IMG/VR virus record: IMGVR_UViG_3300023184_000030
Span: 1-64,000 of that record
Origin: a virus
Direction: 5' to 3' (one strand)
Length of the DNA: 64,000 bases
Shown: one piece after another, positions 1 through 64,000 of the stretch
Position numbering within the stretch: position 1 is the first letter of the stretch
How the letters are laid out: each line of letters opens with the position of its first letter
The notes under the pieces: model-generated
What the model saw: the letters and a program-made list of their open reading frames with translations, nothing else
What the model was told of the DNA's origin: nothing
The model's database searches: none
Made by a program: the position numbers and the translations under genes

Positions 1-256
1 CCTCAATGTACAATGTTATTGAGGTGTGACCTATATCAGTCGGTATTCCGTACACCTTAACAAGCTGTCCTTCTTTCGCTGGTTTTTCGAAATAGCATTT
101 GTCAATAAGTACAGTTACCATTCTTGGGGTGTCACATAGTTGCATAGAGTATCCCGCCGCAGCTGCATCTATCCATGCCAATAATTTCCCACCGAAAAGA
201 TTCCCATGGAATCCAAGATCAGATTTTTTAATCGGATGTGTGTTTAATAATTCCAT
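1..256 (-). CDS. Acyl-CoA thioesterase (hotdog fold, YciA-like), truncated by window edge
   Basis: Manual translation (not in track): MELLNTHPIKKSDLGFHGNLFGGKLLAWIDAAAAGYSMQLCDTPRMVTV...; GNLFGG..L.W.D motif. Confidence 0.85.
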   Translation of the reverse strand, partial: MELLNTHPIKKSDLGFHGNLFGGKLLAWIDAAAAGYSMQLCDTPRMVTVLIDKCYFEKPAKEGQLVKVYGIPTDIGHTSITLYIE

Positions 257-269
257 TCTTTATATCGAT

Positions 270-1160
270 TTAAGATTTTTGTGAAACTGAAACCGATCTG
301 ACAATCATTGCGCTTTCGTTGGGTAAACCATTAGGCTGATGCTCTGTTCTACCGTGATTCAGTATTATTTTCATTTGATCTTTCTCTCCGTTGTACCAGC
401 TCAATATTTTTTGGTCTGTAGTTTCGAAAACTAAAGCTCCATCATAATAAATTCTGATAAAATCTTTCTCCCAGTGGCAAACATACTGTACAAGTCTATT
501 AGTACAATTAGCAACTGCCACATCGTAAGATCCGTACATTTCTTTTGTTCCATCTTCGACAACACCATAATGAAGATTTGGTTGTATCCTACTGGTCTTA
601 CCTAAAGAGTGCTTTTTAGCGTAGTCAGGACTTTGATCACTGTAAGCCTCAAAGATGTCAATTTCTGGTGGCCAACTATTAACTCCGCTTAACCAAAAAG
701 CTGGCCAATATGATTGTCCATATGGCAATTGGACCCATGACTCAAACCAACCATACTGCCATCCAATTTTTGACGTGACATAGCCAACACCAGTAGGTAT
801 AGTAAATTCATCAGGGAGCTGTGGGGTTTGTCTCCAATCAGGTAACTCTGATTTAACATACGTCTTTGGTATATTTCTCAGCTCGAGAATAAGTCCTTCA
901 TGTGAAACGTATGATAAGGTACCGTCAGTGTCGTAGTACTGATATAAACCATCGGGATGAAAATCTCCCCAACCAGGTCCATATCTCCAATTTTCTTGGT
1001 CTAGTGGCGATTCGAATTTATCTAAGAAAACCTGGGAATATCCATTAGGTAAGGAAACCGATCTTGTCTCACCATTATAATCCCTTGCCCTTAACTGTGC
1101 CTTTATCTTGCGGATGAAGTTAAGCAACGTATCTTTTAGATTATGTTTGATTTTTTTCAT
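270..1160 (-). CDS. Glycoside hydrolase family 16 (laminarinase/beta-glucanase-like)
   Basis: WPAFWL...WPPEIDIFE catalytic ExDxxE motif; YGWFE and W....I..YYDG strands. Confidence 0.88.
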   Translation of the reverse strand: MKKIKHNLKDTLLNFIRKIKAQLRARDYNGETRSVSLPNGYSQVFLDKFESPLDQENWRYGPGWGDFHPDGLYQYYDTDGTLSYVSHEGLILELRNIPKTYVKSELPDWRQTPQLPDEFTIPTGVGYVTSKIGWQYGWFESWVQLPYGQSYWPAFWLSGVNSWPPEIDIFEAYSDQSPDYAKKHSLGKTSRIQPNLHYGVVEDGTKEMYGSYDVAVANCTNRLVQYVCHWEKDFIRIYYDGALVFETTDQKILSWYNGEKDQMKIILNHGRTEHQPNGLPNESAMIVRSVSVSQKS

Positions 1161-1164
1161 TTTT

Positions 1165-1398
1165 TTAGATGTTTATGTTTTTAATTTCTGTATATTCTTT
1201 ATTGTAATATTCTTCAGAGCTTCCGTTACATCCTTGATTGAACTCGCCCTTATCGTAGGCATCCATTATTTTTTCTTTCTCATTAGGTAGGCTATTTTCC
1301 AACATGGTTACAATTCCACTCATGGTTAAAGTTATCCCTCTTGATTCAATTTCCTTAACCGATTCTATTAGGTGCTGAAGTGTTGTTTTATTTTTCAT
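1165..1398 (-). CDS. Hypothetical phage protein
   Basis: 77-aa ORF tightly packed in the operon. Confidence 0.65.
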   Translation of the reverse strand: MKNKTTLQHLIESVKEIESRGITLTMSGIVTMLENSLPNEKEKIMDAYDKGEFNQGCNGSSEEYYNKEYTEIKNINI

Positions 1399-1442
1399 GC
1401 TGATATTAATGGGGTTTCCTATTCCTAATTTAATGATTTTAT

Positions 1443-1709
1443 CTATTTATGTTTCTGTTTAATTGAGTCATATTTCTGACCCCAATAACTAATTTCAGAT
1501 TCTCTAAACTGTAGTTCTTCTCTGAGAAAATCTATTTGATCTTTTTGATCTACTATAATATTGTTTAGCGAGTCTATTAAATCCACGCAGGCATCTTTTT
1601 TTGTATCAGGGACTTCTGTGTTTAGTGTATTAAATTTTGGCATGCATACAATCAAACCTGAAAGTACTACTGCTCCACAAAATAATATTGCTTTTTTAGT
1701 TGATGTCAT
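1443..1709 (-). CDS. Hypothetical protein, N-terminal membrane anchor + coiled coil
   Basis: Hydrophobic AILFCGAVVLSGLIVC followed by heptad-rich helix. Confidence 0.6.
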   Translation of the reverse strand: MTSTKKAILFCGAVVLSGLIVCMPKFNTLNTEVPDTKKDACVDLIDSLNNIIVDQKDQIDFLREELQFRESEISYWGQKYDSIKQKHK

Positions 1710-1734
1710 AAGCTTAGTTTTAAAGATTATATTT

Positions 1735-2829
1735 TTAATTTGATAAGGGTGCTTTAATTGACGGGTGTGATTGATAATTTTCCAATATAATATGTTCGTG
1801 ATTTATAGTATCCATCATATTGGGAGAAACCGAACTAAATTTGTAATCATCTTTTATTGTTACTGTTGGTAATTCCATAGGTTCTCTACCAATCTGTTCT
1901 TTGGCTTGTTCAATATGGTTACTATATAAGTGTACGTCTCCTAAGTTACCAATTAATTCATCAGGTACCATATTAACTTCCTTAGCAATGATTTCAAGTA
2001 GTAAACCATAAGATGCAATGTTGAATGGTAACCCTAAGAATGTATCTGCTGAACGTTGGTTCCACATTAAGGAGATTGCTCGTTTAGGTACACCATAAGG
2101 TTTAAAAAACTCATCCATAGAAAACTCAACACTAGGGTCTCTCATTGGTAAAACAACATTACTTTTATTTTGTTTCATCCAAGATAATCTTTCCTCATCA
2201 CTCAACTCTCTTGTATAAACTTGAAATCCATAATGACAAGGTGGAAGTACCATTTGATCTATTTCACCTACATTCCAAGCATTAACCATTAATCGTCTTG
2301 AGTCTGGATTTGTTTTAAGGTCGTTGATTAGATTTTGTATTTGGTCTATACCACCATACATTGGAGGTTCATAGTCACCATATCTTTTTTTACTTCCCCA
2401 ATCTCTCCATTGCTTGCCATAAATAGGTCCTAGATCACCCCAACGCTTAGCCCAACCTTCATCAAGCCCAATTGCTTTAATAAAGTTTTCCTTTGTCATT
2501 CTTGGCACCTCACCAAACGGAGAATGAACTGCTACCTCATCGTACCACTTTTCATATGCTTTATAAGCATCACCATCCCAAATATGGCAATCGTTGTCAA
2601 CAAGGAATTTAATATTCGTATCACCACGAAGGAACCAAAGTAATTCAGTCACCATTGTCTTCCAAGCCATCTTTTTGGTAGTTAACAGCGGAAACCCATC
2701 CTTCATGTTATGTCGGATAGTGTAACCAAAAATAGATTTGGTTCCAGTGCCTGTACGGTCTTTCTTTTCTATTCCATAATCCAAAATAGATTGGAGAAGA
2801 TCTGTGTATTGTTTATCTAGATTATTCAT
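1735..2829 (-). CDS. thyA: Thymidylate synthase
   Basis: DRTGTGT, FPLLTTKK, ELLWFLRG, LPPCH, QRSADTFLGLPFN (dUMP-type Asn), GDVHLY. Confidence 0.97.
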   Translation of the reverse strand: MNNLDKQYTDLLQSILDYGIEKKDRTGTGTKSIFGYTIRHNMKDGFPLLTTKKMAWKTMVTELLWFLRGDTNIKFLVDNDCHIWDGDAYKAYEKWYDEVAVHSPFGEVPRMTKENFIKAIGLDEGWAKRWGDLGPIYGKQWRDWGSKKRYGDYEPPMYGGIDQIQNLINDLKTNPDSRRLMVNAWNVGEIDQMVLPPCHYGFQVYTRELSDEERLSWMKQNKSNVVLPMRDPSVEFSMDEFFKPYGVPKRAISLMWNQRSADTFLGLPFNIASYGLLLEIIAKEVNMVPDELIGNLGDVHLYSNHIEQAKEQIGREPMELPTVTIKDDYKFSSVSPNMMDTINHEHIILENYQSHPSIKAPLSN

Positions 2830-3142
2830 TGATAATATCTTGTAATCGTTTAATTTCTGCTATCACATCATCACCTAATTCAATTTTGGACATCATGGTT
2901 AGATCTATTACTTGAGAGTACAATACTTTGATTAATTCATCTCTAAATTTAATTTGTTTATCTTGTACTTGTATATGTTCATCAATCATCCACTTTATCT
3001 TATCAAACTCAGTTCGAATGTCATCTTTTAGTCTATTTGAGTGAGTATCTGATGTTATTTTTTCTTCCCTATTTTTCATTAGTTGGTTACGTTTTTTCAG
3101 GATGCCCTTGTTTAACAGGTCTTTTGCTTCTTCTTTATTCAT
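2822..3142 (-). CDS. Hypothetical protein
   Basis: Packed ORF overlapping the thyA start. Confidence 0.6.
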   Translation of the reverse strand: MNKEEAKDLLNKGILKKRNQLMKNREEKITSDTHSNRLKDDIRTEFDKIKWMIDEHIQVQDKQIKFRDELIKVLYSQVIDLTMMSKIELGDDVIAEIKRLQDIINE

Positions 3143-3147
3143 GGGTT

Positions 3148-3408
3148 TTATTTTAAAAAATTAAGTAACTTAAACATACTTGGTTTAGCATCCCGGTGCT
3201 CCTTGGTCCAATACCAGCTCTTACCCTGTGAATCGGTTAGCCCGATATTTCCATCTAACCATTCACAGAAATTCTGAATATCCATTATATCAACTAGGTC
3301 TTCCCATTGATCATATACTACAACTTTATCGGCATCACGGATTGCCCATAGACAATCTCCTTCGTGGTTAATTAGCGAGAATTTTTTCATGATTTTATTT
3401 TTACTCAT
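3148..3408 (-). CDS. Hypothetical protein
   Basis: Packed ORF. Confidence 0.6.
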   Translation of the reverse strand: MSKNKIMKKFSLINHEGDCLWAIRDADKVVVYDQWEDLVDIMDIQNFCEWLDGNIGLTDSQGKSWYWTKEHRDAKPSMFKLLNFLK

Positions 3409-3662
3409 TAATAAATTTTAAGGTGTGGATATTCTGTTATCTCTACGAATCTTTTATCAACTTCGTAGTACTTTTCCAACACTTCATCTAACAATTTCTC
3501 TTTTGAATCCTGGCAATAAAGATAACGAACTGATCCGTATCCCATATCAACTGTGTAGCCAATATATTTCCAACCGGTAAATAATTTTCTTTGAATTAGA
3601 TAGTCATTTTTTCTTTTTATGAACCTTATCTTAATTCTCATTTTCATCATTGTTAATTTCAC
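3408..3662 (-). CDS. Hypothetical protein (start uncertain)
   Basis: Packed ORF; several possible Met starts. Confidence 0.55.
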   Translation of the reverse strand: MKLTMMKMRIKIRFIKRKNDYLIQRKLFTGWKYIGYTVDMGYGSVRYLYCQDSKEKLLDEVLEKYYEVDKRFVEITEYPHLKIY

Positions 3663-3825
3663 CTGTTTCTAAATCAAACCAAACTGTTTCTGGTCCTTCG
3701 TTACCCATCTGTGATAGAGCTTTCTGCAGCATTGGCACTAAAACTTGATTCATCCATTGGTCCTGGGTCAGATCCGAATCTGGATTATTCTTTAGGTAGT
3801 TTTTGTACTGTGATTCTAATGTCAT
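3631..3825 (-). CDS. Hypothetical protein
   Basis: Packed ORF. Confidence 0.55.
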   Translation of the reverse strand: MTLESQYKNYLKNNPDSDLTQDQWMNQVLVPMLQKALSQMGNEGPETVWFDLETGEINNDENEN

Positions 3826-3842
3826 ATCGATTTATTTTAATA

Positions 3843-4850
3843 TTAATGCGATCCAAATCCAACCTCTTTTTGCTTCTTACCTTTCGGTGTTTTTTTCATC
3901 CCTTTAAGATGCTCTATTGCATTTTCGTATTTGTTGTCCAGCAATATAACCGAGATAAAAAGTTCTTTTAAATGAGACATAGAAAGATCCTCTGTATCAT
4001 CTAACCATTTCTCTATGTTGATATCGATTTTATTATCTCCAATTTTATTTTCTAGATAGGATTTTCTAACCTCTCTAGAAGGTGGCGAAACATAATATCT
4101 TCGGTCAAAACGGGAAGGTCTATTAGTAATTCTTTCCTCTAGTTTTTCTGGGTAGTTCGTTGTTGCTATGTAAACAACATTTTCGATTTGTTTAATCCCA
4201 TCAAGAATATTGAGTAACACCGAAGTTGAATAATTACTATCTCCTGCAACGCTATCAATATCTTCGATAATAACAACTAGCGGACGATCAGGTTCAATCT
4301 GTCTTAACTTCGGAACCATTTCAACGTATGCTTTGATGGAGTCTTCATTTTTGATATTGATAACAACACCAGATAACTCCTTGATGATGTGCATCATGCA
4401 AAGCTGCAAAATACCTGACTTACCACATCCAGGATCCCCATATAAAAGAATCCCTCTTTTGTGCATAAGCTTATATGATTTATAAAGTTCTGCTTTTTTC
4501 CAGAATGATTTTATATCGGTTAATATTTCTCCAATCTCAACTGTGGGAAGCTCGTATAGCTCATCAGTATTAATGGCTTGTCGCATTACGCACCACTCAT
4601 TAGCTCTGCTGTTCCATTCGAATTCATACAGACCTGCAGGAAGTTGTTTCTCTGCTTTAGGAGCTGCGATGTAACTACCGTCACCCATAACAGACCATTG
4701 GGCAAAATCCATCTTCTTTTCGTCCCCCGCTGAATCCGATGGAATTGCAACTTCATCATTAAGATAGTCATCAACTTCCATTTCAATATTTCGAATACCT
4801 AAATCTGCCATTATCTTTTCTTTATCATACTTAATTTTTCTGCTTGCCAT
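3843..4850 (-). CDS. AAA+ ATPase
   Basis: RGILLYGDPGCGKS Walker A, IIEDID Walker B, TTNYPE sensor, RPSRFDR arginine finger. Confidence 0.92.
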   Translation of the reverse strand: MASRKIKYDKEKIMADLGIRNIEMEVDDYLNDEVAIPSDSAGDEKKMDFAQWSVMGDGSYIAAPKAEKQLPAGLYEFEWNSRANEWCVMRQAINTDELYELPTVEIGEILTDIKSFWKKAELYKSYKLMHKRGILLYGDPGCGKSGILQLCMMHIIKELSGVVINIKNEDSIKAYVEMVPKLRQIEPDRPLVVIIEDIDSVAGDSNYSTSVLLNILDGIKQIENVVYIATTNYPEKLEERITNRPSRFDRRYYVSPPSREVRKSYLENKIGDNKIDINIEKWLDDTEDLSMSHLKELFISVILLDNKYENAIEHLKGMKKTPKGKKQKEVGFGSH

Positions 4851-4870
4851 TTTATGTATATTATATTATT

Positions 4871-4897
4871 TTATATTTTCTAATATTATTTAGTTTC
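4871..4897 (-). promoter_or_regulatory. Putative class-II promoter GAAAC-N17-TATAA
   Basis: Same bipartite motif recurs at 16534-16561, 21067-21094, 35686-35712, 52413-52440 and 53745-53771. Confidence 0.55.
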
Positions 4898-4899
4898 GT

Positions 4900-5637
4900 T
4901 TAGCTTAAATAATTTGACATGTTGATAGCGGCTTGTTCAGCTTGCTCCCATGTCCTTATCGTTATCTTCCCTCTTCTATTAAATGGTATAATCGATGCTA
5001 TTTCAAACTCTTTACCCTCCTCTAGCCATCCGTCTTTTCTGTTTCTGATTTCCGCCTTATTAGCTAATTTTTTATACTTGTCCCATTCTTCTTTTAAGTA
5101 ATCAGATTCAACAGGAACGTAATTTTCATCGAATAGCCTATCACCCAGTCTAAATGTGTTTCCCCCTCTGTGGCTGTATCCATAATATCCCTTTACAAAA
5201 GATGAAAAGTAATCTTCAACCACACCCTTTCTTTCAGAAGGAATATGGAAGAAATTTTTTTCCAATAATAAAGCAACACCATTAGGCTTTTTCTGTGTTA
5301 CCATCATTTGGTTTTTGTAATATCTCCATCCATCAGAAATACTTCCTAGATAAGTTCCGTCCGGTGCTAGAAATGAATTTTCCAAAATGAATTCATCATT
5401 ATCGGAAGTGTGTTTACCGATCGCTCCCCCTGTATACTTGTTGATAAGTTCAATCTTCTCTGGATCAGGAATAAAACCATCTAGGTCTCTCTTGACATAG
5501 ATTCTAGAGACCAACTTGGTAAATCCAAGATTCAAATGAATCTTATTAAGCTTGTTGTTTCCCGAGGAATACCCAGGAGACTTCTCGAATTTTAATCTGA
5601 TCTTTCCCAGATAAGGGGTTTGGTTTTTTATAAACAT
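4900..5637 (-). CDS. Hypothetical phage protein
   Basis: 245-aa ORF; GYSHRGG..F..GD motif. Confidence 0.7.
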   Translation of the reverse strand: MFIKNQTPYLGKIRLKFEKSPGYSSGNNKLNKIHLNLGFTKLVSRIYVKRDLDGFIPDPEKIELINKYTGGAIGKHTSDNDEFILENSFLAPDGTYLGSISDGWRYYKNQMMVTQKKPNGVALLLEKNFFHIPSERKGVVEDYFSSFVKGYYGYSHRGGNTFRLGDRLFDENYVPVESDYLKEEWDKYKKLANKAEIRNRKDGWLEEGKEFEIASIIPFNRRGKITIRTWEQAEQAAINMSNYLS

Positions 5638-5641
5638 CTTT

Positions 5642-6043
5642 CTATTTGTTTTCTTCTACTTCTATTACCACTATTCTATCATTTGTATATGATAAAAATA
5701 AAACGAAAAACCTAACCGGTATTTCAGAATTTTTTGAATACTGTGATAGCGTTATCACTCTCCCTGCATTGCTTGACGAGTTCCACTCAAATTTGGATTC
5801 CTTATTGTTGTATCTTTTTTTAATAAATTTCGATATGTCTTTTTTAGCTAATCCATAGCTATCATTTCTCTTTCCTATACTTGTTAATAGTACTGTGTCT
5901 TCACACAAATCCTGAATATAGAAATTATTTAAAGCATCCACATATGTCTGTGGATCTATCTTAGGTGCTCGACCCTGTGCTCTTAACCCAGAACCAAATA
6001 TTATCATTGAGATTGCAATGATTGCTGTTTTTAATTTATTCAT
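5642..6043 (-). CDS. Exported protein with signal peptide (possibly DUF4783-like)
   Basis: MNKLKTAIIAISMIIFGSGLRA-Q signal peptide ending A|Q, typical of Bacteroidota. Confidence 0.55.
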   Translation of the reverse strand: MNKLKTAIIAISMIIFGSGLRAQGRAPKIDPQTYVDALNNFYIQDLCEDTVLLTSIGKRNDSYGLAKKDISKFIKKRYNNKESKFEWNSSSNAGRVITLSQYSKNSEIPVRFFVLFLSYTNDRIVVIEVEENK

Positions 6044-6045
6044 TT

Positions 6046-6378
6046 TTATAATAAATAGTTAACTAATAAGTATGATAATTTATAACCGGTAAATGCACCT
6101 ACTGCAGATGGGATTGGAAACACTATCAGTTTTCCCAGATCTGTTACATACTTTGGCCTATTTACTATTCTTCCTAAATAAGAATAATAAACAAAATAAC
6201 CAATCAATACAGCAAAGTCAACTTTAGTTGATATGAAAACAATCAATGTAGCACTTATAAATCCATAAAGGAAATTATCCCTAACACCCTCCCAGATCTC
6301 TGCCGTGGTAGCATCCTTATATTCCTTAACTATTTTATTGATTGAGATAATCTTTTTATCTGGTTTCTGTATTTCCAT
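6046..6378 (-). CDS. Small membrane protein
   Basis: About three hydrophobic segments. Confidence 0.65.
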   Translation of the reverse strand: MEIQKPDKKIISINKIVKEYKDATTAEIWEGVRDNFLYGFISATLIVFISTKVDFAVLIGYFVYYSYLGRIVNRPKYVTDLGKLIVFPIPSAVGAFTGYKLSYLLVNYLL

Positions 6379-6383
6379 TTCTA

Positions 6384-6415
6384 CAAATATAATGTTTGGT
6401 TACGTATTAAAAAAA
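6384..6415 (-). promoter_or_regulatory. Bacteroidota-type (class-I) promoter
   Basis: TTTTTTTAATACG-N11-TATATTTG; TAnnTTTG is the Bacteroidota housekeeping -7 element. Confidence 0.65.
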
Positions 6416-7021
6416 TTAAATACTGGATTCTTTTAAACTTTTTATCTGAGCTTCATAAAGCTTATTTTTATCCTCGAGCAAGCTAAGGCTGCTTCTTGTA
6501 TTTTTCCAGTAGTAGTAGAACTTATCGCAAAGTTTTTTTGTTAGCTCAATCTTTTCTTTGTGCAAGAACTTAGCTTCTTTTATAGTGGTAACTACACCAT
6601 AAGAACTTACGTACATTAGCCCTGCATAATCTGGAACTTCCTCCTTTTTAATTAGACCCTCTGGTACGCAATAATAGAATTTATTTGGTCTGAATTTCCA
6701 TTCGGTTGGAGAGTAGTACTGCTCTGATATTCTTTTCTTTGTTATCGGATCAGCATGATACCTATACTTCTTTTTCATATAGACACCTTCGTTCAGTATA
6801 AGGTGCTTATTTTTCTTTTTGAAATCATTTAAGAAGTCGCATCTGCTAATTTTTATTTCTATCTCGTAGCAGTATCCACTTTTCTGAACTACCAGAAAAT
6901 CTGTTTCCCAGTCATCCTTAAATAGATATAGATTTCCTACGGTGTACTTTATATTTCCGCTATCAAATCTTTTCTCTAGATTTTTCTGGATTGTTTTTTC
7001 GCTGTGCTTGATATCTGCCAT
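6416..7021 (-). CDS. PD-(D/E)XK nuclease, MmcB-like
   Basis: ETDFLVV...YEIEIKISRCDF..D and PNKFYYCVP...VP.YAGL motifs. Confidence 0.7.
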   Translation of the reverse strand: MADIKHSEKTIQKNLEKRFDSGNIKYTVGNLYLFKDDWETDFLVVQKSGYCYEIEIKISRCDFLNDFKKKNKHLILNEGVYMKKKYRYHADPITKKRISEQYYSPTEWKFRPNKFYYCVPEGLIKKEEVPDYAGLMYVSSYGVVTTIKEAKFLHKEKIELTKKLCDKFYYYWKNTRSSLSLLEDKNKLYEAQIKSLKESSI

Positions 7022-7030
7022 TTCAATTAA

Positions 7031-7687
7031 TTAATCCCACCACCCGCGAAGACCTGTTCCATCAAACCATTTATAATAATGATCCTCATCTTTGTGTTCT
7101 TCTTCAGTTAATGATTCTGATATTTTTTGATATTCCTTGTGATCCTGACCTTGTAGAATTCTCCATAGTTCTTTCCATTCTTGCTCGCCTATTTCATGGG
7201 ATCTTTCAAACACCTTTCTGTTGTGAGCTTTCTCCTCTTCAGTTTCTTTATCAATCAATTTAGAATATCCTGGCTTATCATCAACAGCTTCGAATTCCCA
7301 ATCGTGGTTTATAATCTCCCCTAATTCTGCCTCAGCCATTTCGATATACAGATCCTCGTTATAGTTCCGCATAAGCTCCGCAGCTCTCTTCATCGCTTTA
7401 ACTTTTTTTAGTCTGCTGATGTCAACCTCGTGGCCATGTTTTTCCATTTTGTCTCCCATATCAGAAATCCCTATTTCCATGAATTTAAGTAAAGAGTGAT
7501 GATCCCACCAGTAGTGATTTGCTAACGGCTTTCTAAATCTCCAGACATTCTTTAAGAACCTGGGAATGTCATATCTAAACAGCGAGTATGTTTTATACCA
7601 CCATGTATTGTGTCTTATTAATCTTTTGATGCTATCACCAAATGTGTCTGCAAACTCTACTTTCATAAAAAATGGTTTGTTTTTCAT
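7031..7687 (-). CDS. Hypothetical phage protein
   Basis: 218-aa ORF ending GLRGWWD. Confidence 0.7.
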   Translation of the reverse strand: MKNKPFFMKVEFADTFGDSIKRLIRHNTWWYKTYSLFRYDIPRFLKNVWRFRKPLANHYWWDHHSLLKFMEIGISDMGDKMEKHGHEVDISRLKKVKAMKRAAELMRNYNEDLYIEMAEAELGEIINHDWEFEAVDDKPGYSKLIDKETEEEKAHNRKVFERSHEIGEQEWKELWRILQGQDHKEYQKISESLTEEEHKDEDHYYKWFDGTGLRGWWD

Positions 7688-7713
7688 AGATTATGATCAA
7701 TACAAAGTTCCAC

Positions 7714-7744
7714 AAAAAAAGCCAGATAAACTATATCTGGCTTT
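7714..7744 (-). terminator. Intrinsic terminator
   Basis: GCCAGATA/TATCTGGC stem followed by a T-run on the minus strand. Confidence 0.7.
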
Positions 7745-7763
7745 AAATATTATAAGGTTTTAA

Positions 7764-8171
7764 TTATTCCTCGTCTTCGTCTTCCTCTTCACCTTCTTCT
7801 TTTTCTCCGTCTTCAACCTCTGGTTTTTCGTCATCTTCAACTTCAACCTCTATGTTTTCTGGTTCGATCATTTCTTCTCCTGATTCTTCTGATGATCCTG
7901 CACCTTCCATTTCGTTTCTGATCCAATCAGCAACTTCTTGAATATCGTCTTTAGACGTAGCAATATGATCAGCAGCCCAATCGTGACCATTCTTAAGATA
8001 TTTATCAACTTCTGCTGGATCCATTTTAAGAATCTCCTCTATGTAATGCTTGATTGAAGTTAGGTTTGCGAAAAACATGTAGTGTTGTTGTCCACCCTCC
8101 ATGTTGTTGTCGTCTTCAGCTATTTCCATAGCTTTTTTCTTGAAGTCGTCAAATGATGCTATTCTTTCCAT
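7764..8171 (-). CDS. Acidic protein with capsid-targeting-like N-terminus and Glu-rich tail
   Basis: MERIASFDDF start; C-terminus EEGEEEDEDEE; GATATATA upstream at 8194-8201. Confidence 0.7.
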   Translation of the reverse strand: MERIASFDDFKKKAMEIAEDDNNMEGGQQHYMFFANLTSIKHYIEEILKMDPAEVDKYLKNGHDWAADHIATSKDDIQEVADWIRNEMEGAGSSEESGEEMIEPENIEVEVEDDEKPEVEDGEKEEGEEEDEDEE

Positions 8172-8193
8172 TTTTTAAATTTTTATGTTTATG

Positions 8194-8201
8194 TATATAT
8201 C
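8194..8201 (-). promoter_or_regulatory. Putative late promoter GATATATA (representative copy)
   Basis: Exact octamer just upstream of 12 genes (see findings). Confidence 0.65.
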
Positions 8202-8252
8202 TATTTTGATTATCTAATTGCGTAATCTGCGTATTTATCAGAATAGCTGAAT

Positions 8253-10604
8253 TTATTTAGTCCATCCCACGGACTCTATCGAATCCATTACCTGCTTGGC
8301 AGATATTCTTTTAGTGCATTCAAATTGTCTAGATGTTCCTTTATGTTCAGGACACCAGAACCAATCTCCTGGGTCAAATGGGAATTTTTCGGGCGAGTTA
8401 AAACAAGAGTTACAAACGTCTTCTCTATGGATTCTAAGACAATCCTCGTCAAACTCGTTATCTTTTTTAGTTACCCCTGATATCACAACCACCTTTTTAC
8501 CCAATGCATGTGCCACCCAAGATAATCCACTTGAAAGACCTACGAAGAATTCGCAATGTTCTATCCAGTGCATCATTTCTGTAAGTTCCATGCCTGTTTT
8601 ATTCATGCAGTTCTTAGGGATCTCGTTCCAATTTCCCTCCGTACCAAAGCTATAATATCGATCTATGCAAACCGGGGTTAGCCCCTTCTTAGTAAGCATG
8701 TCGCATAATTTTTCCCAGGAATTGTTATTGTTCCAATGCTTAGCCTGTGCAGTACTGTGGCTGGAAAAGCAAACATATTTCTTATTTAGTGGAGAAGGTT
8801 TGCCCGATGTCTTTAGTTGTGGCCTAACTTTGCCCATATCGGCTAATCCTAGCTGTTTAGCGAAGCCTATTTGTAAAGGTAAGTCATAGATATAGTCACA
8901 GCATATAATGTCTGTATAAGCGCTTAAATCGCCTGGCATTTGTATCAGATTCACGTTGGGATATAGATCTTTGTAGAGAAATCCAAAATTACCAACAACA
9001 TCACATTTAATTCCGTGTCTTTTAGCGTATTCGTCTGCATATGGCATGAACGATATGGTATCGCCCAATGCAGCTGTTTTTAAAATTATAAGTGGATTAT
9101 GGGATTTAACATAATTTGGGCTAAAGTAAGATATTATCTGATCTGTGTTTAGTACTCTATAAAATCCAGACTCGTCATCACCATTATATTTAAAATGCGG
9201 TACATAAATGTCTTCAAGGCATTTTGATTTTTCAGATATTGAAGGAATACACTTAGTCGAAGACACAAAGTCCTTGACAATGTCCTTGATGTCGTTTCTT
9301 CTTATATTACCGTCCTCTATTAACACGTGCTGATCTGTTAGATCCATCTTAATTGTTTTTAGAACTTCTGAGCCATCCTTTATAACAATCTCCCAATCGA
9401 TATACTCGTTCCTATCATCAGGAACAGTTGACCAAGCTCTTCTGCTTTTACCGACATTTAAAAATGATTTAATTGATCCGCTTCTAGCATCTCTGAAAAA
9501 TATAGCCTGGCCTTCTCCTTCCGGATATGAACACTTATAAAAATGCGGGTCTCTTTTAAACCAAGAGTAAAATCCATGATCCTCTCTCTTTTCTATTCTC
9601 TTAGGAATTGACAGATAGTCATTAAGTATAAGATTCTTCTGTGATATCTTACCAAATGATGCATAGTCCATCAGCATTCTCGAAACAACAACCTCCCACG
9701 ATATTAGGCTCCTCTCATCTTTACATTCAAGAACATACTGGGAATACCTTTGGAGAACTTCAGAAACACCATCAACTAGATCTACTGTGTTTGCGGTATC
9801 TATTCTTTTCATTCCTTTTAGATCAGCCTCCATTAAACCAACAACAGGAATACCCATCGCTATACTTTCAGTAACTGTTAGGTTAGGATGTCCTGCTTCA
9901 ATAGCTCCTGGATTTAAAAAGACGTGATGTTTTCTTATTTCAGTAAGCGAATCCTCATAATTCATGTCGTATATCACATTGAGTCTTATGTATGATGCTA
10001 TCACATTGTTCTTCTCGAAAAACTCCTTGTTGTTTTTACTAGGGCATATTATTGTTATAGGTAGATTCAGTACTGCTGCACACTCTATGCCTGGAATAAA
10101 TCCCTTTCTGTCGAATAATGGATCTCCTAAAAGACCATTGTTTGCCATCATGACTAAACTTGGACCTTTTTCAATAAGATCTTTGGATCTATCCTCAAAA
10201 TAATAATCTTCCAGATTAGCTCCGTGGCTAAGATATCTTAATTGTGGTAAAGAACCGAAATAATCAACAAGATATTTAGCATGGACAAATGACAGAACAG
10301 ATCCTTTTATAGCTTCCAGATTTTGTTTGTAAACATCAGAATCCTTTCCTAAATGATGTGCATGGTGATCGTGATGGGAAAAAACGTAAGGAATTCCTCT
10401 CTCTTTTAAAAGTAAAGCTAGATTAGCCATGTGTACATGTACAATGTCCCATTCTCCTAACCTAACATCATCCGTGTAAATTATTTCAACCTCATGACCA
10501 AGACCTCTTAATACCTTTGTGTATTCCCAGATTATTTTTTCTACTGCTCCCCATCCGTTAGGTGGTATAGGAATTACCCCTGGTGTGATTTGTGCTATTC
10601 TCAT
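8253..10604 (-). CDS. Fusion: GT4-type glycosyltransferase + autotransporter heptosyltransferase (BAHT/TibC-like) domain
   Basis: N-terminal IPP.GWGAVEK and EAGHPNLTVTES; C-terminal ALGDTI, STAQAKHWNN, FVGLSSGLSWVAH and Fe-ligand-like CNSC...WCP...C. Confidence 0.85.
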   Translation of the reverse strand: MRIAQITPGVIPIPPNGWGAVEKIIWEYTKVLRGLGHEVEIIYTDDVRLGEWDIVHVHMANLALLLKERGIPYVFSHHDHHAHHLGKDSDVYKQNLEAIKGSVLSFVHAKYLVDYFGSLPQLRYLSHGANLEDYYFEDRSKDLIEKGPSLVMMANNGLLGDPLFDRKGFIPGIECAAVLNLPITIICPSKNNKEFFEKNNVIASYIRLNVIYDMNYEDSLTEIRKHHVFLNPGAIEAGHPNLTVTESIAMGIPVVGLMEADLKGMKRIDTANTVDLVDGVSEVLQRYSQYVLECKDERSLISWEVVVSRMLMDYASFGKISQKNLILNDYLSIPKRIEKREDHGFYSWFKRDPHFYKCSYPEGEGQAIFFRDARSGSIKSFLNVGKSRRAWSTVPDDRNEYIDWEIVIKDGSEVLKTIKMDLTDQHVLIEDGNIRRNDIKDIVKDFVSSTKCIPSISEKSKCLEDIYVPHFKYNGDDESGFYRVLNTDQIISYFSPNYVKSHNPLIILKTAALGDTISFMPYADEYAKRHGIKCDVVGNFGFLYKDLYPNVNLIQMPGDLSAYTDIICCDYIYDLPLQIGFAKQLGLADMGKVRPQLKTSGKPSPLNKKYVCFSSHSTAQAKHWNNNNSWEKLCDMLTKKGLTPVCIDRYYSFGTEGNWNEIPKNCMNKTGMELTEMMHWIEHCEFFVGLSSGLSWVAHALGKKVVVISGVTKKDNEFDEDCLRIHREDVCNSCFNSPEKFPFDPGDWFWCPEHKGTSRQFECTKRISAKQVMDSIESVGWTK

Positions 10605-10607
10605 TTC

Positions 10608-12542
10608 TTAACCTTTTCTTTTTGCAAATATTACTCCGTGATCTGCATTTTTATCAACCTCTTTCTGTATTAATTCATCATAAAGCTTAACCGCAAAATC
10701 AGCGCTAACTAATTTTTCTATTAACATATTGACCCTTCCGTCGTTATTGTCGTGGAATTCTAAAATTATATTTTTAGCTTTAGCTAGAGATGCAATATCA
10801 GTTTTATCAAGCAAATCATATTCAGCACCTTCTATATCAATCTTTAATAGATCAACTGAATCATGATCAGACATCAGAGAGTTTAGTGTTTGTGATTTAA
10901 CCAAAACAGTATTCTCACTTATAGTTTTTGCAATGCTAGAAACTAAAGTGTTCCCTGGATTCACGCTAAGATTAACATCCTCGCCGTCACCAGTCAAAGC
11001 AATCTCACTGAAAATAACATTTGGATTTTCCGAGTGCATCTTTCTGAATTCATTAGCTGCTAAAGGATTTGGTTCTATTGAGATAACTTTTTCGAAACCT
11101 ACATCTAAACAATACTCTGTAAATAATCCAACATTAGCACCAACGTCAATAGCAAGTTTCTTTCCGAATATGCTATCCGTCATAATGTCATATATTCGGT
11201 CAGTGAAGAACTCTTCATAATTTCTAAATATAGGATCTTTTGTATCCAATCTGCAAGTCTTCTTTGTTACGTTTCTAAATCTTATTACTGATTCAGAAAT
11301 CACTTCCTCTCCCTGCTTATATTCAATTAAGAATCCACCAAAATTTGGGTTATTTTGGAAATCATAAATATGGATGGGTACTGGAATTATCCAATAAGAT
11401 CCACCTAAACTAAAGTTTATAGTGCAATGGAATATATTAGAACCGCTGTCCACGTCCTTAACATAAACATCACAATTAAGTTCCTTTATGTTTCTTGAAT
11501 CCCCTATATAAACTATATCAAGTTTATTATCCCAAGGGGAAAATTTGTGGATAAACATATCGCTTTTATTATTCATAACTAATTCTTTTTTAGGGTTTAG
11601 TATTTCTCTTATCTGGTTTGCTATCTCTGTCATATCATCACTTCTAAAAAACTTTAGATTTTTTGATTCCTGATACATGTCAACATATACTGAGAGATTT
11701 CTTAGAAGCAGTGGTGCTTTCCAAGATATTGCTTCTTTGATAACAAGTGGACTTGTTTCTTTATCATTAAATAGAGGTATTGATGGGAATATAACAAGAT
11801 CCGCTGCCTGATAGAATAAATCAACATCATCTCTTTCACCCCATACTTTACAATTGGAAGGAAGATTACTTGTGATAGGATTCCAATACCATTTAAAATT
11901 ATCAGCCATTGTACCGATGAAATGAAATTCAACTTCCGGTAGCAATCTTGCAATCTCTGCGGTTTCTCTTTGATTTTTTCTTGGGGTAAATATGCCTATC
12001 TGGATTATGTGTTTCTTATTAGGATCCAATCCAAGTTTTGCCCGGCTATCTAAATAATCTCTTACTGGTTTCTTAGCTATCTCGTGTTCAATAACTTCAA
12101 TTGGTACTTTAAGATCTCTTAATAAGTTAACCTGCCAAGGGCTAACAACAACAAATTTATCAGGGAGATATATTTTTTCTTTAGGAGAAACAGACGAATC
12201 GTGCATGGTCTCGAATATTTTATATTCTCTGTCGTCAGAGAATATAATATCCAGAAGATGGTGGCTTAAGAATTGCTCACATGGTTCTTCGAAATGTATA
12301 ATATCAGGCTTCATCTCCTTGATTGCCTTAATGAGAATATCCTCCGGTTTTTCGCCCCAGGTTATTATTCTCTCCGCACCAAGTATGGATTCTATTCTTT
12401 TCCTGATTGTATTATAGGAAACTTCGTGTCTTTTCTCAAAAACCCAAACTTCCGCTTCGTCTTTGATTTTGTCTATTTTATTCTTTAAATATTCCGGCAT
12501 TCCTCCGGTAGACAGGTAAGGTACAATATAAAAAACTCTCAA
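10608..12542 (-). CDS. Fusion: GT4-type glycosyltransferase + FkbM-family methyltransferase
   Basis: STGGMPEYL, RKNQ, ETSPLVIKEA; C-terminal IDVGANVG, IEPN, LKIDIEGAE, LEFH. Confidence 0.88.
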   Translation of the reverse strand: MRVFYIVPYLSTGGMPEYLKNKIDKIKDEAEVWVFEKRHEVSYNTIRKRIESILGAERIITWGEKPEDILIKAIKEMKPDIIHFEEPCEQFLSHHLLDIIFSDDREYKIFETMHDSSVSPKEKIYLPDKFVVVSPWQVNLLRDLKVPIEVIEHEIAKKPVRDYLDSRAKLGLDPNKKHIIQIGIFTPRKNQRETAEIARLLPEVEFHFIGTMADNFKWYWNPITSNLPSNCKVWGERDDVDLFYQAADLVIFPSIPLFNDKETSPLVIKEAISWKAPLLLRNLSVYVDMYQESKNLKFFRSDDMTEIANQIREILNPKKELVMNNKSDMFIHKFSPWDNKLDIVYIGDSRNIKELNCDVYVKDVDSGSNIFHCTINFSLGGSYWIIPVPIHIYDFQNNPNFGGFLIEYKQGEEVISESVIRFRNVTKKTCRLDTKDPIFRNYEEFFTDRIYDIMTDSIFGKKLAIDVGANVGLFTEYCLDVGFEKVISIEPNPLAANEFRKMHSENPNVIFSEIALTGDGEDVNLSVNPGNTLVSSIAKTISENTVLVKSQTLNSLMSDHDSVDLLKIDIEGAEYDLLDKTDIASLAKAKNIILEFHDNNDGRVNMLIEKLVSADFAVKLYDELIQKEVDKNADHGVIFAKRKG

Positions 12543-12595
12543 TGTTTTGTATTTATAGGTTCTACTGTAAAAGTCAAATAAAATTTCGGGTAAAA

Positions 12596-12618
12596 GTATT
12601 GAAGGGGTGCCTTTGTAC
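12596..12618. repeat. Left arm of 23-nt inverted repeat flanking CDS 12624-13463
   Basis: GTATTGAAGGGGTGCCTTTGTAC pairs with 13541-13563 (22 matches, one bulge per arm). Confidence 0.9.
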
Positions 12619-12623
12619 GAAAT

Positions 12624-13463
12624 TTATTGATCTAGAGATTCGCCACAGTTAGGGCAAAATTTCCATGTTTTTTTCTTGGATCTTGTTCCACATCCTGTAC
12701 AATAATCTCTAATCTCAGTAACCTCTACAGGTTTAACTGATCTTGGAAGAATTTGATACTCTGACGTGTAACTACAATACCAGGAGTAACTACCTGAATC
12801 TTTTCCGAAGTCCTGATCAGATTTTTCACCTTTTTCTACTCTACCGGTTTCAAGCGAACCCGCACCTGAGCAGTTAACTACTCCAGATAAACCAGTAGTA
12901 GTGTAACCAATCGAACTACCGCTTAACGTTGAAGTGTTTGAAGTGTTGGTGAAGTAAACATTAGGTGTAGTATTTACCGTGGTTCCTCCGAAAATAATTG
13001 GATTTACTGTTCCCGGATTGTTCGTCCAAGTTAGGTGATTTGTGTGATAAGGAACATAGGTTGTTCCAGTTGAAAGTGTGCTCCAACTGTAATTTGTGTG
13101 TTCCGGATAGAACTCAACCTTTACCTTACCGTTGTTTTTGATTGCCTCTTTAACCTCATCTGTAGCATCAACATCGTAAGTCGAAAATAAGAATTTCTTC
13201 TTCTCATCGATGAAACGATCCAAGAAGTATCTTTGTCCAGGTCTAAGTACTAAACCCGAGCTACTGATCACCTTGTCGTTGAGATAGATTTTAGCTAAAT
13301 AGGATGTTGATGTTGGATTATAGAGTTCGATTTGAAACTCTTGTCCATTGTCTAGATAAACTAGATCATCCTTTGCGCCGTAGATTTTTTGTCTGTTGTT
13401 GGATACGGCTACCCAAGCTTGTGGTTTTGGAGTACTGTGTACTCCGATTGTGTTGTTTTTCAT
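12624..13463 (-). CDS. Hypothetical protein: beta-rich N-domain, Thr/Ser/Gly linker, C-terminal zinc ribbon
   Basis: CTGCG...FCPNCG at the C-terminus. Confidence 0.8.
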   Translation of the reverse strand: MKNNTIGVHSTPKPQAWVAVSNNRQKIYGAKDDLVYLDNGQEFQIELYNPTSTSYLAKIYLNDKVISSSGLVLRPGQRYFLDRFIDEKKKFLFSTYDVDATDEVKEAIKNNGKVKVEFYPEHTNYSWSTLSTGTTYVPYHTNHLTWTNNPGTVNPIIFGGTTVNTTPNVYFTNTSNTSTLSGSSIGYTTTGLSGVVNCSGAGSLETGRVEKGEKSDQDFGKDSGSYSWYCSYTSEYQILPRSVKPVEVTEIRDYCTGCGTRSKKKTWKFCPNCGESLDQ

Positions 13464-13485
13464 TTACCTTTTTCTTTTTTTTAAA

Positions 13486-13535
13486 ATCCCATCGCTGCTA
13501 TTGCTAACAACTCTAAGGCCATTTTGACCCGGGAC
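13486..13535 (-). ncRNA. Predicted structured 5' leader (three-way junction)
   Basis: P1 GUCCCG/UGGGAU, P2 GGUCA-AAA-UGGCC, P3 GUUGUUA-GCAA-UAGCAGC; junctions UUAGA and GA. Confidence 0.55.
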
Positions 13536-13540
13536 ACTAA

Positions 13541-13563
13541 GTACGAAAGGCACCCTTCAATAC
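13541..13563. repeat. Right arm of 23-nt inverted repeat
   Basis: GTACGAAAGGCACCCTTCAATAC, reverse complement of 12596-12618 apart from two indels. Confidence 0.9.
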
Positions 13564-13587
13564 ATTCTATATATAATCACTGGTTTA

Positions 13588-14073
13588 TTACCAGAAATCA
13601 TCTCCTTCTTGTCCATTCGAAAGATCGTTATAACCTCCGAATGAATTATCATAGTCATCGTCTTCGAATTCTGCATCACTAAAGAATTCTCTTTCTGATT
13701 CAGAAATTCTTTCGAACCAATCACCATTATCTTTATACCAAACAGTGTTTATAGCAGGTGTTCCTGCTGTCCACTCTATTTTTGAATCATTTGATAAACC
13801 CCCTGGTATAATTGAGTCTAAATCATTTACTACTTTTTCCAAATCGTTCTGCAGATCTGTGTCTAATTCTACATCCTCAACGTATATTTCTAAACATCCG
13901 TTGAAGTTAGGTTCCATACAATCAATAAAGATATTATATAAAATAATGAAATCTTCCCTTGATTCCATTAGTAATTTAATATCCAATATCTCTTTAGCTG
14001 TGAACTTATTATTGGTTATTAGCTCCGCATTTAAAATATAATTCTTCATTATTTTTTTAGTTGTATATACCAT
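13588..14073 (-). CDS. Acidic hypothetical protein
   Basis: Packed ORF; the start may be 14049. Confidence 0.6.
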   Translation of the reverse strand: MVYTTKKIMKNYILNAELITNNKFTAKEILDIKLLMESREDFIILYNIFIDCMEPNFNGCLEIYVEDVELDTDLQNDLEKVVNDLDSIIPGGLSNDSKIEWTAGTPAINTVWYKDNGDWFERISESEREFFSDAEFEDDDYDNSFGGYNDLSNGQEGDDFW

Positions 14074-14083
14074 ACATGATTCT

Positions 14084-14365
14084 CTATTTTATTTGACTTT
14101 CCCTGATTTTTACAGTTTCTTCTGTTATTGGTCGGGAATAAAGACTCATTACCTTGGTTCCATTTATATTGGTAAAAGTAATTCTACTTTTCTCGTTTGG
14201 CTTAAGAGTGATGGTAACATCTCCTGGTTCTCCTGAGCTGTCGCTCCATGCAAAAACTACAGGTTTCTCGTCATCGAATTGAAAAACCCATTCGGCATCT
14301 TTGAAATTTTTAATCTCTGCTATAGTAGCTGGAGTTCCTTCTAGTTCTATATTATTATCTTCCAT
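14084..14365 (-). CDS. Hypothetical protein
   Basis: Packed ORF. Confidence 0.6.
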   Translation of the reverse strand: MEDNNIELEGTPATIAEIKNFKDAEWVFQFDDEKPVVFAWSDSSGEPGDVTITLKPNEKSRITFTNINGTKVMSLYSRPITEETVKIRESQIK

Positions 14366-14371
14366 GTTATT

Positions 14372-14950
14372 TTATATAAAGTTTTGACAAAATGTTTTTC
14401 TGTGATGTTTGGATAAACCAATTTCCCTTATTGCTGAGATGTGTTCTGGTGTACCGTAGCCAACATTCTTTTCCCATAGGTAGTGAGAAAATTCTGGGCT
14501 GATAGATTTCATTAGCCTATCTCTATGAACTTTAGCTAGGATAGATGCTGCGGAGATACACGGTACTTTAGAATCACCTTTTATCACGCACTCGTAATCT
14601 ATTCCTTTATGTCCAGGGAATTTATCCCCATCAACATAAAGAAAATCAGGAACTACCTTACAAGAATCAATAGCTCTTTTCATAGCTAAAAATGTTGCTT
14701 GCAAAATATTAATCTGATCTATCTCCTGTGGCGATGCCGCACCTATTCCCCATGCTATTGCATTTTCTTTTATTAGTGCTTCAACCTCTTCTCTTTTCTT
14801 TAGACTTTTTATAGCTTTGCTATCTTTAATTCTAGGATCAAAGAAATCATTTGGCATGATAACTACTGCAGCAACAACAGGACCACTTAAACAGCCTCTA
14901 CCTACTTCGTCTACCCCGGCGATAAAATTATATTTTGATACGTCTAACAT
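14372..14950 (-). CDS. rnhB: Ribonuclease HII
   Basis: AGVDEVGRGCLSGPV, DSK, KGD....ISAASILAKV.RD, GYGT..H; start moved to ATG 14950. Confidence 0.95.
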   Translation of the reverse strand: MLDVSKYNFIAGVDEVGRGCLSGPVVAAVVIMPNDFFDPRIKDSKAIKSLKKREEVEALIKENAIAWGIGAASPQEIDQINILQATFLAMKRAIDSCKVVPDFLYVDGDKFPGHKGIDYECVIKGDSKVPCISAASILAKVHRDRLMKSISPEFSHYLWEKNVGYGTPEHISAIREIGLSKHHRKTFCQNFI

Positions 14951-14951
14951 A

Positions 14952-16508
14952 TTATGGTTTAAGTGTGGTGAATTCACCTTTAATGAAATTGATGTGCTGA
15001 GCTTTACTGTCATGGTGAATTATCACGTGTGACTGAAGCCATCCGCTAGGACCAATGTTATAATTAACCCTTAGCTTAGTTGATGTACCTACTGCAAGTG
15101 CTCCATCCTTTCTACCTGGTGAATGATAGTGACCAACTACAATTTTAGTATTTAGCTTTCTGAACTGTAATAAAGAACCCCTAGATCCGTTTGAACCAAC
15201 ATCACCATGTTGGGCTAATTCCCATCCATTAACTACTAAACTGTCACTTCTTCCCAGAGTTCTATATTTAGGGTATTTAGCGTTTATTAAATAAGGTATA
15301 ACCCCGTTTGGCGCAGCACCTTTAAGTAGTAATGCACTGTATTCCATATACTCAATGGAATTTTTCATGGTTGAAGCTTTTCTCCAATCTGTTCCTTTTA
15401 GCCATCTGTCTAAGAAGTCATCATGGTTACTTCTAACTATTATAACATTATAATCTTCGAAACTTTTTAATCCATCGAGCATCGCATCGACTTCACCTCT
15501 CAAAGAATTAGTTCCGTCTAATTCTCTTTGATATTGGATAAAAGGGTCTTTTGATTCGTGGTGGTTAATAGAAAGCCCATCAAAGACATCATGCAGAACT
15601 ACGTGATCTGGTTTTAGATTCTTAAATAGATCAAGTGTTTTTGAAATGACCCTTTCGTCATGCTGTCCGTAGTGGATATCACCTAATACAGCAGCTGCAA
15701 TTGAATCAATCTTAGAAACTTTGCCTTCCTCAACTTTATAATATAGATCACAGAAATCTCCATCATCGGTAGCTGTAACTTGTCTGGCAAAAAATGTATT
15801 CGCATCTTTTATCTCCACAACAACAAAACCTAATGTGTGGTGGAATTCCCCCTTCTTTCCTGATTTTGAATCTGTGTAGTTTTTAAGAGTACATGCTCCG
15901 GTGGTCATCATCATCTTCGGAAGATTCCCTTCAAGAACTGGGATTGTTTCCATGTGAACTTTTGGTGATCCAAATACGCAGGAATTAATTCCGCTCATAC
16001 CTTGTAATCCTGTCATTGGGTCTACTGCAGTAGGCTGGATCTTAACATCTGACATGATCCACATATGCTTGTGAACCTCGTGGCGATTGGCATCAAGATA
16101 TATTGCTATTCTATTTGACCATTCGTCGTAACTTTTGTCGGAAAAAACTGAAGTTGGATTTTTATATCTTCCTGCAATGACGTGGATGTCTGCAGCTATC
16201 TCTTTTGCATAAGCCTCAATATTTACTATAAAATCCTCGTGAACTGGTGTATCGTTCTGAGCCCAAGTAATTATAAACCTTTTCTTCTTCTTATCGAATT
16301 TTTTTTCCTTGGCCCTTATGTACTGGGGTGATTCCGTTAGTGCTTTTTCTGTTATACCTAATTTGGAAATCCAGTTTTGGATAGTCCTTTCTGATTTTCC
16401 GATGAGATCACTTAGACTTTTCATTCTCTGATCCCATGTCAAATCCCTGTTCCAGTAAATATCCGACATTTTAGATATTTGCTCGTCGTTTAATTCTTCA
16501 AACTTCAT
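14952..16508 (-). CDS. Calcineurin-like metallophosphoesterase with N-terminal HTH (T5 A1-like nuclease candidate)
   Basis: GDIH, HDVFD, SNHD, QHGD, GHYH motifs; N-terminal LSDLIGKSERTIQNW HTH. Confidence 0.7.
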   Translation of the reverse strand: MKFEELNDEQISKMSDIYWNRDLTWDQRMKSLSDLIGKSERTIQNWISKLGITEKALTESPQYIRAKEKKFDKKKKRFIITWAQNDTPVHEDFIVNIEAYAKEIAADIHVIAGRYKNPTSVFSDKSYDEWSNRIAIYLDANRHEVHKHMWIMSDVKIQPTAVDPMTGLQGMSGINSCVFGSPKVHMETIPVLEGNLPKMMMTTGACTLKNYTDSKSGKKGEFHHTLGFVVVEIKDANTFFARQVTATDDGDFCDLYYKVEEGKVSKIDSIAAAVLGDIHYGQHDERVISKTLDLFKNLKPDHVVLHDVFDGLSINHHESKDPFIQYQRELDGTNSLRGEVDAMLDGLKSFEDYNVIIVRSNHDDFLDRWLKGTDWRKASTMKNSIEYMEYSALLLKGAAPNGVIPYLINAKYPKYRTLGRSDSLVVNGWELAQHGDVGSNGSRGSLLQFRKLNTKIVVGHYHSPGRKDGALAVGTSTKLRVNYNIGPSGWLQSHVIIHHDSKAQHINFIKGEFTTLKP

Positions 16509-16523
16509 TAGCAAGTGTTAAGG

Positions 16524-16581
16524 TTATTCGTTGTTATATACTTTTTACCATTAAAGGTTTCGATTATATAACAACGAATAA
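16524..16581. repeat. Perfect 17-bp inverted repeat with 24-nt spacer overlapping a class-II promoter
   Basis: TTATTCGTTGTTATATA (16524-16540) / TATATAACAACGAATAA (16565-16581). Confidence 0.85.
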
Positions 16582-16585
16582 GTGG

Positions 16586-16864
16586 TTAAAAATTATAAGC
16601 TTTATCGGAAAAACTTTCTCCTGTAGCTCCTACTATATCTTCATATATTTTAGACTCTTCTGCTTCTCTTTCAAGTTCCTCAAAGAATCCTTTTATATAA
16701 TTACATTTCTCAAATTCCTCGGTAGACTCATAGTATACAAGAAGAGATTTTCTGATGCTTTCTCTCTTGGGATATATCTTTGTCGACAATATGCTACTGA
16801 CCCCATATTTTTTCATAGTAGCTATTGCATTCTCAAATACTCCTCTATCTATTTTTCTTTCCAA
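16586..16864 (-). CDS. Small protein with UVR-like E(E/D)(Y/F)EKC helix motif
   Basis: YYESTEEFEKCNYI. Confidence 0.6.
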   Translation of the reverse strand: MERKIDRGVFENAIATMKKYGVSSILSTKIYPKRESIRKSLLVYYESTEEFEKCNYIKGFFEELEREAEESKIYEDIVGATGESFSDKAYNF

Positions 16865-16868
16865 TTCT

Positions 16869-17057
16869 TTATGTTGTTGTTGGGTTATCTATCTCTTTTA
16901 TTATACTCAAAAGATGATTGCATTTTTCATAGTCCTCAAAATATTCGAGTAATTTTATACAATCTAATATTTTATCTTTATCCCTGATTCTTTCCCTTAC
17001 TATCGCAGAATAGATTATTAGATTCTTATTGTATATTTCCTTCTCATTTTCTTTCAT
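16869..17057 (-). CDS. Small protein with UVR-like motif
   Basis: LEYFEDYEKCNHL. Confidence 0.55.
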   Translation of the reverse strand: MKENEKEIYNKNLIIYSAIVRERIRDKDKILDCIKLLEYFEDYEKCNHLLSIIKEIDNPTTT

Positions 17058-17134
17058 GAGATCATCATCCTGATATTATTTAGCTTACAAAAATTGTAGT
17101 ATTTGTGAATAACTAGGTTCAGTTTTTTACAAAC

Positions 17135-17167
17135 AAAAAACCCTCATGCTATATATTAACATGAGGG
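17135..17167 (-). terminator. Intrinsic terminator
   Basis: CCCTCATG/CATGAGGG stem + T-run on the minus strand. Confidence 0.6.
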
Positions 17168-17188
17168 CCATTTTAACTAGTTGTTATC

Positions 17189-17599
17189 CTAAGGAGCTAC
17201 TCCAAAAATAACTTTTAATGCGATGGCTAATATAGCTCCGAAAATAATCCAGAGTGCTTTGTTAACACCGCTTTGCCATTTCTTAAGTGAATCAACATCG
17301 ATATTAACTTTCATATAATCTTCGTACCTGTTTTCTTCTGCTAATCTGAATTTAGTATTCTCGTTAACTTTAACAATAACACCAGCTTCGGGATCAAGAA
17401 GTTTTTTCTTCATGTCCGAAATGTCATCCTTCATAGACCTTTGGTCTTTCTTAAGATCCTCCATTGTTGTTTGTAGATGTTTAAGCTCACCATTAGGCAT
17501 GTTGGTTTTAAGATGATTCAGTTCATCTAAGATCTGTTTCATCAAAAACGTGCTAGTTATATCTTTTTCTTCCATTCTCTTTTGGTTAATTTTGCCCAA
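17189..17599 (-). CDS. Coiled-coil protein with C-terminal membrane anchor (holin/XhlA-like topology)
   Basis: Heptads then ALWIIFGAILAIALKVIFG; GATATATA at 17619-17626. Confidence 0.6.
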   Translation of the reverse strand: MGKINQKRMEEKDITSTFLMKQILDELNHLKTNMPNGELKHLQTTMEDLKKDQRSMKDDISDMKKKLLDPEAGVIVKVNENTKFRLAEENRYEDYMKVNIDVDSLKKWQSGVNKALWIIFGAILAIALKVIFGVAP

Positions 17600-17661
17600 T
17601 TTCCAAAAGATAACTGATTATATATCCCGGAAGACCTAAGAACTAAAGGGGTTTAAAAAAA

Positions 17662-17886
17662 TTATCGGAGGGTTTTTCCGGGAGGGTATTCAACGGTTAT
17701 GCCAATCGAGAACTCACTGAATACCTCGAAAGCATCTTCTGATGCTTTTACGTAAAATACGCCATAGAAAGGCTCATCTTTTTCACACACCTTATCCGTT
17801 ATTATTTCGCAGTTAAAGTAGTTTATAAGGGAGCAAGCCTCTATGTGGGATTTTGGATCATGCGTTTTTACGTAAAATTCAACCAT
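17662..17886 (-). CDS. Hypothetical protein
   Basis: Packed ORF. Confidence 0.6.
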   Translation of the reverse strand: MVEFYVKTHDPKSHIEACSLINYFNCEIITDKVCEKDEPFYGVFYVKASEDAFEVFSEFSIGITVEYPPGKTLR

Positions 17887-18170
17887 TATCTCTTACCTGT
17901 TACTATTTCTGATATGGTATTACAGTCCATTCTATAGTAATTTTCTTCCGAATCCTTAACTAACATCAATACCTGATCTATAGTACCCATCAATTTCATA
18001 TTCTTTTCCTCGAACACAAATTCTGAACCCAGATGGCTAACCTCTAAAGAGGCTCTACGAATCCATTTGGTTTGGTTTCTTGAATAAAGATCTGCATAGT
18101 GTTTAAGCATCTCCTTACTGGGAGCTTTAAATGGTATTAGTTCTGATTTTTTATTTTTCTTATCTTCCAT
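17886..18170 (-). CDS. Hypothetical protein
   Basis: Packed ORF. Confidence 0.6.
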   Translation of the reverse strand: MEDKKNKKSELIPFKAPSKEMLKHYADLYSRNQTKWIRRASLEVSHLGSEFVFEEKNMKLMGTIDQVLMLVKDSEENYYRMDCNTISEIVTGKR

Positions 18171-18171
18171 A

Positions 18172-18348
18172 TTAGATTGAGTTCGTTGTGAGTTCTTTAA
18201 TGTCTAGGGGTTTATTGTCTTTTAGCGAGCTTGCTATTTTTCTCATTTTAACACCCAGCGTCATGTCGTTTGGCGTTTCACTGGTGATCGTGAGAATTAA
18301 ATCTTTTAGATCCTCGTAGTTTTTTGGTGTTTGTAGTTCATCACTCAT
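18172..18348 (-). CDS. Small hypothetical protein (58 aa, not in track)
   Basis: MSDELQTPKNYEDLKDLILTITSETPNDMTLGVKMRKIASSLKDNKPLDIKELTTNSI; fills the gap exactly. Confidence 0.6.
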   Translation of the reverse strand: MSDELQTPKNYEDLKDLILTITSETPNDMTLGVKMRKIASSLKDNKPLDIKELTTNSI

Positions 18349-18369
18349 TGTGAATTTAGTTATTTTTTT

Positions 18370-19155
18370 TTACATATTAGACTGCTTCAATATGCCTTTC
18401 TCGCTATTAAAGCAATGTAACGAAGTTATGTGCATAACAAAGTAACCTGGGGTAACATCTGACCATCTTTCGGGATCTCTTTGTTTTAGGTTGTCTAACA
18501 ACCACATAAGTTTTCTGCATGCCATATAAACATCGTCTCTAAAGTGTCTTATATAATCGCATGACCTTATGTAATATGTCATATGTAACCAATTTCCTCT
18601 TCGAATAAACTGATACCCTAAGGTACATGGTACACGTTCTCCGTGAACTGTCCCGGTATCTTCGGGAAACCAAATAGGTAAAAATGCTTGTCTAGTGAAA
18701 GGTTCTCTTTCCATAAGATCCAGCACATCTCCAAAATCCCCGTATTCATATCTGATACCCTCCATTTTACTGTTAGGAACTTCAGAAGCAAATTTAGGCC
18801 AAATTCTTTCTGGGTATGTATGAGAGAATTTATCATGTCCGCCAAACTGTGCGTTATTCTTCTGAGCAAAAGGCCATCTAACGTGTGATGGTGGGGGATT
18901 TAAAGGTTGTCCGCCAACTCTCTCGTCAAAATGTTCATCTGCCCAAGGAAGATTTGGTCTGATCTCAGTTACTAACTCGTCTATGGTGTGTGGCATAAAA
19001 AACTGGAATGAATGATTCATAGTCTCCCACATATCGTCAGGAGATTCTATCCCCTGCCATTTTTCTGTTTTGACTACATAACCGTGATTAAATAATTCAT
19101 CCTTGGTCCATTTGATCGCTTCATTCGGTTTGAAAAAAGTTTTTATGCCTCCCAT
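18370..19155 (-). CDS. Thymidylate synthase-superfamily protein, putative dCMP hydroxymethylase/methylase
   Basis: TRQA, RVPCT catalytic Cys, RSCDYIRHFRDD with Asp at the E. coli Asn177-equivalent position, SLH. Confidence 0.7.
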   Translation of the reverse strand: MGGIKTFFKPNEAIKWTKDELFNHGYVVKTEKWQGIESPDDMWETMNHSFQFFMPHTIDELVTEIRPNLPWADEHFDERVGGQPLNPPPSHVRWPFAQKNNAQFGGHDKFSHTYPERIWPKFASEVPNSKMEGIRYEYGDFGDVLDLMEREPFTRQAFLPIWFPEDTGTVHGERVPCTLGYQFIRRGNWLHMTYYIRSCDYIRHFRDDVYMACRKLMWLLDNLKQRDPERWSDVTPGYFVMHITSLHCFNSEKGILKQSNM

Positions 19156-19202
19156 TTTTTTAGTTTATAAAGGTTTTAGAATAAAATGAGAAATAAATTT
19201 CA

Positions 19203-19862
19203 CTATACATGTAAAATTACTGGGGAATTTCTAACTTCATAATGGAAATCCAGAACGCTAGCATTTACGTAGATTACATCATCCTTTTCGGCTATGCCCG
19301 AAGCCTCGTGGATATGACCAAAAACATGAATCTTTAAATCCGAAAGATCATTTATTTTATTTGCTAATCTAGGACATCCAACTCTAAGTCCCGTTCTAGT
19401 AGCATCGAGTGTTAGGTATGGAGGGCCGTGGGTTATCAGAACATTAATGTCATTAGGTATAAGATCCCAATGTCTATTTATTTCATCCCCGACTCTATTG
19501 AATGCCCAATTATGAAACCAAGGTGTTACTGGGCTACCCCAGAATTTTAAACCCTCTAGTTCCACCCCACTATCATTTAGATATACTATTCCAGATCCCA
19601 TGCTATCCAGTATATCTTTTGCTACCTCGGGTGAGTCTTCAAACAAAAAATCATGATTACCAGCAATCATGATCTTATTCTTAAATGGTAATGATGAATA
19701 CCACTCCATAAATTCTTCAACCTCCCATTTTCTCCCCCGATATGAAATATCCCCTGCATGTACTATAATAGAATCCGGATAGTCGTTGTATATCTGTTTC
19801 AGCTGATCGTCTATCTCAAGGTGTTTGGTGTGTGTATCTGAGATTAAAACTAAAGTTGGCAT
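19203..19862 (-). CDS. Metallophosphoesterase (MPPED/239FB-like)
   Basis: SDTH, HAGD, AGNHD, THGPP, FGHIHE. Confidence 0.9.
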   Translation of the reverse strand: MPTLVLISDTHTKHLEIDDQLKQIYNDYPDSIIVHAGDISYRGRKWEVEEFMEWYSSLPFKNKIMIAGNHDFLFEDSPEVAKDILDSMGSGIVYLNDSGVELEGLKFWGSPVTPWFHNWAFNRVGDEINRHWDLIPNDINVLITHGPPYLTLDATRTGLRVGCPRLANKINDLSDLKIHVFGHIHEASGIAEKDDVIYVNASVLDFHYEVRNSPVILHV

Positions 19863-19876
19863 CGATTTATATTTTT

Positions 19877-20200
19877 CTAGTTAGTTGATTTGTCAGCATT
19901 ATTAGTATCGTTAGAACCTTTCGAAGATTCAGGTATTATTGGCTTGTTCTCAATAGAAACATGTTCTCTGTGGCAAGCCTGTGGGGTCTTTATATAGACT
20001 GTATCGTGAACATAAACTTTCTCTGGCTTAGGACAAACGTGTTCCTGTACTATCTGATTCGGATTAACTGATTCCTTATCTGGCTTTTTGAATGCCGCGT
20101 ATAAAGTTCCGACGACGAACATAATAATGATAAAAAATATGATTGCAATTGGGATAATGCCTACCCAAAATACCCCTCTGAAGTTATTGCTCTTTTTCAT
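19877..20200 (-). CDS. Membrane-anchored hypothetical protein
   Basis: N-terminal TM helix; VHDTVYI motif. Confidence 0.6.
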   Translation of the reverse strand: MKKSNNFRGVFWVGIIPIAIIFFIIIMFVVGTLYAAFKKPDKESVNPNQIVQEHVCPKPEKVYVHDTVYIKTPQACHREHVSIENKPIIPESSKGSNDTNNADKSTN

Positions 20201-20606
20201 TTAGTTTTTTTATGATTGCTTTAAGACTATGTTGAACATTATTTTTATACTCCTCTTCCATTTGGGTTCTTCTTTTCTCTACCTCCTCTATGAAAGTTTC
20301 AGTTAGCATTTTTTCCGATTTGGGTGAAAGAGGAACGTTATATCCATATACGTGATTTACTATGGATATCTGATTGTGGCCAAGAACTAAAAGCATTGAC
20401 TTGTCATGAGCTCTTATATAGTATTTTCCTGATAGAGGAGAAGTAAGAAGCTCTGATTCTGGTTCTTTTAAGAGCTTCCTGAATATTGCTGATGTTTCTC
20501 TTTCACTCTCATCCATTTTAGAGTTATTCAGGGGATTCATCATACGAGAAAATTTAATTCCTACTTTCTGGGTAATCCTTTTTAGAGTATGAATTCTGTT
20601 GTCCAT
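20184..20606 (-). CDS. Hypothetical protein
   Basis: Packed ORF under a class-I promoter. Confidence 0.65.
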   Translation of the reverse strand: MDNRIHTLKRITQKVGIKFSRMMNPLNNSKMDESERETSAIFRKLLKEPESELLTSPLSGKYYIRAHDKSMLLVLGHNQISIVNHVYGYNVPLSPKSEKMLTETFIEEVEKRRTQMEEEYKNNVQHSLKAIIKKLNEKEQ

Positions 20607-20644
20607 TTTTTTAGTTTATTGATTAGTACCTTTTTTATTTTATG

Positions 20645-20676
20645 CAAATTTATATAGTGACCTCGGATAAAAAAAA
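20645..20676 (-). promoter_or_regulatory. Bacteroidota-type (class-I) promoter
   Basis: TTTTTTTATCCG-N11-TAAATTTG. Confidence 0.65.
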
Positions 20677-20685
20677 TATTTTCAC

Positions 20686-20722
20686 AAAAAAACCTGCTAA
20701 TTTATAATATTAGCAGGTTTTT
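20686..20722. terminator. Bidirectional intrinsic terminator
   Basis: AAAAACCTGCTAAT/ATTAGCAGGTTTTT. Confidence 0.7.
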
Positions 20723-20743
20723 ATAATATAGTTCCGTTATCGT

Positions 20744-21043
20744 TTAGCTTAAAAGCATATCGTTGCCTTTATCCTTCGGTTTTCTTTCTTTCTTAATTAT
20801 AATTTCTTTCTTAACTGGCTTCGCTTTAGGCTTAGGCTTCTTTACCACTTTTGCTTTCACTGGTTCTTCTTTAATCGTCATTTTTTCCAATTCCTGTGTA
20901 GATAAAGGTTCTTCTAATATAACAGGATATTCTTTCTCAGTAACAACAGGTTCTGTTACTGCTGGTTCTTTTTTTACATTAAATAATGAATATCCGATGT
21001 AGGAAACTGCCAATATGATTAATAAGACGATTAAGGTTTGCAT
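20744..21043 (-). CDS. Membrane-anchored Lys/Pro-rich protein
   Basis: N-terminal TM helix, basic low-complexity tail. Confidence 0.6.
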   Translation of the reverse strand: MQTLIVLLIILAVSYIGYSLFNVKKEPAVTEPVVTEKEYPVILEEPLSTQELEKMTIKEEPVKAKVVKKPKPKAKPVKKEIIIKKERKPKDKGNDMLLS

Positions 21044-21094
21044 AATTTAGTTTTTTAATTTGATTATTATATATTGATTAAGTGGATTTGTTTC

Positions 21095-21130
21095 AAAAAA
21101 AAATCCTTGTCAATTAAATGACAAGGATTT
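21095..21130 (-). terminator. Terminator downstream of the tmRNA
   Basis: AAATCCTTGTCA/TGACAAGGATTT stem + T-run. Confidence 0.75.
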
Positions 21131-21135
21131 GGGCG

Positions 21136-21598
21136 TGGACCTAGAGAGATTCGAACTCTCGTCTCCTTCAGTTAATACTAAGAATTCATTCACAGGCTTA
21201 GAAAGTTTTTTATAAACTTACAAACTAATCTGGTTTATGACACCAGCAAACATTTTGCTGTCTTTTAGTGACTTACAGCGTCAGTCAGAGAACTTATACT
21301 AACAGCGATCTTAAGGGTATTGATATTATCTCAGGGTTACTGATCATAAGCTCTACTTTTTTGGTACTGTTAACCCTTTTTCCCAACGTCACATTTTTTT
21401 AAACGGAGTAAGTGAGACTCCGGAGGTTATGCAGCGTAAGCGTACTCAACCTCAGCTACAGGTGCACCAAACATGTTGATAACGTCCCAAACTGATTTTT
21501 TGCCATTTATAGCGTTATATAGGTTATTAAAGTGTTTCCAATACTAACACTGCCTGCATTCAAAGAACTACGCCTGCGGATCAATTCCGGTTAGGCCC
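21136..21598 (-). ncRNA. ssrA: tmRNA (transfer-messenger RNA), about 463 nt, tag GKKSVWDVINMFGAPVAEVEYAYAA
   Basis: 5' GGGCCUA pairs with 3' UAGGUCC-A (G3:U70 Ala identity); T-arm GAGAG-UUCGAAU-CUCUC; AUAAAU-GGC resume context; tag ORF 21504-21427 ending YAA; CCA not encoded. Confidence 0.9.
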
Positions 21599-21618
21599 AT
21601 TTATTATGTATCTATAGA

Positions 21619-22554
21619 TCAGGGTAAATTATTTGTTTCGATCCCATATAATTCTCTGTTCTTAATGACACATTCTATTATATGATCTTTCAAATTTAAT
21701 CTTGATGATATCAGATTAGCGAATAGGGACTGTTCTTCCTCTTCTATATTAAATATTCTTTTCTTGAATCCCCATACATGGAGAAATCCCTTCTCGCTTA
21801 TTTCGTCTATATCTGAATCCTCAAAGTAGCATTTGGTTTTTCTTAGTTTATCCTCCGGCTGGTATATTCCGCTTATGAGAGAAGAAACCTTAAGCTCCTT
21901 TTCTTTACAGAACTCATAAAGGAATCTCTGCTCAGCTAGCAATATGTAACCTAGCTCAAATGCTGGATTTATTTTGTCCGTACCGTTAACAAAATTCAAG
22001 GCCTCTGTAGCATATTCTTTTGCAATTTGGATGTCTCTAAAGTAAAGTAAACTGGTGTTATAAGCTTTTTTATCCCAGCTAAATCCGTATCTGCTTGTAA
22101 AATAGCCCCTTGTATCTATGAATTCCGGATCTGGATAGTGTATAAGATCGTGGTCCAATATTGCTTCCGCATGTGCACAGAAAACATCGCAATCTGAAAA
22201 ATCAATCTCAAATCTAACTTCGGCGTCAAGATCAACCATGAGGAAATTTTCTTCGATGTCATTTATCGCTATAAATTTTCCAGCTGCCCAAAATATTGAC
22301 GGGTCAAATTCTGGATTGATTGGTAGTATAGGTCTTATCTCATCAAAGCATCTGTCCAGTCCAACCTCCTTGTAATATTCATGAATTTCGGGATCACAAT
22401 ATAAGACAGGGCTTAGATTATTATATTCCTTGGCGAAATGTGTTGATCTCACAATCATAGCAATCTCCCAAGGCTTTTTAAATTTGCTAATCGCTCCCCT
22501 TTTTTTTCTTGGCATAAACCAATCAACATATATGGCTTTAGTCGGTCTCATCAA
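21619..22554 (-). CDS. Putative GT-A-fold glycosyltransferase-like protein (DUF6734-like)
   Basis: FWAAGKF, MVDLD (DxD), YNTS, AEQRFL, FLHVWG. Confidence 0.6.
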   Translation of the reverse strand: MMRPTKAIYVDWFMPRKKRGAISKFKKPWEIAMIVRSTHFAKEYNNLSPVLYCDPEIHEYYKEVGLDRCFDEIRPILPINPEFDPSIFWAAGKFIAINDIEENFLMVDLDAEVRFEIDFSDCDVFCAHAEAILDHDLIHYPDPEFIDTRGYFTSRYGFSWDKKAYNTSLLYFRDIQIAKEYATEALNFVNGTDKINPAFELGYILLAEQRFLYEFCKEKELKVSSLISGIYQPEDKLRKTKCYFEDSDIDEISEKGFLHVWGFKKRIFNIEEEEQSLFANLISSRLNLKDHIIECVIKNRELYGIETNNLP

Positions 22555-22590
22555 TTAAAATTGTTAATTTTTTTATTATAGCGGGAAAAC

Positions 22591-22621
22591 AAAAAAAAAT
22601 CCAGATTTCTCTGGATTTTTT
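22591..22621. terminator. Intrinsic terminator
   Basis: AAAAATCCAGA/TCTGGATTTTT. Confidence 0.7.
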
Positions 22622-22628
22622 AGATCTG

Positions 22629-22697
22629 TTATTTTTCTTCCCTTAGTAGCCAAAGTGCAATGATGCAAAGGCATGCCATCAATAAAACTTCTATCAT
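22629..22697 (-). CDS. Candidate 22-aa single-TM micropeptide
   Basis: MIEVLLMACLCIIALWLLREEK; starts 3 nt after the SLT stop and ends just before a terminator. Confidence 0.4.
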   Translation of the reverse strand: MIEVLLMACLCIIALWLLREEK

Positions 22698-22700
22698 AAT

Positions 22701-23222
22701 TTATCTTACCTTATAATTATAAACATCCAAAGCATATTGATTCACCATTGGTCTTCCCGTATTATAAGCTCCGAAGACAATTTGCCAATTACCGTATTTA
22801 TCATATAGGTGTCTTAATAGCTTCATGCTGGTCTCGACATTAAATCCTATATCGTTCTTAAGGTTTTCTTTTTTAATTGACTTTCCCCTCCACATCATAT
22901 TAGCTGTTGCGGGCATGATCTGCATTGGTCCAATCGCACCAACGCAACTTTCTTGAGCCGGATTATATTTCCAATGAAAGGGACCTTCGTATCTTGTTTC
23001 CTTAAATGCTATTCCAAAAGCATAGTTTCTTGGTATTCCGTATTGTTCGGAATATTTTTCAATGTAATAATACATCTGAAGACAAGGGGGAGACTGGGAA
23101 TTTATAATATCCCCTCTTGTCGCTAATTCTGCTTCATGTTCTATCTCTTTAGTTTCGAAGAAGAAAAAGGTCAGAACAGCAAGCATCATTGCACCCAAGA
23201 GTGTGTATATGCCCCTGAACAT
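22701..23222 (-). CDS. Lytic transglycosylase (SLT) with N-terminal membrane anchor
   Basis: IAFKET catalytic Glu, GAIGPMQIMPATA, AYNTG. Confidence 0.9.
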   Translation of the reverse strand: MFRGIYTLLGAMMLAVLTFFFFETKEIEHEAELATRGDIINSQSPPCLQMYYYIEKYSEQYGIPRNYAFGIAFKETRYEGPFHWKYNPAQESCVGAIGPMQIMPATANMMWRGKSIKKENLKNDIGFNVETSMKLLRHLYDKYGNWQIVFGAYNTGRPMVNQYALDVYNYKVR

Positions 23223-23554
23223 TATTTAGATTTTTGGGCAGTATAAAGCTTCGATGCATAAAGATTGAAAACTTCTTGACCTACCTGAGCATCAAACATT
23301 TGATAAGTTCCTGAGCTCCTATCCATAAGAATTAGTTCGCTTTTCTCGTTCATCGCAACAGAAACATCCTTTTCTAAGGTTTTTACCACTTGCATTTTGT
23401 GGGTTTTTAGTGTCGTCTCGTATCTATGATAGATCTCGGATGTTGCATAACCTGAAGCCATTGCAGTAAAGATGATAGCCACTTTGCCTAGATTGTTAAA
23501 GAATTTTTTCAGATTCTCTGTAAAGGACTTGAAGTTAAAATTGTACTTTTCCAT
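23222..23554 (-). CDS. Hypothetical protein with one hydrophobic segment
   Basis: Translationally coupled to the SLT gene. Confidence 0.65.
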   Translation of the reverse strand: MEKYNFNFKSFTENLKKFFNNLGKVAIIFTAMASGYATSEIYHRYETTLKTHKMQVVKTLEKDVSVAMNEKSELILMDRSSGTYQMFDAQVGQEVFNLYASKLYTAQKSK

Positions 23555-23580
23555 GTTTTTTCTTTTTTTAAAGATTTAAA

Positions 23581-23612
23581 CAAATATAAGACCAGTACAC
23601 GGGATAAAAAAA
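23581..23612 (-). promoter_or_regulatory. Bacteroidota-type (class-I) promoter
   Basis: TTTTTTATCCCG-N11-TATATTTG. Confidence 0.7.
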
Positions 23613-23623
23613 TTTTTCAGAGA

Positions 23624-23836
23624 TTATTCACAACAGGGAACGAATCTCCAATCCCTAAGATCGATGGGAACATCAGATAGCTCAGCGGGTAATAGATTTC
23701 CGATGTCTGCTACTTTAATATTTAGGTGTGCTAGGTTAGATAGCTGTACTTTAGCCATAACGTAACCAAGTTCAGTTAAATAAATGCCAACTATTTTTTG
23801 TGGCTGTGGGTCGATTGATTGTTCTATTTCTGTCAT
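23624..23836 (-). CDS. Hypothetical protein
   Basis: IYLTELGYVM motif; packed ORF. Confidence 0.6.
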   Translation of the reverse strand: MTEIEQSIDPQPQKIVGIYLTELGYVMAKVQLSNLAHLNIKVADIGNLLPAELSDVPIDLRDWRFVPCCE

Positions 23837-23890
23837 ATTGTTGGTTTACTATTCCACAATATATCGTTGACACACAGGAAAAAAATGGAT

Positions 23891-24208
23891 TTAATACTGG
23901 AATCTTTGAACCTGATCTATACCGTTATAATTAATCTCCGGATTAGGTGCCATTATAACAGAAATACCATCTGATAAATCATATATGCTCTCGATGTAGC
24001 TTTGAACCTCATCTTTCTTTGACTTATCTATACCCAGCTGATTTAATGCATCTGTAGTAATTTGATCAACCGAATCCATAAAGTTTCCGCTATCATGAAA
24101 GTTGAAGTATTTCTCATATTTTTTTAGCCAGTTCCTAATCTCTGCTTGCTCTTCAGGATTAAGATCTAAGTCGTCCATGTAGTCGGAGAATTCTAGTATT
24201 TTTTTCAT
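23891..24208 (-). CDS. Hypothetical protein with capsid-targeting-like N-terminus
   Basis: MKKILEFSDY; GATATATA at 24213-24220. Confidence 0.65.
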   Translation of the reverse strand: MKKILEFSDYMDDLDLNPEEQAEIRNWLKKYEKYFNFHDSGNFMDSVDQITTDALNQLGIDKSKKDEVQSYIESIYDLSDGISVIMAPNPEINYNGIDQVQRFQY

Positions 24209-24237
24209 ACAATATATATCATCTAAATTACATTCAA

Positions 24238-24552
24238 ATGGAAGACCAGCAATTACCAGGAGACGAGATATCTGCGGATGCGTCTCAATTAAATCAAGAA
24301 ATAGGAAGAGAAGAAGGACAGGGATCTTGGGATCAGTTCGAAACGGAGCCGGAAGAAGATCCCAACACAGAGATTGAATCTGGACAAGAAACTGATGATG
24401 AAACCACAGATGATATCAAGAGTACTGAGGAAGAACCTGAGGTGGATTCAATTAACGAGCCACACGAAGAGGAAGAAACAGACCAAAAAAATACTCTGCA
24501 TGGCGAACCAAACAGAGTATTATCATTTAAGGACTTCTTTAATAAGGATTAA
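24238..24552 (+). CDS. Acidic hypothetical protein
   Basis: Very acidic; C-terminal RVLSFKDFFN motif; divergent from the TATATA box. Confidence 0.6.
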   Translation: MEDQQLPGDEISADASQLNQEIGREEGQGSWDQFETEPEEDPNTEIESGQETDDETTDDIKSTEEEPEVDSINEPHEEEETDQKNTLHGEPNRVLSFKDFFNKD

Positions 24553-24731
24553 TCCTCCGAAGTATTCTTACCTAAATCTCTTCTAATTAGTTTTCTAACA
24601 TAGTGAGATATGGATACTGGCGCATCGCCTTTAGCCAATGCGCTTTTTGCGATTTTTCTACTAAGATCGGTTAAATCCTCTTCAGATAGAAGTACCTGTA
24701 TTTTTTCTGTTTTTTCTTGTTGATTGCTCAT
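24549..24731 (-). CDS. Ribbon-helix-helix-like DNA-binding protein
   Basis: KIQVLLSEE strand...SISHYVRKLI helix. Confidence 0.6.
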   Translation of the reverse strand: MSNQQEKTEKIQVLLSEEDLTDLSRKIAKSALAKGDAPVSISHYVRKLIRRDLGKNTSED

Positions 24732-24737
24732 ATTGTT

Positions 24738-26195
24738 TTATTTATTTTCAAAGTAGATTCCTGCATGGGCTTCACCCTTTGCTTTACCCGGACTATATTT
24801 ATCTTCAGGCTCTTCAGTAACCACGAATGCCTTATTAGGATTTACTATTAACCCCATTCTTCTCATTAGTGTTCTATTTGCTAAGAATGGCGTGCTTTTA
24901 TCTGTTCTGTCGACAGGGGAAACTTTAACATTAGGTATTAGGCTTCCGTTAAATTCAAGGTTAATTTCTATAATAGGTCTAGTGTGTGTATCCCTTCCAA
25001 TTTCAGCATCGGAATATCCGACAATATCATTAACAAACTTCTTATCCCCAACAGTCCAAAGAAGCTTTTTACCATTCTCTTCAATTTCGTCTGCATGAAG
25101 TGTGCAAGATTTTGCTCCATTTCCAGTATCGAATTTAGCTATCATATTACCAATTCCTGGTATAGATATTTGCTCGAGATAGCCAATTTCTAAGTTAGCA
25201 TAGCTCCAATTCTCCTTATCTAAAATGTAATCAAGCACATCGTTAACAATAGGTTTACCTATAGCCTTAGAAATACCCTCTGTTCCCGGAGATGAATTAA
25301 CCTCTAAAATATAAGGTTTCTTAGTTTTCTTATCTATCATGATATCTACCCCACACCAGTGACATCCAACTGCGTTAGCTGCTTTGCAAGCTATTTCTAC
25401 TAAATCCTCTGGGATTTCGTAATTTGATACAGATCCACCTAAAGAATAGTTAGTTCTAAAGTCTTTATCCACCGCCTCTCTTTTCATAGATCCTAAGATA
25501 ATACAGTTGTCTGAAGATGGTTTGATTGGATCGAAGTTCTTAATTATAACCTGAATTCTAAGGTCAAAGTTTGAATCAATTTTTTCCTGAACCAATATCT
25601 CACTGTTCTCATCAAGTTTTCTTATCGTTTGATAGACAGACTTTAAAGATGCGTAAGAATCCACAATAGAAACTCCAATGCCTTGTGTTCCCGATAAAAG
25701 CTTCATGATAATAGGAAATTTACCTCCTATCTTTTCTAATGCAGAATCGAGAAATTCCTCATTCGGTACTAAAGCATATTTAGGAACGGGTAATCCCGCT
25801 TCCTCCATGTATTGTGAAGTTATGTACTTGTTTTCGCAAACCTCGATGGATTCCAGTGTATTTACAGTGAAATATCGGTCAGCTTCTAATTGTGTCAGAA
25901 TTTGCTTAGTGTAAGAGTTTTCTATTACTCCTCTTCTTGGTATAATCACTGTTGAATTGGGATCGATTAGGATTCCCTCTTCCCCAGTTTTTAATAGGTG
26001 CCCATTATAAACTTTCTCTATTACCACCTGGTTTACATCAACCACGTAGCATTCAACACCTCTTTTTTCACATTGTTCTTCAAAAGACTTAGAGGTCTTA
26101 CTTCCCTGGGTATTCCCAGTCAGAACTATAACCTTAGTGGTTTCTCCTTTTGCTTCATTTAAAAAGGACCAAAAATCCAATACTTTACCGGCCAT
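24738..26195 (-). CDS. rimK: RimK-family ATP-grasp ligase fused to RimK-associated retropepsin-like protease
   Basis: GTQGIGV, VQE, DLRI, FRTNYSLGG, GVD, LEVNSSPG; C-terminal AKFDTG..S..LH...RP..DR. Confidence 0.88.
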   Translation of the reverse strand: MAGKVLDFWSFLNEAKGETTKVIVLTGNTQGSKTSKSFEEQCEKRGVECYVVDVNQVVIEKVYNGHLLKTGEEGILIDPNSTVIIPRRGVIENSYTKQILTQLEADRYFTVNTLESIEVCENKYITSQYMEEAGLPVPKYALVPNEEFLDSALEKIGGKFPIIMKLLSGTQGIGVSIVDSYASLKSVYQTIRKLDENSEILVQEKIDSNFDLRIQVIIKNFDPIKPSSDNCIILGSMKREAVDKDFRTNYSLGGSVSNYEIPEDLVEIACKAANAVGCHWCGVDIMIDKKTKKPYILEVNSSPGTEGISKAIGKPIVNDVLDYILDKENWSYANLEIGYLEQISIPGIGNMIAKFDTGNGAKSCTLHADEIEENGKKLLWTVGDKKFVNDIVGYSDAEIGRDTHTRPIIEINLEFNGSLIPNVKVSPVDRTDKSTPFLANRTLMRRMGLIVNPNKAFVVTEEPEDKYSPGKAKGEAHAGIYFENK

Positions 26196-26218
26196 CAATA
26201 TTCTATTATTTTTATAAG

Positions 26219-26491
26219 CTATATATCACTTATCTGATCTCTTAAAAAGTGCTTGACCATTATTGCCTTCTTTAATTCATTCAGCTCCTGTACAATTTCA
26301 TGTTCTTCTTCCAAATAGAATAAGTCAATCATCTGATCCAGATTAAATAGCTTAGTTATTGAGCCTATAGAATTTGTTTGAATATACCGCTTTTTCCCCT
26401 TTAGAACTAGTTCGGCCTCCTCTAATATAAATCTACGATATAAATCATAGTTATCGAGTATGTTTTCCTGCGGCGCGTTTTCTCTCTCCAT
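26219..26491 (-). CDS. Small protein with degenerate UVR-like motif
   Basis: IDLFYLEEEHEIVQEL. Confidence 0.55.
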   Translation of the reverse strand: MERENAPQENILDNYDLYRRFILEEAELVLKGKKRYIQTNSIGSITKLFNLDQMIDLFYLEEEHEIVQELNELKKAIMVKHFLRDQISDI

Positions 26492-26663
26492 GGGATTTTA
26501 TTTTTTCATAAAGTGAATCTAGATAGTCCATCGATTCCTTTGAGCCTATTAGTGCATCGGATTTTCCCACAACCGCATTCAGAAATTCCTCATCTGAATT
26601 ATATTCTTTTCTTCTTTCCTTCAGTACTTCTATCTTCTGAATATATCTTTTATTGAATCCCAT
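26451..26663 (-). CDS. Hypothetical protein
   Basis: MGFNKRYI start. Confidence 0.6.
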   Translation of the reverse strand: MGFNKRYIQKIEVLKERRKEYNSDEEFLNAVVGKSDALIGSKESMDYLDSLYEKIKSHGERKRAAGKHTR

Positions 26664-26667
26664 ATTA

Positions 26668-27816
26668 TTAAAATAAAGCGTTTATTAAGAATAAATTTGG
26701 GCTTATTGTATTATAGCCCATAACCTCGATGAATCTATTAATAGGGTCCAGGATCGTTTTGGTAAATTGCATGTCATGGTCTATTGGTGGTGCATATTCA
26801 TAAGGGTATGTTCCCTGTGCATAAGCAAAAACGTTATTGTCCATTATGGACTTAGTCTTAACAAAATAATAATTTATTTTCTCACCACTTCTAATCAAAG
26901 GGTATTTGTCTTTATATTTTGATCTGTTTAGCAAAAGATTATGATAAGCTGCTGCTCTAACTTGAATAGGACATCCTTTTGTGACTTCTAAGGCACTTAC
27001 ATCATTAAGGATATACTTTTCATAGTTATTAATTGCTATTGCAGCAGAGATGTTCCTAGGCTCCTGTATTTTAAAGTCTCTCTTAATATCCTTAAGCTCC
27101 TTTACAAATTCTCTTATATCGAATGCACGGCCTTTAGCAAAGATGAATTTCGTTAGATAAATTAGTTTCTCCCTAACAAAAGGCGGGGTTCCGCCTTTGA
27201 TCATTTCCACCCCTACCGTCTTTATTTGTGAGAGCGGATCCATATGTAGACCATCTGAATAAACTAGATTAGTAACATACTTCTTCTTTCCCAAGAATAT
27301 ACCATTTATTGCCAGGTTCTCCATCTCGAAATCCTGGTAATTTATCGTACCCCATTTTTTGGAATATTTCTCGAAGCATGTCTTAAGATATTCAGCTAAT
27401 CTAAATTCATTAATTTTTAATATCAGATCCTTGGGATCACCTTTCCAATCGCAAGAATCTACAACCTCCTGGAAGGTAACGTAGTTAGAATCAGTATCCC
27501 CATAAACAACTAGAGGCTTAACCACTCTTTTAACTGTGGTAACACCTAGCTTTTCGTGAAGATCCTTATCGGAGTGCCAGAATTCATGGAAATATTTATG
27601 TAATACTTTCTCTGAATATTTGATCAAATCCTGACCCTGTAGTGTAACTGCCTCTGCAACATCAGGATTAAAGCAAACAAACCAGTTATTTCCAATCGCT
27701 CCATAGATGGAGTTCATTGTTAATTTTACTGCTTGCTCCTCGTTCTTTAACTCGTTCTTTAGAGAGGTAAGTTTTTCTATTCTTTCTTCAATTTCTTTTA
27801 TTTCTTCTTGAGTCAT
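26668..27816 (-). CDS. DNA polymerase B, C-terminal subunit (gp43B-like)
   Basis: KLTMNSIYG (motif B), YGDTDS (motif C), KKKY, GVE. Confidence 0.92.
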   Translation of the reverse strand: MTQEEIKEIEERIEKLTSLKNELKNEEQAVKLTMNSIYGAIGNNWFVCFNPDVAEAVTLQGQDLIKYSEKVLHKYFHEFWHSDKDLHEKLGVTTVKRVVKPLVVYGDTDSNYVTFQEVVDSCDWKGDPKDLILKINEFRLAEYLKTCFEKYSKKWGTINYQDFEMENLAINGIFLGKKKYVTNLVYSDGLHMDPLSQIKTVGVEMIKGGTPPFVREKLIYLTKFIFAKGRAFDIREFVKELKDIKRDFKIQEPRNISAAIAINNYEKYILNDVSALEVTKGCPIQVRAAAYHNLLLNRSKYKDKYPLIRSGEKINYYFVKTKSIMDNNVFAYAQGTYPYEYAPPIDHDMQFTKTILDPINRFIEVMGYNTISPNLFLINALF

Positions 27817-28737
27817 TTATCTTAAATTTGTTGGATCGAGCTGTGATCTCTCTACCAAATCTGGATTTCTTGGGGTTTTCGAATATTTCCATTCATTGTT
27901 AATGAACGTGTTCCTATAAATATACTGACTGGGTCCTACGTTAGTTTCAATGAATTGATAATTATAATCTTTTCTGCAGAAATTGTAAAAATTAAATCCC
28001 CCTGGATTTTTTAGTATCTTTAAATTTCCATCGTTAACTAATAGTCCAGAAATCGATTGATCGTGTCTGTGTCCTATTTTTCCGTGTGTTTTAACATCAT
28101 CACTATAGTAAGTATCCTTACCGTCAATAGATTTAAGACTTGCACACTCATCTATCAAATTCCATTTTAACCATTCAGAAACGAACTCCACCGATTTTTT
28201 ATTCTTTTGTAATACCATAAATCCTGATGCGTGCTGGATTGAGTGTCTGTATTTTTGCATACCCATTCTGTCCATACATCTTTCAGTTGTGAAATTTTCG
28301 TGGGTGTGTGGGGCTAATTCATTATTGACAAACCAAACTGTTTCTGTTGTTAATATTCCATCATTAGAGGAACAAAGTTCTTTAATAGTTTCTAGCGAGT
28401 GAACAGAAGAATCGAACGAGAAGTTTATCCAGTGTTCAGGTGATACATCATTGTATATCAGGAAATCCCCATCATTAATTGATTTTAGTGATTCCAATAT
28501 AGCAAATGGTTTATAGCATCTTCCATTCATATCAGGATTTGTCTCATCCAATATCCTTTTATTCTTTGCATAAAAATCATTGGATATGATATCGGCCCAT
28601 TTCCAAAAGAAAAGATTAGAAAAACCTAGGCCCTCGATTATATTGAAGGCCTGGTCTTGCGTTTGTGAATATTTTCCGTCTTTTCTTCCGAATCTATCGT
28701 CGGATACAGTTACGAATGAAATGCTATTTGAACTCAT
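27817..28737 (-). CDS. Putative glycosyltransferase-like protein
   Basis: YKPFAI..L, LIYND, HRHDQS motif. Confidence 0.6.
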   Translation of the reverse strand: MSSNSISFVTVSDDRFGRKDGKYSQTQDQAFNIIEGLGFSNLFFWKWADIISNDFYAKNKRILDETNPDMNGRCYKPFAILESLKSINDGDFLIYNDVSPEHWINFSFDSSVHSLETIKELCSSNDGILTTETVWFVNNELAPHTHENFTTERCMDRMGMQKYRHSIQHASGFMVLQKNKKSVEFVSEWLKWNLIDECASLKSIDGKDTYYSDDVKTHGKIGHRHDQSISGLLVNDGNLKILKNPGGFNFYNFCRKDYNYQFIETNVGPSQYIYRNTFINNEWKYSKTPRNPDLVERSQLDPTNLR

Positions 28738-28743
28738 TGTGGA

Positions 28744-29505
28744 TTATTTTTCAACTAATCCAATTGCGATGGAAGTTGATGATTGTTCCGAGCACATAAC
28801 CAATCTATTATCATGTACGTAAACCTGACAAGTCTCAGCTTCCATGTATGATAATTGTCCCTTATAGATATTAGAGATAACAGATTCTGATATAGTTATT
28901 TCAGAAGAACCTAAATTAAGTTTATATCTGAATGAATCACCAAATGCATGAGCATTTTTTTCATTTATTTCAAATGCTAATACTTCTTCCGAGTTTGTTT
29001 CCAATCCACACAATGAAAGAATTGTAGTAAAGTCTGATTGGTAGATCTTGAATTGTGCAAGTGCATCTTCCTGTGAATGTACCATGCTCAAGATCTTATC
29101 TTCGACATAAGATAATAATCCCAGATCTGCACATCTTAATCTGATATTCAGTGAAGCAGAAATAAGTTTGATCTCAGTCGATACGCAATCACCATCTACA
29201 TTATCAGTAGTAAGTTCTAAGTAAACGTCCTCTTCTGGTCTGAAATGTTTAAATGCTTCCATCAATCTTGTAGCATCTAAAATACCAATTTTAACACGAT
29301 CAGTTTTCAATTTTGCCCAATCAACATCCCCTTCCATAACATCAGACAATAAAATACTAGTGTATTTCATAACCGATTTATCCGCGGTGTGAACTTTAGA
29401 GAACAAGTTATCCTTTGTTAGTTCAAGGATTACACTTTTCTCTACTGATTTAAGTCTTTTTAAAAAGACTAGAAAATTTTGAATGCTTGTTATTCTTAAT
29501 TTCAT
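28744..29505 (-). CDS. Probable sliding clamp (gp45-like)
   Basis: 253 aa, alternating beta/alpha pattern, position among replication genes; no diagnostic motif. Confidence 0.55.
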   Translation of the reverse strand: MKLRITSIQNFLVFLKRLKSVEKSVILELTKDNLFSKVHTADKSVMKYTSILLSDVMEGDVDWAKLKTDRVKIGILDATRLMEAFKHFRPEEDVYLELTTDNVDGDCVSTEIKLISASLNIRLRCADLGLLSYVEDKILSMVHSQEDALAQFKIYQSDFTTILSLCGLETNSEEVLAFEINEKNAHAFGDSFRYKLNLGSSEITISESVISNIYKGQLSYMEAETCQVYVHDNRLVMCSEQSSTSIAIGLVEK

Positions 29506-29543
29506 TTTTCTTATTATTTGATAGTTCTAGTTTGATTTTATAA

Positions 29544-30950
29544 TTAAATTTCGTTTTCGTCTGAATCTTCATTCGAAATTACCGTATCTTCTTCATCGGG
29601 TACCTGATAAACTTCTATTCCTTCTATTTGATTTGTCTCGAATAGATTTACCATTGGCTTAAAGGACTTAATTTTACCTAATGCCTGTATTTTCTTAGCC
29701 GCTTCTTTGTGTATTTTTTCCTGGTCTTTTACAAGCTTTTTAGCTTCAGCTATTTTTTCTTTTAACTCCTTGATATCAATCTCAGTTTGTTTGATGTGAT
29801 CAGAGCTTAATCTTATTATTTCAATTCTCTGCAATCTCTGTGAAATCCAATTTTCGAATTCCCCTAGGAATGATATGATCTCATCGTTTGTTCTTTTCTT
29901 AGATATCATGAAATTAAGGAACTTCAGTTTTGCTTCCAAAAACTGTAGCTCTCTAGAATAGTCACTAAGATCCTTCAATAACCTTTTTAACTTAACTAAT
30001 TCAAGATGACCCTTAAAATGATCTAAGTACTCTTTGACAGAAGTGAATTCCATAACGCCACCGTCACGAATGAATATAACATCCTCAGTAACTATAATCT
30101 TACATAGTCTTGATATGACTTCAACAATTTCAGTAAACCTAGTATTATCCATACCTCTTAGTGAAACTATAAGATCACACTTACTTTGAGATCTGTTTTC
30201 TATCCTATACTCACATCCAGAGTTTTCTAATTTAGAATCTAGCTTATTTATAAAGCTATCATATCTCATTACCGGAGGTAAATCGTAGATGTGTATTGTT
30301 TTTTTCTTAACATCAACATCAAATCCGCTTTCAAATAACCACGTATTATCCTCGTTTCTAAATTTTGATATCTTACCCGAGAAATCTTTAAAATATGGCT
30401 TAAGCAATTTTGGAGATCCGTTTAGATACTCTATGATATCCTCTAATTTTCTAGGAAGGATGTTACTTCTGTACCCTACTGCAATACCAACAACATGGGT
30501 TAGTAATCCGACAGGAACTTCAACGTGAAGCCAATCGTGACCACCCTCTTCGTTCTTGTCATTAAGATCATAGTTTTTGAATAGAAAATCTTTGATCTTA
30601 CTATTGATTTTAACTGACGTATACCTAGGTGCGGATGGGCTTGGATTAACCGGAGATCCGAAGAATCCATCACCTTCTAAAACACTAAATGAGCATCCGA
30701 AAGGTCTAGCTAATTTTGATATAGCTCCTGAAAGAGAGGAATCACCGTGGTGATATAAACCAGTTTTTATTACCTCACCAACCAATCCTATGGTCTTATT
30801 AAATTTTCCTGGCGAGTTCTCCAATATCAATCTTTGAACTGGCGTTAAAGCATCATAGAAATTTGGTATGCCTCTGCTTTGTAAAACATATAATGCGTAC
30901 GTTCTATATTGATGATTTATTTGATCTGATATGCTTAAATTTTGTAACAT
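29544..30950 (-). CDS. Type IIA topoisomerase, GyrA/gp52-like subunit
   Basis: DALTPVQR, YHHGDSS, SAPRYT active Tyr, GIAVGY. Confidence 0.92.
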   Translation of the reverse strand: MLQNLSISDQINHQYRTYALYVLQSRGIPNFYDALTPVQRLILENSPGKFNKTIGLVGEVIKTGLYHHGDSSLSGAISKLARPFGCSFSVLEGDGFFGSPVNPSPSAPRYTSVKINSKIKDFLFKNYDLNDKNEEGGHDWLHVEVPVGLLTHVVGIAVGYRSNILPRKLEDIIEYLNGSPKLLKPYFKDFSGKISKFRNEDNTWLFESGFDVDVKKKTIHIYDLPPVMRYDSFINKLDSKLENSGCEYRIENRSQSKCDLIVSLRGMDNTRFTEIVEVISRLCKIIVTEDVIFIRDGGVMEFTSVKEYLDHFKGHLELVKLKRLLKDLSDYSRELQFLEAKLKFLNFMISKKRTNDEIISFLGEFENWISQRLQRIEIIRLSSDHIKQTEIDIKELKEKIAEAKKLVKDQEKIHKEAAKKIQALGKIKSFKPMVNLFETNQIEGIEVYQVPDEEDTVISNEDSDENEI

Positions 30951-30965
30951 TATAGATTTTTATTA

Positions 30966-31277
30966 TTAACTATTTCTTGATCCTTTAACTAGATAAATTA
31001 TAAATGATTCAATCAATACTGAAACACCGCTTTGAATTATCGGGTATGCTATGTAACCAAACCATTCGTAGCTTGATATGTAGGGAACTTCACCTACCGC
31101 TAAAAGAGGAACGAATATGATTGCACCAACCCATACACCTGTGCATTGTATACACGAAAGTAACTTTCCAAAAAATGGATACATTACAAGAAGGTAATTT
31201 CTAAACTGATCAAATATGGATCCGTTTACTAGGATGGACGTAAGTGACCATCCAAGAAATAAATATAGTATAGTCAT
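30966..31277 (-). CDS. Membrane protein (DUF1360-like)
   Basis: IFD.FR...GKLLSCIQCTGVW. Confidence 0.6.
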   Translation of the reverse strand: MTILYLFLGWSLTSILVNGSIFDQFRNYLLVMYPFFGKLLSCIQCTGVWVGAIIFVPLLAVGEVPYISSYEWFGYIAYPIIQSGVSVLIESFIIYLVKGSRNS

Positions 31278-31280
31278 AGC

Positions 31281-32324
31281 TTAAAAGTGTTCGATTGCTT
31301 TCATTTGTTCTTCGGTAAGGAATTCAGGTATTTTAACATTCACCTGGACTAAGATATCACCAAATCCAAATCCATTAAATTCAGGTAATCCCTTTCCTTT
31401 TAATCTGAATATTTTACCTGGTTGCGTTCCTGGTGGAACTTTTATTCTAAAGCTAGATCCGGTTAAGTTGGGGAAATCCATTTCGGTACCTAGACAAATC
31501 TCTCTAAATGAAATATATTTCTCGCTTACTAGATTTACTCCATCTCTACGATAAACCGGATGTGCATATTCTTCTATTGTTATAACAAGATCTCCCGGAT
31601 TTGAAGGTGCCTTTGCCCAATCCCCTTTAGCAGCCAAAACATAAGAAACACCAGCTATAGATCCTTTAGGTATATTGAAATCAACCTCTTCATCTTTCCT
31701 GACCGTGCCTGTTCCCGAGCAATCATTGCAAGGCTTTCTCGGTTTAGTTCCGTGCCCTCCGCAAGATCTACATGTTTCCTGTGTGACCATTTCTCCAAAT
31801 TGGTAGTGAACAGTTTTATTAACTCGTCCTATTCCTCCACAGTTAGAACAATTTACAACATCAGCATTCTCTGCACCTGTACCTTTACATGGCTCACAGT
31901 GGACTCTCCTATTAAGTTTAACCTTCTTATTCGTCCCCGTCATCATTTCTTCTAATGTTAAAGCTACGATAGTGTTTATATTCCTACCCTTGTTTATCAT
32001 TGGCTCTTGAGATCTTTTACTCTGGCCATTGAAAAACGATGAGAAGTCTCCGCTTTGAAATGGATTTGTTCCGTTCCAGTATTGTTCAAATGGATTACCA
32101 CCACCCGCTCCAGAGAAGGGACTTGGGTTATCATATTTTGATTTTTTGTTTGGGTCAGATAAATTATCATAAGCCTCCGAAACCTCTTTAAATTTTTTCT
32201 CCGCTTCAGGATCATTTCCTGTTTTGTCCGGATGATATTTTATAGCTAGCTTTCGGTAAGCCTTTTTTATCTCTTCTGGTGAAGCTCCTCTAGGAACCCC
32301 TAATATTTGATAGTAATCTTTCAT
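31281..32324 (-). CDS. dnaJ: Chaperone DnaJ
   Basis: J-domain HPD, G/F region, four CxxCxGxG repeats. Confidence 0.95.
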
Positions 32325-32328
32325 ATTG

Positions 32329-32670
32329 TTATTCCTGAGATTTAAAAAGGTTTTTTATTCTAGAAATACTAGGAGATTCCTCAATGGATTCCCTGTTTTT
32401 CCATCTTTCTTTAAATTCTTTGCTTAAGTCCAGAACTTCCTTACAAACTTCATAATCTTCTAGCTCTTCCCAATAATGGAGGATCCTTTCGGTAAATCCG
32501 TCTATCTGAGACTCTTCATTAAACACATAAAGTAAATCTTCGGTTTTGCTTCTCAAAGAATCTATAAAAAGATCCTGAACAGCTCTTTCTATATGCTTCT
32601 TTATGACTTCAAACTGAGGGTGCTTCCCTCCGTTTCTGAAATCGTCTATTTGAAAACCACCACTGTGCAT
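32329..32670 (-). CDS. Small protein with UVR-like motif
   Basis: [16 protein letters not shown]. Confidence 0.6.
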
Positions 32671-32673
32671 ATT

Positions 32674-32907
32674 TTATATCGAAGATTCATTTAGTATTCC
32701 AGCTACAGTGTTGAAATTATCAAGATCATGAAGATCAGTCATTTCTAATCCAGATTCTTTGATAGCAGAATCTGTTTTTTCTTTACTGAAACTGTCGCAA
32801 AGATATTCATATCTTACCAAAGCTTCCGTATTACAATCAACGGTATATTTAATTTCTTTTGTATTAAGAATAATATTCTCAAAGTTCTGTATGTTATCTT
32901 CCATCAT
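32674..32907 (-). CDS. Hypothetical protein
   Basis: Packed ORF. Confidence 0.55.
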   Translation of the reverse strand: MMEDNIQNFENIILNTKEIKYTVDCNTEALVRYEYLCDSFSKEKTDSAIKESGLEMTDLHDLDNFNTVAGILNESSI

Positions 32908-32908
32908 T

Positions 32909-33823
32909 TTAGCGATTTTTATTTTCTTTTAGGAATTTGAGCAAAGCCAAATCCTTCATTTTTACTTCAAACTCTATATCAAAATTAAGTCCATAAGTTT
33001 CGACATTTCCCCATATCCAGTCTGTATGCGCAAGCTCTTTTGATGTTTCATCCTCATAAAGTTTCTTAGAATCCGAGTAGTGTGTAATGGCAGGGATTTC
33101 TTTAGGCCAAGTAGATAGGCATAGAGCTAGTGCTTCTTCCTCATTAAGTATTGACGGGTTACATTGATTATGCAAATAATCAAAGGTAATTGGGATTCCT
33201 ATATTTTTATGTATTAAATGCAACAGATCAACCACTGTATATTGAGATTTCTTATCATCAACTTCAACAACCAGTCTTTTCTTAACAGAATCTGACAGTC
33301 TTTGGAAATTTAAACAAAATCTCTCTGCAGCTTCTTCCTTGGATGGTTGTGTTGTATTTACGTGTATATTTATGGGATAAAATAAACTCCTATCTAAACC
33401 CATCAAATCGAAGATTTCCCCGTGCTGGTTCAATTCTTTTATTGCCTTAGTAACTACAGATGGATTCAGTGAAGCTAAAACCCCATATGGTGATGGATGA
33501 AAAGTTATTCTCTGATCCGTTACCTTTGCAATTAATCCGCAATTTTTCAAGACTCCTACTATCATCGGGTAATCAGGAAGATCTTTTATTTCATATTCTG
33601 AACACCAGGGAAAGATATCGCTTGACATCCTATACATTTTAATCCCGTTATTGCCATTCCACTGTAACACCTTGCTTAGATCCATCACATTCTTCAAAGC
33701 AAGTTCAGAGGCATAAGCAATACCTTTTTCTTCAAAGGTCTTTTTGACCATTCCTCTATTTGTAGAAATTTTGTCTTTCGCTAAACTTAAATTTATACAA
33801 CAATAACCATATCTTCTTTCCAT
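32909..33823 (-). CDS. uvsE: UV damage endonuclease
   Basis: GYCCIN, YRMSSDIFPW, RITFHP, INIH, FDYLH, HYS, EVKMKD. Confidence 0.92.
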   Translation of the reverse strand: MERRYGYCCINLSLAKDKISTNRGMVKKTFEEKGIAYASELALKNVMDLSKVLQWNGNNGIKMYRMSSDIFPWCSEYEIKDLPDYPMIVGVLKNCGLIAKVTDQRITFHPSPYGVLASLNPSVVTKAIKELNQHGEIFDLMGLDRSLFYPINIHVNTTQPSKEEAAERFCLNFQRLSDSVKKRLVVEVDDKKSQYTVVDLLHLIHKNIGIPITFDYLHNQCNPSILNEEEALALCLSTWPKEIPAITHYSDSKKLYEDETSKELAHTDWIWGNVETYGLNFDIEFEVKMKDLALLKFLKENKNR

Positions 33824-33827
33824 TCGG

Positions 33828-33860
33828 TAAATATATTAAAATCCCCCGGGATAAAAAAAA
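33828..33860 (-). promoter_or_regulatory. Class-I promoter variant (near-leaderless uvsE)
   Basis: TTTTTTATCCCG-N11-TATATTTA, 4 nt before the ATG. Confidence 0.6.
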
Positions 33861-35648
33861 TTAAACGATGGAACTTAGCCATTTTTTTCTCTCCATCGCA
33901 GACTTACCAAATGCCATATCCAAATGGTACTTAGTTTTCTTGTCTTCAATCAAGATTGTTATCCTTTTATTCTTCATAACATAATCCCAGTCTTCAAGAG
34001 ATAATGAACCAAGACCTTTTAGGTATCTTACGTTTCCTTTATCAGATTTACCAGATCCTTTCTTAAACTCCTCAAGTGAGTAGAAATACTTTTTAGCCTT
34101 ATCCCCAGTAGTAACTAAGGGGGTTTCTAAAAACTGTATTCTCCCTTGCTTGATCATCCAAGGAAACCAAAGATAAAATAGATTTATTAAGAGCGAGGTA
34201 ATGTGTGCCCCATCCGGATCCTGATCTGTAGCTATAACAACCCTATCAAATGGGCATTGAATATTTTGCCCCTCCGGGTCCAGATTTAATATCTGCATCA
34301 ATTCTAATATTTCCCTGTTATCAGAAAGGTCAGATAAACTCCTTGCATTTTTAATCTTTCCCTTTAAGGCATAAACTGCTTCTTTCTTAGGATCTCTTTT
34401 CTGTAATATAGATCCCATGGCGCTAAGTCCTTCCACTATAAAAAGTGTTTCTGGTCTGGAAGATGCAGAAGGAAAATATTTATTTGATTGCTTTATTCTG
34501 ATAGATTTCTTATCTTTTCTAATCTTTTTTAGCTCAGTTTCTTTCTTTCTAGTATCTACCGCCTTCTTAATGTTCTTATAGACCTCACTTTTAAAGAATC
34601 TGGCCAATATAGGATCAAAGTGTTTTGCTATGGTTGGTTCCACTTCTTCTCTCTTAGAAACAAATTTAGTCTTATTCTGATCGCCGAATCTAACTATGCC
34701 TGGCGAAAGATTCAATACTATCAATGTGTCATAAAAATGATGTCCTAAAGAATCGTCCAGCTGTCCATTGATTCTATCAAGTATTATCTTTTGGTGAATT
34801 CCAGTACAAAGAGCACTATTTACAAAAGAGAAAGATCCGGACTCCGAAGTTTTTTCCCAGATTAATATTTCACCTATTGGGGTTTTTGCAGTCCAATCAG
34901 GGGAAAGTAGACTTGTTATATTTTCGGTTTTCCCATCCCAAATAAAATCAATCTTAAGGTTGGTAGTTTTAGATTCGGTTTCTAGTACTCTTTTCTTTAA
35001 ACAAAGGTACGATTTTATTGTTTGGTAATCCCATTTCGAGTTATCAAAAACCTGATGATTGGGTATGAAGGTTACCCTAGTCCCAGTTTGCTTACTCTTT
35101 GCTTTGGGTGTAACCTTAGCAGTAGATGCTTTAAATGTTTTCCAAGTCTGTAAATAAGCTTCTTTTGGATTGACAGTTTCAATCTCAAACATATTCGATA
35201 AGGCATTAACTAAACTAACACCCATACCATTTGTACCTACCAGGGTTTCTGTAATCGAATCATTATCGAAATTGGATCCTGCACGAAGCATAGAAACGGC
35301 AGTTTCGATGTTACTTAGACCGCTCTTTTTGTTTATTGAAGATCCGTTGGTAAATCCGTCACCAGTATCAGTAATAGAAACCGAATTCTCTTTTACGTCA
35401 ACCTCAACTATTATTTTCTTCATCGGCGTAGACATCCTTTTTGCTTCGTCTACTGAGTTTGAAAACACTTCATCGAATAACTTATACATTCCAACCGAAT
35501 GTTCTTTTACGACGCTCTTAATGATGCCTGCGTCAATTATAGGAAGAGTTTCCTCGCTCCTTTTGACACTACCGACATAGATTGTTGGTCTTTTTATAAT
35601 GTGTTCAAAATCCGTAAGGACCTCGATGGTCTTATTAACTTTACTCAT
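33861..35648 (-). CDS. Type IIA topoisomerase, GyrB/gp39+60-like subunit
   Basis: RPTIYVGS, EVFSNSVDE, GTNGMG, VEGLSA, DQDPDG, YLKGLGS. Confidence 0.94.
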   Translation of the reverse strand: MSKVNKTIEVLTDFEHIIKRPTIYVGSVKRSEETLPIIDAGIIKSVVKEHSVGMYKLFDEVFSNSVDEAKRMSTPMKKIIVEVDVKENSVSITDTGDGFTNGSSINKKSGLSNIETAVSMLRAGSNFDNDSITETLVGTNGMGVSLVNALSNMFEIETVNPKEAYLQTWKTFKASTAKVTPKAKSKQTGTRVTFIPNHQVFDNSKWDYQTIKSYLCLKKRVLETESKTTNLKIDFIWDGKTENITSLLSPDWTAKTPIGEILIWEKTSESGSFSFVNSALCTGIHQKIILDRINGQLDDSLGHHFYDTLIVLNLSPGIVRFGDQNKTKFVSKREEVEPTIAKHFDPILARFFKSEVYKNIKKAVDTRKKETELKKIRKDKKSIRIKQSNKYFPSASSRPETLFIVEGLSAMGSILQKRDPKKEAVYALKGKIKNARSLSDLSDNREILELMQILNLDPEGQNIQCPFDRVVIATDQDPDGAHITSLLINLFYLWFPWMIKQGRIQFLETPLVTTGDKAKKYFYSLEEFKKGSGKSDKGNVRYLKGLGSLSLEDWDYVMKNKRITILIEDKKTKYHLDMAFGKSAMERKKWLSSIV

Positions 35649-35715
35649 ATGTTTATGTAATTAGATCTGGCCAATCAGGCCAAGATTATATGACCCGATC
35701 GGTCAAAGTTTCAAC

Positions 35716-35749
35716 AAAAAACCCCAACATTTAAAAAATATTGGGGTTT
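35716..35749 (-). terminator. Intrinsic terminator
   Basis: AAACCCCAA/TTGGGGTTT stem. Confidence 0.6.
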
Positions 35750-35772
35750 ATAGTATTTAAGGGTTCAACTAA

Positions 35773-36309
35773 TTAAGCTTTAGTGAAATAAATTTCAAGC
35801 ACTTGATCCGGAGATATCTTAACTGTATAATAGTCTTTTAAGCTTGGCTCTCTTTCAACCTTACCTACAAAAGAAGCTGGGATACCGATTAGATAATCCT
35901 TTCCAATTTCCCTAACAACACCTTCGATAGCATATTCAGAGTCAACAAAAACGTTGATTTCATCTCTATATTCTTCATCTTCCGGTCTGTCAGCTCTTTC
36001 AATTCTGCTACCATGAATAGCTTGTTGTCTTTGAGCCATTCTTGCTCTTTCCTTTGTCATTAGTTCTTTAACATACTCAGGAGCGTTTTTACCTTGAGTT
36101 GGTAAATCTGCAATAACATTAACAGAAGCAAGCTCTCCAGATTCAACTTTAGATAAAAATCCTTCAATAACTGCAGGAATTTGAGTCCATTTAATTTCCA
36201 TTTCTGGTTTAGACTGTGTATTTTTGACGAATTCAGCCTCATCATAAACAGGGATAGCGCCTTCGTTTACTTGATTTTCGTAAGATTCGTATTCTAGTAA
36301 ATGTTTCAT
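35773..36309 (-). CDS. Hypothetical protein with capsid-targeting-like N-terminus
   Basis: MKHLLEYESYENQVNE; GATATATA at 36329-36336. Confidence 0.7.
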   Translation of the reverse strand: MKHLLEYESYENQVNEGAIPVYDEAEFVKNTQSKPEMEIKWTQIPAVIEGFLSKVESGELASVNVIADLPTQGKNAPEYVKELMTKERARMAQRQQAIHGSRIERADRPEDEEYRDEINVFVDSEYAIEGVVREIGKDYLIGIPASFVGKVEREPSLKDYYTVKISPDQVLEIYFTKA

Positions 36310-36336
36310 TAATTTGATATTTTTTCTTTATATATC

Positions 36337-37602
36337 TTATCTTCTCTGCATTTGTTGTGCTTTTTCAGCTGCCTGCATCTGCTGGATCTTCTTCATTTTC
36401 TCTTCTGCACCCTTTTTATAGAAGTCCATATTTTTTCTTAATCTTATCTTCTCATCTTCAGGTAAAGTGTTAAAGAATGGCGCATTTACAATTGCTGCGG
36501 TCTTTTCTACAGATAAATCTGGATTTCCTATGTAATAAGCGCAAAGTGAGTATTCATCCAAAAGTCTCCATTGCCATATTTCTGGCTCAACAAATAAGAT
36601 ATCCCCGGTTCCTCTTGTTTTTATAGCAATATCTCCGTAAGCAAAAGCAATAAGGAATCTTTTTTGATCTCTAAGCTTTCTCATAGTATGGAAAACAGCT
36701 TCTAATCTTTCTGGCCTGTATTCCCAAGCTCTAGAATAACACTCGGTAACTTCCTCGTTAGATGCACCAATTTTCTCTTTGATCTTACCGATCATGTACA
36801 TTGAGTAGTAAACCTCCTCTGGCCATTCCCCCATGTCAATTCTTTTCTGATAAGCTTCAATAGCTTTATCGTGTTGCTCTGAATCTCTATAGCTTTGTGC
36901 TAAATAAAACATGTATCTTGTGTTACTAGGTTCATCTTCTAAAGCTTTTTCTAATATAATAGCATCATTAGCGTATTTCTCTTGCAATGAATTAGCTCTC
37001 TTTAAAGGGGAGATGTCCGCAATAACATAAGCTACCGGAACTATACCCTGTTTAATCTCAGGTTTGTCCAAATGCAGATATTCATGAAGTACCCCTTTAT
37101 AAACCCAGTCCTGATCAGATTTTACAATCTGTACTCTATGATATTGTAAAGCGTTTAATTTATATAGGATTTGATATCCGTCTGGCTCTTTTGTTAATCC
37201 AGCAAATGGATTAGTCCCTATAACTTCAGGGTAGAATGTGTCATCCGCATCTATTATCCACCTGTAATCACATCTTCCTTTTGCTAGTTCCAAACTCTCT
37301 GTTCTATTAACCTCAAAGTTAACCCAAGGTCTTTCGTGAAGTTCACCCTCGATATTAAGTTCCGCCATCGTTTCTCTGATGACATTCAAAGTATTATCCT
37401 TAGATCCTGTATCAACTATAACCCAATACGAAATATACGGTGCAACAGCTTTTAAACATTTTGCTATTGTATCCTCCTCGTCTTTTACTATCATAACCAA
37501 ACATAAAGTGATATCTTGTTTGTTAGATAATGGTTTTGGAATTGATGCAGTAATGGGTTTTATTTTACCCATAGGGACTGCTTTTTTCTTCGATTTATTC
37601 AT
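36337..37602 (-). CDS. Glycosyltransferase family 2 with TPR repeats
   Basis: LVMIVKDE, VDTGS.D, IDADD, VLHE; TPR-like FYLAQSY..AIEAY. Confidence 0.9.
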   Translation of the reverse strand: MNKSKKKAVPMGKIKPITASIPKPLSNKQDITLCLVMIVKDEEDTIAKCLKAVAPYISYWVIVDTGSKDNTLNVIRETMAELNIEGELHERPWVNFEVNRTESLELAKGRCDYRWIIDADDTFYPEVIGTNPFAGLTKEPDGYQILYKLNALQYHRVQIVKSDQDWVYKGVLHEYLHLDKPEIKQGIVPVAYVIADISPLKRANSLQEKYANDAIILEKALEDEPSNTRYMFYLAQSYRDSEQHDKAIEAYQKRIDMGEWPEEVYYSMYMIGKIKEKIGASNEEVTECYSRAWEYRPERLEAVFHTMRKLRDQKRFLIAFAYGDIAIKTRGTGDILFVEPEIWQWRLLDEYSLCAYYIGNPDLSVEKTAAIVNAPFFNTLPEDEKIRLRKNMDFYKKGAEEKMKKIQQMQAAEKAQQMQRR

Positions 37603-37629
37603 TGGTTGTATATTTTAATTATTATAGAT

Positions 37630-38280
37630 CTATTTTTTGTTTTTCCTCCTCTTTTTTGGAAATAAATTAAATGTATCGAGTTCACCTATTTCATTAAAGG
37701 TTATTGTGATTTCATGTCCGGATTCTTCGCTAGATACACTAATTTTTTTCATGTCCCTATTAAAATCTTTAAGCTTTATTGATTCAACATTTATCTCTGA
37801 GTTTTCATAGAACCAGTATTTTATTTCGTGGTAATTCTTTTCAAAGACTGAGTATGCAAATTTATAATCGCAGTGTGATAGTTTAATCTTAAAAGTTCTA
37901 AGTCTCTTAGAAAAAATCTCTAATGAAATTATGTTGTGCGGATTACCTGATGCTACCAATCTATTTTCCAAATCCAATATAAATAAACACTTATATTCTC
38001 CTATCATGGATGACTTGCTAGATATTTCTGATTTTTCTAATAAGTTCTTTATGCTTTCATATGGATCTTCTGGTGAATATACATCAACAAAGCAAGATAT
38101 TTCCGATGTTTCAAAATCCCTAATTGTTCTCACCTCGAGATCAGGATGTTCCTTAAATATTCCAAGTATTATATTAAGAGAATCCTGTAATAGAATTCTC
38201 TTCTTTTGTATTTGGTTTTTTTCTTCCGAAATCTTTTCTTTTAGAGACCTCACAAAATTCCCAGATATACTTTCTGCCAT
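37630..38280 (-). CDS. Hypothetical protein
   Basis: Packed ORF. Confidence 0.6.
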   Translation of the reverse strand: MAESISGNFVRSLKEKISEEKNQIQKKRILLQDSLNIILGIFKEHPDLEVRTIRDFETSEISCFVDVYSPEDPYESIKNLLEKSEISSKSSMIGEYKCLFILDLENRLVASGNPHNIISLEIFSKRLRTFKIKLSHCDYKFAYSVFEKNYHEIKYWFYENSEINVESIKLKDFNRDMKKISVSSEESGHEITITFNEIGELDTFNLFPKKRRKNKK

Positions 38281-38289
38281 GGTCTAGAT

Positions 38290-38916
38290 TTATTTTTTTG
38301 ATTTCAAACCAAGTCTCTCTCTGACTTGTTTTAGTACTTTATCCTTTCCCTCGTTAGCTTCTACCTTTATAAGCTTACGACTTTTTTGATAAAAGTCTAA
38401 TAATGGAAAAGTCTTCTCGTGATATTCTTTGAATCTTTTCTCGACGATTTCTTCGCTAGCATCATCTTTTCTATTCTCTTCCTTAGCTCTGCTTTTTATT
38501 CTTTCCTTAGCTACCTTATCTGGAAGATCTAGGTAAATTGCATGGTTTAAACCTAAGCCCATTCTACCTAGAAGAGAATCTAGTCTTTTTGCTTGCTTTA
38601 TCGTTCTAGGAAATCCATCAAGAATAACATTAGAACTAGGATCAACCTTTTTAAGTTCTTTCCTAAGAATCTTGATCATCATATTATCGGGAAGTAGATT
38701 TCCAGCATCTATGATTTTTTTTATATCTTCGTCTTCTGAATTTCTTATAAGATCCCCTGTTGACAAATGTATAAAGTTATAGTCTTTTTTTAATTCTTTA
38801 GATAACGTTCCCTTACCTGATCCAGGTGCTCCTAATATAACAAGGATTTTACCCTGGTTATCAGGAAGCTGTCTTTCGTTTAGTGCAAAATCGTCAAAAG
38901 TTTTTATTCTTTCCAT
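38290..38916 (-). CDS. adk: Adenylate kinase (short-lid type) with capsid-targeting-like N-terminal extension
   Basis: GAPGSGKGT, HLSTGDLIR, LDGFPRT..QA, R.DD; start MERIKTFDDFALNE at ATG 38916. Confidence 0.92.
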   Translation of the reverse strand: MERIKTFDDFALNERQLPDNQGKILVILGAPGSGKGTLSKELKKDYNFIHLSTGDLIRNSEDEDIKKIIDAGNLLPDNMMIKILRKELKKVDPSSNVILDGFPRTIKQAKRLDSLLGRMGLGLNHAIYLDLPDKVAKERIKSRAKEENRKDDASEEIVEKRFKEYHEKTFPLLDFYQKSRKLIKVEANEGKDKVLKQVRERLGLKSKK

Positions 38917-38930
38917 CTTTTTAATATTTT

Positions 38931-41408
38931 TTATGATCCGCAGGCGATACAATCGTCTGGGTTGTCCAAGCTACAAACTATGCCAGAGGTAAGCTCTTCT
39001 GCTGCTTTGCTTAATTCCTCGCTAGTCATGTTTCCTAAGTCTATTTTTTTAGATTCTGTTTCAACGTCCTCCATTCTCTTAAGAGATTCTTTAGCTTTAG
39101 TCATATCTATCCCTAATCCTGCAATTGCGTCAACAGCAGATTTAGTTCTTAGATAGTACATACCAGTTTTAAGTCCTAGCTCCCATGAGTGAAAATGTGC
39201 TGCAGTTAATTTAGCAGAGTTAACACCCTCAATAAATAGATTTAGAGACTGTGACTGGCAAATAAATTTACCTCTATCAGCTGACATTTGAATTAGATCC
39301 TTTTGTTTGATCTCCCATACCGTCTTATAGACCTCTCTGATCTCCTGAGGTATTTGCGGGATACCCTGAACAGATCCTTTATGTAAGATAATAAGATTTT
39401 TCATATCCTCACTCCAAAGGCCTAATGAGATTAGATCCTTAACAAGATGCTTATTAACTAAAATAAATTCTCCGCTTAATGTTCTTCTTGTGTAGATATT
39501 AGATGTGAAAGGTTCGAAAGCTTCGTTATTTCCCATGATCTGAGCTGTTGAAGCAGTTGGCATAGGTGCTAACAATAAAGAATTTCTAGCTCCATTCTTC
39601 ATAACATCTTTTCTTAATTTAGACCAATCCCATCTTCCTGAAAGTTGCTCGTCTTTGAATCCCCAAAGGTTGAATTGGAAATCACCTTTACTTAATGGTG
39701 ATCCGTCGAACGTTTCATATTTACCATCTTTCTTAGCTAATTCCATTGAAGCTGTCATAGCTGCAAAGTATATAGTTTCGAAAACTTCCTCATTAGTTTT
39801 CATAGCTTCTTCGGAAGTAAATGCTATTCTCATATTAGCAAAAAGATCTGCTAATCCTTGAATCCCAATACCGATTGGTCTATGTCTAAAGTTTGATTTC
39901 TTTGTCTCTGGTGTTGGATAATAATTAATATCAATAACTCTATTTAAGTTGACTGTTGTTTGATAAGCAACGTCATATAAGGCTTTATGATCAACTTCAC
40001 ATTTACCTCTGTTAATCTTAGCAGTTCTTGCATCAGTTGATTTTAAGAACTTATTAACAGGTATAGAAGCTAGGTTACAAACTGCTTGCTCGTCTTTATC
40101 TGTATATTCTAATATCTCTGTACAAAGATTTGAACTTTTAATAGTACCAAGATTTTGTTGATTTGATTTTCTGTTAGCAGCATCTTTATAAAGCATATAA
40201 GGTGTTCCAGTTTCGATTTGGGAATCGATCACCTTGGTCCAAAGTTCTCTAGCTTTAATAACCTTTCTTGCTTTACCTGCAGCTTCAGCTTCAATATAAG
40301 CTTTTTCGAATTCATCACCGTAAAGTTCCCAAAGTCCGGGAACGTCGGAAGGAGAGAATAATGACCAATCCTCACTGGCCTTAACTCTCTTCATGAATAA
40401 ATCAGAGATCCAAAGGGCTAGAAAAAGATCTCTTGCTCTTAGTTCTTCTTTACCTGTATTCTTTCTTAGGTCTAAGAAATCTTCAATATCTGCATGCCAG
40501 GGTTCAATATAAATAGCAAATGATCCTTTTCTTTTTCCCCCTCCTTGATCTACGTATCTAGCAGTTTCATTGAATACTTTTAACATCGGAACGATACCAT
40601 TTGATGTGCCGTTTGTTCCTTTGATGTAAGAACCTGTACTTCTAATATTATGTATGGCCAAACCTATACCTCCAGCATTCTGTGATATGGTAGCTACATC
40701 GGTTAAAGTTTTATAAATACCCTGTATAGAATCATCAGACATCGTTAAAAGAAAACAAGAAGATAACTGAGGTTTTCTAGTACCTGCATTAAATAATGTA
40801 GGTGTAGCATGTGTCATCATGTGGGTAGATAAAAGCTCGTATGTTTTAAGAACGTTTTTCGTATCTTCTCCCCAAATTCCAGCAGCAACTCTCATGTACA
40901 TATGTTGAGGACTTTCAGATGGACTCCCGTTCATCTTTAACAGATAACTTTTCTCTAGCGTTTTAAATCCAAAATATTCAAAATTAAAATCTCTCTCATG
41001 AATAATAGCACCATCAAATTTCTGCTTGTTTTTCATGACAGAGCTATAAGTTTCTTCATTAATTAAACCCGCAGGTTGATTAGTTTCTGGATCTATATAA
41101 GAATATAAATCTTGGATTGTCTCCGAGAATTTTTTCTTAGTTGATTTATGTAGTTTAGATACTGCAATTCTAGATGCCAATACGGAATAGTCCGGATGTT
41201 TTGGAATTAAAGAAGCTGCAGTTTCTGCTGCAAGATTATCCAGTTCATCGGTTGTAATACCATCATAAATTCCGGCGATTACTTTTTGTGCTATTTCAAT
41301 AGGATCAATATAATCAGAATTTAGACCATAAGTCATTTTTCTTACTCTATTTGATATCTTCTCGAATCTCACTGGCTCTTTCGAACCATCTCTTTTTATT
41401 ACCTGCAT
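38931..41408 (-). CDS. nrdA: Ribonucleotide reductase class Ia alpha subunit
   Basis: ATP cone VIKRDG, TPTLFNAG, SSCF, SNLCTE, MPTASTAQ, KTGMYY, C-terminal CIACGS. Confidence 0.97.
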   Translation of the reverse strand: MQVIKRDGSKEPVRFEKISNRVRKMTYGLNSDYIDPIEIAQKVIAGIYDGITTDELDNLAAETAASLIPKHPDYSVLASRIAVSKLHKSTKKKFSETIQDLYSYIDPETNQPAGLINEETYSSVMKNKQKFDGAIIHERDFNFEYFGFKTLEKSYLLKMNGSPSESPQHMYMRVAAGIWGEDTKNVLKTYELLSTHMMTHATPTLFNAGTRKPQLSSCFLLTMSDDSIQGIYKTLTDVATISQNAGGIGLAIHNIRSTGSYIKGTNGTSNGIVPMLKVFNETARYVDQGGGKRKGSFAIYIEPWHADIEDFLDLRKNTGKEELRARDLFLALWISDLFMKRVKASEDWSLFSPSDVPGLWELYGDEFEKAYIEAEAAGKARKVIKARELWTKVIDSQIETGTPYMLYKDAANRKSNQQNLGTIKSSNLCTEILEYTDKDEQAVCNLASIPVNKFLKSTDARTAKINRGKCEVDHKALYDVAYQTTVNLNRVIDINYYPTPETKKSNFRHRPIGIGIQGLADLFANMRIAFTSEEAMKTNEEVFETIYFAAMTASMELAKKDGKYETFDGSPLSKGDFQFNLWGFKDEQLSGRWDWSKLRKDVMKNGARNSLLLAPMPTASTAQIMGNNEAFEPFTSNIYTRRTLSGEFILVNKHLVKDLISLGLWSEDMKNLIILHKGSVQGIPQIPQEIREVYKTVWEIKQKDLIQMSADRGKFICQSQSLNLFIEGVNSAKLTAAHFHSWELGLKTGMYYLRTKSAVDAIAGLGIDMTKAKESLKRMEDVETESKKIDLGNMTSEELSKAAEELTSGIVCSLDNPDDCIACGS

Positions 41409-41425
41409 TTTTTAGTTATTTTTAT

Positions 41426-42409
41426 TTAGAAGTCTGTGTCGAAGTCGAACGAATCTTCCGATTTGTTCATCACTCCTGATTTTTGATACTCGCCAACTCT
41501 TTTTTCAAAGAAGTTAGTTTTCCCTTGTAGTGAAATGTTTGCCATGAAATCAAAAGGATTTTCTACATTGTATACTCTAGAACATCCTAAATCCATAAGC
41601 AATCTATCAGCTACAAACTCAAGATATTGTTTCATCAAATCTGAATTCATTCCTATTAGTCTAACTGGAAGTGATTCGGTAATGAACTCTTTTTCAATCT
41701 CTAGAGCGCTCATAATAATTTCTTTGATTCTCTCCTCCGAAACTTTATTTGATAAATGATTGTTATGTAACATAACAGCAAAATCTGTGTGCATTCCTTC
41801 GTCTCTTGAGATTAGCTCATTAGAGAAGGATAGACCTGGCATAAGTCCTCTTTTCTTTAACCAGAAAATAGAACAGAAAGATCCACTAAAGAAAATACCT
41901 TCAACTGCGGCAAACGCCACGACTCTTTCTTGAAAGTGAGGGGAGTCTATCCATTTAAGTGCCCACTCAGCTTTTTTCTTAACAGCAGGAATCGTATCAA
42001 TTGCATGGAGAAGTGTATTTTTTTCTTCTGGGTCCTGGATGTATGTGTCAATTAAAAGAGAATAAGTCTCTGAGTGTATATTCTCCATCATTATTTGGAA
42101 ACTGTAAAAGAACTTTGCCTCCGTGTATTGAACCTCAGATAAGAAGTTCTCAGCCAGATTTTCATTTACTATACCATCTGAAGCTGCAAAGAAAGCTAAA
42201 ACGTTCTTGATGAAATATCTCTCGTCGTCACTTAATCTGTTTCTCCAATCGTTTAAATCCTGTGCCAGATCGATTTCCTCCGCTGTCCATATGCACGCTT
42301 GTTGTTGTTTATACATCTGCCAGATGTCGTGGTGCTCTATTGGAAATAAAACAAACCTATCTGGATTTTCTTGCAGAATAGGCTCAGGTATAGAATAAAG
42401 ATCTTCCAT
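41426..42409 (-). CDS. nrdB: Ribonucleotide reductase class Ia beta subunit
   Basis: [43 protein letters not shown]. Confidence 0.97.
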
Positions 42410-42427
42410 TTTTTTAATTAATTTTTT

Positions 42428-42907
42428 TTAGTAATTGTTTTCTTGTCTTCTGATATTTTCTTTGTTCTTACTTAAATAATAATTATAAAGCTCATCTGGT
42501 GTCATACCGACAGAGACCATCATATTAAATAAGAAATGCTGAATATCAACCAGCTCCATTTTAAGTTCTTTAACATCCTCAGGTGACAGATCAGATATTT
42601 TCATGGAATAAGCTTTCTTATGATTACTTTTCCATGGTTTCCAAACTGCGTTACCGATTGATGTTTCTCCGTTATTAGAAACACCGCCTAAAGCGTCATA
42701 TGCTTCCGATATTTCGTCATCTATTGCTCTGGTGTTCCAGAGCCAGAAGTCCTTAATCTCTCCCAGTGAAAGATTTGCGAAATCGTAACCATAGACTTTC
42801 TCCTGAGTGTTCTTTTGGAGTGTCATTAATGTGCCCAAGTGATGCGTGGACTTTACGTAGTCATCCTCAACGGGAAGATCTTTGCATTGATTGTCTGTAT
42901 TTGCCAT
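42428..42907 (-). CDS. Dimeric all-alpha dUTPase/dCTPase (T4 gp56-like)
   Basis: DEISE, WKPWK, MELVDIQHF, KNKENIRRQ..NY. Confidence 0.8.
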   Translation of the reverse strand: MANTDNQCKDLPVEDDYVKSTHHLGTLMTLQKNTQEKVYGYDFANLSLGEIKDFWLWNTRAIDDEISEAYDALGGVSNNGETSIGNAVWKPWKSNHKKAYSMKISDLSPEDVKELKMELVDIQHFLFNMMVSVGMTPDELYNYYLSKNKENIRRQENNY

Positions 42908-43008
42908 ATTTGTGATTTTTTGACTAGGTTTTTTTGTCTATGTCTCCACCACCGGGTTTTTATATATCGATCCGATTCCGGGGGACAGGGACCTGACTTG
43001 CTTTATTT

Positions 43009-44409
43009 TTATGTTTTGCTGATCTTTTTTTTCAGCTGATCGATTTCATATTCTAACTCTAACATTCGGTCCTTGGTTTTACGACGTTTACTATACAAAT
43101 CCTTAATAATTATTTTAAGGATAGGGTCTTCTTCGTCGGAGGCAAAGCATGCACCGGATGCGGTTCTAATCCAATCATCCTTGGGATTTACCGGATTTTT
43201 ACCTCTATATGCCTCTGGTGAGATGTTCCATTGAACCATTGTATTTGGATATAGCGATGCAAAGTCATAGCATGCTACCCATTCATGTAATCCCTTTATT
43301 GGCTCTTTAACATATCCACCAGCAAATTTTACATGTACTTCCTCTCTATTCTCTACAACAAATAACTGTTTGCGGTCTAAGAATTTTCTAAGCATCAATA
43401 CTTCGGTTGACCAAACTGGGGAAAGACATCGATTTATCTCCACCCCACTAATCATAGCGATTTTAAAGAAAGTCTGCATGGTCTTTAACTTCTGGTCAAT
43501 GTAATGTACTAAAGCACAGTCAACTACGTTATAGTAAATAAAGTCCTCAAAGTTTGATTGGTACAGGTCTCGAAGTGTTCCGTTATATTCTATCTTTTTG
43601 AGCCCTATTGCTTTGTCCGCTACGTAATCCAATCTATTACTTTCTTTGATCTTAATAACTCGGTCCCACTTTTTGTAGATTTCCAAGTAGTCAAACATTA
43701 ATAAATGAACAGGCAGCTGTTGTTTTCCGATAAGGTATCCTCCGGGAGAAATGATCTTCGGATCAATACCAAGCTTCTTTGCTCTATTGATAAGATAAGG
43801 CCAGTCATACCCTAGCCAGTTCCATCCTGTCATGACTGGCATTTTCGGACCAAGTTCTTTAAAGAACGTGTACATCATATCATATTCAGTCTCGAACTGT
43901 TTATATTTAAAGGACCATTCATCTCCAAACTTCTTGAAATATTCATTGGTCTTCTTGTAAATATTAGCTTGTTGCTCTGGCGTCAATGGATCTAGTCCTA
44001 AAACGATCAATTTACATTTATCTGTCGCAATACCTATTGATATAACACGATTTTTAGCATTCTCTGTGTCTAGAGCTGCTGCCATATCTTCCGTGATCTC
44101 AACCTCAATATCGACGAAGTATTTCTTAGGGTTTTGGTATACCCAAAGTGGAGCTGTTAATTCAGGATCTGCTTCAATTAAGATCTGAGCCATCCTATAT
44201 TTGTCGTATTTTTGAGTTTTTAGTTTCTTTACTGAATCACCTGTCCAGGTTTTCCATTCTTTATCCTTAGAGGAATTGCTGGGGCTGCACTTTTCCCAAA
44301 CGAATCTTTCCGACTCTGGAATGGGCACATCTAAAAAAGCTAAGTCGCCTTCTTCTGTGAAATGTGATACTTTAAGATATTCCCCTCTGTTCTCAATGTC
44401 TACGATCAT
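43009..44409 (-). CDS. DNA polymerase B, N-terminal subunit (3'-5' exonuclease + motif A; gp43A-like)
   Basis: DIEV (ExoI), GWN...YDWPY (ExoII), YNVVD (ExoIII), GGYVKEP, DFASLYPN (motif A). Confidence 0.92.
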   Translation of the reverse strand: MIVDIENRGEYLKVSHFTEEGDLAFLDVPIPESERFVWEKCSPSNSSKDKEWKTWTGDSVKKLKTQKYDKYRMAQILIEADPELTAPLWVYQNPKKYFVDIEVEITEDMAAALDTENAKNRVISIGIATDKCKLIVLGLDPLTPEQQANIYKKTNEYFKKFGDEWSFKYKQFETEYDMMYTFFKELGPKMPVMTGWNWLGYDWPYLINRAKKLGIDPKIISPGGYLIGKQQLPVHLLMFDYLEIYKKWDRVIKIKESNRLDYVADKAIGLKKIEYNGTLRDLYQSNFEDFIYYNVVDCALVHYIDQKLKTMQTFFKIAMISGVEINRCLSPVWSTEVLMLRKFLDRKQLFVVENREEVHVKFAGGYVKEPIKGLHEWVACYDFASLYPNTMVQWNISPEAYRGKNPVNPKDDWIRTASGACFASDEEDPILKIIIKDLYSKRRKTKDRMLELEYEIDQLKKKISKT

Positions 44410-44491
44410 TTTTTTTATTTACGTATGTTTTATACCAATACCATCTTTTTATTTCGATCTTTACTTAAGTTTCAGGAAGATATATAAAAAT

Positions 44492-44797
44492 ATGAAGAAT
44501 TTAAAAAATATTTCCCAGTTTATCAACGAATGGCTCGATTCACCTGGTAGTATAGACGTTCCCGGCCAGAATTCGGAAATTAGAGTCAACTCAAGGAATT
44601 ATAAAACACAGAATCAGCAACTTCCTGAAGTTGTGGATGCCATGTTTGAAGCAGCATATTTTCATGATTTTCTAGACGAAGAGGGTAAATCTGAGAAATT
44701 CAATAAATTTTTAGACGAAGGTAAAAAATCGGGTGCTCAGGTAACAAGCTATATAAAAGACTCTTTTAAAGACAAGTCATCTAAAAAGAGAGATTAA
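44492..44797 (+). CDS. Hypothetical protein with capsid-targeting-like N-terminus
   Basis: MKNLKNISQFINEW from ATG 44492; GATATATA at 44479-44486. Confidence 0.65.
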   Translation: MKNLKNISQFINEWLDSPGSIDVPGQNSEIRVNSRNYKTQNQQLPEVVDAMFEAAYFHDFLDEEGKSEKFNKFLDEGKKSGAQVTSYIKDSFKDKSSKKRD

Positions 44798-44829
44798 TTT
44801 TTTATATCCGCATTAAAACATTAGATTTG
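44798..44829 (+). promoter_or_regulatory. Bacteroidota-type (class-I) promoter
   Basis: TTTTTTATATCCG-N11-TAGATTTG. Confidence 0.65.
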
Positions 44830-44842
44830 TAAGAAAAACAAT

Positions 44843-45841
44843 ATGTACTCAAAAATATACGACTTTTGTAAAGTTAAAAATTTAGGAAATTGCTACAGAA
44901 ACGGTGAAATCCCAACCCCAAGGGTAAACTTCATATTGGATCTTTGTGATCAAATGGGACTTAAATATGAGTTGGACACTTTTGCCGACAACAAATCTAA
45001 TGCTGGTGAGGAGATGACAATGAGGGATTTCCGCTATATACTAGATACTTTGTCACCAGATAAAAGAAAAGAGGCTTTAGCTCTATATAAAGAATTCAAC
45101 CAAAAAGTAGAAGATCTTGATTCAGACTTCGAAGAATCAGGGTTAGAAGACGATGATGAGGCTATCGATTTTCACGAAGAGCAATACTACCAGCTGGAAG
45201 ATGAATACTCTGAAAAATTAAAAGCAATTGCAGGAGAGATAAAAAGAGGAGTTAACAACTACTTCAATATAGTTCTTCCTGGATCATCAGATAAATTCGT
45301 CGTAGCACATCATGATATCGTAAATAAAGATTCAGATAATGCTAATGACAATTCTTGCTCAGTTATAAACGCTTTAATGATTAAGAAGCTAAGACCTGAG
45401 GTAAACGTCGTTATATTAGATGGAGAGGAATTCGGAGGTATAGGATCTAACCAATTAGCAGAAAGAATTAAAGCAGGTGATTTCAAATGTAAATGGGTGC
45501 TTAATTTAGAGCTAACAGGTAAAGGGGGAAAAAGCTTCTTCGTTGGAGCTATGGGAACACCTTTAACAGATTGGATCGCAAATAGATTTGAATGTCCAAT
45601 CGTAAATGTGCCATTCAATGATTCGGTGATCTTTAAGAAATATGGGATAAATAGCACAGTGATTAATCCACTACCTGTAACAGAGGAAAAAAGCCCAGTT
45701 ATAAATAAGGATGGGGAATACTTAAACTTTAAAATGTTATTCAACTGTCACAAAATGACAGACTCTGTAGACACTATAGATCCTAAAGATATGGAAGAAT
45801 TCGTTAACGAGGTTTGCTTAAAAATAATAGACGAAGCTTGA
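44843..45841 (+). CDS. M28-family zinc peptidase-like protein with acidic helical insertion
   Basis: VAHHD, ANDNSCS, DGEEFG, NLE, CH...D. Confidence 0.75.
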   Translation: MYSKIYDFCKVKNLGNCYRNGEIPTPRVNFILDLCDQMGLKYELDTFADNKSNAGEEMTMRDFRYILDTLSPDKRKEALALYKEFNQKVEDLDSDFEESGLEDDDEAIDFHEEQYYQLEDEYSEKLKAIAGEIKRGVNNYFNIVLPGSSDKFVVAHHDIVNKDSDNANDNSCSVINALMIKKLRPEVNVVILDGEEFGGIGSNQLAERIKAGDFKCKWVLNLELTGKGGKSFFVGAMGTPLTDWIANRFECPIVNVPFNDSVIFKKYGINSTVINPLPVTEEKSPVINKDGEYLNFKMLFNCHKMTDSVDTIDPKDMEEFVNEVCLKIIDEA

Positions 45842-45942
45842 GACGTATAAAACTATTCGAAGAATTTATAGAGTATGTTATGCCAGTAAAAAAGCGTAAC
45901 ATGAAAAACATAGTCATTATACCTAATTGGAAGGTCTATTAA
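45838..45942 (+). CDS. Candidate 34-aa micro-ORF with capsid-targeting-like motif
   Basis: TTG start overlapping the M28 stop; MRRIKLFEEFIEYVMPVKKRNMKNIVIIPNWKVY. Confidence 0.45.
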   Translation: MRRIKLFEEFIEYVMPVKKRNMKNIVIIPNWKVY

Positions 45943-46324
45943 TGGCCTTTAAATAAGCATCCAGCTTTTTATCAGCAACCTCTATATTTAAGTTGCCATT
46001 AATGAAGATTTCCCAGGAATCTCTTCCGTATTTACCTATACCAGGAAGCTCTATAGCATCGATAAATCCATCAACCCATTTCTTACTTAACTTTATTATT
46101 CGGGATGCTTTTACATTCTGAAATCCGGTTGTTTTTATGACCGCTGCTAGTCTTTCGGGATCACACCCAATAGTAGATATGGGTGTTGGGATAAGTTCAA
46201 ATACGGAGCTTAAAATCGGTCTAACCTGCTTGTTATTGGTTTGGTTCAATAAAATACAGCAAACCATCATTTTCCATGGATTATCTAAGTAATCCTCCTG
46301 GATTAAAATCTCCCTTTCCTCCAT
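45923..46324 (-). CDS. HhH-GPD DNA glycosylase, MBD4-like
   Basis: PWKMMVCCILLNQT, LPGIGKYGRDSWEIF, DKKL..Y. Confidence 0.85.
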   Translation of the reverse strand: MEEREILIQEDYLDNPWKMMVCCILLNQTNNKQVRPILSSVFELIPTPISTIGCDPERLAAVIKTTGFQNVKASRIIKLSKKWVDGFIDAIELPGIGKYGRDSWEIFINGNLNIEVADKKLDAYLKAINRPSN

Positions 46325-47136
46325 TACTTTTGAATTTCAGGAACCCAGTGAGTCATTCTACCATCCGGTGTGATCTCGTGAATAACCTTGTTTCCTAGAG
46401 GATCTGATTCTTTACGGTATACGTTGAACGAGAAAACAAAGTCTCCGTGATTGTTATCCATATCAGTATAGGTGGCTAATGTTGCACCTCCTTGTTCATA
46501 AGAAGTTTTTATTATGGTTCCTATCCAGCTCCAAAGCGACTTTATCTGCTGATCATTCATCTCAGCTGGTGTTATATGTGGATTGATGCCAGCACGGTAA
46601 AGTGCTTCTGATTTTATATAGTTACCAACTCCTGAGATAACCTTCTGGTCCATGAGCAATTGGCAGATATTTTTATTAGATCTTTTATATAGTCTGCTAA
46701 TAAAGGTCTCCAGGCTAACATTCTCATTCAGCATATCAGGTCCTGCCTGTTTTAATTTATTCTCAATTTCCTGGTAGGTGCGATAAAATGAAATGTTACC
46801 AAATCTCCTAACATCCTCGAAGAAAACCTCAGAAGAATCAGGAAATCTAAGAACAAAATGTGAATGCTTACCTCGTAGATCTCTCCATCCCCCGCTCATG
46901 CCTAAGGTGTTCCACATGTACAGATCCCCTATTTTAACATAGATAAATTTACCTTTAACCCTGACCCAATCCACCCGGAGCGGTCCTGTCGATAATGCTT
47001 CCCTAATAAGTGAGACCCCGGTGGGTTCTTTCTTTAGCCATTTTCCCCCGAGTATCTCGGCTTCTACTAGCTCCTTACCAACTATTCTTTTGGCTAATCC
47101 CTCAGCCATTCTTCTTACTTCTGGTCCTTCTGGCAT
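46324..47136 (-). CDS. Fpg/Nei-family DNA glycosylase/AP lyase
   Basis: MPEGPEV N-terminus, KGKF, LGMSG, D.RRFG, LMDQ..ISGVGNYIKSEALY; zincless finger. Confidence 0.93.
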   Translation of the reverse strand: MPEGPEVRRMAEGLAKRIVGKELVEAEILGGKWLKKEPTGVSLIREALSTGPLRVDWVRVKGKFIYVKIGDLYMWNTLGMSGGWRDLRGKHSHFVLRFPDSSEVFFEDVRRFGNISFYRTYQEIENKLKQAGPDMLNENVSLETFISRLYKRSNKNICQLLMDQKVISGVGNYIKSEALYRAGINPHITPAEMNDQQIKSLWSWIGTIIKTSYEQGGATLATYTDMDNNHGDFVFSFNVYRKESDPLGNKVIHEITPDGRMTHWVPEIQK

Positions 47137-47150
47137 TTTTCTTCTTTTTG

Positions 47151-47182
47151 CAAATATAAGGAATAGACCCGGTACAAAAAAA
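47151..47182 (-). promoter_or_regulatory. Bacteroidota-type (class-I) promoter
   Basis: TTTTTTGTACCG-N11-TATATTTG. Confidence 0.65.
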
Positions 47183-47210
47183 TAAAGCCGAGCTTTTTAG
47201 CCCGGCTTTA
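47177..47210 (-). terminator. Intrinsic terminator after ferritin
   Basis: TAAAGCCG...CGGCTTTA stem + T-run. Confidence 0.6.
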
Positions 47211-47231
47211 TCGTATAATTTGTTTATGTGA

Positions 47232-47804
47232 TTAGAAATATCTTTCTTCGAAAAATAAAAGATCTAATTTGTTGTCAATGTTAATTAGCATAAGAGCATT
47301 TAGTAGATCTGAGTATTCCCCAACAGCTTCATTTTGTATATCGACATACTTTTGGATGAAATTGAATGTTGCTGGGTGAACTTCACAAAGTGCATGTTGC
47401 ATAGCAGCATAATTCTGAAGTAATTTATATTCGATGTCGTATGCCTCGTCAATAATGTTAACCAAAGAATCAAATTCATTGGGTACGATTACTGCAGGAA
47501 TTTGGGGAAGTATATTCCACTGTGTTAAATAATCCTGTAGACCTTTAGCATGATCCAATTCAGATGCTGCCTCAGCTTCAAAATAAGCAGTTGCTTTTTT
47601 GTAATTTGCGTTTCTACACCAGTTAGCTGCATTTCTGTATGTATAGTGAGCAGTATATTCATCTGCTATTCTTTTTTCGAATACTGCAACGATATCAGCA
47701 GGAAGAGATTTTGGTGTGCTGATCATCGGTGTAGCTGTTATTTCTACCCCTTCTAGCTCTAGCCCTTCATTAGTACCGCCTTTGAAATGTTTAAATGTTT
47801 TCAT
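47232..47804 (-). CDS. Ferritin-like protein with capsid-targeting-like N-terminus
   Basis: DEYTAHYTY, F...A.SE.DH, IE, Q.E ferroxidase pattern; start MKTFKHF; GATATATA at 47827-47834. Confidence 0.85.
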   Translation of the reverse strand: MKTFKHFKGGTNEGLELEGVEITATPMISTPKSLPADIVAVFEKRIADEYTAHYTYRNAANWCRNANYKKATAYFEAEAASELDHAKGLQDYLTQWNILPQIPAVIVPNEFDSLVNIIDEAYDIEYKLLQNYAAMQHALCEVHPATFNFIQKYVDIQNEAVGEYSDLLNALMLINIDNKLDLLFFEERYF

Positions 47805-47835
47805 GTATTAACTTTTTTTACATTACTATATATCA

Positions 47836-47869
47836 CAAAAAAAGCCAGGATAATCAAATCCTGGCTTTT
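47836..47869. terminator. Intrinsic terminator after dnaK
   Basis: AAAAAGCCAGGAT/ATCCTGGCTTTTT. Confidence 0.75.
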
Positions 47870-47888
47870 TAATAATTAATATAGTGTA

Positions 47889-49772
47889 TTACTTGATTTC
47901 TTCGTACTCTACATCTTGTAGATCTTCCGCACTATCGGAGGTTTGTTCAGAAGGTGCTTCAGTTGCTTGAGCTTGCTGATCTGCTGCGTATACAGCAGAA
48001 GCTATCTCATTCATCTTATCTGAAAGGGCCTTCATTGTAGATTCGATAGCATCTAAATCGTCACTGTCCATGATTTTTCTTAATTCTTCTATTTTATCAG
48101 AAATCTCTTGTTTATCCGAATCACTTACTTTGTCTCCAAAGTCGCTAATCGCTTTTTCCATTTGGAAACACATAGAAGAAGCCTCATTAGAAAGCTGTGA
48201 TTTTCTTAGCCTCACTTTATCTGCCTCTGCATTTGCTTCAGCATCATTTTTCATTTTTTCGATTTCTTCGTCGGTTAACTTAGATCCGGATTCAATTCTG
48301 ATATTTTGTACTTTACCTGTTCCCTGGTCTTTAGCAGAAACCTTGATGATACCGTTAGCATCAATATCAAATGTAACCTCGATCTTAGGAATACCTCTCA
48401 TTGATGGTGGGATATCGGTTAATTGAAATCTTCCAAGTGATCTATTATCGATAGCCATTGCTCTTTCCCCTTGTAATACGTGGATTTCCACTGCTGGCTG
48501 ATTATCTGCAGCGGTAGAAAATACTTCACTCTTTGTTACGGGAATAGTAGTATTGGATTCTATCAATTTGGTAAATACACCACCTACTGTTTCGATACCT
48601 AATGAAAGAGGGGTAACGTCTAATAAAAGAACGTCCTTAATATCACCAGCTAAAACACCTCCTTGAATAGCAGCACCAATAGCTACCACCTCATCGGGAT
48701 TAACCCCCTTAGAAGGTTTTTTACCAAAAAGTTTTTCAACCTCTTCTTGTACCTTAGGTATTCTTGTAGATCCACCTACTAGGATAACCTCATCAACTTG
48801 AGCAGCTGTTAATCCCGCATCTTTCAGTGCTTTCTTACAAGGTCCTAGAGTTCTTTTAATTAGGTCCTCGCACATAGACTCAAATTGAGCTCTAGATAAT
48901 TTTTTTACAAAGTGCTTAGGTCCGTTTGAATCCGCACTTAAATAAGGAAGATTAATTTCCGTCTCGGTAGAAGCAGAAAGTTCAACTTTTGCTTTCTCTG
49001 CGCCTTCTCTAATTCTTTGATAAGCCATAGGATCTTTAGAAGCATCCACACCAGTTTCATCTTTAAATGCAGCAACTACCCAATCAATAATCATCTCATC
49101 AAAGTTGTCACCACCTAAGTGGGTATCGCCGTTTGTAGAAAGAACCTCAAATACTCCAGATCCTATTTCCAGGATCGAAACGTCAAATGTACCACCACCT
49201 AAGTCATATACTGCAACCTTAAGATCTTTATCCCCTTTATCCAAGCCATAAGCTAAAGCAGCTGCTGTTGGCTCGTTAATAATTCTTAATACTTCTAAAC
49301 CTGCAATCTCACCTGCTTCTTTTGTCGCCTGTCTTTGACTATCATTAAAATATGCAGGTACAGTGATGACTGCTTGTTTAATTTCTTCACCCAAATAATC
49401 CTCTGCTGTTTTTCTTAGATTCTGTAGAACCATAGCTGAAATCTCTTGCGGAACGTATTCCTTTCCGTTTGCTTCCACAATTACTTTTCCTTTAGAGTCC
49501 TTAACTTTATAAGGCATCTTCTTTGCCTCATTTTTAATCTCACTGTACTGTGATCCGATAAATCTCTTTACTGAATAAACAGTGTTCTCGGGATTAGTAA
49601 CCGCTTGTCTCTTTGCAGAGTCTCCGATTCTAATGTCACCGTCTTTAAAAGAAACCACACTAGGTGTAGTTCTTTTCCCCTCCGAGTTAACAATAACTAC
49701 GGGTGTGCTTCCTTCAATTACAGAAACACATGAATTTGTTGTTCCTAGGTCAATACCAATTACTTTTGCCAT
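47889..49772 (-). CDS. dnaK: Chaperone DnaK (Hsp70)
   Basis: [37 protein letters not shown]; start ATG 49772. Confidence 0.98.
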
Positions 49773-49876
49773 TTGTTTTAAATTTATTATTTTTAGTTGA
49801 TTTTTGAGAAAAGATTCCACTACTTGATCATATTCTCTAAAGTAAGTTATCAAAATGAGTTCCGAAAGTAATTAAA

Positions 49877-49920
49877 AGACATTTTGTCTTCTATATTATA
49901 CCTATGCAGACATTTTGTCT
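49877..49920. promoter_or_regulatory. Tandem palindromic sites upstream of dnaK
   Basis: AGACATTTTGTCT at 49877-49889 and 49908-49920. Confidence 0.55.
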
Positions 49921-49932
49921 ACTAAAGACCAC

Positions 49933-49958
49933 AAAAAAACCCCATAATTACGGGGTTT
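49933..49958 (-). terminator. Intrinsic terminator
   Basis: AAACCCC/GGGGTTT stem + T-run. Confidence 0.55.
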
Positions 49959-50022
49959 AGAATTTTAACTTTTTATGTCTAATCCGGTTGGGTAACCATA
50001 TTGTTTACATAATAAAATCTAT

Positions 50023-50844
50023 TTATTTGAATATTTTTTTAATATCCTCTTTTTTCTCTAAGAAACGTGCAACATCATTTTGGAATGACTTAAATAGCTC
50101 ATCGTCGCTTTCCTTGTACGATTTACCTGTAAATAATTCAAGATATCTCATTGCATTTAGAGTTGATTTTCTAGTATTATCACCATAATCAGAATTTTTT
50201 AGATCATCCTTATCGATCATTCCAATCTCAGAAAGTCTTTCCTTATATTTTTTAACCGCATCTTTATCAGGATCCTTAGATGTAAATGTTAAAATACCTT
50301 TCTTATCTTCTTTCTTATCACCTTTATCCTTTAGAGCTTCAACTTTTTTTATTTCCTCTTTTTTCTTAGCAATAACCTTTGAAGCCTCGATTTTATAAAG
50401 TTTTTCTTCATCCTCATCAGCCTCGTCTTTCTTTGGTAATTCATCATAAGAATCCTCTTTAACACCGGCTATGGCATATGCTACGTAACTTCCGTCAGAA
50501 TTCATTTTAAATAACCTTGTATCTCTTAACGTAGTAGAATTAGCTTCACCGGATAGAGATTTGCCATCTTTTTCAAGCTTGGATTTAAGATTAATAAAAG
50601 ACGCCCCGCGTGCAGATTCAATGGCTTGACCCATATCTGGTGATTTTGCTTCGCCAAAAGCTTTATATTTACTGCCCTTGCACTCATCCTCCATTTTTTT
50701 CTTAACAGATTCAGCGTCATCCTCTTTTTTTATTTCCTCTGGCTTTGGATCTTTTTCTTTTTTAAACTTATTTTTTAGCTTAGCAAAAAACCCCGAGCCC
50801 TCTTTTTCGTTTAAAAATCTATCAAAATCTAATACTTTTTCCAT
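50023..50844 (-). CDS. Highly charged protein with capsid-targeting-like N-terminus
   Basis: MEKVLDFDRFLNEK. Confidence 0.7.
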   Translation of the reverse strand: MEKVLDFDRFLNEKEGSGFFAKLKNKFKKEKDPKPEEIKKEDDAESVKKKMEDECKGSKYKAFGEAKSPDMGQAIESARGASFINLKSKLEKDGKSLSGEANSTTLRDTRLFKMNSDGSYVAYAIAGVKEDSYDELPKKDEADEDEEKLYKIEASKVIAKKKEEIKKVEALKDKGDKKEDKKGILTFTSKDPDKDAVKKYKERLSEIGMIDKDDLKNSDYGDNTRKSTLNAMRYLELFTGKSYKESDDELFKSFQNDVARFLEKKEDIKKIFK

Positions 50845-50849
50845 GCTCT

Positions 50850-51311
50850 TTATTTATTTTTCCTTTTTTTCTTTACGAACTCAAGGTAGTTATCAACAGT
50901 CTTTGCTTTTTTATTCTTAGCTGCTCCTGTTCCCGCAGTAAGACTTGTAAATTTGTCGCCTGATCCATTATTAGCTGAATTGTAAAATCCGCTATTAGTT
51001 GCACCTGCTGCGCTAGGTGGAGATGGATTACCCATTCCTGATACATTACCTAATGTAGCTAATCCCGGAGCTGGAGCTGCCGCACCCATATCTTCGTTCA
51101 TTTTATCTTCGTCCATACCTTTAGCTTTAAGATATTCTTTTAGCTGCCAGCATTCTACGCAGTAATCATTCTCGTTTAACCATTCTGTAACGGCTTTAAC
51201 GTATTGTTCTGAAGATTCGCATTCATCGATAATGTTATCCAATTCTTCTTCCTCATCCATCATACAGATTAAGGTTTTTCCGTTTGGTAATTGTCCTGTT
51301 GGGTGAAACAT
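50850..51311 (-). CDS. Hypothetical protein (Gly/Ala-rich tail)
   Basis: Internal MNED; C-terminal VDNYLEFV motif. Confidence 0.65.
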   Translation of the reverse strand: MFHPTGQLPNGKTLICMMDEEEELDNIIDECESSEQYVKAVTEWLNENDYCVECWQLKEYLKAKGMDEDKMNEDMGAAAPAPGLATLGNVSGMGNPSPPSAAGATNSGFYNSANNGSGDKFTSLTAGTGAAKNKKAKTVDNYLEFVKKKRKNK

Positions 51312-51315
51312 ATTA

Positions 51316-51546
51316 TTAGTCTAAGATTTGTTTTATGTTGCTTTTAAAAATACGAACTATATTACCGTCCGGATTCTTTGTGATATATCCTATTATATCA
51401 TTGTATATATCATATATGGGGGACTGTATTAGTAGTTTTCTGTTTAGGTTGTCCAGTATCCATTTATTTAGGATTTTGCTTTCCTCCTTTGACATATCCC
51501 TTTTAATGGGTTCAAACTCAAATCCGCTTGCTGAACAATTACACAT
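51316..51546 (-). CDS. Hypothetical protein
   Basis: Packed ORF. Confidence 0.55.
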   Translation of the reverse strand: MCNCSASGFEFEPIKRDMSKEESKILNKWILDNLNRKLLIQSPIYDIYNDIIGYITKNPDGNIVRIFKSNIKQILD

Positions 51547-51971
51547 TATCTATAATTACCTCTTTCTTGTTTGCGTTTAATATACTGCCAAAGATATCTT
51601 AATCCCTTTGCATACTCGGAAGGTCTACTAAAGGGCTTGCCGAAGTCTTTTATATCGTTTCCGTTACCCTCCATTCTTTCCCCTGGATTATCCTCGTTCT
51701 TTAGCGGATTATATCTTCTAACCTTTCCCGTTGGATGAATAGTGTAGAATACTTTATCGTGGCCCTTCTCGTTTTTATTATTTGTTGATCTAACGAATTT
51801 TAGGGTGTTATTGATTTCCTGCTGGTGCGAGGTATCCTCTTTGAAGCCAAGCTCTATTAGTCTTTTATAGTCAACAGTTTTTCTAACAAGATCAAGGTTT
51901 AAAGATCTTCTAGAGTCGGATTTGTATTCCTCATCCGGACTATATTTTTCATACTCTAATAGAAACTTCAT
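51546..51971 (-). CDS. Hypothetical protein with capsid-targeting-like N-terminus
   Basis: MKFLLEYEKY; AATATATA upstream. Confidence 0.65.
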   Translation of the reverse strand: MKFLLEYEKYSPDEEYKSDSRRSLNLDLVRKTVDYKRLIELGFKEDTSHQQEINNTLKFVRSTNNKNEKGHDKVFYTIHPTGKVRRYNPLKNEDNPGERMEGNGNDIKDFGKPFSRPSEYAKGLRYLWQYIKRKQERGNYR

Positions 51972-51982
51972 GCTCTATATAT

Positions 51983-52390
51983 TTACTTTAGTTCATCAGG
52001 TTTCATGCGGTTACCCTGACCCCAGTAATCCTCACCGCCATAAAAAGTGCAAATCTCTTCATTCTGCTCTATATCTCTAATTGCATAGAAGAAAAAAGTC
52101 TCCCTTGGTTCAGAACTTTTCCATGCTGCATTCGGAGAATTTGAGTGGTTGTAAAGTGCACCGTATCCTGTTGGGATAACCTGTTTGTTTGGGGAAGCAC
52201 TAGGCCACATAAATCGATAGTGCTCTAATACGTGCCAGCATGATTCGTTTACATGGAGATCCAGTCCTATAACTGTGCATTCTTCTATGATCTCTCCCTT
52301 CCCGATTTTTGATTTAGCAAAAACACCATAGCCATGAATTGGGCTAGGCGACACGTAAACTTTCTCTGGTAAATAAATTTGTACTGCCAT
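51983..52390 (-). CDS. SET-domain protein-lysine methyltransferase
   Basis: SPIHGYGVFA...I.KGE, YNHSNSPN, AIRDIEQNEEICTFYG. Confidence 0.9.
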   Translation of the reverse strand: MAVQIYLPEKVYVSPSPIHGYGVFAKSKIGKGEIIEECTVIGLDLHVNESCWHVLEHYRFMWPSASPNKQVIPTGYGALYNHSNSPNAAWKSSEPRETFFFYAIRDIEQNEEICTFYGGEDYWGQGNRMKPDELK

Positions 52391-52450
52391 TTAATCTGTT
52401 TTTAAGTATAGATTATACACACAAAAAAGAAAACTGTTCCGGCTTAAGTT

Positions 52451-52840
52451 TTATTTAGAGTTCACCCAATCTCTGTAATCTTTCAGATTTTCTAAATTCT
52501 TTTTGCCCTTCTTCTTTTGCTTAGCGTCAGGATCAAGAAAAGGTACTATTTTTCCTGGGCCTTTTGGCTGGAACGTCGGAATACCTTCAGATCCAACAGG
52601 TTCTAAGCTAACCGGCATATCGCCAATAACTTCTTCATTTACCCCTTCATCAACATGATGAGGTAAGTTCTTATGTTTTGTAGAAGCATATTTCTGAAGC
52701 TCTTTCTTAGTCATACTATCAGCAAGATTCATAATGGCTTTCTTGTATTTTGGATTGAGATCAGAAGGCTCTATTGCTCCCACTTTTATTGCATAGGCCT
52801 GAGCCATTAATCTCTGTTGTGCTGTACTTACTGCTGGCAT
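52451..52840 (-). CDS. Conserved phage protein (DUF3008-like)
   Basis: MPAVSTAQQRLM...M..KEL..YASTKHKNLP; GATATATA at 52865-52872. Confidence 0.7.
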   Translation of the reverse strand: MPAVSTAQQRLMAQAYAIKVGAIEPSDLNPKYKKAIMNLADSMTKKELQKYASTKHKNLPHHVDEGVNEEVIGDMPVSLEPVGSEGIPTFQPKGPGKIVPFLDPDAKQKKKGKKNLENLKDYRDWVNSK

Positions 52841-52885
52841 CTCTTTATTGATTTTTTTGTGATCTATATATCACAAAAAAAGGAC

Positions 52886-53125
52886 TTATAAATATAAGTC
52901 CTTTTGTTTTTTGTCCCATTCACTTTGTGTTATGGGCTTAGAGGATAAATCCCAATTCTTATCTGGATTGATAATTTTCTTTTTAGATTTGTACCAGTCA
53001 TTGAAGGTCCAAATAAATCGATTATATCCTTTGCCGACTAAGGCAAATCCAGTGTCCCCTGGTTGAATAGCTATTGGCGATTGAGGGGGAGGATAAAATT
53101 TTGTTTCAGAATTACTCTTCGACAT
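52886..53125 (-). CDS. Small protein, paralogue of 53112-53297
   Basis: YPPP...IQPGDTGFALV. Confidence 0.6.
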   Translation of the reverse strand: MSKSNSETKFYPPPQSPIAIQPGDTGFALVGKGYNRFIWTFNDWYKSKKKIINPDKNWDLSSKPITQSEWDKKQKDLYL

Positions 53126-53297
53126 TTTCTTTATTCTCTTTTTTTGACCAATCAGAAAAATTCATGATTGTGTCTCCTTCAAAAGCTTTATCAAAAGCTT
53201 TTTTAACTAGAGCATAGCCTTTATCACCTTTTTGGATTTTCCTAATGGTTTTTGGCGGTGTATAAGAACTTGTTTCAGGATTCTTTGTTTTTGACAT
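53112..53297 (-). CDS. Small protein, paralogue of 52886-53125
   Basis: YTPP...IQKGDKGYALV. Confidence 0.6.
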   Translation of the reverse strand: MSKTKNPETSSYTPPKTIRKIQKGDKGYALVKKAFDKAFEGDTIMNFSDWSKKENKENVEE

Positions 53298-53299
53298 TT

Positions 53300-53509
53300 T
53301 TAGTTGCCTACGACAGCCTCTATTTTTGATTTCGTAACTTGAGTTGTCTCAAATCCTCCAACTGAACCATCTAAGTATTCAGCCATTTTAGTTTCTACAT
53401 CAAGAACAGATTCACCAGATACTAAGAATTCTGCTTTTTTATAAACAGGATCTCCGTTCTTGTTAACCTCTCCAGATTCGAAACTTGTTTTAACTACGTA
53501 ATAGCTCAT
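53300..53509 (-). CDS. DUF4494-like protein
   Basis: YVVK..F....KNG....KAEFLV..ESV..VE.K pattern recalled from Bacteroidota DUF4494. Confidence 0.55.
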   Translation of the reverse strand: MSYYVVKTSFESGEVNKNGDPVYKKAEFLVSGESVLDVETKMAEYLDGSVGGFETTQVTKSKIEAVVGN

Positions 53510-53534
53510 TAGATTTTTAGTTTTAAAAGGTTAA

Positions 53535-53714
53535 TTAAGCTTTTTTGTTTTTAAACTCTTGCACTTCTAATCTAAGGTCTTGAGCAAGTTTTTTAAGTTC
53601 TTGCATAGCTTGTCTTACTCTCGTACCAGCTGATCCGTTACCTTTGTCGAAAAACTTTTCAACGTCACCTTGAGTGCTTTCGATTAATGCTTTGATTTGT
53701 TCGAATTTTTCCAT
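53535..53714 (-). CDS. Histone H1-like nucleoid protein Hc1 (59 aa, not in track)
   Basis: MEKFEQIKALIESTQGDVEKFFDKGNGSAGTRVRQAMQELKKLAQDLRLEVQEFKNKKA; KGN.SAGTR.R signature. Confidence 0.85.
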   Translation of the reverse strand: MEKFEQIKALIESTQGDVEKFFDKGNGSAGTRVRQAMQELKKLAQDLRLEVQEFKNKKA

Positions 53715-53774
53715 GATTTTTTTTTGTTTTTTAATTGTTATTATTTATACTTGTTTATTACTGATTGTTTCGCC

Positions 53775-54338
53775 TTATCTGCTAATTAACACAGATTTTT
53801 TTGTTGATCCTTGTTGAACTGACCAATTTTCTCCCAAGTAAGAGATGATAATAGATTTCATAAACTCAATATATTCTCCCTTGCCATCGAATTCTAAATT
53901 GTCCTGTATTTCATCATATATTCTATTGATCTTAGGATTTGCTTCTAGGTAGCTGCTTAAACATTTTGATGCATATTCCATTATTCTAGAAACCTCGTTT
54001 CCTCCTGCTTTGAACTTCATAGTGTTAGGCTGCGGAACTTCCTCTTTCTCTACCGCTATGTCTTCTATTAATTCATGGGAAATCTCATTTAATGTAAGTA
54101 CACAGTATGAATTTTTAGGTCCATCTATAACTTCATTATTAGAGTATTTACCGATTATGAAATGAAATCCTTTTTCATCTCCACCTTTTTCGTCTTCTAT
54201 ATTAAAGAAGTAGTTGTAAAGATCACCATTTTTTACCAACAGGAAAGGTGAAGTTCCGAATCCATCCGATTCATGCATAGATCTTGAATCCTGATCATTT
54301 ATTTTGAATTGTTCGAATGTAGATATTATTCTTCCCAT
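53775..54338 (-). CDS. Hypothetical protein with capsid-targeting-like N-terminus
   Basis: MGRIISTFEQFKIND. Confidence 0.65.
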   Translation of the reverse strand: MGRIISTFEQFKINDQDSRSMHESDGFGTSPFLLVKNGDLYNYFFNIEDEKGGDEKGFHFIIGKYSNNEVIDGPKNSYCVLTLNEISHELIEDIAVEKEEVPQPNTMKFKAGGNEVSRIMEYASKCLSSYLEANPKINRIYDEIQDNLEFDGKGEYIEFMKSIIISYLGENWSVQQGSTKKSVLISR

Positions 54339-54347
54339 TTTTTGATT

Positions 54348-56369
54348 TTATTTTTCTATATTTTCTTTTAAAGCTTTCGTCTCAAGCTCTGCAATTTCGC
54401 TCTCTGTTATAATCTCTTCAGATTCTTTAATTCCCTTTCCGTTAATCGAAGAAAGTAAACTATTATAGAATGAAGAAACCCCCTGAGGTACAAGCTTTTT
54501 AAATGCTAGGAAATCTTCGTTCCCTATGGAATTTCTAATTTCATTTCCTGTTGTTGTTCTTGGAGTTTCCACAACTTCTATTTCTCCGGGAAAATCACCA
54601 CCAGCTTTTTTAAGATATTCAGACTGTTTCTTATAATCTTCTACCCTATCATCACCAGCTCCTATCAGATTAACCTGATATCCCATTTTTTTTGCTATAC
54701 CGTATATAACACCCAATAACCCTTTTTTAGTTGTAAAGTATCCCTCGATTAGTCCAGGGTGATCTTTAACTACTGCTTCCATATATTTGCCAATAAGATC
54801 CTCGTTAAATGGGGATTTCCCCGATTTATTATGTCCAGGATTAACTACAGCAACTATACTAGGTAAACCATTTTTCTCTTTAAGAAATTTTGCCATCTTT
54901 ATATGGCCGTTGTGGAAAGGCTGAAATCTGCCAACCAAAATATTAACTCCCTTAAGCTCTGGCTTTTTGTCTTCATCCTTTTCATCTAATTTAGGTTTTT
55001 CTATATCCTTCTTAGTTGTATCTATTGTTTCCAAAGCCGAGATAAATTCATTATATGAATAGAAGTGATCATCATCCTTAGTGCTCTCTTCAGATTCACT
55101 GGTTACATAATCAACTTTTCTAGGCTTTAAATTATTCTTTTTAAAATCTAAGAATGAAGGCATTTCTGACTCCATCACAGCAGGTTTTTTTGTTTTAGTC
55201 TCTACCCTTTTTTCTATTGATGATACGAGTAAATTGAATTGGTCTATTATACCAGGTGTGATTATTCCGCCTGCTCTCTTTTTAATCTTTCTGAATGAAT
55301 TAAGTATAAGCTTAAATAGGGATTCGAAAGCTTCATCTTCTTCCAAATACTTTAGTACTCTTCTGTCAGTTATAAGATTCCTATTTAGTCTAAAGTCTTC
55401 CTTCTTTAAATACTCAGGCTCTTGAAAATCTGCCCCTTTGTATTTGTATCCATATTCGTCTAGGAATTTAGAGAATACATCAGAAATAAAAGAAATATAT
55501 CTCTCATCCTCGGTAGTTCCTGCTATTTCAAAAGTATCCACACCATTTTCTAGTATGAAGTTCATCACGTCCAGTATAGTAATACCTAAGAAATCGCTAG
55601 GTTTTTCCTCTGTTCTTTTCTTAGCCTTTGATTTTGCAAGCTCAGTAAAAACTGGATCTACCATTTTAGATAATATAGGTTCTTGCTCTTCGTCTTCTTC
55701 ACCAAATCTAAATACTATTCCTTCTATTGCCTTTTCCAAATCTGTATTCAGAGCAGTCTTTTTTAATTCCGGATTAAGTACCCCGATAATAAAAACAACA
55801 AAACTTCTTGTTTTATATTCAGTTACAAGTTCTTCGAAAGGAGTTCTTAGAAAATCCAGTATTCTGTCTTTCTGCTCCTTTTCAAGATATCCCTGAAAAA
55901 TAATAGGTGGTCTTTCAACACCTAATAGATCTGCCCAAGTATCTAGGTCATTCTTACCCTGGATCGTTCCCTTAGGTTTTCCACTAGAATCTTTCTTATG
56001 AACATAAGAAAGTATTAAATTGTTCTTAGGAACTTCATCATAGACAATCTCAACCGGAGCACTATTTGCAAAGTACTCTAATCCAAATCTCCATCCTCTG
56101 GGGATTTCGTTTATTATATGGGGAGGCAGTGATTCGATATACTGTATTGGTTTTTCGTAGTACTTCATTAAAGTCCTATCTACCAAGGTTATCGGATTTC
56201 TCTGATCTCTCTTATAAAAATTAAATTTGCCTGTTTCACTATCCCTTTCGAATATGAAAGCAGACCCGTCCATCTTCTCGTTAACGGTAACATAAGTATT
56301 GAAAAGATTATCAACGAAATCTTTTCCTTTCTTATTATAGAGATCATATAAATGACTAATTCCTGCCAT
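54348..56369 (-). CDS. Fusion: ligase-like covalent nucleotidyltransferase domain + HIGH-type cytidylyl/adenylyltransferase
   Basis: VNEKMDGS (motif I KxDG), EGIVFR (motif IV); C-terminal VGRFQPFHNGH, SPF, GDDR, TGNEIR. Confidence 0.75.
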   Translation of the reverse strand: MAGISHLYDLYNKKGKDFVDNLFNTYVTVNEKMDGSAFIFERDSETGKFNFYKRDQRNPITLVDRTLMKYYEKPIQYIESLPPHIINEIPRGWRFGLEYFANSAPVEIVYDEVPKNNLILSYVHKKDSSGKPKGTIQGKNDLDTWADLLGVERPPIIFQGYLEKEQKDRILDFLRTPFEELVTEYKTRSFVVFIIGVLNPELKKTALNTDLEKAIEGIVFRFGEEDEEQEPILSKMVDPVFTELAKSKAKKRTEEKPSDFLGITILDVMNFILENGVDTFEIAGTTEDERYISFISDVFSKFLDEYGYKYKGADFQEPEYLKKEDFRLNRNLITDRRVLKYLEEDEAFESLFKLILNSFRKIKKRAGGIITPGIIDQFNLLVSSIEKRVETKTKKPAVMESEMPSFLDFKKNNLKPRKVDYVTSESEESTKDDDHFYSYNEFISALETIDTTKKDIEKPKLDEKDEDKKPELKGVNILVGRFQPFHNGHIKMAKFLKEKNGLPSIVAVVNPGHNKSGKSPFNEDLIGKYMEAVVKDHPGLIEGYFTTKKGLLGVIYGIAKKMGYQVNLIGAGDDRVEDYKKQSEYLKKAGGDFPGEIEVVETPRTTTGNEIRNSIGNEDFLAFKKLVPQGVSSFYNSLLSSINGKGIKESEEIITESEIAELETKALKENIEK

Positions 56370-56379
56370 GCTTTAAATT

Positions 56380-57312
56380 TTAACCAATTCTGTTTATTTC
56401 TGTTGGTATTTCTAGTCCAGCTCTTTCAAGATATTCCAAAAATCTTTGTTTTATTTCAGGTAATCTTTCATGAAGATCAAATTTTGGATCTTCTATTATC
56501 TTTAATAAAGCCTCAAACGTTTTAACATCCTCTGGTTTATATCCTGTACCTAAAGCAAAGTCTATAAATTCTTGAGGATTTCTTGTGACAAATCTTTCAC
56601 TTCCCTCTAATTTCTTAGAGTGTTTTAATCTAGGAATTCTAGTTCCTTTATATGATTTAGTGTGCCAGTATAAGCCATCACTAAGAATCAATACAGGAGC
56701 ATTGTAATCCATGATTTCCCCAGCTTCATCTGTATCTATTACTTCTTTTCTAGCGGATAGTATGGCTGATAAAAGCCAGTTTCTGTGTGCTGATTTGTAT
56801 TTGCTCTCATCCACTTTATAATCGGGGGAGTAATAAATAAAATCTGCCCATTCCATGCTAGATAAAGGAATAAGATCCAATTGGACTATACCTTTTTGTA
56901 GATCACCTTCTATTGGCCATCCAAGGCTAACAACATTTAATCCCTTAAGATAATTTATTTCCGGTTCAAATCCAAGCGCTTCTGCAAGTTGAGTTCTTAA
57001 TATAGTATCAACAGTTGCAGAGCATTCTTTAGTTCCTACCCCATGTTCTTGTGAAAATGAAGTTGCATCGTAGCCAAGATCAAGATCTCCTGATGTGTCA
57101 TCAGGATTCTTTTTCTTACCTATGCTTCCAATTATAATATACTCTTCTCCGTATTTGTCAACATCTATACCTAGAAGCGGGAAAAGAATTTCTTTGATGC
57201 TATCAAGTGTTTTAGGGAATTCATCCTCACGAATTCTCCTTGAGGTTTTTATGGCAGCGCCACCCTCAAATATCTTAGAAAATCCTGAAAAGTTTAAAAT
57301 CCTATTACTCAT
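56380..57312 (-). CDS. Pol-beta-superfamily nucleotidyltransferase with capsid-targeting-like N-terminus
   Basis: IIGSIGKK...SGDLDL, VQLDL; start MSNRILNFSGF...FEGG. Confidence 0.7.
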   Translation of the reverse strand: MSNRILNFSGFSKIFEGGAAIKTSRRIREDEFPKTLDSIKEILFPLLGIDVDKYGEEYIIIGSIGKKKNPDDTSGDLDLGYDATSFSQEHGVGTKECSATVDTILRTQLAEALGFEPEINYLKGLNVVSLGWPIEGDLQKGIVQLDLIPLSSMEWADFIYYSPDYKVDESKYKSAHRNWLLSAILSARKEVIDTDEAGEIMDYNAPVLILSDGLYWHTKSYKGTRIPRLKHSKKLEGSERFVTRNPQEFIDFALGTGYKPEDVKTFEALLKIIEDPKFDLHERLPEIKQRFLEYLERAGLEIPTEINRIG

Positions 57313-57851
57313 TATTTCTTTTTCATTTTATCGTAATATCTTCCCATAGCACCGGTTAAATAGCTGCTATATTGTTTCTCGTCGTCTGTTTTAGGATTAA
57401 GCGGATCATAGTTTTTACCGAATGATTTTTTACCTTTAAGAGCACCTGATTTATAAAAGTCTTCCGCATCTTTTTGGGTAACGTTCTTATCCCCTATTTT
57501 TTCCTTCTCCCAATCATCCAAGACCTCTTTCTTTTTAGAATTAAGATCAGCTTTAGACATTTTAGAATAACTATCTTTAGAATCCCCTTTGAAGAAAAAA
57601 TCAGAAATAGCAGCACCTGAGCTAGCTATTAATCTTCCAAACAGCGGAACAATCGAATTTATTCTATTTATTGTTGACCTTCCACCATCATCTGGACCTG
57701 GAGTAGTATCTCCTCTAAGCTTGTCATACTCATATTCCATATTTGCATCCACTTTTCTAAGCCATCTGCTTAGTTTAGTGTTGCCCTTATAAAAATCGGT
57801 TTCACCTTCTGTTAGTGATTCGGTAAAGGCATCAAATTTTTTTATCCTCAT
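57312..57851 (-). CDS. Hypothetical protein with capsid-targeting-like N-terminus
   Basis: MRIKKFDAFTE; GATATATA at 57868-57875. Confidence 0.65.
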   Translation of the reverse strand: MRIKKFDAFTESLTEGETDFYKGNTKLSRWLRKVDANMEYEYDKLRGDTTPGPDDGGRSTINRINSIVPLFGRLIASSGAAISDFFFKGDSKDSYSKMSKADLNSKKKEVLDDWEKEKIGDKNVTQKDAEDFYKSGALKGKKSFGKNYDPLNPKTDDEKQYSSYLTGAMGRYYDKMKKK

Positions 57852-57882
57852 TTCTGGAGTTTTTCTTTATATATCCCTAAAT

Positions 57883-59421
57883 TTAAAGTTTTACCTTGTA
57901 TATCTTATATTCAAAGGATTCGTTCTTATAAATCTGGATTCTTGCTTCTGAGTGTTTAAGGAGATAGTTTTGGTACTTAGGTGAAGAAAAGTCGTCAACA
58001 AAGTCTATTATATTAACCTTTTCCTTACCCTCCATCTGTCTCATTCCCCTTCCTAAACTTTGCTTAATCAGGACCTCACTCTTATATGACTCGACCAAGA
58101 AGATGTTATGTAAGTTGTTTATTGAGATTCCAGTTGAGAATGTGCCATAGGTTGCAATAAGTATTTTATTATTTCCTGACGCCATTCTTGACTTATATTC
58201 CTCCCTTAAACCTTCGCTTGTGTCACCATCTACATAGAAGACCTCTTTTTCGCTATTTTTCTCCCTAAGTAGATTCCATATCTGCTTACCGTATTCATCC
58301 TTAACTGACTGGAAAAGAACTAGTGAATTTTTCGATGTTTTGCTTATGAAATCCACCACATAGTTAAGTCTCTTCTTACTTTCAACAACAAGCTTTCTCT
58401 CAAGATTATAAACTTCGTTTCCTTCTAAATTGTTATTATTAAGTTTTAGATCCGCGAGTTTGTCCTTATATTCTTTTTCTAACCAATCCATTATAACAAC
58501 CTTGATAGAAACCGGAGTTGCATAATTATTATCAAAAAGAAAACTAGGGGGTATTTCGACTATGAGAGGACCGAGAAATTGCTGTATGGTCAAATAATCA
58601 GCTGTGCCTCTTTTAGTTAGTGTTCCGGTTAATCCAAATCTCCATCTAGAGTGCATACAGTTTGCAACAATTTTTTTAATGGACATACTGTTTGTATGAT
58701 GTGCTTCATCGACAAAAACCAAATCAGCTTCTTCGAAGAATTCTGGATCCTGTTTAACCAAAGATTGGAATGTGCCTATAATAACATCACACCCTTCTCT
58801 TAATTTAGATCCTCCACCTATTTGTTGTATCTTAGATCCTAGCTTATGTAATCCATAATCTTCGAAATCTTCGCTACCTTGAAAAACTAGGTTTGTACTA
58901 GGAACGATCATAAGGAACTTTCTAATAAGACCTTTCTGTCTAAGATATGCAAATATCATAAACGAAATTAGGGTCTTGCCTGAAGATGTGGCAACCTCCG
59001 AAATTGAGTATCTATATTTGATTAGCTTCCATGCTGTTTCAATCTGATAATCTCTTGGCATCTTATTAGGATCACCCCCAATCCCTCCTTCAAAAAATTC
59101 ATTAACCCATTCGGTATATTCCTCCAAGGTCAAGTCTTTACTAACTATTTTATCGAGACCCTTTATCTCAATCTCTATTCTATAATCTTCCCCAATTTGT
59201 AAAACTTCCCTCCATAAACCTATAGGAACTTTCCATGCCCCGCCCTTCTTTTCGATGAAGCATATGTTTCCGTCCCAGATTTTTTTCTTAACTAAAGGGT
59301 GGAAGTAGAAGTTGTGTATCTTCTTGGTTAATGATATGTCTATTTGCTTCTTCTCGACCTCGTCAAGTGCTTCAGTTAGCACTATCCATTGATGGTCGTC
59401 AGAAACTTGGAATTTAATCAT
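57883..59421 (-). CDS. uvsW: SF2 DNA helicase UvsW
   Basis: PRDYQ, ATSSGKT, DEAH, GLTGT, STGISI, QSLGRGMR. Confidence 0.9.
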   Translation of the reverse strand: MIKFQVSDDHQWIVLTEALDEVEKKQIDISLTKKIHNFYFHPLVKKKIWDGNICFIEKKGGAWKVPIGLWREVLQIGEDYRIEIEIKGLDKIVSKDLTLEEYTEWVNEFFEGGIGGDPNKMPRDYQIETAWKLIKYRYSISEVATSSGKTLISFMIFAYLRQKGLIRKFLMIVPSTNLVFQGSEDFEDYGLHKLGSKIQQIGGGSKLREGCDVIIGTFQSLVKQDPEFFEEADLVFVDEAHHTNSMSIKKIVANCMHSRWRFGLTGTLTKRGTADYLTIQQFLGPLIVEIPPSFLFDNNYATPVSIKVVIMDWLEKEYKDKLADLKLNNNNLEGNEVYNLERKLVVESKKRLNYVVDFISKTSKNSLVLFQSVKDEYGKQIWNLLREKNSEKEVFYVDGDTSEGLREEYKSRMASGNNKILIATYGTFSTGISINNLHNIFLVESYKSEVLIKQSLGRGMRQMEGKEKVNIIDFVDDFSSPKYQNYLLKHSEARIQIYKNESFEYKIYKVKL

Positions 59422-59433
59422 TATCTATATATC

Positions 59434-59886
59434 TTATTTTACTGTAGACCCTCTTAAATAGTCCTCTAACGATATGCGTGATTTCACCCCGTACAGCATG
59501 TGATCAACAGTTTGTATAGTTTGATCTATAAATTTTCGGTGGCTTTCTACAAGCTCTACTTTTTCTGCGATTTCAGTTAAGTCACCCTCAATTAATACGG
59601 TTTTTTCATTAGCACCATATCTAACATCGCTTCTTTCGGAATAATCTTTTAATTTCTTTGCTCTCTCTACTCTTCCCTTTGAATTCAATTTAGATACAAT
59701 AGCTGCTAGCTTATAACTATACTCAAGTAAAACCTGGCGTTGGCTAAAAAGATCAACCTGTGCTTTAGCTAGGGTTTTTATATCCTTCATCAGGATGGCT
59801 ATAACTTGTATTTTTTCCCTCCATTCAGCTCTCTCGTTTTCGAAGATCTTGCTAAAATCAGTCTTTTCAGTTTTTTCTGTTGACAT
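59434..59886 (-). CDS. Probable recombination mediator UvsY-like
   Basis: Helical 150 aa next to uvsW; Y....Y...EK..LIEGD pattern. Confidence 0.55.
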   Translation of the reverse strand: MSTEKTEKTDFSKIFENERAEWREKIQVIAILMKDIKTLAKAQVDLFSQRQVLLEYSYKLAAIVSKLNSKGRVERAKKLKDYSERSDVRYGANEKTVLIEGDLTEIAEKVELVESHRKFIDQTIQTVDHMLYGVKSRISLEDYLRGSTVK

Positions 59887-60219
59887 CTAAAATAGTTTAT
59901 TTTTATCTTTATTTTTACTGCTAGATAGATTTACAACCTTAACAGTATTCTCACTTTTTTCTTTCTTCTTTTCTTTAGGCTCATCGACTACAGGTTCCGC
60001 AAATTCCATGCTGACCTGATCTATTATATTGTCTTTTAGCTTAAGTGGAAATTTTATGCGGGGAGAACTTCTCTCATCGCACTGTTTTTCCCATTCGCCA
60101 GTTTTGTCTGTGCCTGAGCTAGGATCACTTATCAATAAAATATCTAAGGTCAAGTGCTTCGTTGGTAAAGTAGTTATCAAATCTCTTAATTTTTTTCCCG
60201 GTAGTTCTAAGATGAACAA
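59887..60219 (-). CDS. Hypothetical protein (true start probably downstream; overlaps primase)
   Basis: 3' half fills the intergenic gap. Confidence 0.4.
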   Translation of the reverse strand: MFILELPGKKLRDLITTLPTKHLTLDILLISDPSSGTDKTGEWEKQCDERSSPRIKFPLKLKDNIIDQVSMEFAEPVVDEPKEKKKEKSENTVKVVNLSSSKNKDKNKLF

Positions 60220-61189
60220 CTAGATCATTAAGATCCCATTTTCTATTCTTTGTTATATTATTCTCTTCTAGGAATTTCCCCCAGTTGAAAACTGTAAATC
60301 CTTTAGCTAAAAGATCTACGCTCTTTTCTATTCCTGCTTTATCCCAATCATACCAATATCTTAGATCCTCAAATTCAAACGGAAATTTATTCTCTATCGA
60401 GCAAAGTCCTGCAGAATTTGTCCACATCCAAGAATCCATTGGTCCTTCAAATATTGTAATAGGCTGACCGAAGTCCAAGAATCCTATACCAAAAACGTGA
60501 GATATCGGATCGATAGTTCTTGCTTTTTCTATAAGTTCTACATCTTTCCAATTTAAGAGTTTTTCGTAAATACCACTTAATTTGTAAGTGAGATATTTAG
60601 ATGAGCCTTTTATTGAATTCATGTTTCTAACCTGTAGCCCCATTATCTTATCATCGGGAGTAAGATTAAAAAGAAATAACCTTTCTTTCTTTCCATCCCA
60701 GGCAAATCTTGAATCTATTCTTTGATTTCTTTTCTGGATGTATCTTTGTATTTTAGATCCCCAAACTTCCTGGAGACCCAAAGCATTCATAAAGTCTATT
60801 CTCTTTATTAAAATATCAGAGATGTCATTATCGAAAAAATAGCTGATATCAACCTTACCGTATACAGTTCTTCTTTTGGTTCTGTTTTCTTCGATAATAG
60901 CTTTTATCTGATCCTTCTCACTTCCAGTTAGTTTATTAAACAAACCAAAATCCTTCATGAGTGTTATAGAATCTTTGAATATTCCACAACCTCCATTATA
61001 GCATTTATATGCCATAGTATCCAAATAGAAATTCCCACGTTTCTTTTTACCGTCGTTGGAATCACCACAGTACGGACAGGAGAAATTCAATCTGTTACCC
61101 GCCTTATAAACAATTTGTTTTGCCGGATTACCCTGAAATTCTCTGCTGAGTATTACCCCAATTAGATCTTCTATTCTTTCTGGTTGCAT
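60125..61189 (-). CDS. DNA primase (gp61-like)
   Basis: CPYCGDS...YKCYNGGC zinc finger, FEGPMDS, YDWDKAG TOPRIM, DLND. Confidence 0.88.
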   Translation of the reverse strand: MQPERIEDLIGVILSREFQGNPAKQIVYKAGNRLNFSCPYCGDSNDGKKKRGNFYLDTMAYKCYNGGCGIFKDSITLMKDFGLFNKLTGSEKDQIKAIIEENRTKRRTVYGKVDISYFFDNDISDILIKRIDFMNALGLQEVWGSKIQRYIQKRNQRIDSRFAWDGKKERLFLFNLTPDDKIMGLQVRNMNSIKGSSKYLTYKLSGIYEKLLNWKDVELIEKARTIDPISHVFGIGFLDFGQPITIFEGPMDSWMWTNSAGLCSIENKFPFEFEDLRYWYDWDKAGIEKSVDLLAKGFTVFNWGKFLEENNITKNRKWDLNDLVVHLRTTGKKIKRFDNYFTNEALDLRYFIDK

Positions 61190-61194
61190 AGGAT

Positions 61195-61223
61195 AAAAAG
61201 GGGACAGCAATAAAGCCGTCCCC
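61195..61223 (-). terminator. Intrinsic terminator after SSB gene
   Basis: GGGGAC..GC/GC..GTCCCC stem + T-run. Confidence 0.6.
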
Positions 61224-61237
61224 GGTTAGGTTATCTA

Positions 61238-62215
61238 TTAAAGATCGTTATAAAGATCTTCTAATGAAGATGAAGTTGAACTAGTGTTGGGTCTAGATGG
61301 AGCTTCAGTTTGAGGTGGTTCTTCTCTTTTAGTTGATCCAACTTTAGTCTGAGCAGCTTCAGCGTAGATATCATTTGATGAATTAGAAGGTGCACTAGAC
61401 GACGCACTTTTGGTAGGTGCTGTAGTAACACCGCCTATGATCTCATTAATGATACGAGCTTCAGGTACCGTGTTCTTAATAACACCCATAATTTTTTCGG
61501 TCATATCATCATCCCAATCTTTGTAGTCAAAGCTTGTTAGATTTTTTGGGCCTTCATTTAGGTATTCCAAGATAGTGTTCATGTCATCCTGATTTTTCTT
61601 CATTGGTTTGCCATTCACTTGGATTGGGCATTTATCACCAACGAAAGAACATAAATCGTAGTTGTTCCATTCTCCTACCTTTCTAACTTGAACTGCAAAT
61701 AATTTACCTTCAAATAAATCGAAAGGATTTGATGGCTCGCCATACTCAGGCTGAAGCTGTGCTTCAACAAGTTCATTTAATTTTTTACCGAATTTGAAGA
61801 TCATAATTTTACCCTCTAATTCTGGTTTGTTCTTGTCCTGAACGATTTGGATTAAAGAATAGTAATCCTCTTTTCTAGCAAATTTCTTAGCAAGCTCTTG
61901 ATCTGCTGCAGAATGAGAATTTTTTAATTTCCAGAAAAGATCTTTAAGGATTGATCTTTTTCCCACTGTTGAAGGGCAATCAGCTGAGAAAGCATTTCCA
62001 CTGATAGGATCGTTTAAGTAAACGTAGTACTTGTGAATTTTGGATTTTGCTGGATTAACAGGATTCGGAACGAATCTAATTAAAGCTTTGTAAACCCCGT
62101 CTTTACCATCCTCTGGATAAGGTTTGTAAAATTCAAGGTCTTTTCCACCGCCTTGTTTAGCGGTTGGTGTTACGAACGCCTCTGCGTCGAGATTGAAGAT
62201 GTCTAAATTGCTCAT
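61238..62215 (-). CDS. Single-stranded DNA-binding protein (gp32-like)
   Basis: ALIRFVP, CPST.G, PELEGKI.IFKFGKK, NPFD..EG, NYD; acidic C-terminal tail. Confidence 0.88.
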   Translation of the reverse strand: MSNLDIFNLDAEAFVTPTAKQGGGKDLEFYKPYPEDGKDGVYKALIRFVPNPVNPAKSKIHKYYVYLNDPISGNAFSADCPSTVGKRSILKDLFWKLKNSHSAADQELAKKFARKEDYYSLIQIVQDKNKPELEGKIMIFKFGKKLNELVEAQLQPEYGEPSNPFDLFEGKLFAVQVRKVGEWNNYDLCSFVGDKCPIQVNGKPMKKNQDDMNTILEYLNEGPKNLTSFDYKDWDDDMTEKIMGVIKNTVPEARIINEIIGGVTTAPTKSASSSAPSNSSNDIYAEAAQTKVGSTKREEPPQTEAPSRPNTSSTSSSLEDLYNDL

Positions 62216-62327
62216 GTTTTTTTAAAATTTAATTTTTGTTTTACTTTTTGTTTTTGTTTTACTTTTTGTTTTCTGTTTGTTTCTCTTAATTTCCTATTTT
62301 TCCATTAAAATTTTCTTTTTTTTCTAC
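62216..62327 (-). promoter_or_regulatory. Unstructured A-rich leader of SSB gene (candidate autogenous operator)
   Basis: About 110 nt, strongly A-rich, with repeated AAAAAGTAAAACAAAAA units. Confidence 0.5.
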
Positions 62328-62568
62328 TTATATCTTTGTGATGTTGTATTCTTTTGTAATTAGCCTACATGTACGAGGACTGTTTTGTGCTGAATGTGTT
62401 TTTATTAGAGCACTAGTTATGTCTCCGTAGCGAGCTTGTAAATGACCGTTACGATTGACGTGGGATGCTGTTATCTTTGGGATAATGCTAAATGTATTTA
62501 AAGATAGGGAAGATGCCTCTCCTGCAGAGCATAAATGCTCTGACCTTTTAGAAAAATAGTTTAGATTA

Positions 62569-63276
62569 CTAGAGGCTTGCTGTGTGTTCTGTTTCAAAAT
62601 TTCCTTTAATTCCATAAATTTCCTTTAATTCTTTCTTTAAATACAATGTTATCCAAGTTGCGTCCACAATATCATCAATCGGTTTGTTAACTACCTTAGC
62701 TGGTGTTATCCACTCAGTTTTGTTAGTTTCTAATATATTAGCAAAGATTGCTAAATTTGTTTCATCCTCTTTGTAAATACATAGAGAATTATAAAGTTCG
62801 TCCTTTTTAGCATTACCCTTTAAGGCAAACTTTTTAATTGAGGTAGGGGAGAAAACGTGGAACTTGTCTGCTCCAACCCTATCTATTATTTTTTTCCTTA
62901 GTAATGCGGTAGCCATAGAGATATCTATAAGTGCATTACCGTTAGAGGAGAAGCTTAATCCCTCCATTGCAACATGGAAATCAGAATCACCCATAACTTC
63001 CTCTATGCTATTCCAAAACGAATCAACAATTTCCAAGAAGTAAACTATTTTGATTCTTTCCCTGCCTGTGTAATCATCCGGCAATTCCTTCTTATCGAGG
63101 AAGATAAATTTAAAATCCTTCTCCATTTCTAAAACGGCAAAGGGTTTCTTTAAACTCTTTCTTAGCGATTCTGGGCTTCTATCTGATCTGGTTAAAGATC
63201 CCCAAATATACTTACCGTCCTTATAGCAGCAAAATGCAGGAGAGTTTATAGAAAAATCTATTCCTACTATATTCAT
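62569..63276 (-). CDS. RuvC-like Holliday junction resolvase / RNase H-fold nuclease
   Basis: IVGIDFSINSPA, AMEGLSF, PTSIKKFA..GNAKK, DDIVDA. Confidence 0.8.
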   Translation of the reverse strand: MNIVGIDFSINSPAFCCYKDGKYIWGSLTRSDRSPESLRKSLKKPFAVLEMEKDFKFIFLDKKELPDDYTGRERIKIVYFLEIVDSFWNSIEEVMGDSDFHVAMEGLSFSSNGNALIDISMATALLRKKIIDRVGADKFHVFSPTSIKKFALKGNAKKDELYNSLCIYKEDETNLAIFANILETNKTEWITPAKVVNKPIDDIVDATWITLYLKKELKEIYGIKGNFETEHTASL

Positions 63277-63291
63277 ATAAAAATTTAGGGA

Positions 63292-63525
63292 TTAAGAAGG
63301 GTGAACAATTTGACCAACCGCTCCTGTATATCCATAAACTTTAGAAAGCTTCTCGAAACAAGATTTCATTTGTGCATCCGTTAAACAGTTTACCAAGTCG
63401 TTTAATACTCTTTGGTCGTTACCTGCAGCAGATACCAAAAGGTTTTTCATTTGGTCCTTTTCACCACCCAGTGGCTGACCATACTTCATTTCGTTTAATT
63501 CTTTTACGTCTGAAAACTTTTTCAT
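63292..63525 (-). CDS. Small protein with capsid-targeting-like N-terminus
   Basis: MKKFSDVKELNE; GATATATA at 63545-63552. Confidence 0.6.
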   Translation of the reverse strand: MKKFSDVKELNEMKYGQPLGGEKDQMKNLLVSAAGNDQRVLNDLVNCLTDAQMKSCFEKLSKVYGYTGAVGQIVHPS

Positions 63526-63552
63526 CTTTATTGTTTAATTTAATTATATATC

Positions 63553-64000
63553 TTACCTAGCTTCAAGAACTATATCTAGATAGTTACATTTAAAACCTAG
63601 GTTAAATGATGTGTATGCAGGGTTATTGTTGGTGTAGTTTAATTCTAGTTCAGAAAAGGAAGTAAATAAAACCTCTTGGAATGTTACCGACATAACTATA
63701 TTACCCTCATTGTCCATTATTCTTAGTGGAAGTGCCTGGATAAAGACCTGATCATTAGCAAAATTAAGAAAATCTAAAACAGTGTCAAGCATTATAAAAT
63801 AGTTTATAAATCCATCAGCCATTTTAAAGTTCATACTAAAATCCTTAGAGAAAAGATCCTGTATAGGGGTAGAACTCTTATAAGCTACCTTTTTACCCAA
63901 GTTTCTAACCTGCTCTACTGAATCTATTGACAATCCTGGGAATCCCACTGATTGTATTGTACTATTTACATATTGAGCAACATCATCAAATGGAATAGGT
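63553..64000 (-). CDS. Tail-tube-fold protein (gp3/gp19-like), 5' end outside window
   Basis: Frame open to the window edge (PIPFDDVAQYVNSTIQSVGFPGLS...); Q...PG.S and ELELNY...F...F pattern. Confidence 0.55.
   Translation of the reverse strand, partial: PIPFDDVAQYVNSTIQSVGFPGLSIDSVEQVRNLGKKVAYKSSTPIQDLFSKDFSMNFKMADGFINYFIMLDTVLDFLNFANDQVFIQALPLRIMDNEGNIVMSVTFQEVLFTSFSELELNYTNNNPAYTSFNLGFKCNYLDIVLEAR

Follow-up and report, generated by a model that had tools for sequence, protein, structure and literature searches.

A probable T4-type capsid-targeting leader on unrelated late proteins, including enzymes, of a giant Bacteroidota phage

Introduction

In phage T4, a handful of small basic internal proteins begin with a short capsid-targeting sequence (CTS), which reads MKTYQEFIAE in IPII and IPIII and MKTFKEF...ITE in IPI, in line with the sequences given in the original prediction on the DNA studied here. 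Positions 4 and 7 of this sequence are the targeting determinants, positions 8 and 10 the processing determinants, and the protease gp21 cuts after L/I-x-E (PMC9026906). The phiKZ-like giant phages have propeptide-bearing inner-body or ejection proteins, such as phiKZ gp175 and SPN3US gp245; many of their head-internal proteins are cut after Glu by a gp21-related protease, with targeting into the prohead as the presumed role of the propeptides (PMC5694885, PMC9026906).

We analysed a window of 64,000 nt within a 173-kb contig of an uncultivated giant phage of Bacteroidota. The N-terminus shared by many of its late proteins is most likely a T4-type capsid-targeting propeptide, and our computational results support the original prediction, which had taken it for a T4-like capsid-loading signal: each of the computational checks that it suggested turned out in its favour. 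This kind of signal is already known from T4; the enzyme cargo would be the unusual part. Metabolic enzymes are uncommon in capsids, a point against this reading. Because 13 unrelated late proteins begin with the same short T4-signal-like peptide, the packaged, and possibly injected, proteins of this giant phage are probably readable from sequence if our reading of the tag is true.

Results and discussion

The tag has the consensus M-x-[KR]-[ILV]-x-x-F-x-x-F and then [LIV]-x-E, in most cases [LIV]-N-E, and forms a uniform leader of 13-23 residues with L/I at P3 and mostly Asn at P2. It heads 13 genes in the window and 6 elsewhere on the contig (~19 in total). Against a T4-type signal, a clean [LIVM]-x-E is missing from about 4 of the 19 (23891, 51546, 114542; T at P3 in ferritin and in 116216). 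The genes of the window are as follows; a slash marks the candidate cut, boxes are copies of the late-promoter-like GATATATA, and G001 to G004 are related genomes.

7764..8171, minus strand: tagged protein, 135 aa, no assigned function, no match in Pfam or PHROG; MERIASFDDFKKKAMEIAE, candidate cut after IAE19, PWM 12.0; box 8194-8201; G002 orthologue MDNKIASFEEFKKMASGFNE
23891..24208, minus strand: tagged protein, 105 aa; MKKILEFSDY, no clear cut site, PWM 10.0; box 24213-24220, 4 nt before the ATG; tag retained in G002
24738..26195, minus strand: tagged RimK-type ATP-grasp ligase, 485 aa; MAGKVLDFWSFLNE/AKGE; Pfam RimK E=2.5e-32; PDB 7qyr E=3e-26 over query 22-326; ligase domain 21-326, then ~160 aa of C-terminus with no assigned function; box 26220-26227; G002 orthologue MSNKKILNFFSFLNE/AKSE
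35773..36309, minus strand: tagged protein, 178 aa; MKHLLEYESYENQVNE/GAIPVY; box 36329-36336; G002 orthologue MKHLLEFESYSPVNE, PWM 15.0
38290..38916, minus strand: tagged adenylate kinase (Adk), 208 aa; MERIKTFDDFALNE/RQLPD; Pfam ADK E=1.8e-40, domain from residue 27
44492..44797, plus strand: tagged protein, 101 aa; MKNLKNISQFINE/WLDSPGS; the sole plus-strand box (44479-44486) 5 nt upstream; G002 orthologue MKNVKNFSNFISIEVNE/WLDAPGS
45838..45942, plus strand: ORF of 34 codons with a TTG start, doubtful gene or remnant; (M)RRIKLFEEFIE...; no box; peptide recurs in G001 with only synonymous differences
47232..47804, minus strand: tagged bacterial-type ferritin, 190 aa; MKTFKHFKGGTNE/GLELEG; Pfam Ferritin E=4.7e-17, fold from ~residue 33; PDB 5c6f E=2e-15; the E, Y, ExxH and E residues expected to bind iron align; box 47827-47834; tag present in relatives at 81-92% identity, missing at 53%
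50023..50844, minus strand: tagged protein, 273 aa, rich in K/E/D and highly charged; MEKVLDFDRFLNE/KEGSG; PWM 9.9; second gene in the unit headed by box 51404-51411
51546..51971, minus strand: tagged protein, 141 aa; MKFLLEYEKYSPDEE, no clear cut site; AATATATA 4 nt before the ATG; G002 orthologue MNNLLKFKDYDPSEE, PWM 14.2
53775..54338, minus strand: tagged protein, 187 aa; MGRIISTFEQFKINDQDSRSMHE/SDGFGTSPF; PWM 9.1; final gene of the late operon starting at box 57868-57875
54348..56369, minus strand: untagged protein, 673 aa, same operon; cytidylyltransferase-like region (Pfam CTP_transf_like, PHROG cytidyltransferase) and EKMDG ligase-type motif; its VNE sits within this motif and is no cut site
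56380..57312, minus strand: tagged probable Pol-beta/Pol X-fold nucleotidyltransferase (NTase), 310 aa; MSNRILNFSGFSKIFE/GGAAIKTSRR; GS-x11-DLD motif
57312..57851, minus strand: tagged protein, 179 aa; MRIKKFDAFTE/SLTE/GE; PWM 12.9; box 57868-57875; G002 orthologue MTIKSFDKFINE/N
63292..63525, minus strand: tagged small protein, 77 aa, a short form like T4 IPI; MKKFSDVKELNE/MKYGQPLG; box 63545-63552; G002 orthologue MKTFSDLKKVNE/MKYGQPLY

All 14 N-termini listed in the original prediction are present where it placed them, and 13 head credible genes; the one at 45838 is doubtful because the ORF has 34 codons, a TTG start and no box. The protein that it called a RimK-protease is a RimK ligase by Pfam, its 'protease' half finding no HMM support, and the NTase assignment draws only on the GS-x11-DLD motif and a weak match to the Pol X fold (top Foldseek hits to Pol lambda, beta and TdT, E ~2e-3).

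The motif that the prediction proposed to seek genome-wide was recovered by de novo EM over all N-termini, where it is among the top solutions. With a leave-one-out PWM whose threshold was the 99.9th percentile of the scores of 49,002 internal windows, 15 N-termini score above threshold against ~1.6 expected, and [LIVT]NE occurs within the first 20 residues of 14 genes (4.1 expected). Such N-termini number 41 in G001 and 28 in G002, both complete relatives, against 3.9 expected. The enrichment is ~tenfold across the three genomes, with roughly 20-30 tagged proteins per complete genome, whereas the control PTm1, an unrelated Bacteroidota jumbo phage, has 3 N-termini against 2.7 expected and no enrichment. 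Some pairs of tagged proteins do look paralogous, LLEYExY occurring in both 35773 and 51546, but the statistics and the unrelated folds of the tagged proteins (Adk, ferritin, ATP-grasp, Pol X-like, SLT, CHAP and GDPD) already contradict chance resemblance or N-termini shared by descent among paralogues, and we give this explanation almost no weight.

In Adk, RimK and ferritin, the catalytic domain begins only after the tag, at residues 27, 21-22 and 33, respectively, bearing out the prediction of an add-on in front of the enzyme. In the AF2 model of the NTase-like protein (pLDDT 90.6), residues 1-17 fall below 50 and are detached from the fold. Across 119 homologues of Adk, the first aromatic position holds F in 115 cases and L in 4, and the second holds F in 119/119. 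P3 is always L (86) or I (33) and P1 always E (119/119), with 8 different residues at P2. Homologues of the NTase-like protein repeat this pattern, and in the 99 of them, out of 120, whose junction could be placed, the tag ends in [ILVM]-x-E directly before GG. Orthologues differ in how long their leader is and in its sequence, and the conserved stretch begins directly after the Glu (GGAAIKTSRR, DGFGTSPF, WLDxPGS, MKYGQPL, RELPD). At 53775..54338, for example, G002 reads MTKIESFGQFINRINE/ADGFGTSPF, and therefore conservation starts directly after the Glu. The leader peptide looks removable.

Tagged genes and the late box

Exact copies of the box GATATATA in the window, given by first position, are:

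Minus strand: 8194 (8194..8201), 17619, 24213, 26220, 36329, 42961
Minus strand, further copies: 47827, 51404, 52865, 57868, 59426, 63545
Plus strand: 44479

These 13 copies compare with 5.4 expected (0 of 100 shuffles reach 13), and 13/13 lie in gene orientation; genome-wide, 30 are on the coding strand and 1 on the opposite strand. Outside the window, the box heads tail, baseplate, capsid and portal operons on the contig, which also encodes a gp55-like late sigma factor (143036-143395; phrog_234, E=4e-15). As the original prediction had it, many tagged genes sit directly behind a box: 8 of the 13 boxes immediately precede one, and 2 more head operons containing one. The co-occurrence that it proposed to check is strong for a box directly upstream (Fisher p = 7e-6) and at the operon level within the window (p = 2e-7 to 7e-5), under a generous definition of a late unit that counts the reductase operon as late. 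Every coding-strand tagged gene lies inside a late transcription unit (strong tags 14/14, or 18/18 including weaker ones, in box-headed units; Fisher p = 8e-7 and 1e-8), and the tag occurs in 0 of the 102 genes outside late units, replication genes included. Adk has no box of its own here, though orthologues at 70% identity carry one; its expression timing is uncertain because the gene ends the ribonucleotide reductase operon.

The tagged genes being late, and the box standing only 4-5 nt before the ATG in some of them, which suggests leaderless mRNA, one might take the shared N-terminus for a feature of late-gene expression, for instance a start region favouring leaderless or Shine-Dalgarno-less translation. 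Yet conservation is at the amino-acid level, with F, F, L/I and E invariant or nearly so, variable spacing and a free P2; highly expressed late structural genes are untagged, and PTm1 lacks such a bias. We regard an expression feature as very improbable.

Protease, scaffold and a proposed loading route

One gene product of this phage joins a gp21-type prohead protease to a scaffold (PF03420 match; phrog_207, E=4e-37). By BLAST, its GELDHPE and SSRAAGS align with GELNHPP and SSRGLGS of T4 gp21, stretches that we take to hold the catalytic His and Ser. The gp23-type capsid protein matches T4 gp23 (E=3e-11; ~22% identical) and has a propeptide site, HSLNE43/SAG, that is identical in three genomes. 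In the protease-scaffold protein, [LIV]NE occurs at residues 7-9, 196-198, 497-499, 529-531 and 550-552, all kept across 75% identity, and SINE-9 parallels LIE-9 of T4 gp21. The scaffold half consists of 13 tandem 14-residue repeats (also 13 in G003 and G004), and the tag resembles one of them because each opens with Y-x-x-Y-[LIV]-[AG]-E. Three tagged coiled-coil proteins are encoded immediately behind the capsid gene.

From these sequences we infer docking, cleavage and residence in the head. Tagged proteins would be made late, and the short amphipathic segment [ILV]-x-x-F-x-x-F would attach them to the scaffolding core while the prohead assembles. The likely partner is the scaffold half of the protease-scaffold protein, with which the tag may co-assemble by mimicking a repeat. 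After closure of the shell, a cut after the Glu of [LIV]-x-E (usually [LIV]-N-E) by the gp21-family protease, which would also trim the capsid protein and chop the scaffold, would free the mature protein inside the head.

Standing apart from the folded domain and closing with a protease motif, the leader could also be a removable propeptide for the timing or control of enzyme activity, either zymogen-like or as a mark for late destruction, with no capsid loading; several of the tagged enzymes would be useful in the cytoplasm. However, gp21-type proteases, as in T4, act within assembled proheads, the conserved upstream I-x-x-F-x-x-F corresponds to the targeting rather than the processing determinants of T4, and the scaffold repeats and capsid propeptide bear the same motif. 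We therefore consider such a propeptide unlikely.

In relatives, the tag is also found on three SLT transglycosylases, a CHAP peptidase, and PG_binding_1 and GDPD proteins. Enzymes of such types are known to be carried in virions for entry, which favours capsid targeting. The peptidoglycan hydrolases among them, like the basic-hydrophobic character of the tag, could also suit another destination, be it the lumen of the tail or baseplate, the cell envelope (in the case of wall-degrading enzymes) or a chaperone, for example the product of the phage's own putative DnaJ-like gene, recognised only by its N-terminal sequence:

31281-32324: putative DnaJ-like gene

Against this stand the charged, amphipathic nature of the tag, which is not a Sec or TAT signal, its ending in a head-protease motif common to the capsid protein and scaffold, the three tagged genes directly behind the capsid gene, and the tail and baseplate proteins, none of which has a tag in the PWM scan of N-termini. 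A destination outside the head is, in our judgement, distinctly unlikely.

If capsid targeting is right, the packaged proteins may be delivered into the host along with the DNA, which we rate lower than the targeting itself, at about or just under an even chance. Assembled ferritin is a 24-subunit shell, and its passage down the tail seems odd and would count against delivery.

Comparison with known systems

Relative to the phiKZ-like phages, where the cleavage motif is S/A-X-E, propeptides often exceed 100 residues and there is no short common tag, this phage has a leader that is uniform, 13-23 residues long, and carries L/I at P3. Encapsulins offer another parallel, in that a short terminal peptide loads enzymes, ferritin-like proteins included, into an HK97-fold shell. 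In encapsulins, however, the peptide generally sits at the C-terminus, binds to the shell itself and stays uncleaved, in a compartment without DNA, scaffold or protease, whereas the phage tag is N-terminal, a candidate for cleavage, and accompanied by a scaffold and protease. T7 gp16 and other virion-borne lytic transglycosylases belong to the internal core, from which they are ejected to cut the cell wall, and the tagged SLT-domain proteins of the relatives are reminiscent of them; T7 core proteins are not known to be loaded through a cleavable N-terminal tag.

The closest likeness is to T4. The phage tag keeps aromatics at 4 and 7 followed by L/I-x-E, as a portable N-terminal leader of 10-20 residues with aromatics three apart (MKTYQEFIAE vs MEKVLDFDRFLNE). 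The conserved positions are thus those of the T4 targeting (4 and 7) and processing (8 and 10) determinants. The tagged genes, too, are late and lie dispersed among non-structural genes, in a genome with a protease of the gp21 family, a capsid protein of the gp23 type and a late sigma factor of the gp55 type. Unlike T4, this phage has a Bacteroidota host and belongs to a lineage with only a distant relationship to T4; its leader exceeds that of T4 by 3-6 residues, with Asn at P2 in most cases, and the protease is fused to a scaffold of 13 CTS-like repeats. Where T4 has a handful of small basic proteins, this phage has ~19 tagged proteins on a partial contig, with roughly 20-30 per complete genome, among them recognisable enzymes: Adk, ferritin, RimK ligase, a Pol X-like NTase and peptidoglycan hydrolases.

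A shared N-terminal leader on unrelated phage proteins

Unrelated proteins of the phage represented by IMG/VR contig G000 (IMGVR_UViG_3300023184_000030) share a leader of 12-23 residues at the extreme N-terminus, with the form M-x-[KR]-[ILV]-x-x-F-x-x-F followed by [LIV]-x-E. We refer to this leader as the tag. It contains an aromatic pair three residues apart (F-x-x-F, or Y/W) and is found, in this phage and its relatives, on adenylate kinase (Adk), ferritin, ATP-grasp, Pol X-like, SLT, CHAP and GDPD proteins as well as on many proteins without known relatives. All 14 N-termini named in the original prediction are present in the window. Two are plus-strand copies, of which the one at 44492 belongs to a good gene and the one at 45838 is an ORF of only 34 codons that starts with TTG.

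Run without supervision on every N-terminus, an EM search returned x-[RK]-I-L-x-F-x-x-F. When a position matrix (PWM) built from the tags was applied in leave-one-out fashion, 15 of 173 N-termini scored above the 99.9th percentile of a background made up of 49,002 internal windows, against an expectation of about 1.6; one of the 15 is a false, membrane-like match. The weaker copies at 35773, 51546, 47232, 44492 and 63292 are backed by orthologues with either a strong score or the full F-x-x-F. The loose regular expression of the original prediction is by itself enriched only twofold (27 matches vs 13.8 expected), and the stricter matrix was required.

Contig G000 is 172,849 bp long with 35% G+C and a CheckV completeness of 63%; the window is its first 64 kb, and the minus strand carries nearly all of its genes. 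Outside the window it encodes a gp23-like capsid protein that aligns with T4 gp23 over the full length (E=3e-11), a gp55-type late sigma factor (phrog_234, E=4e-15), a head-closure protein and a protein weakly matching the DNA-end protector (phrog_429, E=3e-4). By capsid protein, its nearest neighbors are the Lak megaphages, Tenacibaculum phages PTm1/PTm5, Flavobacterium phage MaF61 and Sphingomonas phage records. Its close IMG/VR relatives are complete genomes of 270-430 kb, and G000 covers approximately what would be the right half of a genome such as that of the 348-kb relative G001. A megablast search of the window against isolated phages gave no match, and an S21 gene, sought for kinship with the bS21-encoding freshwater lineage (10.1101/2021.10.11.463225), was not found on the contig.

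The identical matrix found 41 tagged N-termini in G001 and 28 in a second complete relative, G002, with 3.9 expected in each. In the cultured phage PTm1, which served as a control, there were 3 matches vs 2.7 expected, indicating that AT-rich Bacteroidota phages do not generally show such an N-terminal bias. Our search for a cultured relative with the tag found none.

The 34-codon ORF (window 45838-45942, plus strand) overlaps the stop codon of an M28 peptidase gene and starts with RRIKLFEEFIE, a very good tag. An identical peptide, with synonymous differences only, is encoded in G001, and the ORF may encode a small tagged protein or be a remnant.

Leader architecture and predicted cleavage site

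In all tagged enzymes the tag lies outside the catalytic domain, which bears out its earlier description as an add-on. Folded domains begin at residue 27 in Adk, 21-22 in the RimK-type protein and 33 in ferritin, and in the AlphaFold2 (AF2) model of the nucleotidyltransferase (NTase)-like protein the pLDDT is below 50 for residues 1-17.

The second aromatic residue is followed within 16 residues by [LIVT]-N-E in 23 of the 69 PWM hits in the relatives, vs 1.85% of background windows, and many of the remaining hits have [LIVM]-x-E. A clean protease site is absent from about 4 of the 19 tags on contig G000. Among 119 Adk homologues of 67-99% identity, only I, V or L occurs three residues ahead of the first Phe; the first aromatic position has F in 115 cases and L in the other 4, and the second has F in every one. 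Of the three residues before the predicted cut in these homologues, P3 is L (86/119) or I (33/119), P2 is any of eight different residues and P1 is always E. In 99 of 120 NTase-like homologues the junction could be assigned, and all 99 have [ILVM]-x-E directly before an invariant GG. In orthologues of 50-70% identity the leader drifts in length and sequence and the conserved part begins immediately after the Glu, the signature expected of a propeptide junction. The predicted first residues after the Glu are as follows.

Adk: RQLPDNQGK
NTase-like protein: GGAAIK
RimK-type ligase: AKGETTK
Ferritin: GLELEGVEITATP
Capsid protein: SAGAYNSLG

Tagged genes lie behind a late-promoter-like box

The late-promoter-like box GATATATA occurs on G000 in 30 copies on the coding strand and one on the opposite strand, and lies 4-37 nt upstream of the start codons of tail, baseplate, capsid, protease and sheath operons. 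The window holds 13 exact copies vs 5.4 expected, all in gene orientation, and eight of the 13 have a tagged gene directly behind them. The proposed co-occurrence of tag and box holds within the window, where tagged genes are enriched within 60 nt behind a box (p = 7e-6). At the operon level, all 18 minus-strand tagged genes fall in box-headed units and none of the 102 other genes is tagged (p = 1e-8). No replication gene carries the tag, and nucleotide-metabolism genes other than Adk are likewise untagged. Adk lacks a box of its own in G000, and its orthologues at 70% identity have one. From the promoter-like box only, and with a gp55-like sigma factor present, the tagged genes are candidates for late expression.

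In five genes the box ends 4-5 nt before the ATG, and in most others the spacing is 16-26 nt. The fixed short spacing suggests that these five give rise to leaderless late mRNAs. The five cases are at the following positions.

Window 24209-24220
Window 51972-51983
Window 59422-59433
Window 44479-44491
Contig G000 134016-134026

A further exact copy (window 42961-42968) lies 60 nt before the dUTPase-like gene that heads the run at 38290-42907. The next genes of this run are taken, by their size and N-terminal sequence only, as nrdB and nrdA, and adk comes after them. Either ribonucleotide reductase is transcribed late too, or the box does not act as a promoter at this position.

Tagged proteins include recognizable enzymes

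Adk matches PF00406 (E=1.8e-40) over profile positions 1-149 of 151 and retains the P-loop GAPGSGKGT. The ferritin matches PF00210 (E=4.7e-17) and PDB 5c6f (E=2e-15) and has the four-helix bundle of bacterial non-heme ferritin; E, Y, ExxH, E and Q, which we take to be the iron ligands, are aligned and conserved in the 5c6f alignment. The protein originally described as a RimK-protease is a RimK-type ligase (PF08443, E=2.5e-32; PDB 7qyr, E=3e-26) with both PreATP-grasp and ATP-grasp domains, and the protease half of that name found no hit in residues 327-485. The NTase-like protein contains a GS-x11-DLD motif, GSIGKKKNPDDTSGDLD, of the G[GS]-x9-13-D-x-D type. It has no sequence match in Pfam, PHROG or PDB; its AF2 model (pLDDT 90.6) gives weak Foldseek matches to Pol lambda, Pol beta and TdT (E ~2e-3, TM ~0.4), and Atlas gives a lead to NTP_transf_2. 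The nine remaining tagged proteins in the window are without known relatives, and most unknown tagged proteins returned nothing from PHROG or Pfam.

In the relatives, the tag is also found on three SLT transglycosylases, a CHAP peptidase, PG_binding_1 and GDPD proteins and one LRR protein. The wall-cutting enzymes among them would fit a virion-borne role in entry. The cargo is partly variable. The ferritin gene (window 47232-47804; L014-L022 in relatives) is accessory, being missing from G001 and G002, tagged in four other relatives and untagged in more distant contigs of 42-49 kb. In G001, about ten tagged genes, most of them plus-strand, cluster at 101,000-115,000 (locus L049), in a region missing from G000; the cluster resembles a hypervariable "internal protein" island.

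Two further genes of the window are described here.

54348-56369, minus strand: 673-aa protein of a tagged late operon, with EKMDG near the N-terminus and a cytidylyltransferase/NMNAT-like HIGH domain at residues 431-636
31281-32324, minus strand: DnaJ-like protein encoded by the phage, recognized by its N-terminal sequence only

We read EKMDG in the 673-aa protein as a ligase-type KxDG adenylation motif. This protein was considered as a tagged candidate and rejected, because the Glu of its "VNE" at residue 31 is part of EKMDG.

The protease, capsid protein and scaffold share the motif

A prohead protease is encoded outside the window as part of a fusion protein.

G000 125728-127692 (L002:13729-15693), minus strand: protease-scaffold fusion of 654 aa, with a gp21-family (S77) protease as the N-terminal third

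The protease scores 32.5 bits against PF03420, above the cut-off, and matches phrog_207 (E=4e-37); its BLAST alignment to T4 gp21 (E=3e-6) includes GELDHPE and SSRAAGS. Its N-terminus, MPQLQSINE-9, parallels LIE-9 in T4 gp21. We predict [LIV]NE sites at residues 7-9, 196-198 (the protease/scaffold boundary), 497-499, 529-531 and 550-552, and all five are retained in G002 at 75% identity despite changed flanking residues. The capsid protein carries YETWSPLIE18 and, with a predicted cut after E43, YCHYHSLNE43|SAG. No Glu lies between E43 and the conserved core, and three genomes have this segment unchanged.

Scaffold residues 297-478 form 13 tandem repeats with an exact period of 14 residues, Y-x-x-Y-[LIV]-[AG]-E-N-[LV]-D-K-x-I-x, and two further relatives, G003 and G004, also have 13. 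One repeat reads YTEYIAE, compared with YQEFIAE in T4. In the four lineages checked (G000, G001/G002 for the two proteins called there, G003 and G004), the capsid gene is immediately followed by genes for three coiled-coil proteins that also have the tag. That the capsid protein, the scaffold repeats and these coiled-coil proteins have the motif in common suggests that the tag may mimic one scaffold repeat. A complex prediction of scaffold residues 285-480 (5-row alignment) with Adk 1-40 returned "no answer" at a score of 0.00 and is evidence neither way.

In PTm1 (NC_049340.1, L062:37853-41467) the protease is likewise fused to the scaffold, [LIV]NE sites are numerous in the fusion, and F-x-x-F tags are not in excess. 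Its capsid protein has sites at TINE|N and IINE|S. The PTm1 leader may differ, e.g., MGLLDHVNE or MKLFETINE.

Interpretation and comparison with known systems

Our results confirm the original observation and, so far as sequence analysis reaches, support its interpretation. The most likely mechanism, which we consider probable, is that the tag acts as a T4-type targeting propeptide and would be cut off by the gp21-type protease. Subsequent delivery of the tagged proteins into the host is plausible and less certain than the targeting step. Should the tag act as it does in T4, the head-packed and perhaps injected proteins of an abundant freshwater lineage could be listed from sequence alone. Such a list would include adenylate kinase, ferritin, a RimK-type glutamate ligase and a Pol X-like transferase, none of which is known to be carried in virions. 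A portable short tag for loading large capsids with proteins would also have practical value for protein delivery.

The 13 tag-like scaffold repeats offer a concrete, testable candidate for the binding partner of the tag. To our knowledge, no receptor of the T4 capsid targeting sequence (CTS) has been identified. A more far-reaching reading, which we hold only tentatively and think rather unlikely as a whole, takes the tag as a free-standing scaffold repeat (aromatic-x-x-aromatic-[LIV]-x-E). Cargo, capsid propeptide and the 13-repeat scaffold would assemble by one helix-packing code, and one protease specificity would dissolve all of them at once. About 20-30 proteins would be pre-loaded and delivered with the DNA for immediate takeover, including the RimK-type ligase, adenylate kinase, ferritin, the Pol X-like transferase and wall-cutting enzymes. 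If true, this would identify what the T4-type CTS binds, a receptor that has long been unknown.

In the T4 record, IPII and IPIII start with MKTYQEFIAE and IPI starts with MKTFKEF...ITE. The first 10 residues of IPIII are enough for targeting, which depends mainly on residues 4 and 7, whereas processing depends on residues 8 and 10; gp21 cleaves after L/I-X-E, and CTS-like leaders have been suggested to let T4-like phages package varied proteins (PMC9026906). As in T4, the conserved positions here are aromatic, x, x, aromatic, then [LI]-x-E. The match to determinants mapped by T4 mutagenesis, despite capsid proteins that are only ~22% identical between T4 and the G000 phage, suggests that the targeting code may be ancient and general among T4-related phages. 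Our literature search, in which results were swamped by unrelated papers, found no report of a CTS in Bacteroidota phages.

The encapsulin cargo-loading peptide is usually C-terminal, remains uncleaved and binds the shell. The tag, in contrast, is N-terminal with a protease site at its end, and does not belong with the encapsulin peptides. The T4 targeting-propeptide system itself has been known since 1996; what is new here is the lineage, the scale, the recognizable enzyme cargo and a scaffold built of repeats with the same motif.

Follow-up and report, generated by a model that had tools for sequence, protein, structure and literature searches.

Organization of the locus

The window analyzed here is a 64,000-nucleotide stretch of a 172.8-kb viral record that is estimated to be 63% complete. 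Its G+C content is 35%, and nearly all of its genes are on the minus strand. Two reverse-complementary arms, GTATTGAAGGGGTGCCTTTGTAC on the left (12596-12618) and GTACGAAAGGCACCCTTCAATAC on the right (13541-13563), bracket a single minus-strand ORF of 279 amino acids that ends with a TAA stop codon and has a C-terminal CxxC...CxxC pattern (Table 1). The arms match at 22 positions and each has one extra base. The gap between the stop codon and the left arm is 5 nt, and TATATATA lies beyond the right arm at 13568-13575. A sequence-only reading of this stretch had described two inverted 23-nt arms with one bulge each around one CDS, the 5-nt gap, and the TATATA box, and all of these were confirmed.

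The window and the 172.8-kb record each contain only this one arm pair, and a search of both for further arm copies found none. As a bare inverted repeat it is unexceptional in a genome-wide scan for such repeats, and 22 of 40 Markov-2 shuffles of the genome contained a repeat that equaled or beat it within 3 kb. Taken by itself this count would allow a functionless chance repeat, but that explanation is refuted by the conservation, covariation, and fixed geometry found over about 60 loci (see below), and we give it practically no weight. The gene between the arms ranks first of 171 for the duplex energy between 5' flank and 3' flank (−34.5 kcal/mol; genome mean −15.1, sd 5.0). Thus, the repeat is significant because of its placement and conservation, not because of the repeat score itself. 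The pairing of the two arms, here called P0, was present in the MFE and centroid folds of the full 978-nt transcript, together with a three-way junction that lies between the upstream arm and the gene.

Table 1. Features of the end-paired gene and its flanks in the window
Feature	Position	Strand	Basis or remarks
CDS, 279 aa	12624..13463	−	Ig-like beta-sandwich, insert, and C-terminal zinc ribbon (predicted)
Upstream arm (putative P0 5' strand)	13541..13563	−	mRNA GUAUUGAAGGGUGCCUUUCGUAC; covaries with the 3' arm; 3' end adjoins leader P1
Downstream arm (putative P0 3' strand)	12596..12618	−	mRNA GUACAAAGGCACCCCUUCAAUAC; begins 6 nt past the stop codon
Three-way-junction leader	13481..13540	−	MFE fold, RNAalifold, covariation
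Leader P1	13531-13540 with 13481-13490	−	MFE fold
Leader hairpin P2	13516-13530	−	MFE fold
Leader junction UAGA	13512-13515	−	MFE fold
Leader hairpin P3	13494-13511	−	MFE fold
Leader junction GAU	13491-13493	−	MFE fold
A-rich unstructured translation-initiation region before AUG, AAAAAAGAAAAAGGUAA	13464..13480	−	Conserved in alignments; unpaired in folds
Promoter-like box, TTATATATA on the gene strand	13568..13576	−	Recurrent motif; 4 nt upstream of the 5' arm
Example arm sequences from unrelated groups			GGUGCCUUUCGUAC, GCCUUUUCCCGUU, GAAACCUUGUUG, GUAACUGUUCGC, UUUUAGAUGUUCGC, UCUCACUUUGUU, GACCUUGUGGUU, UAUAGCUGAUUA

The encoded protein and its neighbors

The structure of the 279-aa protein was predicted with AlphaFold from an alignment of 42 sequences (mean pLDDT 72.7). 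The prediction has a confident beta-sandwich (residues 10-125 plus 203-245), a disordered insert rich in S, T, N, and G (residues 127-200), and a C-terminal zinc ribbon. Searches of Pfam and PHROGs gave weak zinc-ribbon matches only, sequence searches found no named relative, and a profile search against PDB sequences found no match. Foldseek and VIA-align recovered only generic Ig-like sandwiches (best E 0.05; best Z 6.5). We found 1377 homologs, all of them unnamed and all on huge-phage contigs, among which are the Lak megaphages of Prevotella and further huge phages of 460-735 kb. The homologs of Prevotella phages Lak-A1, B4, B5, and C1 (L004-L007) have in-frame TAG codons and are open only if TAG is a sense codon; these phages keep a weak version of the leader and lack the 5'/3' pairing.

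The gene is co-oriented with its neighbors in all 18 loci for which flanking ORFs were mapped. The upstream neighbor is an ORF of about 150 aa in 14 loci at 59% identity or more, while the downstream neighbor varies. In the window, the minus-strand neighbors at 8253-12542 and 14372-15013 are two large glycosyltransferase fusions (GT1 plus FkbM methyltransferase; GT9/GT4-like) and an RNase HII. The window also encodes a phage tmRNA on the minus strand at 21133-21598 (RF00023, 49.3 bits, above the Rfam gathering score).

A conserved three-way-junction leader

The region of about 78 nt from the 5' arm to the AUG is more conserved than the protein. RNAalifold predicted 21 pairs in the leader, nine of them with compensatory changes. 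Among 45 distinct leader sequences, 96.1% of the cells were paired, compared with 65.5% after shuffling and at most 48.5% when the partners were slid, and all 21 pairs covary; these pairing figures are tempered by the alignment, which was fitted to the covariance model. The sequence-only reading had proposed a structured leader, and a covarying three-way junction is what the relatives contain.

The covariance model gave one match per locus, directly 5' of the gene, and this included the distant families (45 bits in L002, 37 bits in L008, and 22-23 bits in Lak-B). The 172.8-kb record has one match. Among public viral contigs, the pattern of the leader was found once per contig and only with this gene family. 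In a metagenome relative (L047:77-752), the leader and the first ~36 codons are duplicated and fused ahead of the upstream acidic protein of about 150 aa, and this contig therefore has two leader copies. Judged by these sequence comparisons, the RNA structure of the leader is real, and it goes with this gene and no other.

No family in Rfam 15 matched the leader even at E ≤ 10, and a literature search on structured RNAs in huge phages found nothing relevant. The order of the helices and a GUC before P2 are similar to those of a type III hammerhead, but the CUGAUGA/GAAA catalytic core is absent, and this identity was rejected. Identification as another ribozyme or a riboswitch was likewise dropped, as there was no Rfam match. 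We regard the leader as a candidate for a new class of cis-regulatory RNA.

The junction of the leader reads U-N-G-A-[G=C P3]-(G/A)-A, and the U-N-G-A is nearly invariant. Kink-turns and k-junctions combine a bulge of 3 nt with tandem sheared G.A pairs at the end of a helix. By sequence, the leader would have three bulged nucleotides and then opposed GA/GA at the foot of a helix within its three-way junction. This is a sequence signature of the motif, and the junction may be a k-junction. The likeness is one of sequence, and about 40% of the leaders have AA instead of GA on the 3' side. Binding of the zinc-ribbon protein to its own leader would be speculation.

Conservation of the end-to-end pairing across relatives

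We gathered 17 loci from viral contigs, 46 from metagenomes, and 8 from GenBank phage records, and the protein identity across them ranged from 87% down to about 33%. The flanks 5' and 3' of the gene pair with each other at about 60 related loci of huge phages, and the geometry is the same throughout. Across families, the 3' strand of P0 begins +1 to +20 nt past the stop codon (2-13 nt in most of them), and the end of the 5' strand is about 76-92 nt upstream of the AUG, at positions −3 to 10 of the leader model. Since P1 begins at position 7, P0 adjoins P1, and the coding region would be a loop closed by P0 and P1. The two helices are likely to stack coaxially.

The arms and their distances from the gene are the same throughout the window's family (59-87% protein identity). 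Fourteen arm-family representatives fall into 8 groups with unrelated arm sequences, and all retain the complementarity. The own-pair duplexes of these representatives range from −13.5 to −34.5 kcal/mol; each was beaten by 0 or 1 of 34-40 cross-family pairings and itself beat at least 992 of 1000 dinucleotide shuffles. Several families have no more than 8-14 uninterrupted pairs in P0. Seven clades, including Lak-B, have flank duplexes that cannot be told apart from the controls; they are missing P0 and keep the leader, and P0 is thus dispensable for the gene. A protein phylogeny built with FastTree has P0-bearing members on either side of its midpoint root. At least two changes of state are forced by well-supported branches, and five are required by parsimony. 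Therefore, P0 is either old and has been lost repeatedly, or it has been gained repeatedly.

Within the window's family, 17 complete mRNAs were aligned by MAFFT without regard to structure. In this alignment 94.2% of the P0 cells were paired, compared with 39-48% when the partner was slid by 1-3 columns. Six P0 pairs had changed on both sides, and none of 500 shuffles reached this number. On the mRNA strand, the non-Watson-Crick cells of P0 were 21 G.U and 6 A.C, or 17 and 2 when the misaligned row L049 was left out. This excess fits an RNA helix in the sense transcript and is unexpected for DNA sites. A strand test comparing sense and antisense duplex energies was mixed because AU-rich extensions add noise, and the count of alignment cells was clearer.

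Together, these comparative data show that the P0 pairing is under selection, that it acts on the strand of the mRNA, and that it is physically joined to the covarying leader RNA. The sequence-only reading had predicted that the arms pair as RNA into a panhandle mRNA and had proposed to check the flanks of homologs for end-to-end complementarity with covariation. The outcome of this check supports the prediction, as the complementarity is kept with covariation and the wobbles fit only the transcribed strand. Its argument that staggered bulges favor an RNA helix is not supported, since the bulges are not conserved.

A pair of inverted repeats around exactly one gene could instead act at the level of DNA, as sites for the recombination of an invertible segment, as the terminal inverted repeats that bound a mobile cassette, or as operators, possibly for the zinc-ribbon protein. 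The arms of the window's family are operator-like, each being near-palindromic with an invariant GGTGCC core. We nevertheless find a DNA-level element very unlikely. The orientation of the gene is the same as that of its neighbors in all 18 mapped loci, and the upstream neighbor is the ORF of about 150 aa in the 14 loci at 59% identity or more. No serine or tyrosine recombinase (PF00239, PF00589) was matched in the 172.8-kb record (estimated completeness 63%), and there were no transposon features, as the sequence-only reading had noted for recombinases and transposases nearby. The arms have no target-site duplication or direct repeat beside them, and there is a single pair in the genome. Moreover, protein-binding sites would not differ wholly between families and still be complementary, the mismatches on the mRNA strand are G.U and not A.C, and the 5' arm runs straight into an RNA helix that covaries.

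Because the arms of the window's family are near-palindromic, each can form a local hairpin (GUAU.GAAGG...CCUUU.GUAC) that would compete with P0. The arms might then be two independent hairpins at the 3' ends of the upstream gene and of this gene, since each sits past a stop codon and folds on itself, and their palindromes would only mimic an inverted repeat. This explanation is highly improbable. The asymmetric positions at the ends and in the center are faithfully inverted, and a direct arm-to-arm comparison matches at only 12 of 23 positions. By reading of their sequences, arms elsewhere (for example GUAACUGUUCGC and GAAACCUUGUUG, from other families) lack the palindrome and are still complementary. 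In addition, the interval from the upstream stop codon to the 5' arm contains a promoter-like box.

Promoter-like box and terminators

The TATATA box noted in the sequence-only reading proved to be a recurrent intergenic promoter-like motif. ATATATA[AG]A has 16 matches on the gene strand of the 172.8-kb record, and 14 of them are intergenic in a genome that is 94% coding and 6% intergenic. The motif is mostly 11-31 nt ahead of an ATG; at this gene the distance is 111 nt. Examples of (G)ATATATA[AG]A sites in the window are at 13574, 36335, 42967, 51982, 52871, 57874, and 59432. The recurrence and placement of the motif suggest that it is probably a phage promoter class. The genes behind the box include a helicase and an NTP pyrophosphohydrolase, and we thus gave the box no temporal class.

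A TATA-like box also precedes the 5' arm in most related families. Behind the 3' arm, most of the other P0-bearing families have a canonical hairpin-plus-U terminator, and in P0-less families a terminator directly follows the stop codon. By these signals, both arms may lie within one transcript. A start about 7 nt past the box would leave the outermost 2-3 pairs of P0 out of the RNA, and more in some relatives (e.g. L077). In the window's own clade no recognizable terminator was found past the 3' arm, so the 3' end is uncertain there, and read-through into the next gene is possible.

RNase III processing stems flank the 16S and 23S rRNAs and the early mRNAs of phage T7, where, as with P0, long-range complementarity brackets a functional RNA amid co-oriented transcription. 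The sequence-only reading had suggested an RNase III-type processing stem as one possible role for the arms. In such a scheme, a longer polycistronic RNA would be cut by host RNase III at the 22-bp helix and the monocistronic message would be excised. The neighbors are all co-oriented, the helix in the window (~22 bp) has about the two turns that RNase III prefers, and no terminator was detected past the 3' arm in its clade. The 5'/3'-UTR pairing of icaR also forms an RNase III substrate (PMC3868564). However, P0 in several families is short for RNase III, and its bulges are not conserved. A promoter-like box right before the 5' arm and, in most families, terminators right after the 3' arm fit a self-contained unit. 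The rRNA and T7 stems differ from P0 on these same points, as P0 has only 8-14 uninterrupted pairs in many families and its gene appears to have a promoter box to itself, joined by a terminator in most of the other families. The 172.8-kb record has no RNase III gene, though the host would supply one. RNase III processing is thus possible for the 22-bp version and a misfit for the families with 8-14 pairs, which speak against it as a general role. As the explanation of the arms it is unlikely.

A probable closed message and possible functions of P0

We consider it very likely that the arms are the two strands of a long-range RNA helix, P0, of about 22 bp in a monocistronic, end-paired ("closed") mRNA. 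Transcription would be driven by the GATATATA-type box, which is found ahead of many genes of this phage, and the message would probably begin at or just inside the upstream arm. P0 would then tie the first bases of the mRNA to bases starting 6 nt past the stop codon. On its inner side it would adjoin, and probably stack on, P1 of the conserved three-way-junction leader. As P0 abuts P1, everything from the ribosome-loading region through the stop codon would form a closed loop.

The double-stranded 5' end and the tethered 3' UTR could shield the leader and both ends from ribonucleases, as in Bacillus subtilis hbs, and the stability or translation of the message would depend on a complete transcript. 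With the 3' arm beginning only 2-13 nt past the stop codon in most families, a terminating ribosome would melt the inner pairs of P0 in each round, and translation could thereby feed back on the leader. P0 is accessory to the leader, as seven clades including the Prevotella Lak phages have the leader and no P0. By analogy with such messages, its function may be protection (stability) or a coupling to translation.

A more specific proposal is that P0 and the leader form a prokaryotic "closed-loop" translation device, or that the zinc-ribbon product regulates its own message through a platform of P0, P1, and the k-junction. P0 would keep the stop codon no more than a few tens of nucleotides away from the region where ribosomes load, and terminating ribosomes would be handed back to the same message. 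With either the device or the autoregulation, each termination would transiently melt P0 and reset the leader. We regard this proposal as doubtful. If it were true, the system would be a phage analog of eukaryotic mRNA circularization or of the 5'-3' long-range interactions of plant RNA viruses.

Comparison with known end-paired mRNAs

To our knowledge, 5'/3'-UTR pairing has been described in only a handful of bacterial mRNAs (hok, icaR, and hbs), each of them a single case, and few messages of bacteria or phages are known to be closed in this manner. The sequence-only reading knew of no named system with this layout; that statement does not stand, as UTRs at the two ends also pair in the mRNAs of hok (tac/fbi), icaR, and hbs.

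In the B. subtilis hbs mRNA, a 5'/3'-UTR interaction of about 14 bp modulates cleavage by RNase Y (Braun, Durand & Condon 2017, PMC5737220). The hbs helix links the two UTRs of one monocistronic mRNA, the 5' one being structured, as P0 would, and hbs is the best functional analog for a protective role of P0. The hbs gene is a bacterial chromosomal gene and a single known instance, whereas P0 belongs to a whole phage gene family in which the arm sequences have turned over. Unlike the hbs helix, P0 would use the very first bases of the message and adjoins a three-way junction, and no nuclease is known to be linked to it.

In the hok mRNA, the tac/fbi stem pairs the 5' end with the 3' end and locks the full-length mRNA (PMC9841398), and P0 would close a full-length message in the same manner. 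After 3' trimming, the 5' element of hok has an alternative partner, ucb, that controls the ribosome-binding site (PMC9841398). A hok-like switch was rejected for P0. The duplex of the 5' arm with the region from −35 to +12 exceeded the cross-family controls in only 2 of the 14 representatives, and the 5' arm thus has no excess complementarity to the initiation region. Also unlike hok, the product is a 279-aa Ig-like/zinc-ribbon protein instead of a small toxin, and no antisense RNA is evident at the locus.

In Staphylococcus aureus icaR, the 5'/3'-UTR pairing masks the Shine-Dalgarno sequence, blocks initiation, and creates a substrate for RNase III (PMC3868564). P0 differs in that its 3' arm pairs 78-100 nt upstream of the AUG, and the A-rich initiation region is unpaired in the folds. 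Of these systems, the present one would work most like hbs. It differs in that the pairing is shared by a whole family in huge phages, would involve the extreme 5' end, runs on into a new three-way-junction leader, and leaves the initiation region free.

The pairing has been kept across a large and deeply diverged gene family of huge phages, with P0 on both sides of the family tree, and the complete turnover of the arm sequences provides unusually clean comparative evidence that end-to-end closure of the message is selected. The gene family also supplies natural "compensatory mutants" and natural P0-less controls, such as the Lak phages. The system is therefore well suited to testing how closure of an mRNA affects its stability and its translation in bacteria that do not use a Shine-Dalgarno sequence for initiation.

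Other possibly paired flanks in the genome

An outer inverted repeat (12564-12584 and 14086-14116) encloses the zinc-ribbon gene together with the upstream gene of 161 aa. It has 15 perfect pairs plus 9 more, with a 10-nt bulge. This repeat is retained only in near-identical relatives and is gone in L014 and beyond.

Outside the window, a second minus-strand gene of the same record (G000:C1:118350-118910) ranks second of 171 for flank duplex energy, at −32.4 kcal/mol. The core of its pairing is GUGGUGUUCCGC, located 15-30 nt before the ATG, with GCGGAAUACUAU, which begins 10 nt past the stop codon. This gene may have another end-paired message, or the pairing may be due to chance.

Follow-up and report, generated by a model that had tools for sequence, protein, structure and literature searches.

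Autoregulatory operators in mRNA leaders include the pseudoknot in the leader of T4 gene 32 and the leaders of ribosomal-protein genes, for example, the three-way junction of S15. Autoregulatory leaders of both kinds, those of T4 gp32 and of the ribosomal proteins, are linked exclusively to one gene family. The T4 gp32 operator is summarized in PMC10690425, the main text of which also reports 10,006 unnamed candidate structured RNAs from IMG/VR, as leaders within 25 nt of viral genes. For hbs of B. subtilis, pairing between the 5' and 3' untranslated regions is described as modulating cleavage by RNase Y (Braun, Durand, and Condon 2017, PMC5737220). The k-junction is a three-way junction in which the third helix is located on the nonbulged strand, opposite the loop (Li et al. 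2023, PMC10573300). k-junctions occur in TPP riboswitches (PMC10573300), and those named here for comparison are the TPP riboswitches of Arabidopsis and E. coli and the DUF-3268 RNA, all from work of the Lilley laboratory (PMC4005666, PMC10573300).

The window analyzed here covers positions 1 to 64,000 of a 172,849-bp phage record of IMG/VR, which is estimated to be 63% complete. Its G+C content is 35%, and the minus strand carries nearly all genes. A three-way-junction RNA, the Y element, is located within the 124-nt gap that leads from the ORF at 13588-14073 to the ORF at 12624-13463 (minus strand), which encodes the protein P0001 (Table 1). The Y element shares with the autoregulatory operators its location in the leader of one gene, a conservation better than that of the gene, and a position at the edge of the ribosome-binding site. 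It differs from the T4 gp32 and S15 operators in its fold, and no rRNA or other natural target for mimicry was found in 121 genomes of one bacterial order. The Y element belongs to the known class of structured leaders, in which it forms a new RNA family with an unusual end-paired setting. The main text of PMC10690425 mentions neither huge phages nor zinc-ribbon genes nor a three-way junction, and the Y motif may be among its unnamed candidates. The literature searched on Lak and other huge phages does not mention the element.

Table 1. Positions in the window of the Y element, the parts of its message, and the neighboring genes
Feature	Positions	Strand	Remarks
phrog_1745 "DNA transfer protein" relative	14952-16514	-	1e-148; neighbor gene
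RNase HII gene	14372-15013	-	PF01351, 1.9e-36; neighbor of leader gene
Promoter-like box TATATATAG	13567-13575	-	Just 5' of presumed transcript
5' arm GUAUUGAAGGGUGCCUUUCGUAC, 23 nt, likely mRNA 5' end	13541-13563	-	Pairs with 3' arm; directly before P1
P1 5' strand, UUAG-U-GUCCC	13531-13540	-	9/9 pairs changed on both sides; 96.5% of cells paired
P2 hairpin, GGGUC(A)-AAA-(U)GGCCU	13516-13530	-	No linker after P1; neighboring pairs covary
J2/3, U-A-G-A, consensus U-N-G-A	13512-13515	-	U, G, A invariant in 48/48 distinct A5 sequences
P3 hairpin, GUUGUUA-GCAA-UAGCAGC	13494-13511	-	7/7 pairs with double changes; loop variable
J3/1, G-A-U, consensus R-A-N	13491-13493	-	A in 48/48; first base G/A in 46/48
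P1 3' strand, GGGAU-U-UUAA	13481-13490	-	Partner of 13531-13540
A-rich unpaired linker with ribosome-binding region	13464-13480	-	Open in whole-mRNA MFE and centroid
CDS of P0001, 279 aa: beta-sandwich, disordered S/T/N/G-rich insert, C-terminal zinc ribbon	12624-13463	-	
3' arm GUACAAAGGCACCCCUUCAAUAC, 23 nt	12596-12618	-	Begins 5 nt past stop codon; then UUUU
Two large multidomain glycosyltransferase genes, one with FkbM methyltransferase domain	8253-12542	-	Neighbors

Several other signals were observed around the gene. The hairpin CUGGU-AAUAA-ACCAG in UGAUUUCUGGUAAUAAACCAGUGAUUA (13590-13616, minus strand) straddles the stop codon of the upstream ORF at 13588-14073 and is kept in near relatives; it is possibly the end of the upstream transcript. 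The sequence TATAAATA at 12552-12559 (minus strand), approximately 37 nt past the 3' arm, is that of the T4 late-promoter consensus and also lies approximately 10 nt upstream of the listed TTG start of the ORF at 10608-12542. Judging from this sequence, a separate promoter for the glycosyltransferase/FkbM-methyltransferase gene is possible. Farther away, at 21133-21598 (minus strand), a match to the full Rfam tmRNA model that is barely above the gathering score (49.3 bits versus 47; E = 1.9e-16) marks a candidate phage-encoded tmRNA; ARAGORN reported neither a tmRNA nor a tRNA in the whole window. Among the relatives, L069 has four Rfam tRNA hits at positions 75 to 403 with the leader directly downstream, and in L091, upstream of position 481, the 3' end of a tRNA (GGTTCGAATCC) stands directly before the leader. 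Since tRNA genes precede the leader in some relatives, the neighborhood of gene plus leader is not conserved across families.

A preliminary description of this DNA, made by eye, had folded the minus strand of the element into three helices. The minus strand of 13486-13535 is exactly the sequence quoted there, and RNAfold returned the three-helix fold as both the minimum free energy (MFE) and the centroid structure, at -17.1 kcal/mol. Shuffled sequences gave -10.7 ± 2.5 kcal/mol (z = -2.57), and 6 of 200 shuffles reached the native energy. The single-sequence fold is therefore only moderately better than chance and suggestive, and the proof is given by the comparative data. The plus strand of the element yielded -5.1 kcal/mol (z = +1.0) and no such fold, indicating that only the transcribed strand folds in this way. 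This agrees with the earlier remark that the G-U pairs fit the transcribed strand only, the wobbles being mismatches on the other strand.

Homologous leaders were gathered from 17 and then 80 further IMG/VR loci, 10 huge phages in GenBank, and 6 MAG contigs. The leader was nearly identical at 59% protein identity, indicating that it is conserved better than the coding sequence. For an alignment of 20 near relatives made with MAFFT, RNAalifold predicted the same fold, with compensatory changes in 11 of the 21 pairs. A covariance model with a 20-sequence seed (R1) found one match per locus, always immediately 5' of a gene of the P0001 family, and did so in nonseed families as well (E = 2e-8 to 0.06). 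The model rebuilt on 48 sequences (R2) gave a single match in 94 of 98 related loci, each just 5' of a P0001-family gene, and newly recovered L043, L094, L126 to L129, and L131. Only one match was found in the whole 173-kb record, one in a 462-kb phage, and one each in MAGs of 4.2 Mb and 2.5 Mb; each of these matches lies at the same gene. The Lak leaders were recovered by neither R1 nor R2. Read by eye, they contain the same Y, with a P1 of 10 to 11 bp, G-C as the third P2 pair, UUGA as J2/3, U.G as the fifth P3 pair, and GAA as J3/1.

In the alignment of 58 distinct sequences, which is model fitted and thus leans towards structure, standard pairs filled 95.3% of the pair cells, compared with 69.3 ± 0.8% when partners were shuffled; the independent MAFFT result agrees, as does a control in which the partners were slid by 1 to 3 columns and pairing fell to 39 to 50%. 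Changes on both sides were found in 19 of the 21 pairs (327 cells), including every pair of P1 and P3. About a quarter of the pair cells in Y were G.U, among them near-invariant wobbles. These results demonstrate a conserved, strand-specific, single-copy, gene-linked RNA structure in the 5' leader.

Structural conservation in homologous leaders was what the preliminary description had named as the test of its fold, and the three helices were found conserved in the 94 loci. The Rfam search that it had proposed was also run. No Rfam 15 model, including DUF3268, TPP, hammerhead, and phage motifs, matched the element in the window at the gathering score or at an E of ≤10, and no match at an E of ≤0.1 was obtained over the element in 15 homologous loci. 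The proposal of a candidate new cis-regulatory motif or protein-binding site is thus supported by the covariation, the strand specificity, the linkage to one gene, and the lack of an Rfam match. R2 was further run on 121 genomes of one bacterial order, that of the MAG named Bacteroides, and matched nothing but the phage contig and, weakly, one site inside a coding sequence, which was judged to be a chance match. Mimicry of a host RNA was rejected on this result.

The comparative data altered the first picture of the element in several details. P1 was confirmed as a helix, but it has 9 to 10 bp with one U.U mismatch (13540-13531 with 13490-13481) rather than 5 bp, and its four outer pairs all covary. 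The distance of 22 nt to the AUG given earlier is correct for the 5-bp P1, whereas the true foot of P1 is 17 nt away. The linker of that length in the window is A rich in all families and mostly 16 to 24 nt long; in L037 and the Lak phages, the distance to the AUG is longer, about 40 nt. The GCAA loop of P3, singled out at first as a GNRA tetraloop, is incidental, as the loop differs in sequence and length among the homologs.

Within P2, the pair G13528-C13518 is near-invariant (G-C in 57 of 58 distinct sequences), and the next pair, U13527.G13519 in the window, is U.G or U-A in the family. The pairs adjoining G13528-C13518 covary (GC/AU; GU/GC/CG/AU), and so does the closing pair G13530.U13516 (GU in 27, GC in 16, CG in 9, and AU in 3 sequences). 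If this covarying closing pair forms, only 2 loop nt remain before the invariant GA; a 3-nt bulge would need the pair to be open. The fifth pair of P3, U13507.G13498, is a U.G wobble in 56 of 58 distinct sequences. Overall, the invariant bases are few, with about five unpaired ones in the two junction strands, and three near-invariant pairs are located in P2 and P3.

The likeness to a k-junction lies in the three-way junction, in which P3 is extended by G-A opposite (G/A)-A. P1 enters between the A of J3/1 (position 1n) and the 5' strand of P2 (position -1n), with one connecting nucleotide, which is the k-junction topology, and this position of the third helix is fixed by covarying helices. 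A k-junction has tandem G:A and A:G pairs beside its NC helix (G1b, A2b, A1n, and G2n) and a kinked geometry, with hydrogen bonds from 2'-OH groups to adenine N1 across the strands and with folding induced by ions or proteins. The equivalents of G1b, A2b, and A1n are invariant in Y (48 of 48 sequences), as they are in TPP k-junctions, and at position 2n, 22 of the 48 sequences have G, 24 have A, and 2 have U, a matter of sequence compatibility only. P1 abuts P2 without a linker, which would permit coaxial stacking of the C/T type. In contrast, the standard k-junction loop, L1 to L3, has three or more nucleotides, while that of Y has 2 (U-N). Of the kink-turn or k-junction likeness in the preliminary description, the GA/GA opposition therefore stands, as an invariant G-A opposite R-A, and the 3-nt bulge does not. 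The Y element may be called k-junction-like; the full k-turn or k-junction label is unproven, because the loop has 2 nt instead of 3 and the likeness is seen at the level of sequence. An L7Ae-type k-turn binder (PF01248) was not matched within the 63%-complete record.

Two known types of RNA were considered for the element and rejected. A hammerhead has CUGAUGA and GAAA cores on either side of stem II and a cleavage nucleotide between stems III and I; in Y, only U-N-G-A precedes P3 and there is no nucleotide between P1 and P2. An intrinsic terminator or attenuator would depend on the U tract after P1, but the UUUU at this position is found in the near family only, and other families have, for example, GAGC-AAAAA.

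The gene downstream of the Y element encodes a protein that was modeled by AlphaFold with a pLDDT of about 80 in the ordered parts. The predicted beta-sandwich comprises residues 10 to 122 and is completed by strands 204 to 210 and 232 to 240. P0001 had only subthreshold hits in Pfam, to C-terminal zinc ribbons, no match in PHROGs, and no significant match in NCBIfam. Foldseek against the PDB and VIA-wide indicated a generic Ig/MSP-like sandwich (Z ≤ 6.6), and in a PDB sequence profile search, the zinc ribbon resembled those of bL33 and Csl4 below significance (E = 0.25 to 0.6). No recognized RNA-binding domain was found in the Pfam, structure, and profile searches. The P0001 family comprises 1,377 protein clusters at an E of ≤1e-3 and more than 481 IMG/VR loci. 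Its members include proteins of the Prevotella Lak megaphages and of the 460- to 735-kb LR7565xx phages, with 32 to 47% identity.

In BFVD, Foldseek matched P0001 to uncharacterized proteins of eukaryotic large DNA viruses with a probability of 1.0 and an E of 4e-9 to 1e-3, although the TM-scores were only 0.3 to 0.43. The matches were from Marseillevirus, Mimiviridae, Pithovirus, an iridovirus (ORF098), a ranavirus (ICP-18), nudiviruses, and the nimavirus Wsv390 family. This likeness between predicted structures may stem from a common sandwich-plus-zinc-ribbon layout or from membership in a deep viral family. For four relatives, P0040, P0060, P0077, and P0115, the public gene calls start upstream, and the leader is translated (...DGILKNKKGKMK...). 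These N-terminal extensions are probably misannotations that run through the RNA element.

The putative promoter of the gene is a TATATA-type box. Of 15 occurrences of the motif ATATATAR in the window, 13 are on the coding strand, and in six cases an ATG of another gene follows 15 to 23 nt downstream. As these six other boxed genes have only 15 to 23 nt between box and ATG, the 103-nt leader of the P0001 gene is exceptional in this phage. Of the 61 distinct leaders of homologs, 38 have a TATA[TA]A[ATG] box at 87 to 123 nt (median, 102 nt) upstream of the ATG, and the 5' arm starts about 3 to 12 nt past the box.

The two arms of the window, 13541-13563 and 12596-12618, can form 22 bp with two bulges, and on their own they are unremarkable among the chance repeats in 64 kb. 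In most families, the sequence immediately 5' of P1 can pair with one that begins 3 to 25 nt (mostly 3 to 10 nt) past the stop codon. The sequences of the arms differ between families, and the complementarity recurs at the same two places, with exact-match cores that include GAGCCUCGCUCU, AAAAGCCUCGUGUGGC, AAGUGGUGCCUAAC, UCUCACUUUGUU, and UUUAUAGCUGUUCG. Pairing of the leader with sequence past the stop codon is thus supported in most families rather than in a single sequence, and it was not seen in Lak. The energy of the arm duplexes averaged -28.5 kcal/mol for matched partners and -16.2 kcal/mol for mismatched ones. The pairs are nearly all Watson-Crick, and the antisense reading of the duplexes averaged -27.2 kcal/mol. 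When sense and antisense readings were compared, there were 15 interior G.U pairs and 2 A.C mismatches; this excess of G.U gives modest support for selection on the arms at the RNA level, the counts not being phylogenetically independent.

The fold of the whole 977-nt mRNA (12590-13566, minus strand) contained the end pairing, the Y element, and an open start region in both the MFE and the centroid structures. Its z score was -5.5 relative to dinucleotide shuffles, none of 20 shuffles being as good, which suggests extra structure inside the coding region. The 3' untranslated region alone folded weakly (-8.3 kcal/mol; z = -1.0), and a local terminator hairpin at the 3' arm was therefore rejected. 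The 5' arm can alternatively form a local hairpin, so that the end-paired and local-hairpin states may alternate. Anti-Shine-Dalgarno pairing of GCCUUU in the 5' arm with AAAGGU before the AUG, which appeared in a 161-nt fold, was also rejected, because AAGGU is absent in many families and the full-mRNA fold leaves the start region open. In the Lak phages, convincing end pairing was not seen, and a local terminator was found instead. Since Lak keeps the Y element without end pairing, Y is the universal part and has a role of its own.

Like hbs, as described in PMC5737220, the phage message is a short, presumably well-expressed mRNA with a structured leader, beside which a long-range helix connects leader and post-stop sequences. 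The helix has 14 bp in hbs and about 22 bp in the phage message. Unlike hbs, the present case concerns a phage gene, with covariation across many genomes and an adjoining Y junction.

The Y element probably acts in cis on the P0001 mRNA, and it most likely controls the translation and/or lifetime of this one message. In the reading preferred here, which is given a probability of about 0.42, Y would be a protein-binding operator on the P0001 mRNA and, most simply, would serve the autoregulation of P0001. Transcription would start a few bases past the TATATA box, and the first 23 nt would form a helix with 23 nt past the stop codon; on its 5' strand, this helix would run without a break into the 10-bp P1. 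P1 would bear the Y junction, with P2 stacked directly on P1 and with the invariant G-A opposite R-A extending P3. At 17 nt from the AUG, the foot of P1 would mark the 5' edge of the position taken by the 30S subunit, and the A-rich stretch with the ribosome-binding site would be single-stranded. The junction, together with the fixed U.G in P3 and the G-C/U.G in P2, would be where a protein docks; the zinc-ribbon protein P0001 itself is the simplest candidate. Binding would set the initiation rate and/or the lifetime of the P0001 mRNA, as in an autoregulatory operator, and the end pairing may protect both ends of the mRNA.

A protein-binding operator is favored because the few invariant bases are clustered in the junction, with fixed distances along P2 and P3, because Y borders the ribosome footprint on its 5' side, and because it is linked exclusively to one family down to about 33% protein identity. 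Such a pattern of invariant bases points to a site of protein or tertiary contact rather than to a metabolite pocket. Also in favor are the covariation, the single copy per genome, the conservation of the leader beyond that of the coding sequence, the retention of Y in Lak, the open ribosome-binding region in the whole-mRNA fold, and the short leaders of the other boxed genes; the lack of a recognized RNA-binding domain in P0001 counts against this reading. In the predicted folds, the start codon is not occluded by Y, and any repression would therefore be steric.

The end pairing raises the alternative of a ligand-free architecture, in which Y would cap and nucleate the end-pairing helix and bury both termini of a heavily used message against 5'-end-dependent and 3' exonucleolytic decay while the A-rich start region stays open. 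The complementarity of the arms despite their differing sequences, the greater stability of the matched duplexes, the prevalence of interior G.U pairs over A.C mismatches, the presence of both structures in the full-mRNA folds, the start of the 5' arm so close to the box, and the precedent of hbs as described in PMC5737220 are all in keeping with it. A structural role of this kind explains the helices, but it explains the invariant junction bases less well, leaving the U, G, and A of J2/3, the A of J3/1, and the fixed U.G of P3 without a reason; it does not account for the absence of the element from the other genes of the phage, and Lak combines Y with a local terminator. It is thus considered rather unlikely. 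Y and the end pairing might also form a prokaryotic "closed-loop" mRNA device. The continuous helix would then hold the stop codon and the start region next to each other, at distances of 5 nt from the 3' arm and 17 nt from P1, respectively, and the k-junction-like Y operator would gate reinitiation via the zinc-ribbon protein or a ribosome-associated factor; this elaboration is regarded as decidedly doubtful. The position of the end of P1, 16 to 24 nt upstream of the AUG in most families and followed by an open A-rich tract, would suit a translation enhancer or standby site that recruits a ribosomal component or a phage translation factor in a host with little Shine-Dalgarno use, and the relatives are indeed Prevotella-infecting Lak phages and MAG bins named Bacteroides and Cytophagaceae. 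An enhancer restricted to one gene per genome is unlikely, however, and the greater AUG distance in L037 and Lak and the lack of detectable host-RNA likeness in the 121 genomes of one bacterial order also speak against it.

A riboswitch, with the junction binding a small molecule or an ion, is suggested by the compact three-way junction with its invariant bases and by the occurrence of k-junctions in TPP riboswitches (PMC10573300). The unpaired invariant bases are only about five, though, the ribosome-binding site is never sequestered, no alternative expression-platform pairing to it or to a terminator was seen, and the U run following P1 is confined to the near family. Linkage to a single nonmetabolic gene and the lack of an Rfam riboswitch match make this reading improbable. 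The location of Y immediately after the promoter-like box is what would be expected of a promoter-proximal RNA acting on RNA polymerase, as in put-like processive antitermination, or of another transcription-level signal. Such a function is very improbable for an element that keeps its place relative to the start codon and the gene and not relative to a terminator-bearing operon, and the next downstream gene in the window has its own upstream region. The arms, being nearly all Watson-Crick and of similar energy in sense and antisense readings, could in principle flank an invertible or mobile cassette as its inverted repeats, the RNA fold being incidental. This DNA-level explanation is scarcely credible, since the many G.U pairs of Y would be mismatches on the other strand, the orientation to the upstream box is the same in all 98 loci, with no inverted variant, and no recombinase was seen nearby. 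The remaining probability is assigned to mechanisms outside those listed.

To our knowledge, almost nothing is known about gene regulation in uncultured huge phages and megaphages. The Y element is a high-confidence structured RNA that occurs once per genome, in huge-phage genomes whose number is put here at hundreds, the model scan comprising 98 loci. The genomes that carry it range from about 250 kb, in environmental phages, to 540 kb, in the Lak phages from human and animal guts. The seed alignments A5 and A6 provide a new family that is ready for Rfam, and the element gives a handle on the function of the conserved P0001 protein. Together with the end pairing, it offers a rare natural case for effects of 5'-3' communication on the stability and translation of a bacterial-type mRNA. 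If the k-junction is real, this would be only the third known natural context of the motif and the first in a virus. A closed-loop device, if true, would represent translational control of a kind undescribed in the messages of phages or bacteria, and one that megaphage lineages have conserved.

What the first reader, a model, noticed from the sequence alone, without database searches (positions are those of the whole stretch)
21136..21598. Phage-encoded tmRNA with an unusually long 25-residue tag
Seen: a full tRNA-like domain with G3:U70, a T-arm, its own terminator, and the tag frame GKKSVWDVINMFGAPVAEVEYAYAA. Known: typical tags are about 10 aa ending in AA, and Bacteroidota tags begin with Gly. 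Here the Gly start and YAA end are kept, but about 15 extra residues with an amphipathic WDVINMF segment are inserted and the RNA is ~463 nt. CCA is not encoded and no smpB is visible in the window. Inference: the phage replaces host tmRNA (for example after anti-phage nuclease cleavage) and may redirect tagged proteins to another adaptor or protease.
Basis: partly seen in the sequence, partly recalled or inferred. Interest (0 to 1): 0.75.

Follow-up and report, generated by a model that had tools for sequence, protein, structure and literature searches.

The report
Jumbo-phage tmRNA with conserved 25-residue tag
A large freshwater phage carries its own ribosome-rescue RNA (tmRNA) whose tag is 25 residues long rather than about 10; about 30 related large phages, and none of the bacterial genomes searched, share this extended tag, so it probably does more than mark proteins for destruction.

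Summary
Window 21136-21598 (minus strand) is a one-piece tmRNA (Rfam RF00023, 49.3 bits, E 1.9e-16). It has a G3:U70 acceptor stem, a T arm, pseudoknot 1, no encoded CCA and its own terminator.

The 25-codon frame GKKSVWDVINMFGAPVAEVEYAYAA is very probably the real tag.
- About 31 related IMG/VR contigs, mostly 100-434 kb phages, keep a frame of 25-34 codons that starts at the same place, nt 94-99, after an invariant UAAA[U/C].
- Both other frames always contain stops.
- Indels are in frame, and synonymous codon changes preserve the core VW[DEN]xINxFG.
- ARAGORN's short alternative (EVEYAYAA) depends on a context that the family does not conserve.

Sampled Bacteroidota chromosomal tags are 8-10 residues. 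The core pattern was not found in a tmRNA context in 185,579 species genomes.

The window's record is only 63% complete and lacks smpB. All five complete relatives encode SmpB and ClpP, so the lineage brings its own rescue kit. Contigs in RNA libraries from four studies lie on the gene.

The function of the 16-residue insert, probably an amphipathic docking element, is inferred and not shown. This scan has already flagged sister long-tag phage tmRNA families on other DNA. I found no paper describing them. Verdict: a new variant of a known kind, of moderate-to-high interest.

The parts
21136..21598 (-). tmRNA gene, 463 nt from G1 to discriminator A; CCA not encoded (next bases CGC)
   Evidence: Rfam RF00023 49.3 bits, E 1.9e-16. 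Ends set by the acceptor pairing. Family covariation.
21592..21598 (-). 5' strand of the acceptor stem, GGGCCUA, with G3 of the G3:U70 alanine identity pair
   Evidence: G:U at this pair in 19 of 20 aligned family members; the one exception looks like an alignment shift. 4 of 7 stem pairs show compensatory changes.
21517..21551 (-). Pseudoknot 1 (tmRNA nt 48-82): stem 1 AGUGUU/AACACU and stem 2 GUAU-GG/CC-UAUAU
   Evidence: Both stems are 100% paired in 20 sequences. There is one A-U/U-A swap, 12:8.
21505..21509 (-). Frame-setting sequence UAAAU directly before the resume codon (U at -5, A at -4)
   Evidence: UAAA[U/C] is invariant in all family members. It corresponds to E. coli U85/A86, which set the frame 4 nt downstream (PMC2481249).
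21427..21504 (-). Tag reading frame: 25 codons, GKKSVWDVINMFGAPVAEVEYAYAA, plus UAA
   Evidence: The frame is open and 25-34 codons long in every relative, while both other frames have stops. Indels are in frame and there are synonymous changes.
21460..21492 (-). Conserved insert core VWDVINMFGAP (codons 5-15): V, W, I, N, F and G invariant in 17 distinct tags, P in 16
   Evidence: This is the only occurrence of the motif in the 172-kb record. It was not found in any tmRNA-like context in 185,579 species genomes.
21423..21453 (-). Helix 5 (GAGGUU...AACCUC), which encloses the end of the tag frame and the stop codon
   Evidence: Pairing read from the sequence. Only partly conserved in the family: 44-83% of cells paired, with some compensatory changes.
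21136..21160 (-). T arm (GAGAG-UUCGAAU-CUCUC), 3' acceptor strand UAGGUCC and discriminator A
   Evidence: T arm 100% paired, with 4 of 5 pairs showing compensatory changes.
21092..21130 (-). Intrinsic terminator: 12-bp stem, 6-nt loop, run of 9 T
   Evidence: Terminator-like sites found: 4, against 0.4 expected in shuffles.
21603..21639 (-). Candidate promoter: GAAACAAAT at 21631-21639 and CATAAT at 21603-21608
   Evidence: GAAACAA(A/T) sits at about the same distance upstream in most G-type relatives. The motif is not enriched in the window. Candidate only.

Best explanation
This is a functional one-piece tmRNA gene of a large freshwater phage, from a clade in which complete relatives are 319-434 kb.

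Inferred pathway, by standard tmRNA biology:
1. The gene is transcribed as its own unit and ends at its own terminator.
2. A CCA-adding enzyme adds the 3' CCA.
3. Alanyl-tRNA synthetase charges the RNA with alanine through G3:U70.
4. SmpB delivers it to stalled ribosomes. The SmpB is most likely the phage's own, since every complete relative encodes one.
5. Translation resumes at GGC, 4 nt after the conserved A.
6. The nascent chain receives Ala plus a 25-residue tag.

The tag has three parts:
- a host-like start, G-K/E-x-N/S;
- a phage-specific 16-residue insert whose core is VW[DEN]xINxFGxP;
- a host-like C-terminal degron, [YFL]A[YVI]AA.

Shown here: the gene, its structure, the conserved frame, its restriction to phage contigs in the collections searched, and its presence in RNA libraries.

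Inferred: the C-terminal AA still sends tagged proteins to a Clp-type protease, either the host's ClpXP or the phage's ClpP. The insert, probably a short amphipathic helix with one conserved face, would be a second recognition element that recruits a specific partner such as an adaptor, an unfoldase or a chaperone. That would give the phage control over the fate of products of stalled ribosomes.
For: Gene and structure:
- Rfam hit above the gathering score.
- On 20 family members, 91.5% of cells pair, against 33-48% when partners are slid. 17 pairs show compensatory changes, and G3:U70 is kept.
- Terminator present.

The tag frame:
- 31 related viral contigs carry tags of 25, 28 or 34 codons that start at nt 94-99 after UAAA[U/C].
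- Stops occur in both other frames in every member.
- L009 and L014 keep VWxxINxFG while using GTA and AAT in place of GTT and AAC, and their indels are 3 nt.
- L007 and L012 differ by 8 synonymous and 4 conservative changes.
- ARAGORN itself calls the full 25- and 28-residue tags at the same resume position in the sister subfamilies.
- The E. coli rule, resume 4 nt after A86 and 12 nt after PK1, fits this site (PMC2481249).
- The tag core and PK1 are the most conserved parts of an RNA that is otherwise only about 60% identical across the family.
- Variable core positions follow a helix-like period.

Phage restriction:
- The PK1 pattern has 0 hits in genome contigs.
- The core pattern has 23 hits there, none tmRNA-like.
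- 32 sampled Bacteroidota tmRNAs are 349-400 nt with tags of 8-10 residues.

Partners:
- SmpB and ClpP are present in 5 of 5 complete relatives and lie about 1 kb apart in the closest one.
- A phage DnaK lies in the window itself.

RNA:
- Contigs in metatranscriptome libraries of four studies lie on the gene. One 429-nt contig covers 21151-21560, and its differences spell the tag variant of the closest relatives.
Against: - No tagging, charging or degradation has been measured.
- Within the 14 closest G-type genes the core codons GTT, ATC, AAC, TTT and GGT are invariant even at third positions. Part of the conservation could therefore act on the RNA.
- Pairwise pN/pS over the whole tag is only 0.58, against 0.68 and 1.13 in the other frames.
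- The helical-periodicity test is marginal (p about 0.055).
- The window's own record has no SmpB or ClpP.
- The window sequence also offers a UA-containing context before the ARAGORN site (UAGCU|GAG).
- The Hsp100 of relatives is nearest ClpB, not a known ClpP partner, so no phage unfoldase for the tag has been identified.
- RNA-library contigs cannot show strand, ends or level, and may include DNA.
Confidence: 0.8

Rival explanations
1. It is a tmRNA, but translation resumes further downstream at GAG, as ARAGORN predicts. The tag would then be an ordinary 8 residues (EVEYAYAA), and the upstream 17 codons would be untranslated leader.
For: - ARAGORN with a lowered threshold calls EVEYAYAA, and does the same in 5 relatives at default settings.
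- In the window that site is preceded by UAGCU, which resembles the E. coli UAGUC.
- The distance from PK1 to U85 is reported as not critical (PMC2481249).
Against: - The UAGCU context is not conserved. L004 has AGUUCU|AAA and L006 has GCAGCU|AAG.
- The upstream 17 codons are the best conserved part of the RNA. They never contain a stop, while both other frames do.
- Indels there are multiples of 3, and synonymous changes preserve the peptide.
- The site lies 51 nt beyond the canonical position. The invariant UAAA[U/C] sits 13 nt after PK1.
- ARAGORN calls the long tags in the sister subfamilies.
Confidence: 0.07
2. The extended frame is conserved mainly for an RNA-level reason, such as structure or binding of SmpB, S1 or another factor. 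Its peptide would have no function beyond carrying the C-terminal degron.
For: - Third positions of five core codons are invariant in the 14 closest genes.
- Whole-tag pN/pS differs little between frames.
- Tag-coding regions of bacterial tmRNAs are also strongly conserved at the nucleotide level among relatives (my own knowledge).
Against: - RNAalifold finds only 2-3-bp hairpins in the core.
- More distant members change the codons and keep the residues (GTT to GTA, AAC to AAT; L007 versus L012).
- Other subfamilies keep the length of 25-34 codons with unrelated nucleotide sequences.
- The conserved and variable positions alternate as on a helix face.
Confidence: 0.1
3. The gene is a relic or a decoy: either a piece of host tmRNA picked up at an integration site, or an RNA that only titrates SmpB and does not tag proteins.
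For: - tmRNA genes are common integration sites.
- Mycobacteriophage DS6A carries little more than the tRNA-like domain, and a similar molecule has been shown to inhibit tmRNA (PMC4131195; PMC11915505).
- The Rfam score is low at 49 bits, against 93-198 for the chromosomal genes sampled.
Against: - The gene is full length, with every module present and compensatory changes in the stems.
- The PK1 pattern and the tag-core pattern found no counterpart in 185,579 species genomes.
- It is conserved across phages whose tmRNAs are only about 60% identical.
- It co-occurs with a phage SmpB that passes the NCBIfam equivalog cut-off.
- The open tag frame is maintained.
Confidence: 0.03

Closest known systems
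Standard one-piece bacterial tmRNA (SsrA, Rfam RF00023), e.g. chromosomal tmRNAs of Bacteroidota
   Same: - tRNA-like domain with G3:U70, T arm and closing helix.
- PK1 followed by a U-A frame-setting sequence and a tag frame that ends in hydrophobic-A-A plus a stop in helix 5.
- The tag starts with Gly, like GENNYALAA-type tags.
   Different: - Tag of 25 residues, against 8-10 in 32 sampled Bacteroidota genes. RNA of 463 nt, against 349-400.
- A 16-residue conserved insert between the host-like ends.
- Low model score (49 bits against 93-198), because the PK2-PK4 region is divergent.
- Encoded by a phage.
Long ssrA tags of Mollicutes (e.g. Mesoplasma florum mf-ssrA), which are recognised by Lon instead of ClpXP
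   Same: A tag much longer than the usual 10 residues. It is the one documented case where tag extension goes with a change of protease specificity (review PMC9382460).
   Different: - Those tags are chromosomal, end in NYAFA, and evolved in bacteria that lack ClpXP.
- Here the canonical xAxAA end is kept.
- The phage relatives encode ClpP but no Lon.
- I did not compare the sequences, because no reference sequence was available from the tools.
Previously reported phage tmRNAs: mycobacteriophage Bxz1 group, Bacillus phage G, the two-piece tmRNA of pelagiphage-like Melnitz, and tmRNA/SmpB in huge phages
   Same: - Phage-borne tmRNA. In huge phages it comes together with SmpB and other translation genes (PMC4131195, PMC9004378, PMC7162821).
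- The window's DnaK is closest to the 634-735 kb phages that the huge-phage paper predicts to replicate in Bacteroidetes.
   Different: - Those papers list the presence of the genes and discuss no extended, conserved tag.
- They annotated with ARAGORN. That program misses 11 of 16 G-type genes of this family and shortens the tag in the other 5.
Bipartite E. coli ssrA tag (the N-terminal part binds the SspB adaptor, the C-terminal LAA binds ClpX)
   Same: The idea of two recognition elements in one tag: an upstream adaptor site plus a C-terminal degron (PMC9963277 abstract).
   Different: - No SspB homologue in the five complete relatives.
- The insert is longer, hydrophobic and aromatic, and unrelated in sequence.
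- Its partner is unknown.

Membership tests
tmRNA (SsrA, RF00023) | Covariance-model match at or above the curated gathering score | tested here: met
   49.3 bits against 47, full model 1-374, E 1.9e-16. Relatives score 48-100 bits.
tmRNA (SsrA, RF00023) | tRNA-like domain: 7-bp acceptor stem with G3:U70, discriminator A, and a T arm with a GUUCGAAUC-type loop | tested here: met
   Read from the sequence. G:U in 19 of 20 aligned relatives. Compensatory changes in 4 of 7 acceptor pairs and 4 of 5 T-arm pairs.
tmRNA (SsrA, RF00023) | Pseudoknot 1 upstream of the tag frame, and a long closing helix joining the 5' and 3' parts | tested here: met
   PK1 stems and the UGCAGGC/GCCUGUG helix are 100% paired in 20 sequences, with one compensatory swap in PK1.
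tmRNA (SsrA, RF00023) | Internal tag frame that begins 4 nt after a conserved A and ends in a hydrophobic xAA degron plus a stop | tested here: met
   UAAAU|GGC ... GCU GCA UAA. The context and the open frame are conserved in all relatives. Rule taken from PMC2481249.
tmRNA (SsrA, RF00023) | 3' CCA end | tested here: not met
   The genome reads A-CGC. Only 2 of the 22 distinct family genes examined encode CCA. CCA must be added after transcription, as for many bacterial tRNA and tmRNA genes (my own knowledge), so this does not exclude membership.
tmRNA (SsrA, RF00023) | SmpB partner available | tested here: inconclusive
   None in the 172,849-bp record, which is 63% complete. Present in 5 of 5 complete relatives, where it passes the NCBIfam equivalog cut-off. 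Host SmpB is presumably also present.
tmRNA (SsrA, RF00023) | Charged with alanine and adds the tag to proteins on stalled ribosomes | not testable with these tools
   Needs biochemistry or mass spectrometry.
tmRNA (SsrA, RF00023) | Made as a discrete stable RNA | tested here: inconclusive
   Contigs in RNA libraries of four studies lie on 21142-21590, and several have their whole length (236-351 nt) inside the gene. Contigs do not show strand, ends or level.
ClpXP-type ssrA degron | C-terminal Ala-Ala preceded by hydrophobic residues | tested here: met
   YAYAA here and [YFL]A[YVI]AA in 17 distinct family tags. Recognition by any protease was not tested.

The most novel reading that the evidence does not exclude
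The conserved amphipathic insert, VW[DEN]xINxFGxP, is a docking site for a phage-encoded factor. Candidates in complete relatives are ClpP with an unidentified unfoldase, the N-domain-less Hsp100, or the phage DnaK. On this reading these large phages run a private channel that decides whether products of stalled ribosomes are destroyed, held or recycled, separately from the host's ssrA pathway. The different long tags of the sister subfamilies would then each match a co-evolving partner.
Probability: 0.25. Interest if true: 0.8.

Novelty: new variant of a known kind. Interest (0 to 1): 0.6.

Why it matters
tmRNA tags are a textbook example of a short, simple degron. Here a whole clade of large phages keeps a tag 2.5 to 3.5 times longer, with a core more conserved than the degron itself, and carries it alongside phage SmpB, ClpP and chaperones.

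This suggests that phages reprogram what happens to proteins from stalled ribosomes, rather than merely adding rescue capacity. It also offers a natural set of potentially orthogonal tags for synthetic biology, as the long Mesoplasma tag and its Lon protease already do.

There is a practical point as well. The standard annotation tool misses most of these genes or truncates their tags, so surveys of phage tmRNAs probably undercount and mis-describe them.

Tried and rejected
- **ARAGORN at default settings** finds nothing in the window or the whole record, and no tRNAs either.
- **Searches for close copies.** Megablast of 16 kb around the gene against GenBank phages found nothing. An exact 31-nt pattern from the 3' end found nothing in viral contigs.
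- **pN/pS over the whole tag** does not separate the frames well: 0.58, 0.68 and 1.13. I relied instead on open-frame conservation, in-frame indels and specific synonymous changes.
- **Helical periodicity** of variable positions is marginal (p 0.055). I used it only as a hint.
These were mostly UDP-galactopyranose mutase, which happens to contain VWEYINRFG. I replaced it with a tighter pattern that ran to completion.
- **BLAST of the phage tmRNAs against sampled Bacteroidota tmRNAs** matched only the generic T arm and acceptor, so it gives no host assignment.
- **Pfam on the neighbouring genes** gave DUF6734, an SLT transglycosylase and small ORFs, with no link to the tmRNA.
- **No Lon, SspB or ClpX zinc finger** in the five complete relatives.
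- **The Hsp100 of relatives** cannot be assigned to ClpC/ClpA rather than ClpB.
- **GAAACAAAT** is not enriched in the window.
- **RNA-library contigs gave no cover on the 840 flanking bases**. Absence of cover in contigs proves nothing, so I do not use it as evidence of a discrete transcript.
- **Complex prediction** of the tag with candidate partners was not attempted, because the tag (25 residues) is below the tool's 30-residue minimum.
- **The idea that the phage tmRNA replaces nuclease-cleaved host tmRNA** could not be addressed by any tool.

Full report
**What is there.**
Rfam's tmRNA model (RF00023) matches window 21133-21598 on the minus strand over its whole length, at 49.3 bits (gathering score 47) and E 1.9e-16.

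Read directly from the sequence:
- The RNA starts GGGCCUA and ends UAGGUCC-A. This gives a 7-bp acceptor stem with G3:U70 and a discriminator A.
- The next bases are CGC, so CCA is not encoded.
- The T arm is GAGAG-UUCGAAU-CUCUC.
- A 12-bp hairpin with a run of T follows at 21130-21101.

The gene is 463 nt long. The frame that starts at GGC (tmRNA nt 95) reads GKKSVWDVINMFGAPVAEVEYAYAA and then UAA.

**Is it a phage gene?**
- The window is the first 64 kb of an IMG/VR virus record of 172,849 bp, judged 63% complete.
- Nearly all ORFs lie on one strand.
- They include phage-type ribonucleotide reductase, topoisomerase II, a helicase and a DNA transfer protein.
- The 654-residue protein at 47889-49853 is a DnaK. 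Its best matches are the 634-735 kb uncultured phages, which Al-Shayeb et al. predict to replicate in Bacteroidetes (PMC7162821).
- Public runs that hold this stretch are freshwater and lake metagenomes.

**The tag length: the open question.**
ARAGORN at default settings finds nothing. At a lowered threshold it finds the gene but starts the tag 17 codons later, giving EVEYAYAA.

*Finding relatives.*
- A neighbouring protein led to three related contigs that carry a tmRNA.
- A pattern from pseudoknot 1 found 27 viral contigs.
- A back-translated tag motif found four more.
- All 17 that I scanned are Rfam tmRNAs. Many of the contigs are 200-434 kb.

*What the relatives show.*
- Every member has an open frame of 25 codons (one has 28 and one has 34). 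It begins at nt 94-99, directly after an invariant UAAA[U/C].
- Both other frames contain stops in every member.
- There are four tag types:
  - G-type, G[KEN]x[SN]-VW[DEN]xINxFG[AT]P...[YFL]A[YVI]AA, with 17 distinct peptides;
  - ANVELSTWTFEDAMAFADGEFAMAA;
  - a 28-residue tag;
  - a 34-residue tag.
- Two divergent G-type genes (L009, L014) keep V-W-x-x-I-N-x-F-G. They use GTA for GTT and AAT for AAC, carry one extra codon before the core, and have one codon fewer after it.
- L007 and L012 differ by 8 synonymous and 4 conservative changes.
- The tag core and PK1 are the best conserved stretches of an RNA that is otherwise only about 60% identical across the family.

*The resume site.*
- In E. 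coli the resume codon lies 12 nt after PK1 and 4 nt after the nearly invariant A86 of UAGUC (PMC2481249). Here it lies 13 nt after PK1 and 4 nt after the A of UAAAU.
- The context of ARAGORN's site (UAGCU|GAG) is not conserved in relatives.
- In the sister subfamilies ARAGORN itself calls the full 25- and 28-residue tags at the equivalent position.

I conclude, with about 85% confidence, that the 25-codon frame is what is translated.

*Two reservations.*
- Among the 14 closest G-type genes, five core codons are invariant even at third positions.
- Whole-tag pN/pS does not discriminate the frames well.

Some RNA-level constraint on this stretch is therefore not excluded.

**RNA structure.**
I named a structure consisting of the acceptor stem, T arm, closing helix, both PK1 stems, helix 5 and the following hairpin, and counted it on an alignment of 20 family members.
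- 91.5% of cells pair, against 33-48% when the partners are slid.
- 17 pairs show compensatory changes.
- The T arm and both PK1 stems are 100% paired, and G3:U70 is kept.

This is a bona fide tmRNA family under purifying selection on structure.

**Comparison with hosts.**
- In 151 Bacteroidota genomes, 144 have an RF00023 match over the cut-off. The listed matches are about 350-405 nt long and score 93-198 bits.
- The 32 that I examined with ARAGORN have tags of 8-10 residues, for example GENNYALAA, ANYNYALAA and DNNYSYRLAA.
- The 2025 tmRNA database paper gives 10 residues as the most frequent tag length (PMC11915505).
- The phage tag looks like such a tag with 16 residues inserted. L004 shows this clearly: GEKN + insert + YTVAA.
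- The PK1 pattern has no match in 185,579 species genomes.
- A complete scan with the tag-core pattern gives 23 matches, none in a tmRNA-like context.

As far as these searches reach, the family is found only on phage contigs.

**Partners.**
- The window and its record have no SmpB or ClpP.
- All five complete relatives (319-434 kb, CheckV 100%, three with terminal repeats) encode SmpB and ClpP.
- In the closest relative (tmRNA 96% identical, neighbouring proteins mostly 80-98% identical) the two genes are about 1 kb apart.
- That region has no counterpart in the window's record, so it probably lies in the missing third of the genome.
- The SmpB passes the NCBIfam equivalog cut-off. The ClpP scores far better against true ClpP models than against head-maturation models (237 against 67 bits).
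- Four of the five relatives also carry an Hsp100 ATPase without an N domain. NCBIfam places it nearest ClpB.
- None has Lon, SspB or a ClpX zinc finger.

Together with the DnaK in the window, this lineage carries a protein-quality-control set of its own.

**Expression.**
Six metatranscriptome runs hold part of the stretch. I laid contigs from four of them, each from a different study.
- Their contigs fall on 21142-21590. Several lie inside the gene over their whole length (236-351 nt).
- One 429-nt contig covers 21151-21560.
- Its differences spell the tag variant of the closest relatives (V8A, M11S, A14T, A17T), so the frame is kept.

Contigs cannot give strand, ends or level, so this is supportive evidence only.

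**Mechanism.**
- Shown: a structurally intact, conserved phage tmRNA with a conserved long tag frame.
- From established tmRNA biology: CCA addition, alanylation through G3:U70, delivery by SmpB, resumption at GGC and release at UAA.
- Inferred:
  - The xAxAA end still acts as a Clp-type degron.
  - The insert is a second recognition element. Its invariant V, W, I, N, F and G fall on one face of a helix, with the variable residues on the other face.

Two precedents support the idea that tag extensions carry specificity: the SspB-binding half of the E. coli tag, and the long Mollicutes tags that switched to Lon (PMC9382460). The partner is unknown.

**Novelty.**
Phage tmRNAs are known (PMC4131195, PMC9004378, PMC7162821). 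I found no paper that describes an extended, conserved tag in phage tmRNAs. The library searched is limited to open-access papers and preprints.

ARAGORN, the annotation tool used in the cited phage papers I checked, misses 11 of 16 G-type genes and truncates the tag in the other 5. That may explain why the extended tag has gone unremarked.

This scan has already reported sister long-tag phage tmRNA families on other DNA. The phenomenon is therefore not unique to this window. The G-type family described here shared only a few short words with those earlier windows.

Noticed in passing
window 47889-49853 (-): A phage-encoded DnaK (Hsp70), 654 residues. It is 57-60% identical to the genes of the 634-735 kb uncultured phages LR756502, LR745206 and LR756501, and matches PHROG 22485 at E 3.5e-259.
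   Followed up: partly
L223 (LR745206.1 about 204.9-205.3 kb): The 634-kb uncultured phage has a tmRNA-like gene that both Rfam (at the gathering score) and ARAGORN miss. It has a GGGG start, a UAAAC|GGA resume context, a 29-codon frame ending PATV rather than AA, and an odd T loop. It shares the CUAAGCCUGUGAAUGA box with this family.
   Followed up: partly
whole record G000 (172,849 bp): There is no tRNA gene in the whole record. The A-type relatives (L007, L012, L031) have tRNA arrays within a few kb of their tmRNA.
   Followed up: no
window 21631-21639 (-) and 21086-21094 (-): GAAACAAAT occurs about 33 nt upstream of the tmRNA and again just after its terminator. The upstream copy is conserved in most G-type relatives. 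It may be a promoter element or a cassette boundary. It is not enriched in the window as a whole: 4 matches against 2 expected.
   Followed up: partly
L002, L003, L004, L021, L022, L038 (directly 3' of their tmRNAs): In place of the window's terminator, many relatives have a conserved long inverted repeat, GATTTCGTACTTTAGTTTAGATATATAA-CTAAACTAAAGTA, after the tmRNA. Its function is unknown.
   Followed up: no
Genome-contig hits L065-L184: The tag core VW[DE]xINxFG coincides with a conserved motif of UDP-galactopyranose mutase (YGPHIFHT...VWEYINRFG). That protein dominated the degenerate pattern scan. This is probably coincidence.
   Followed up: no
window 24738-26198 (-): A 486-residue protein that matches the PHROG annotated as 'ribosomal protein S6 glutaminyl transferase' (RimK-like), E 2.2e-18. 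It is another possible translation-related phage gene near the tmRNA.
   Followed up: no
L230 622-1473 (-) in the closest complete relative: A UDP-glucose/GDP-mannose dehydrogenase-like ORF (283 residues, N-terminally short) sits between ClpP and SmpB.
   Followed up: no
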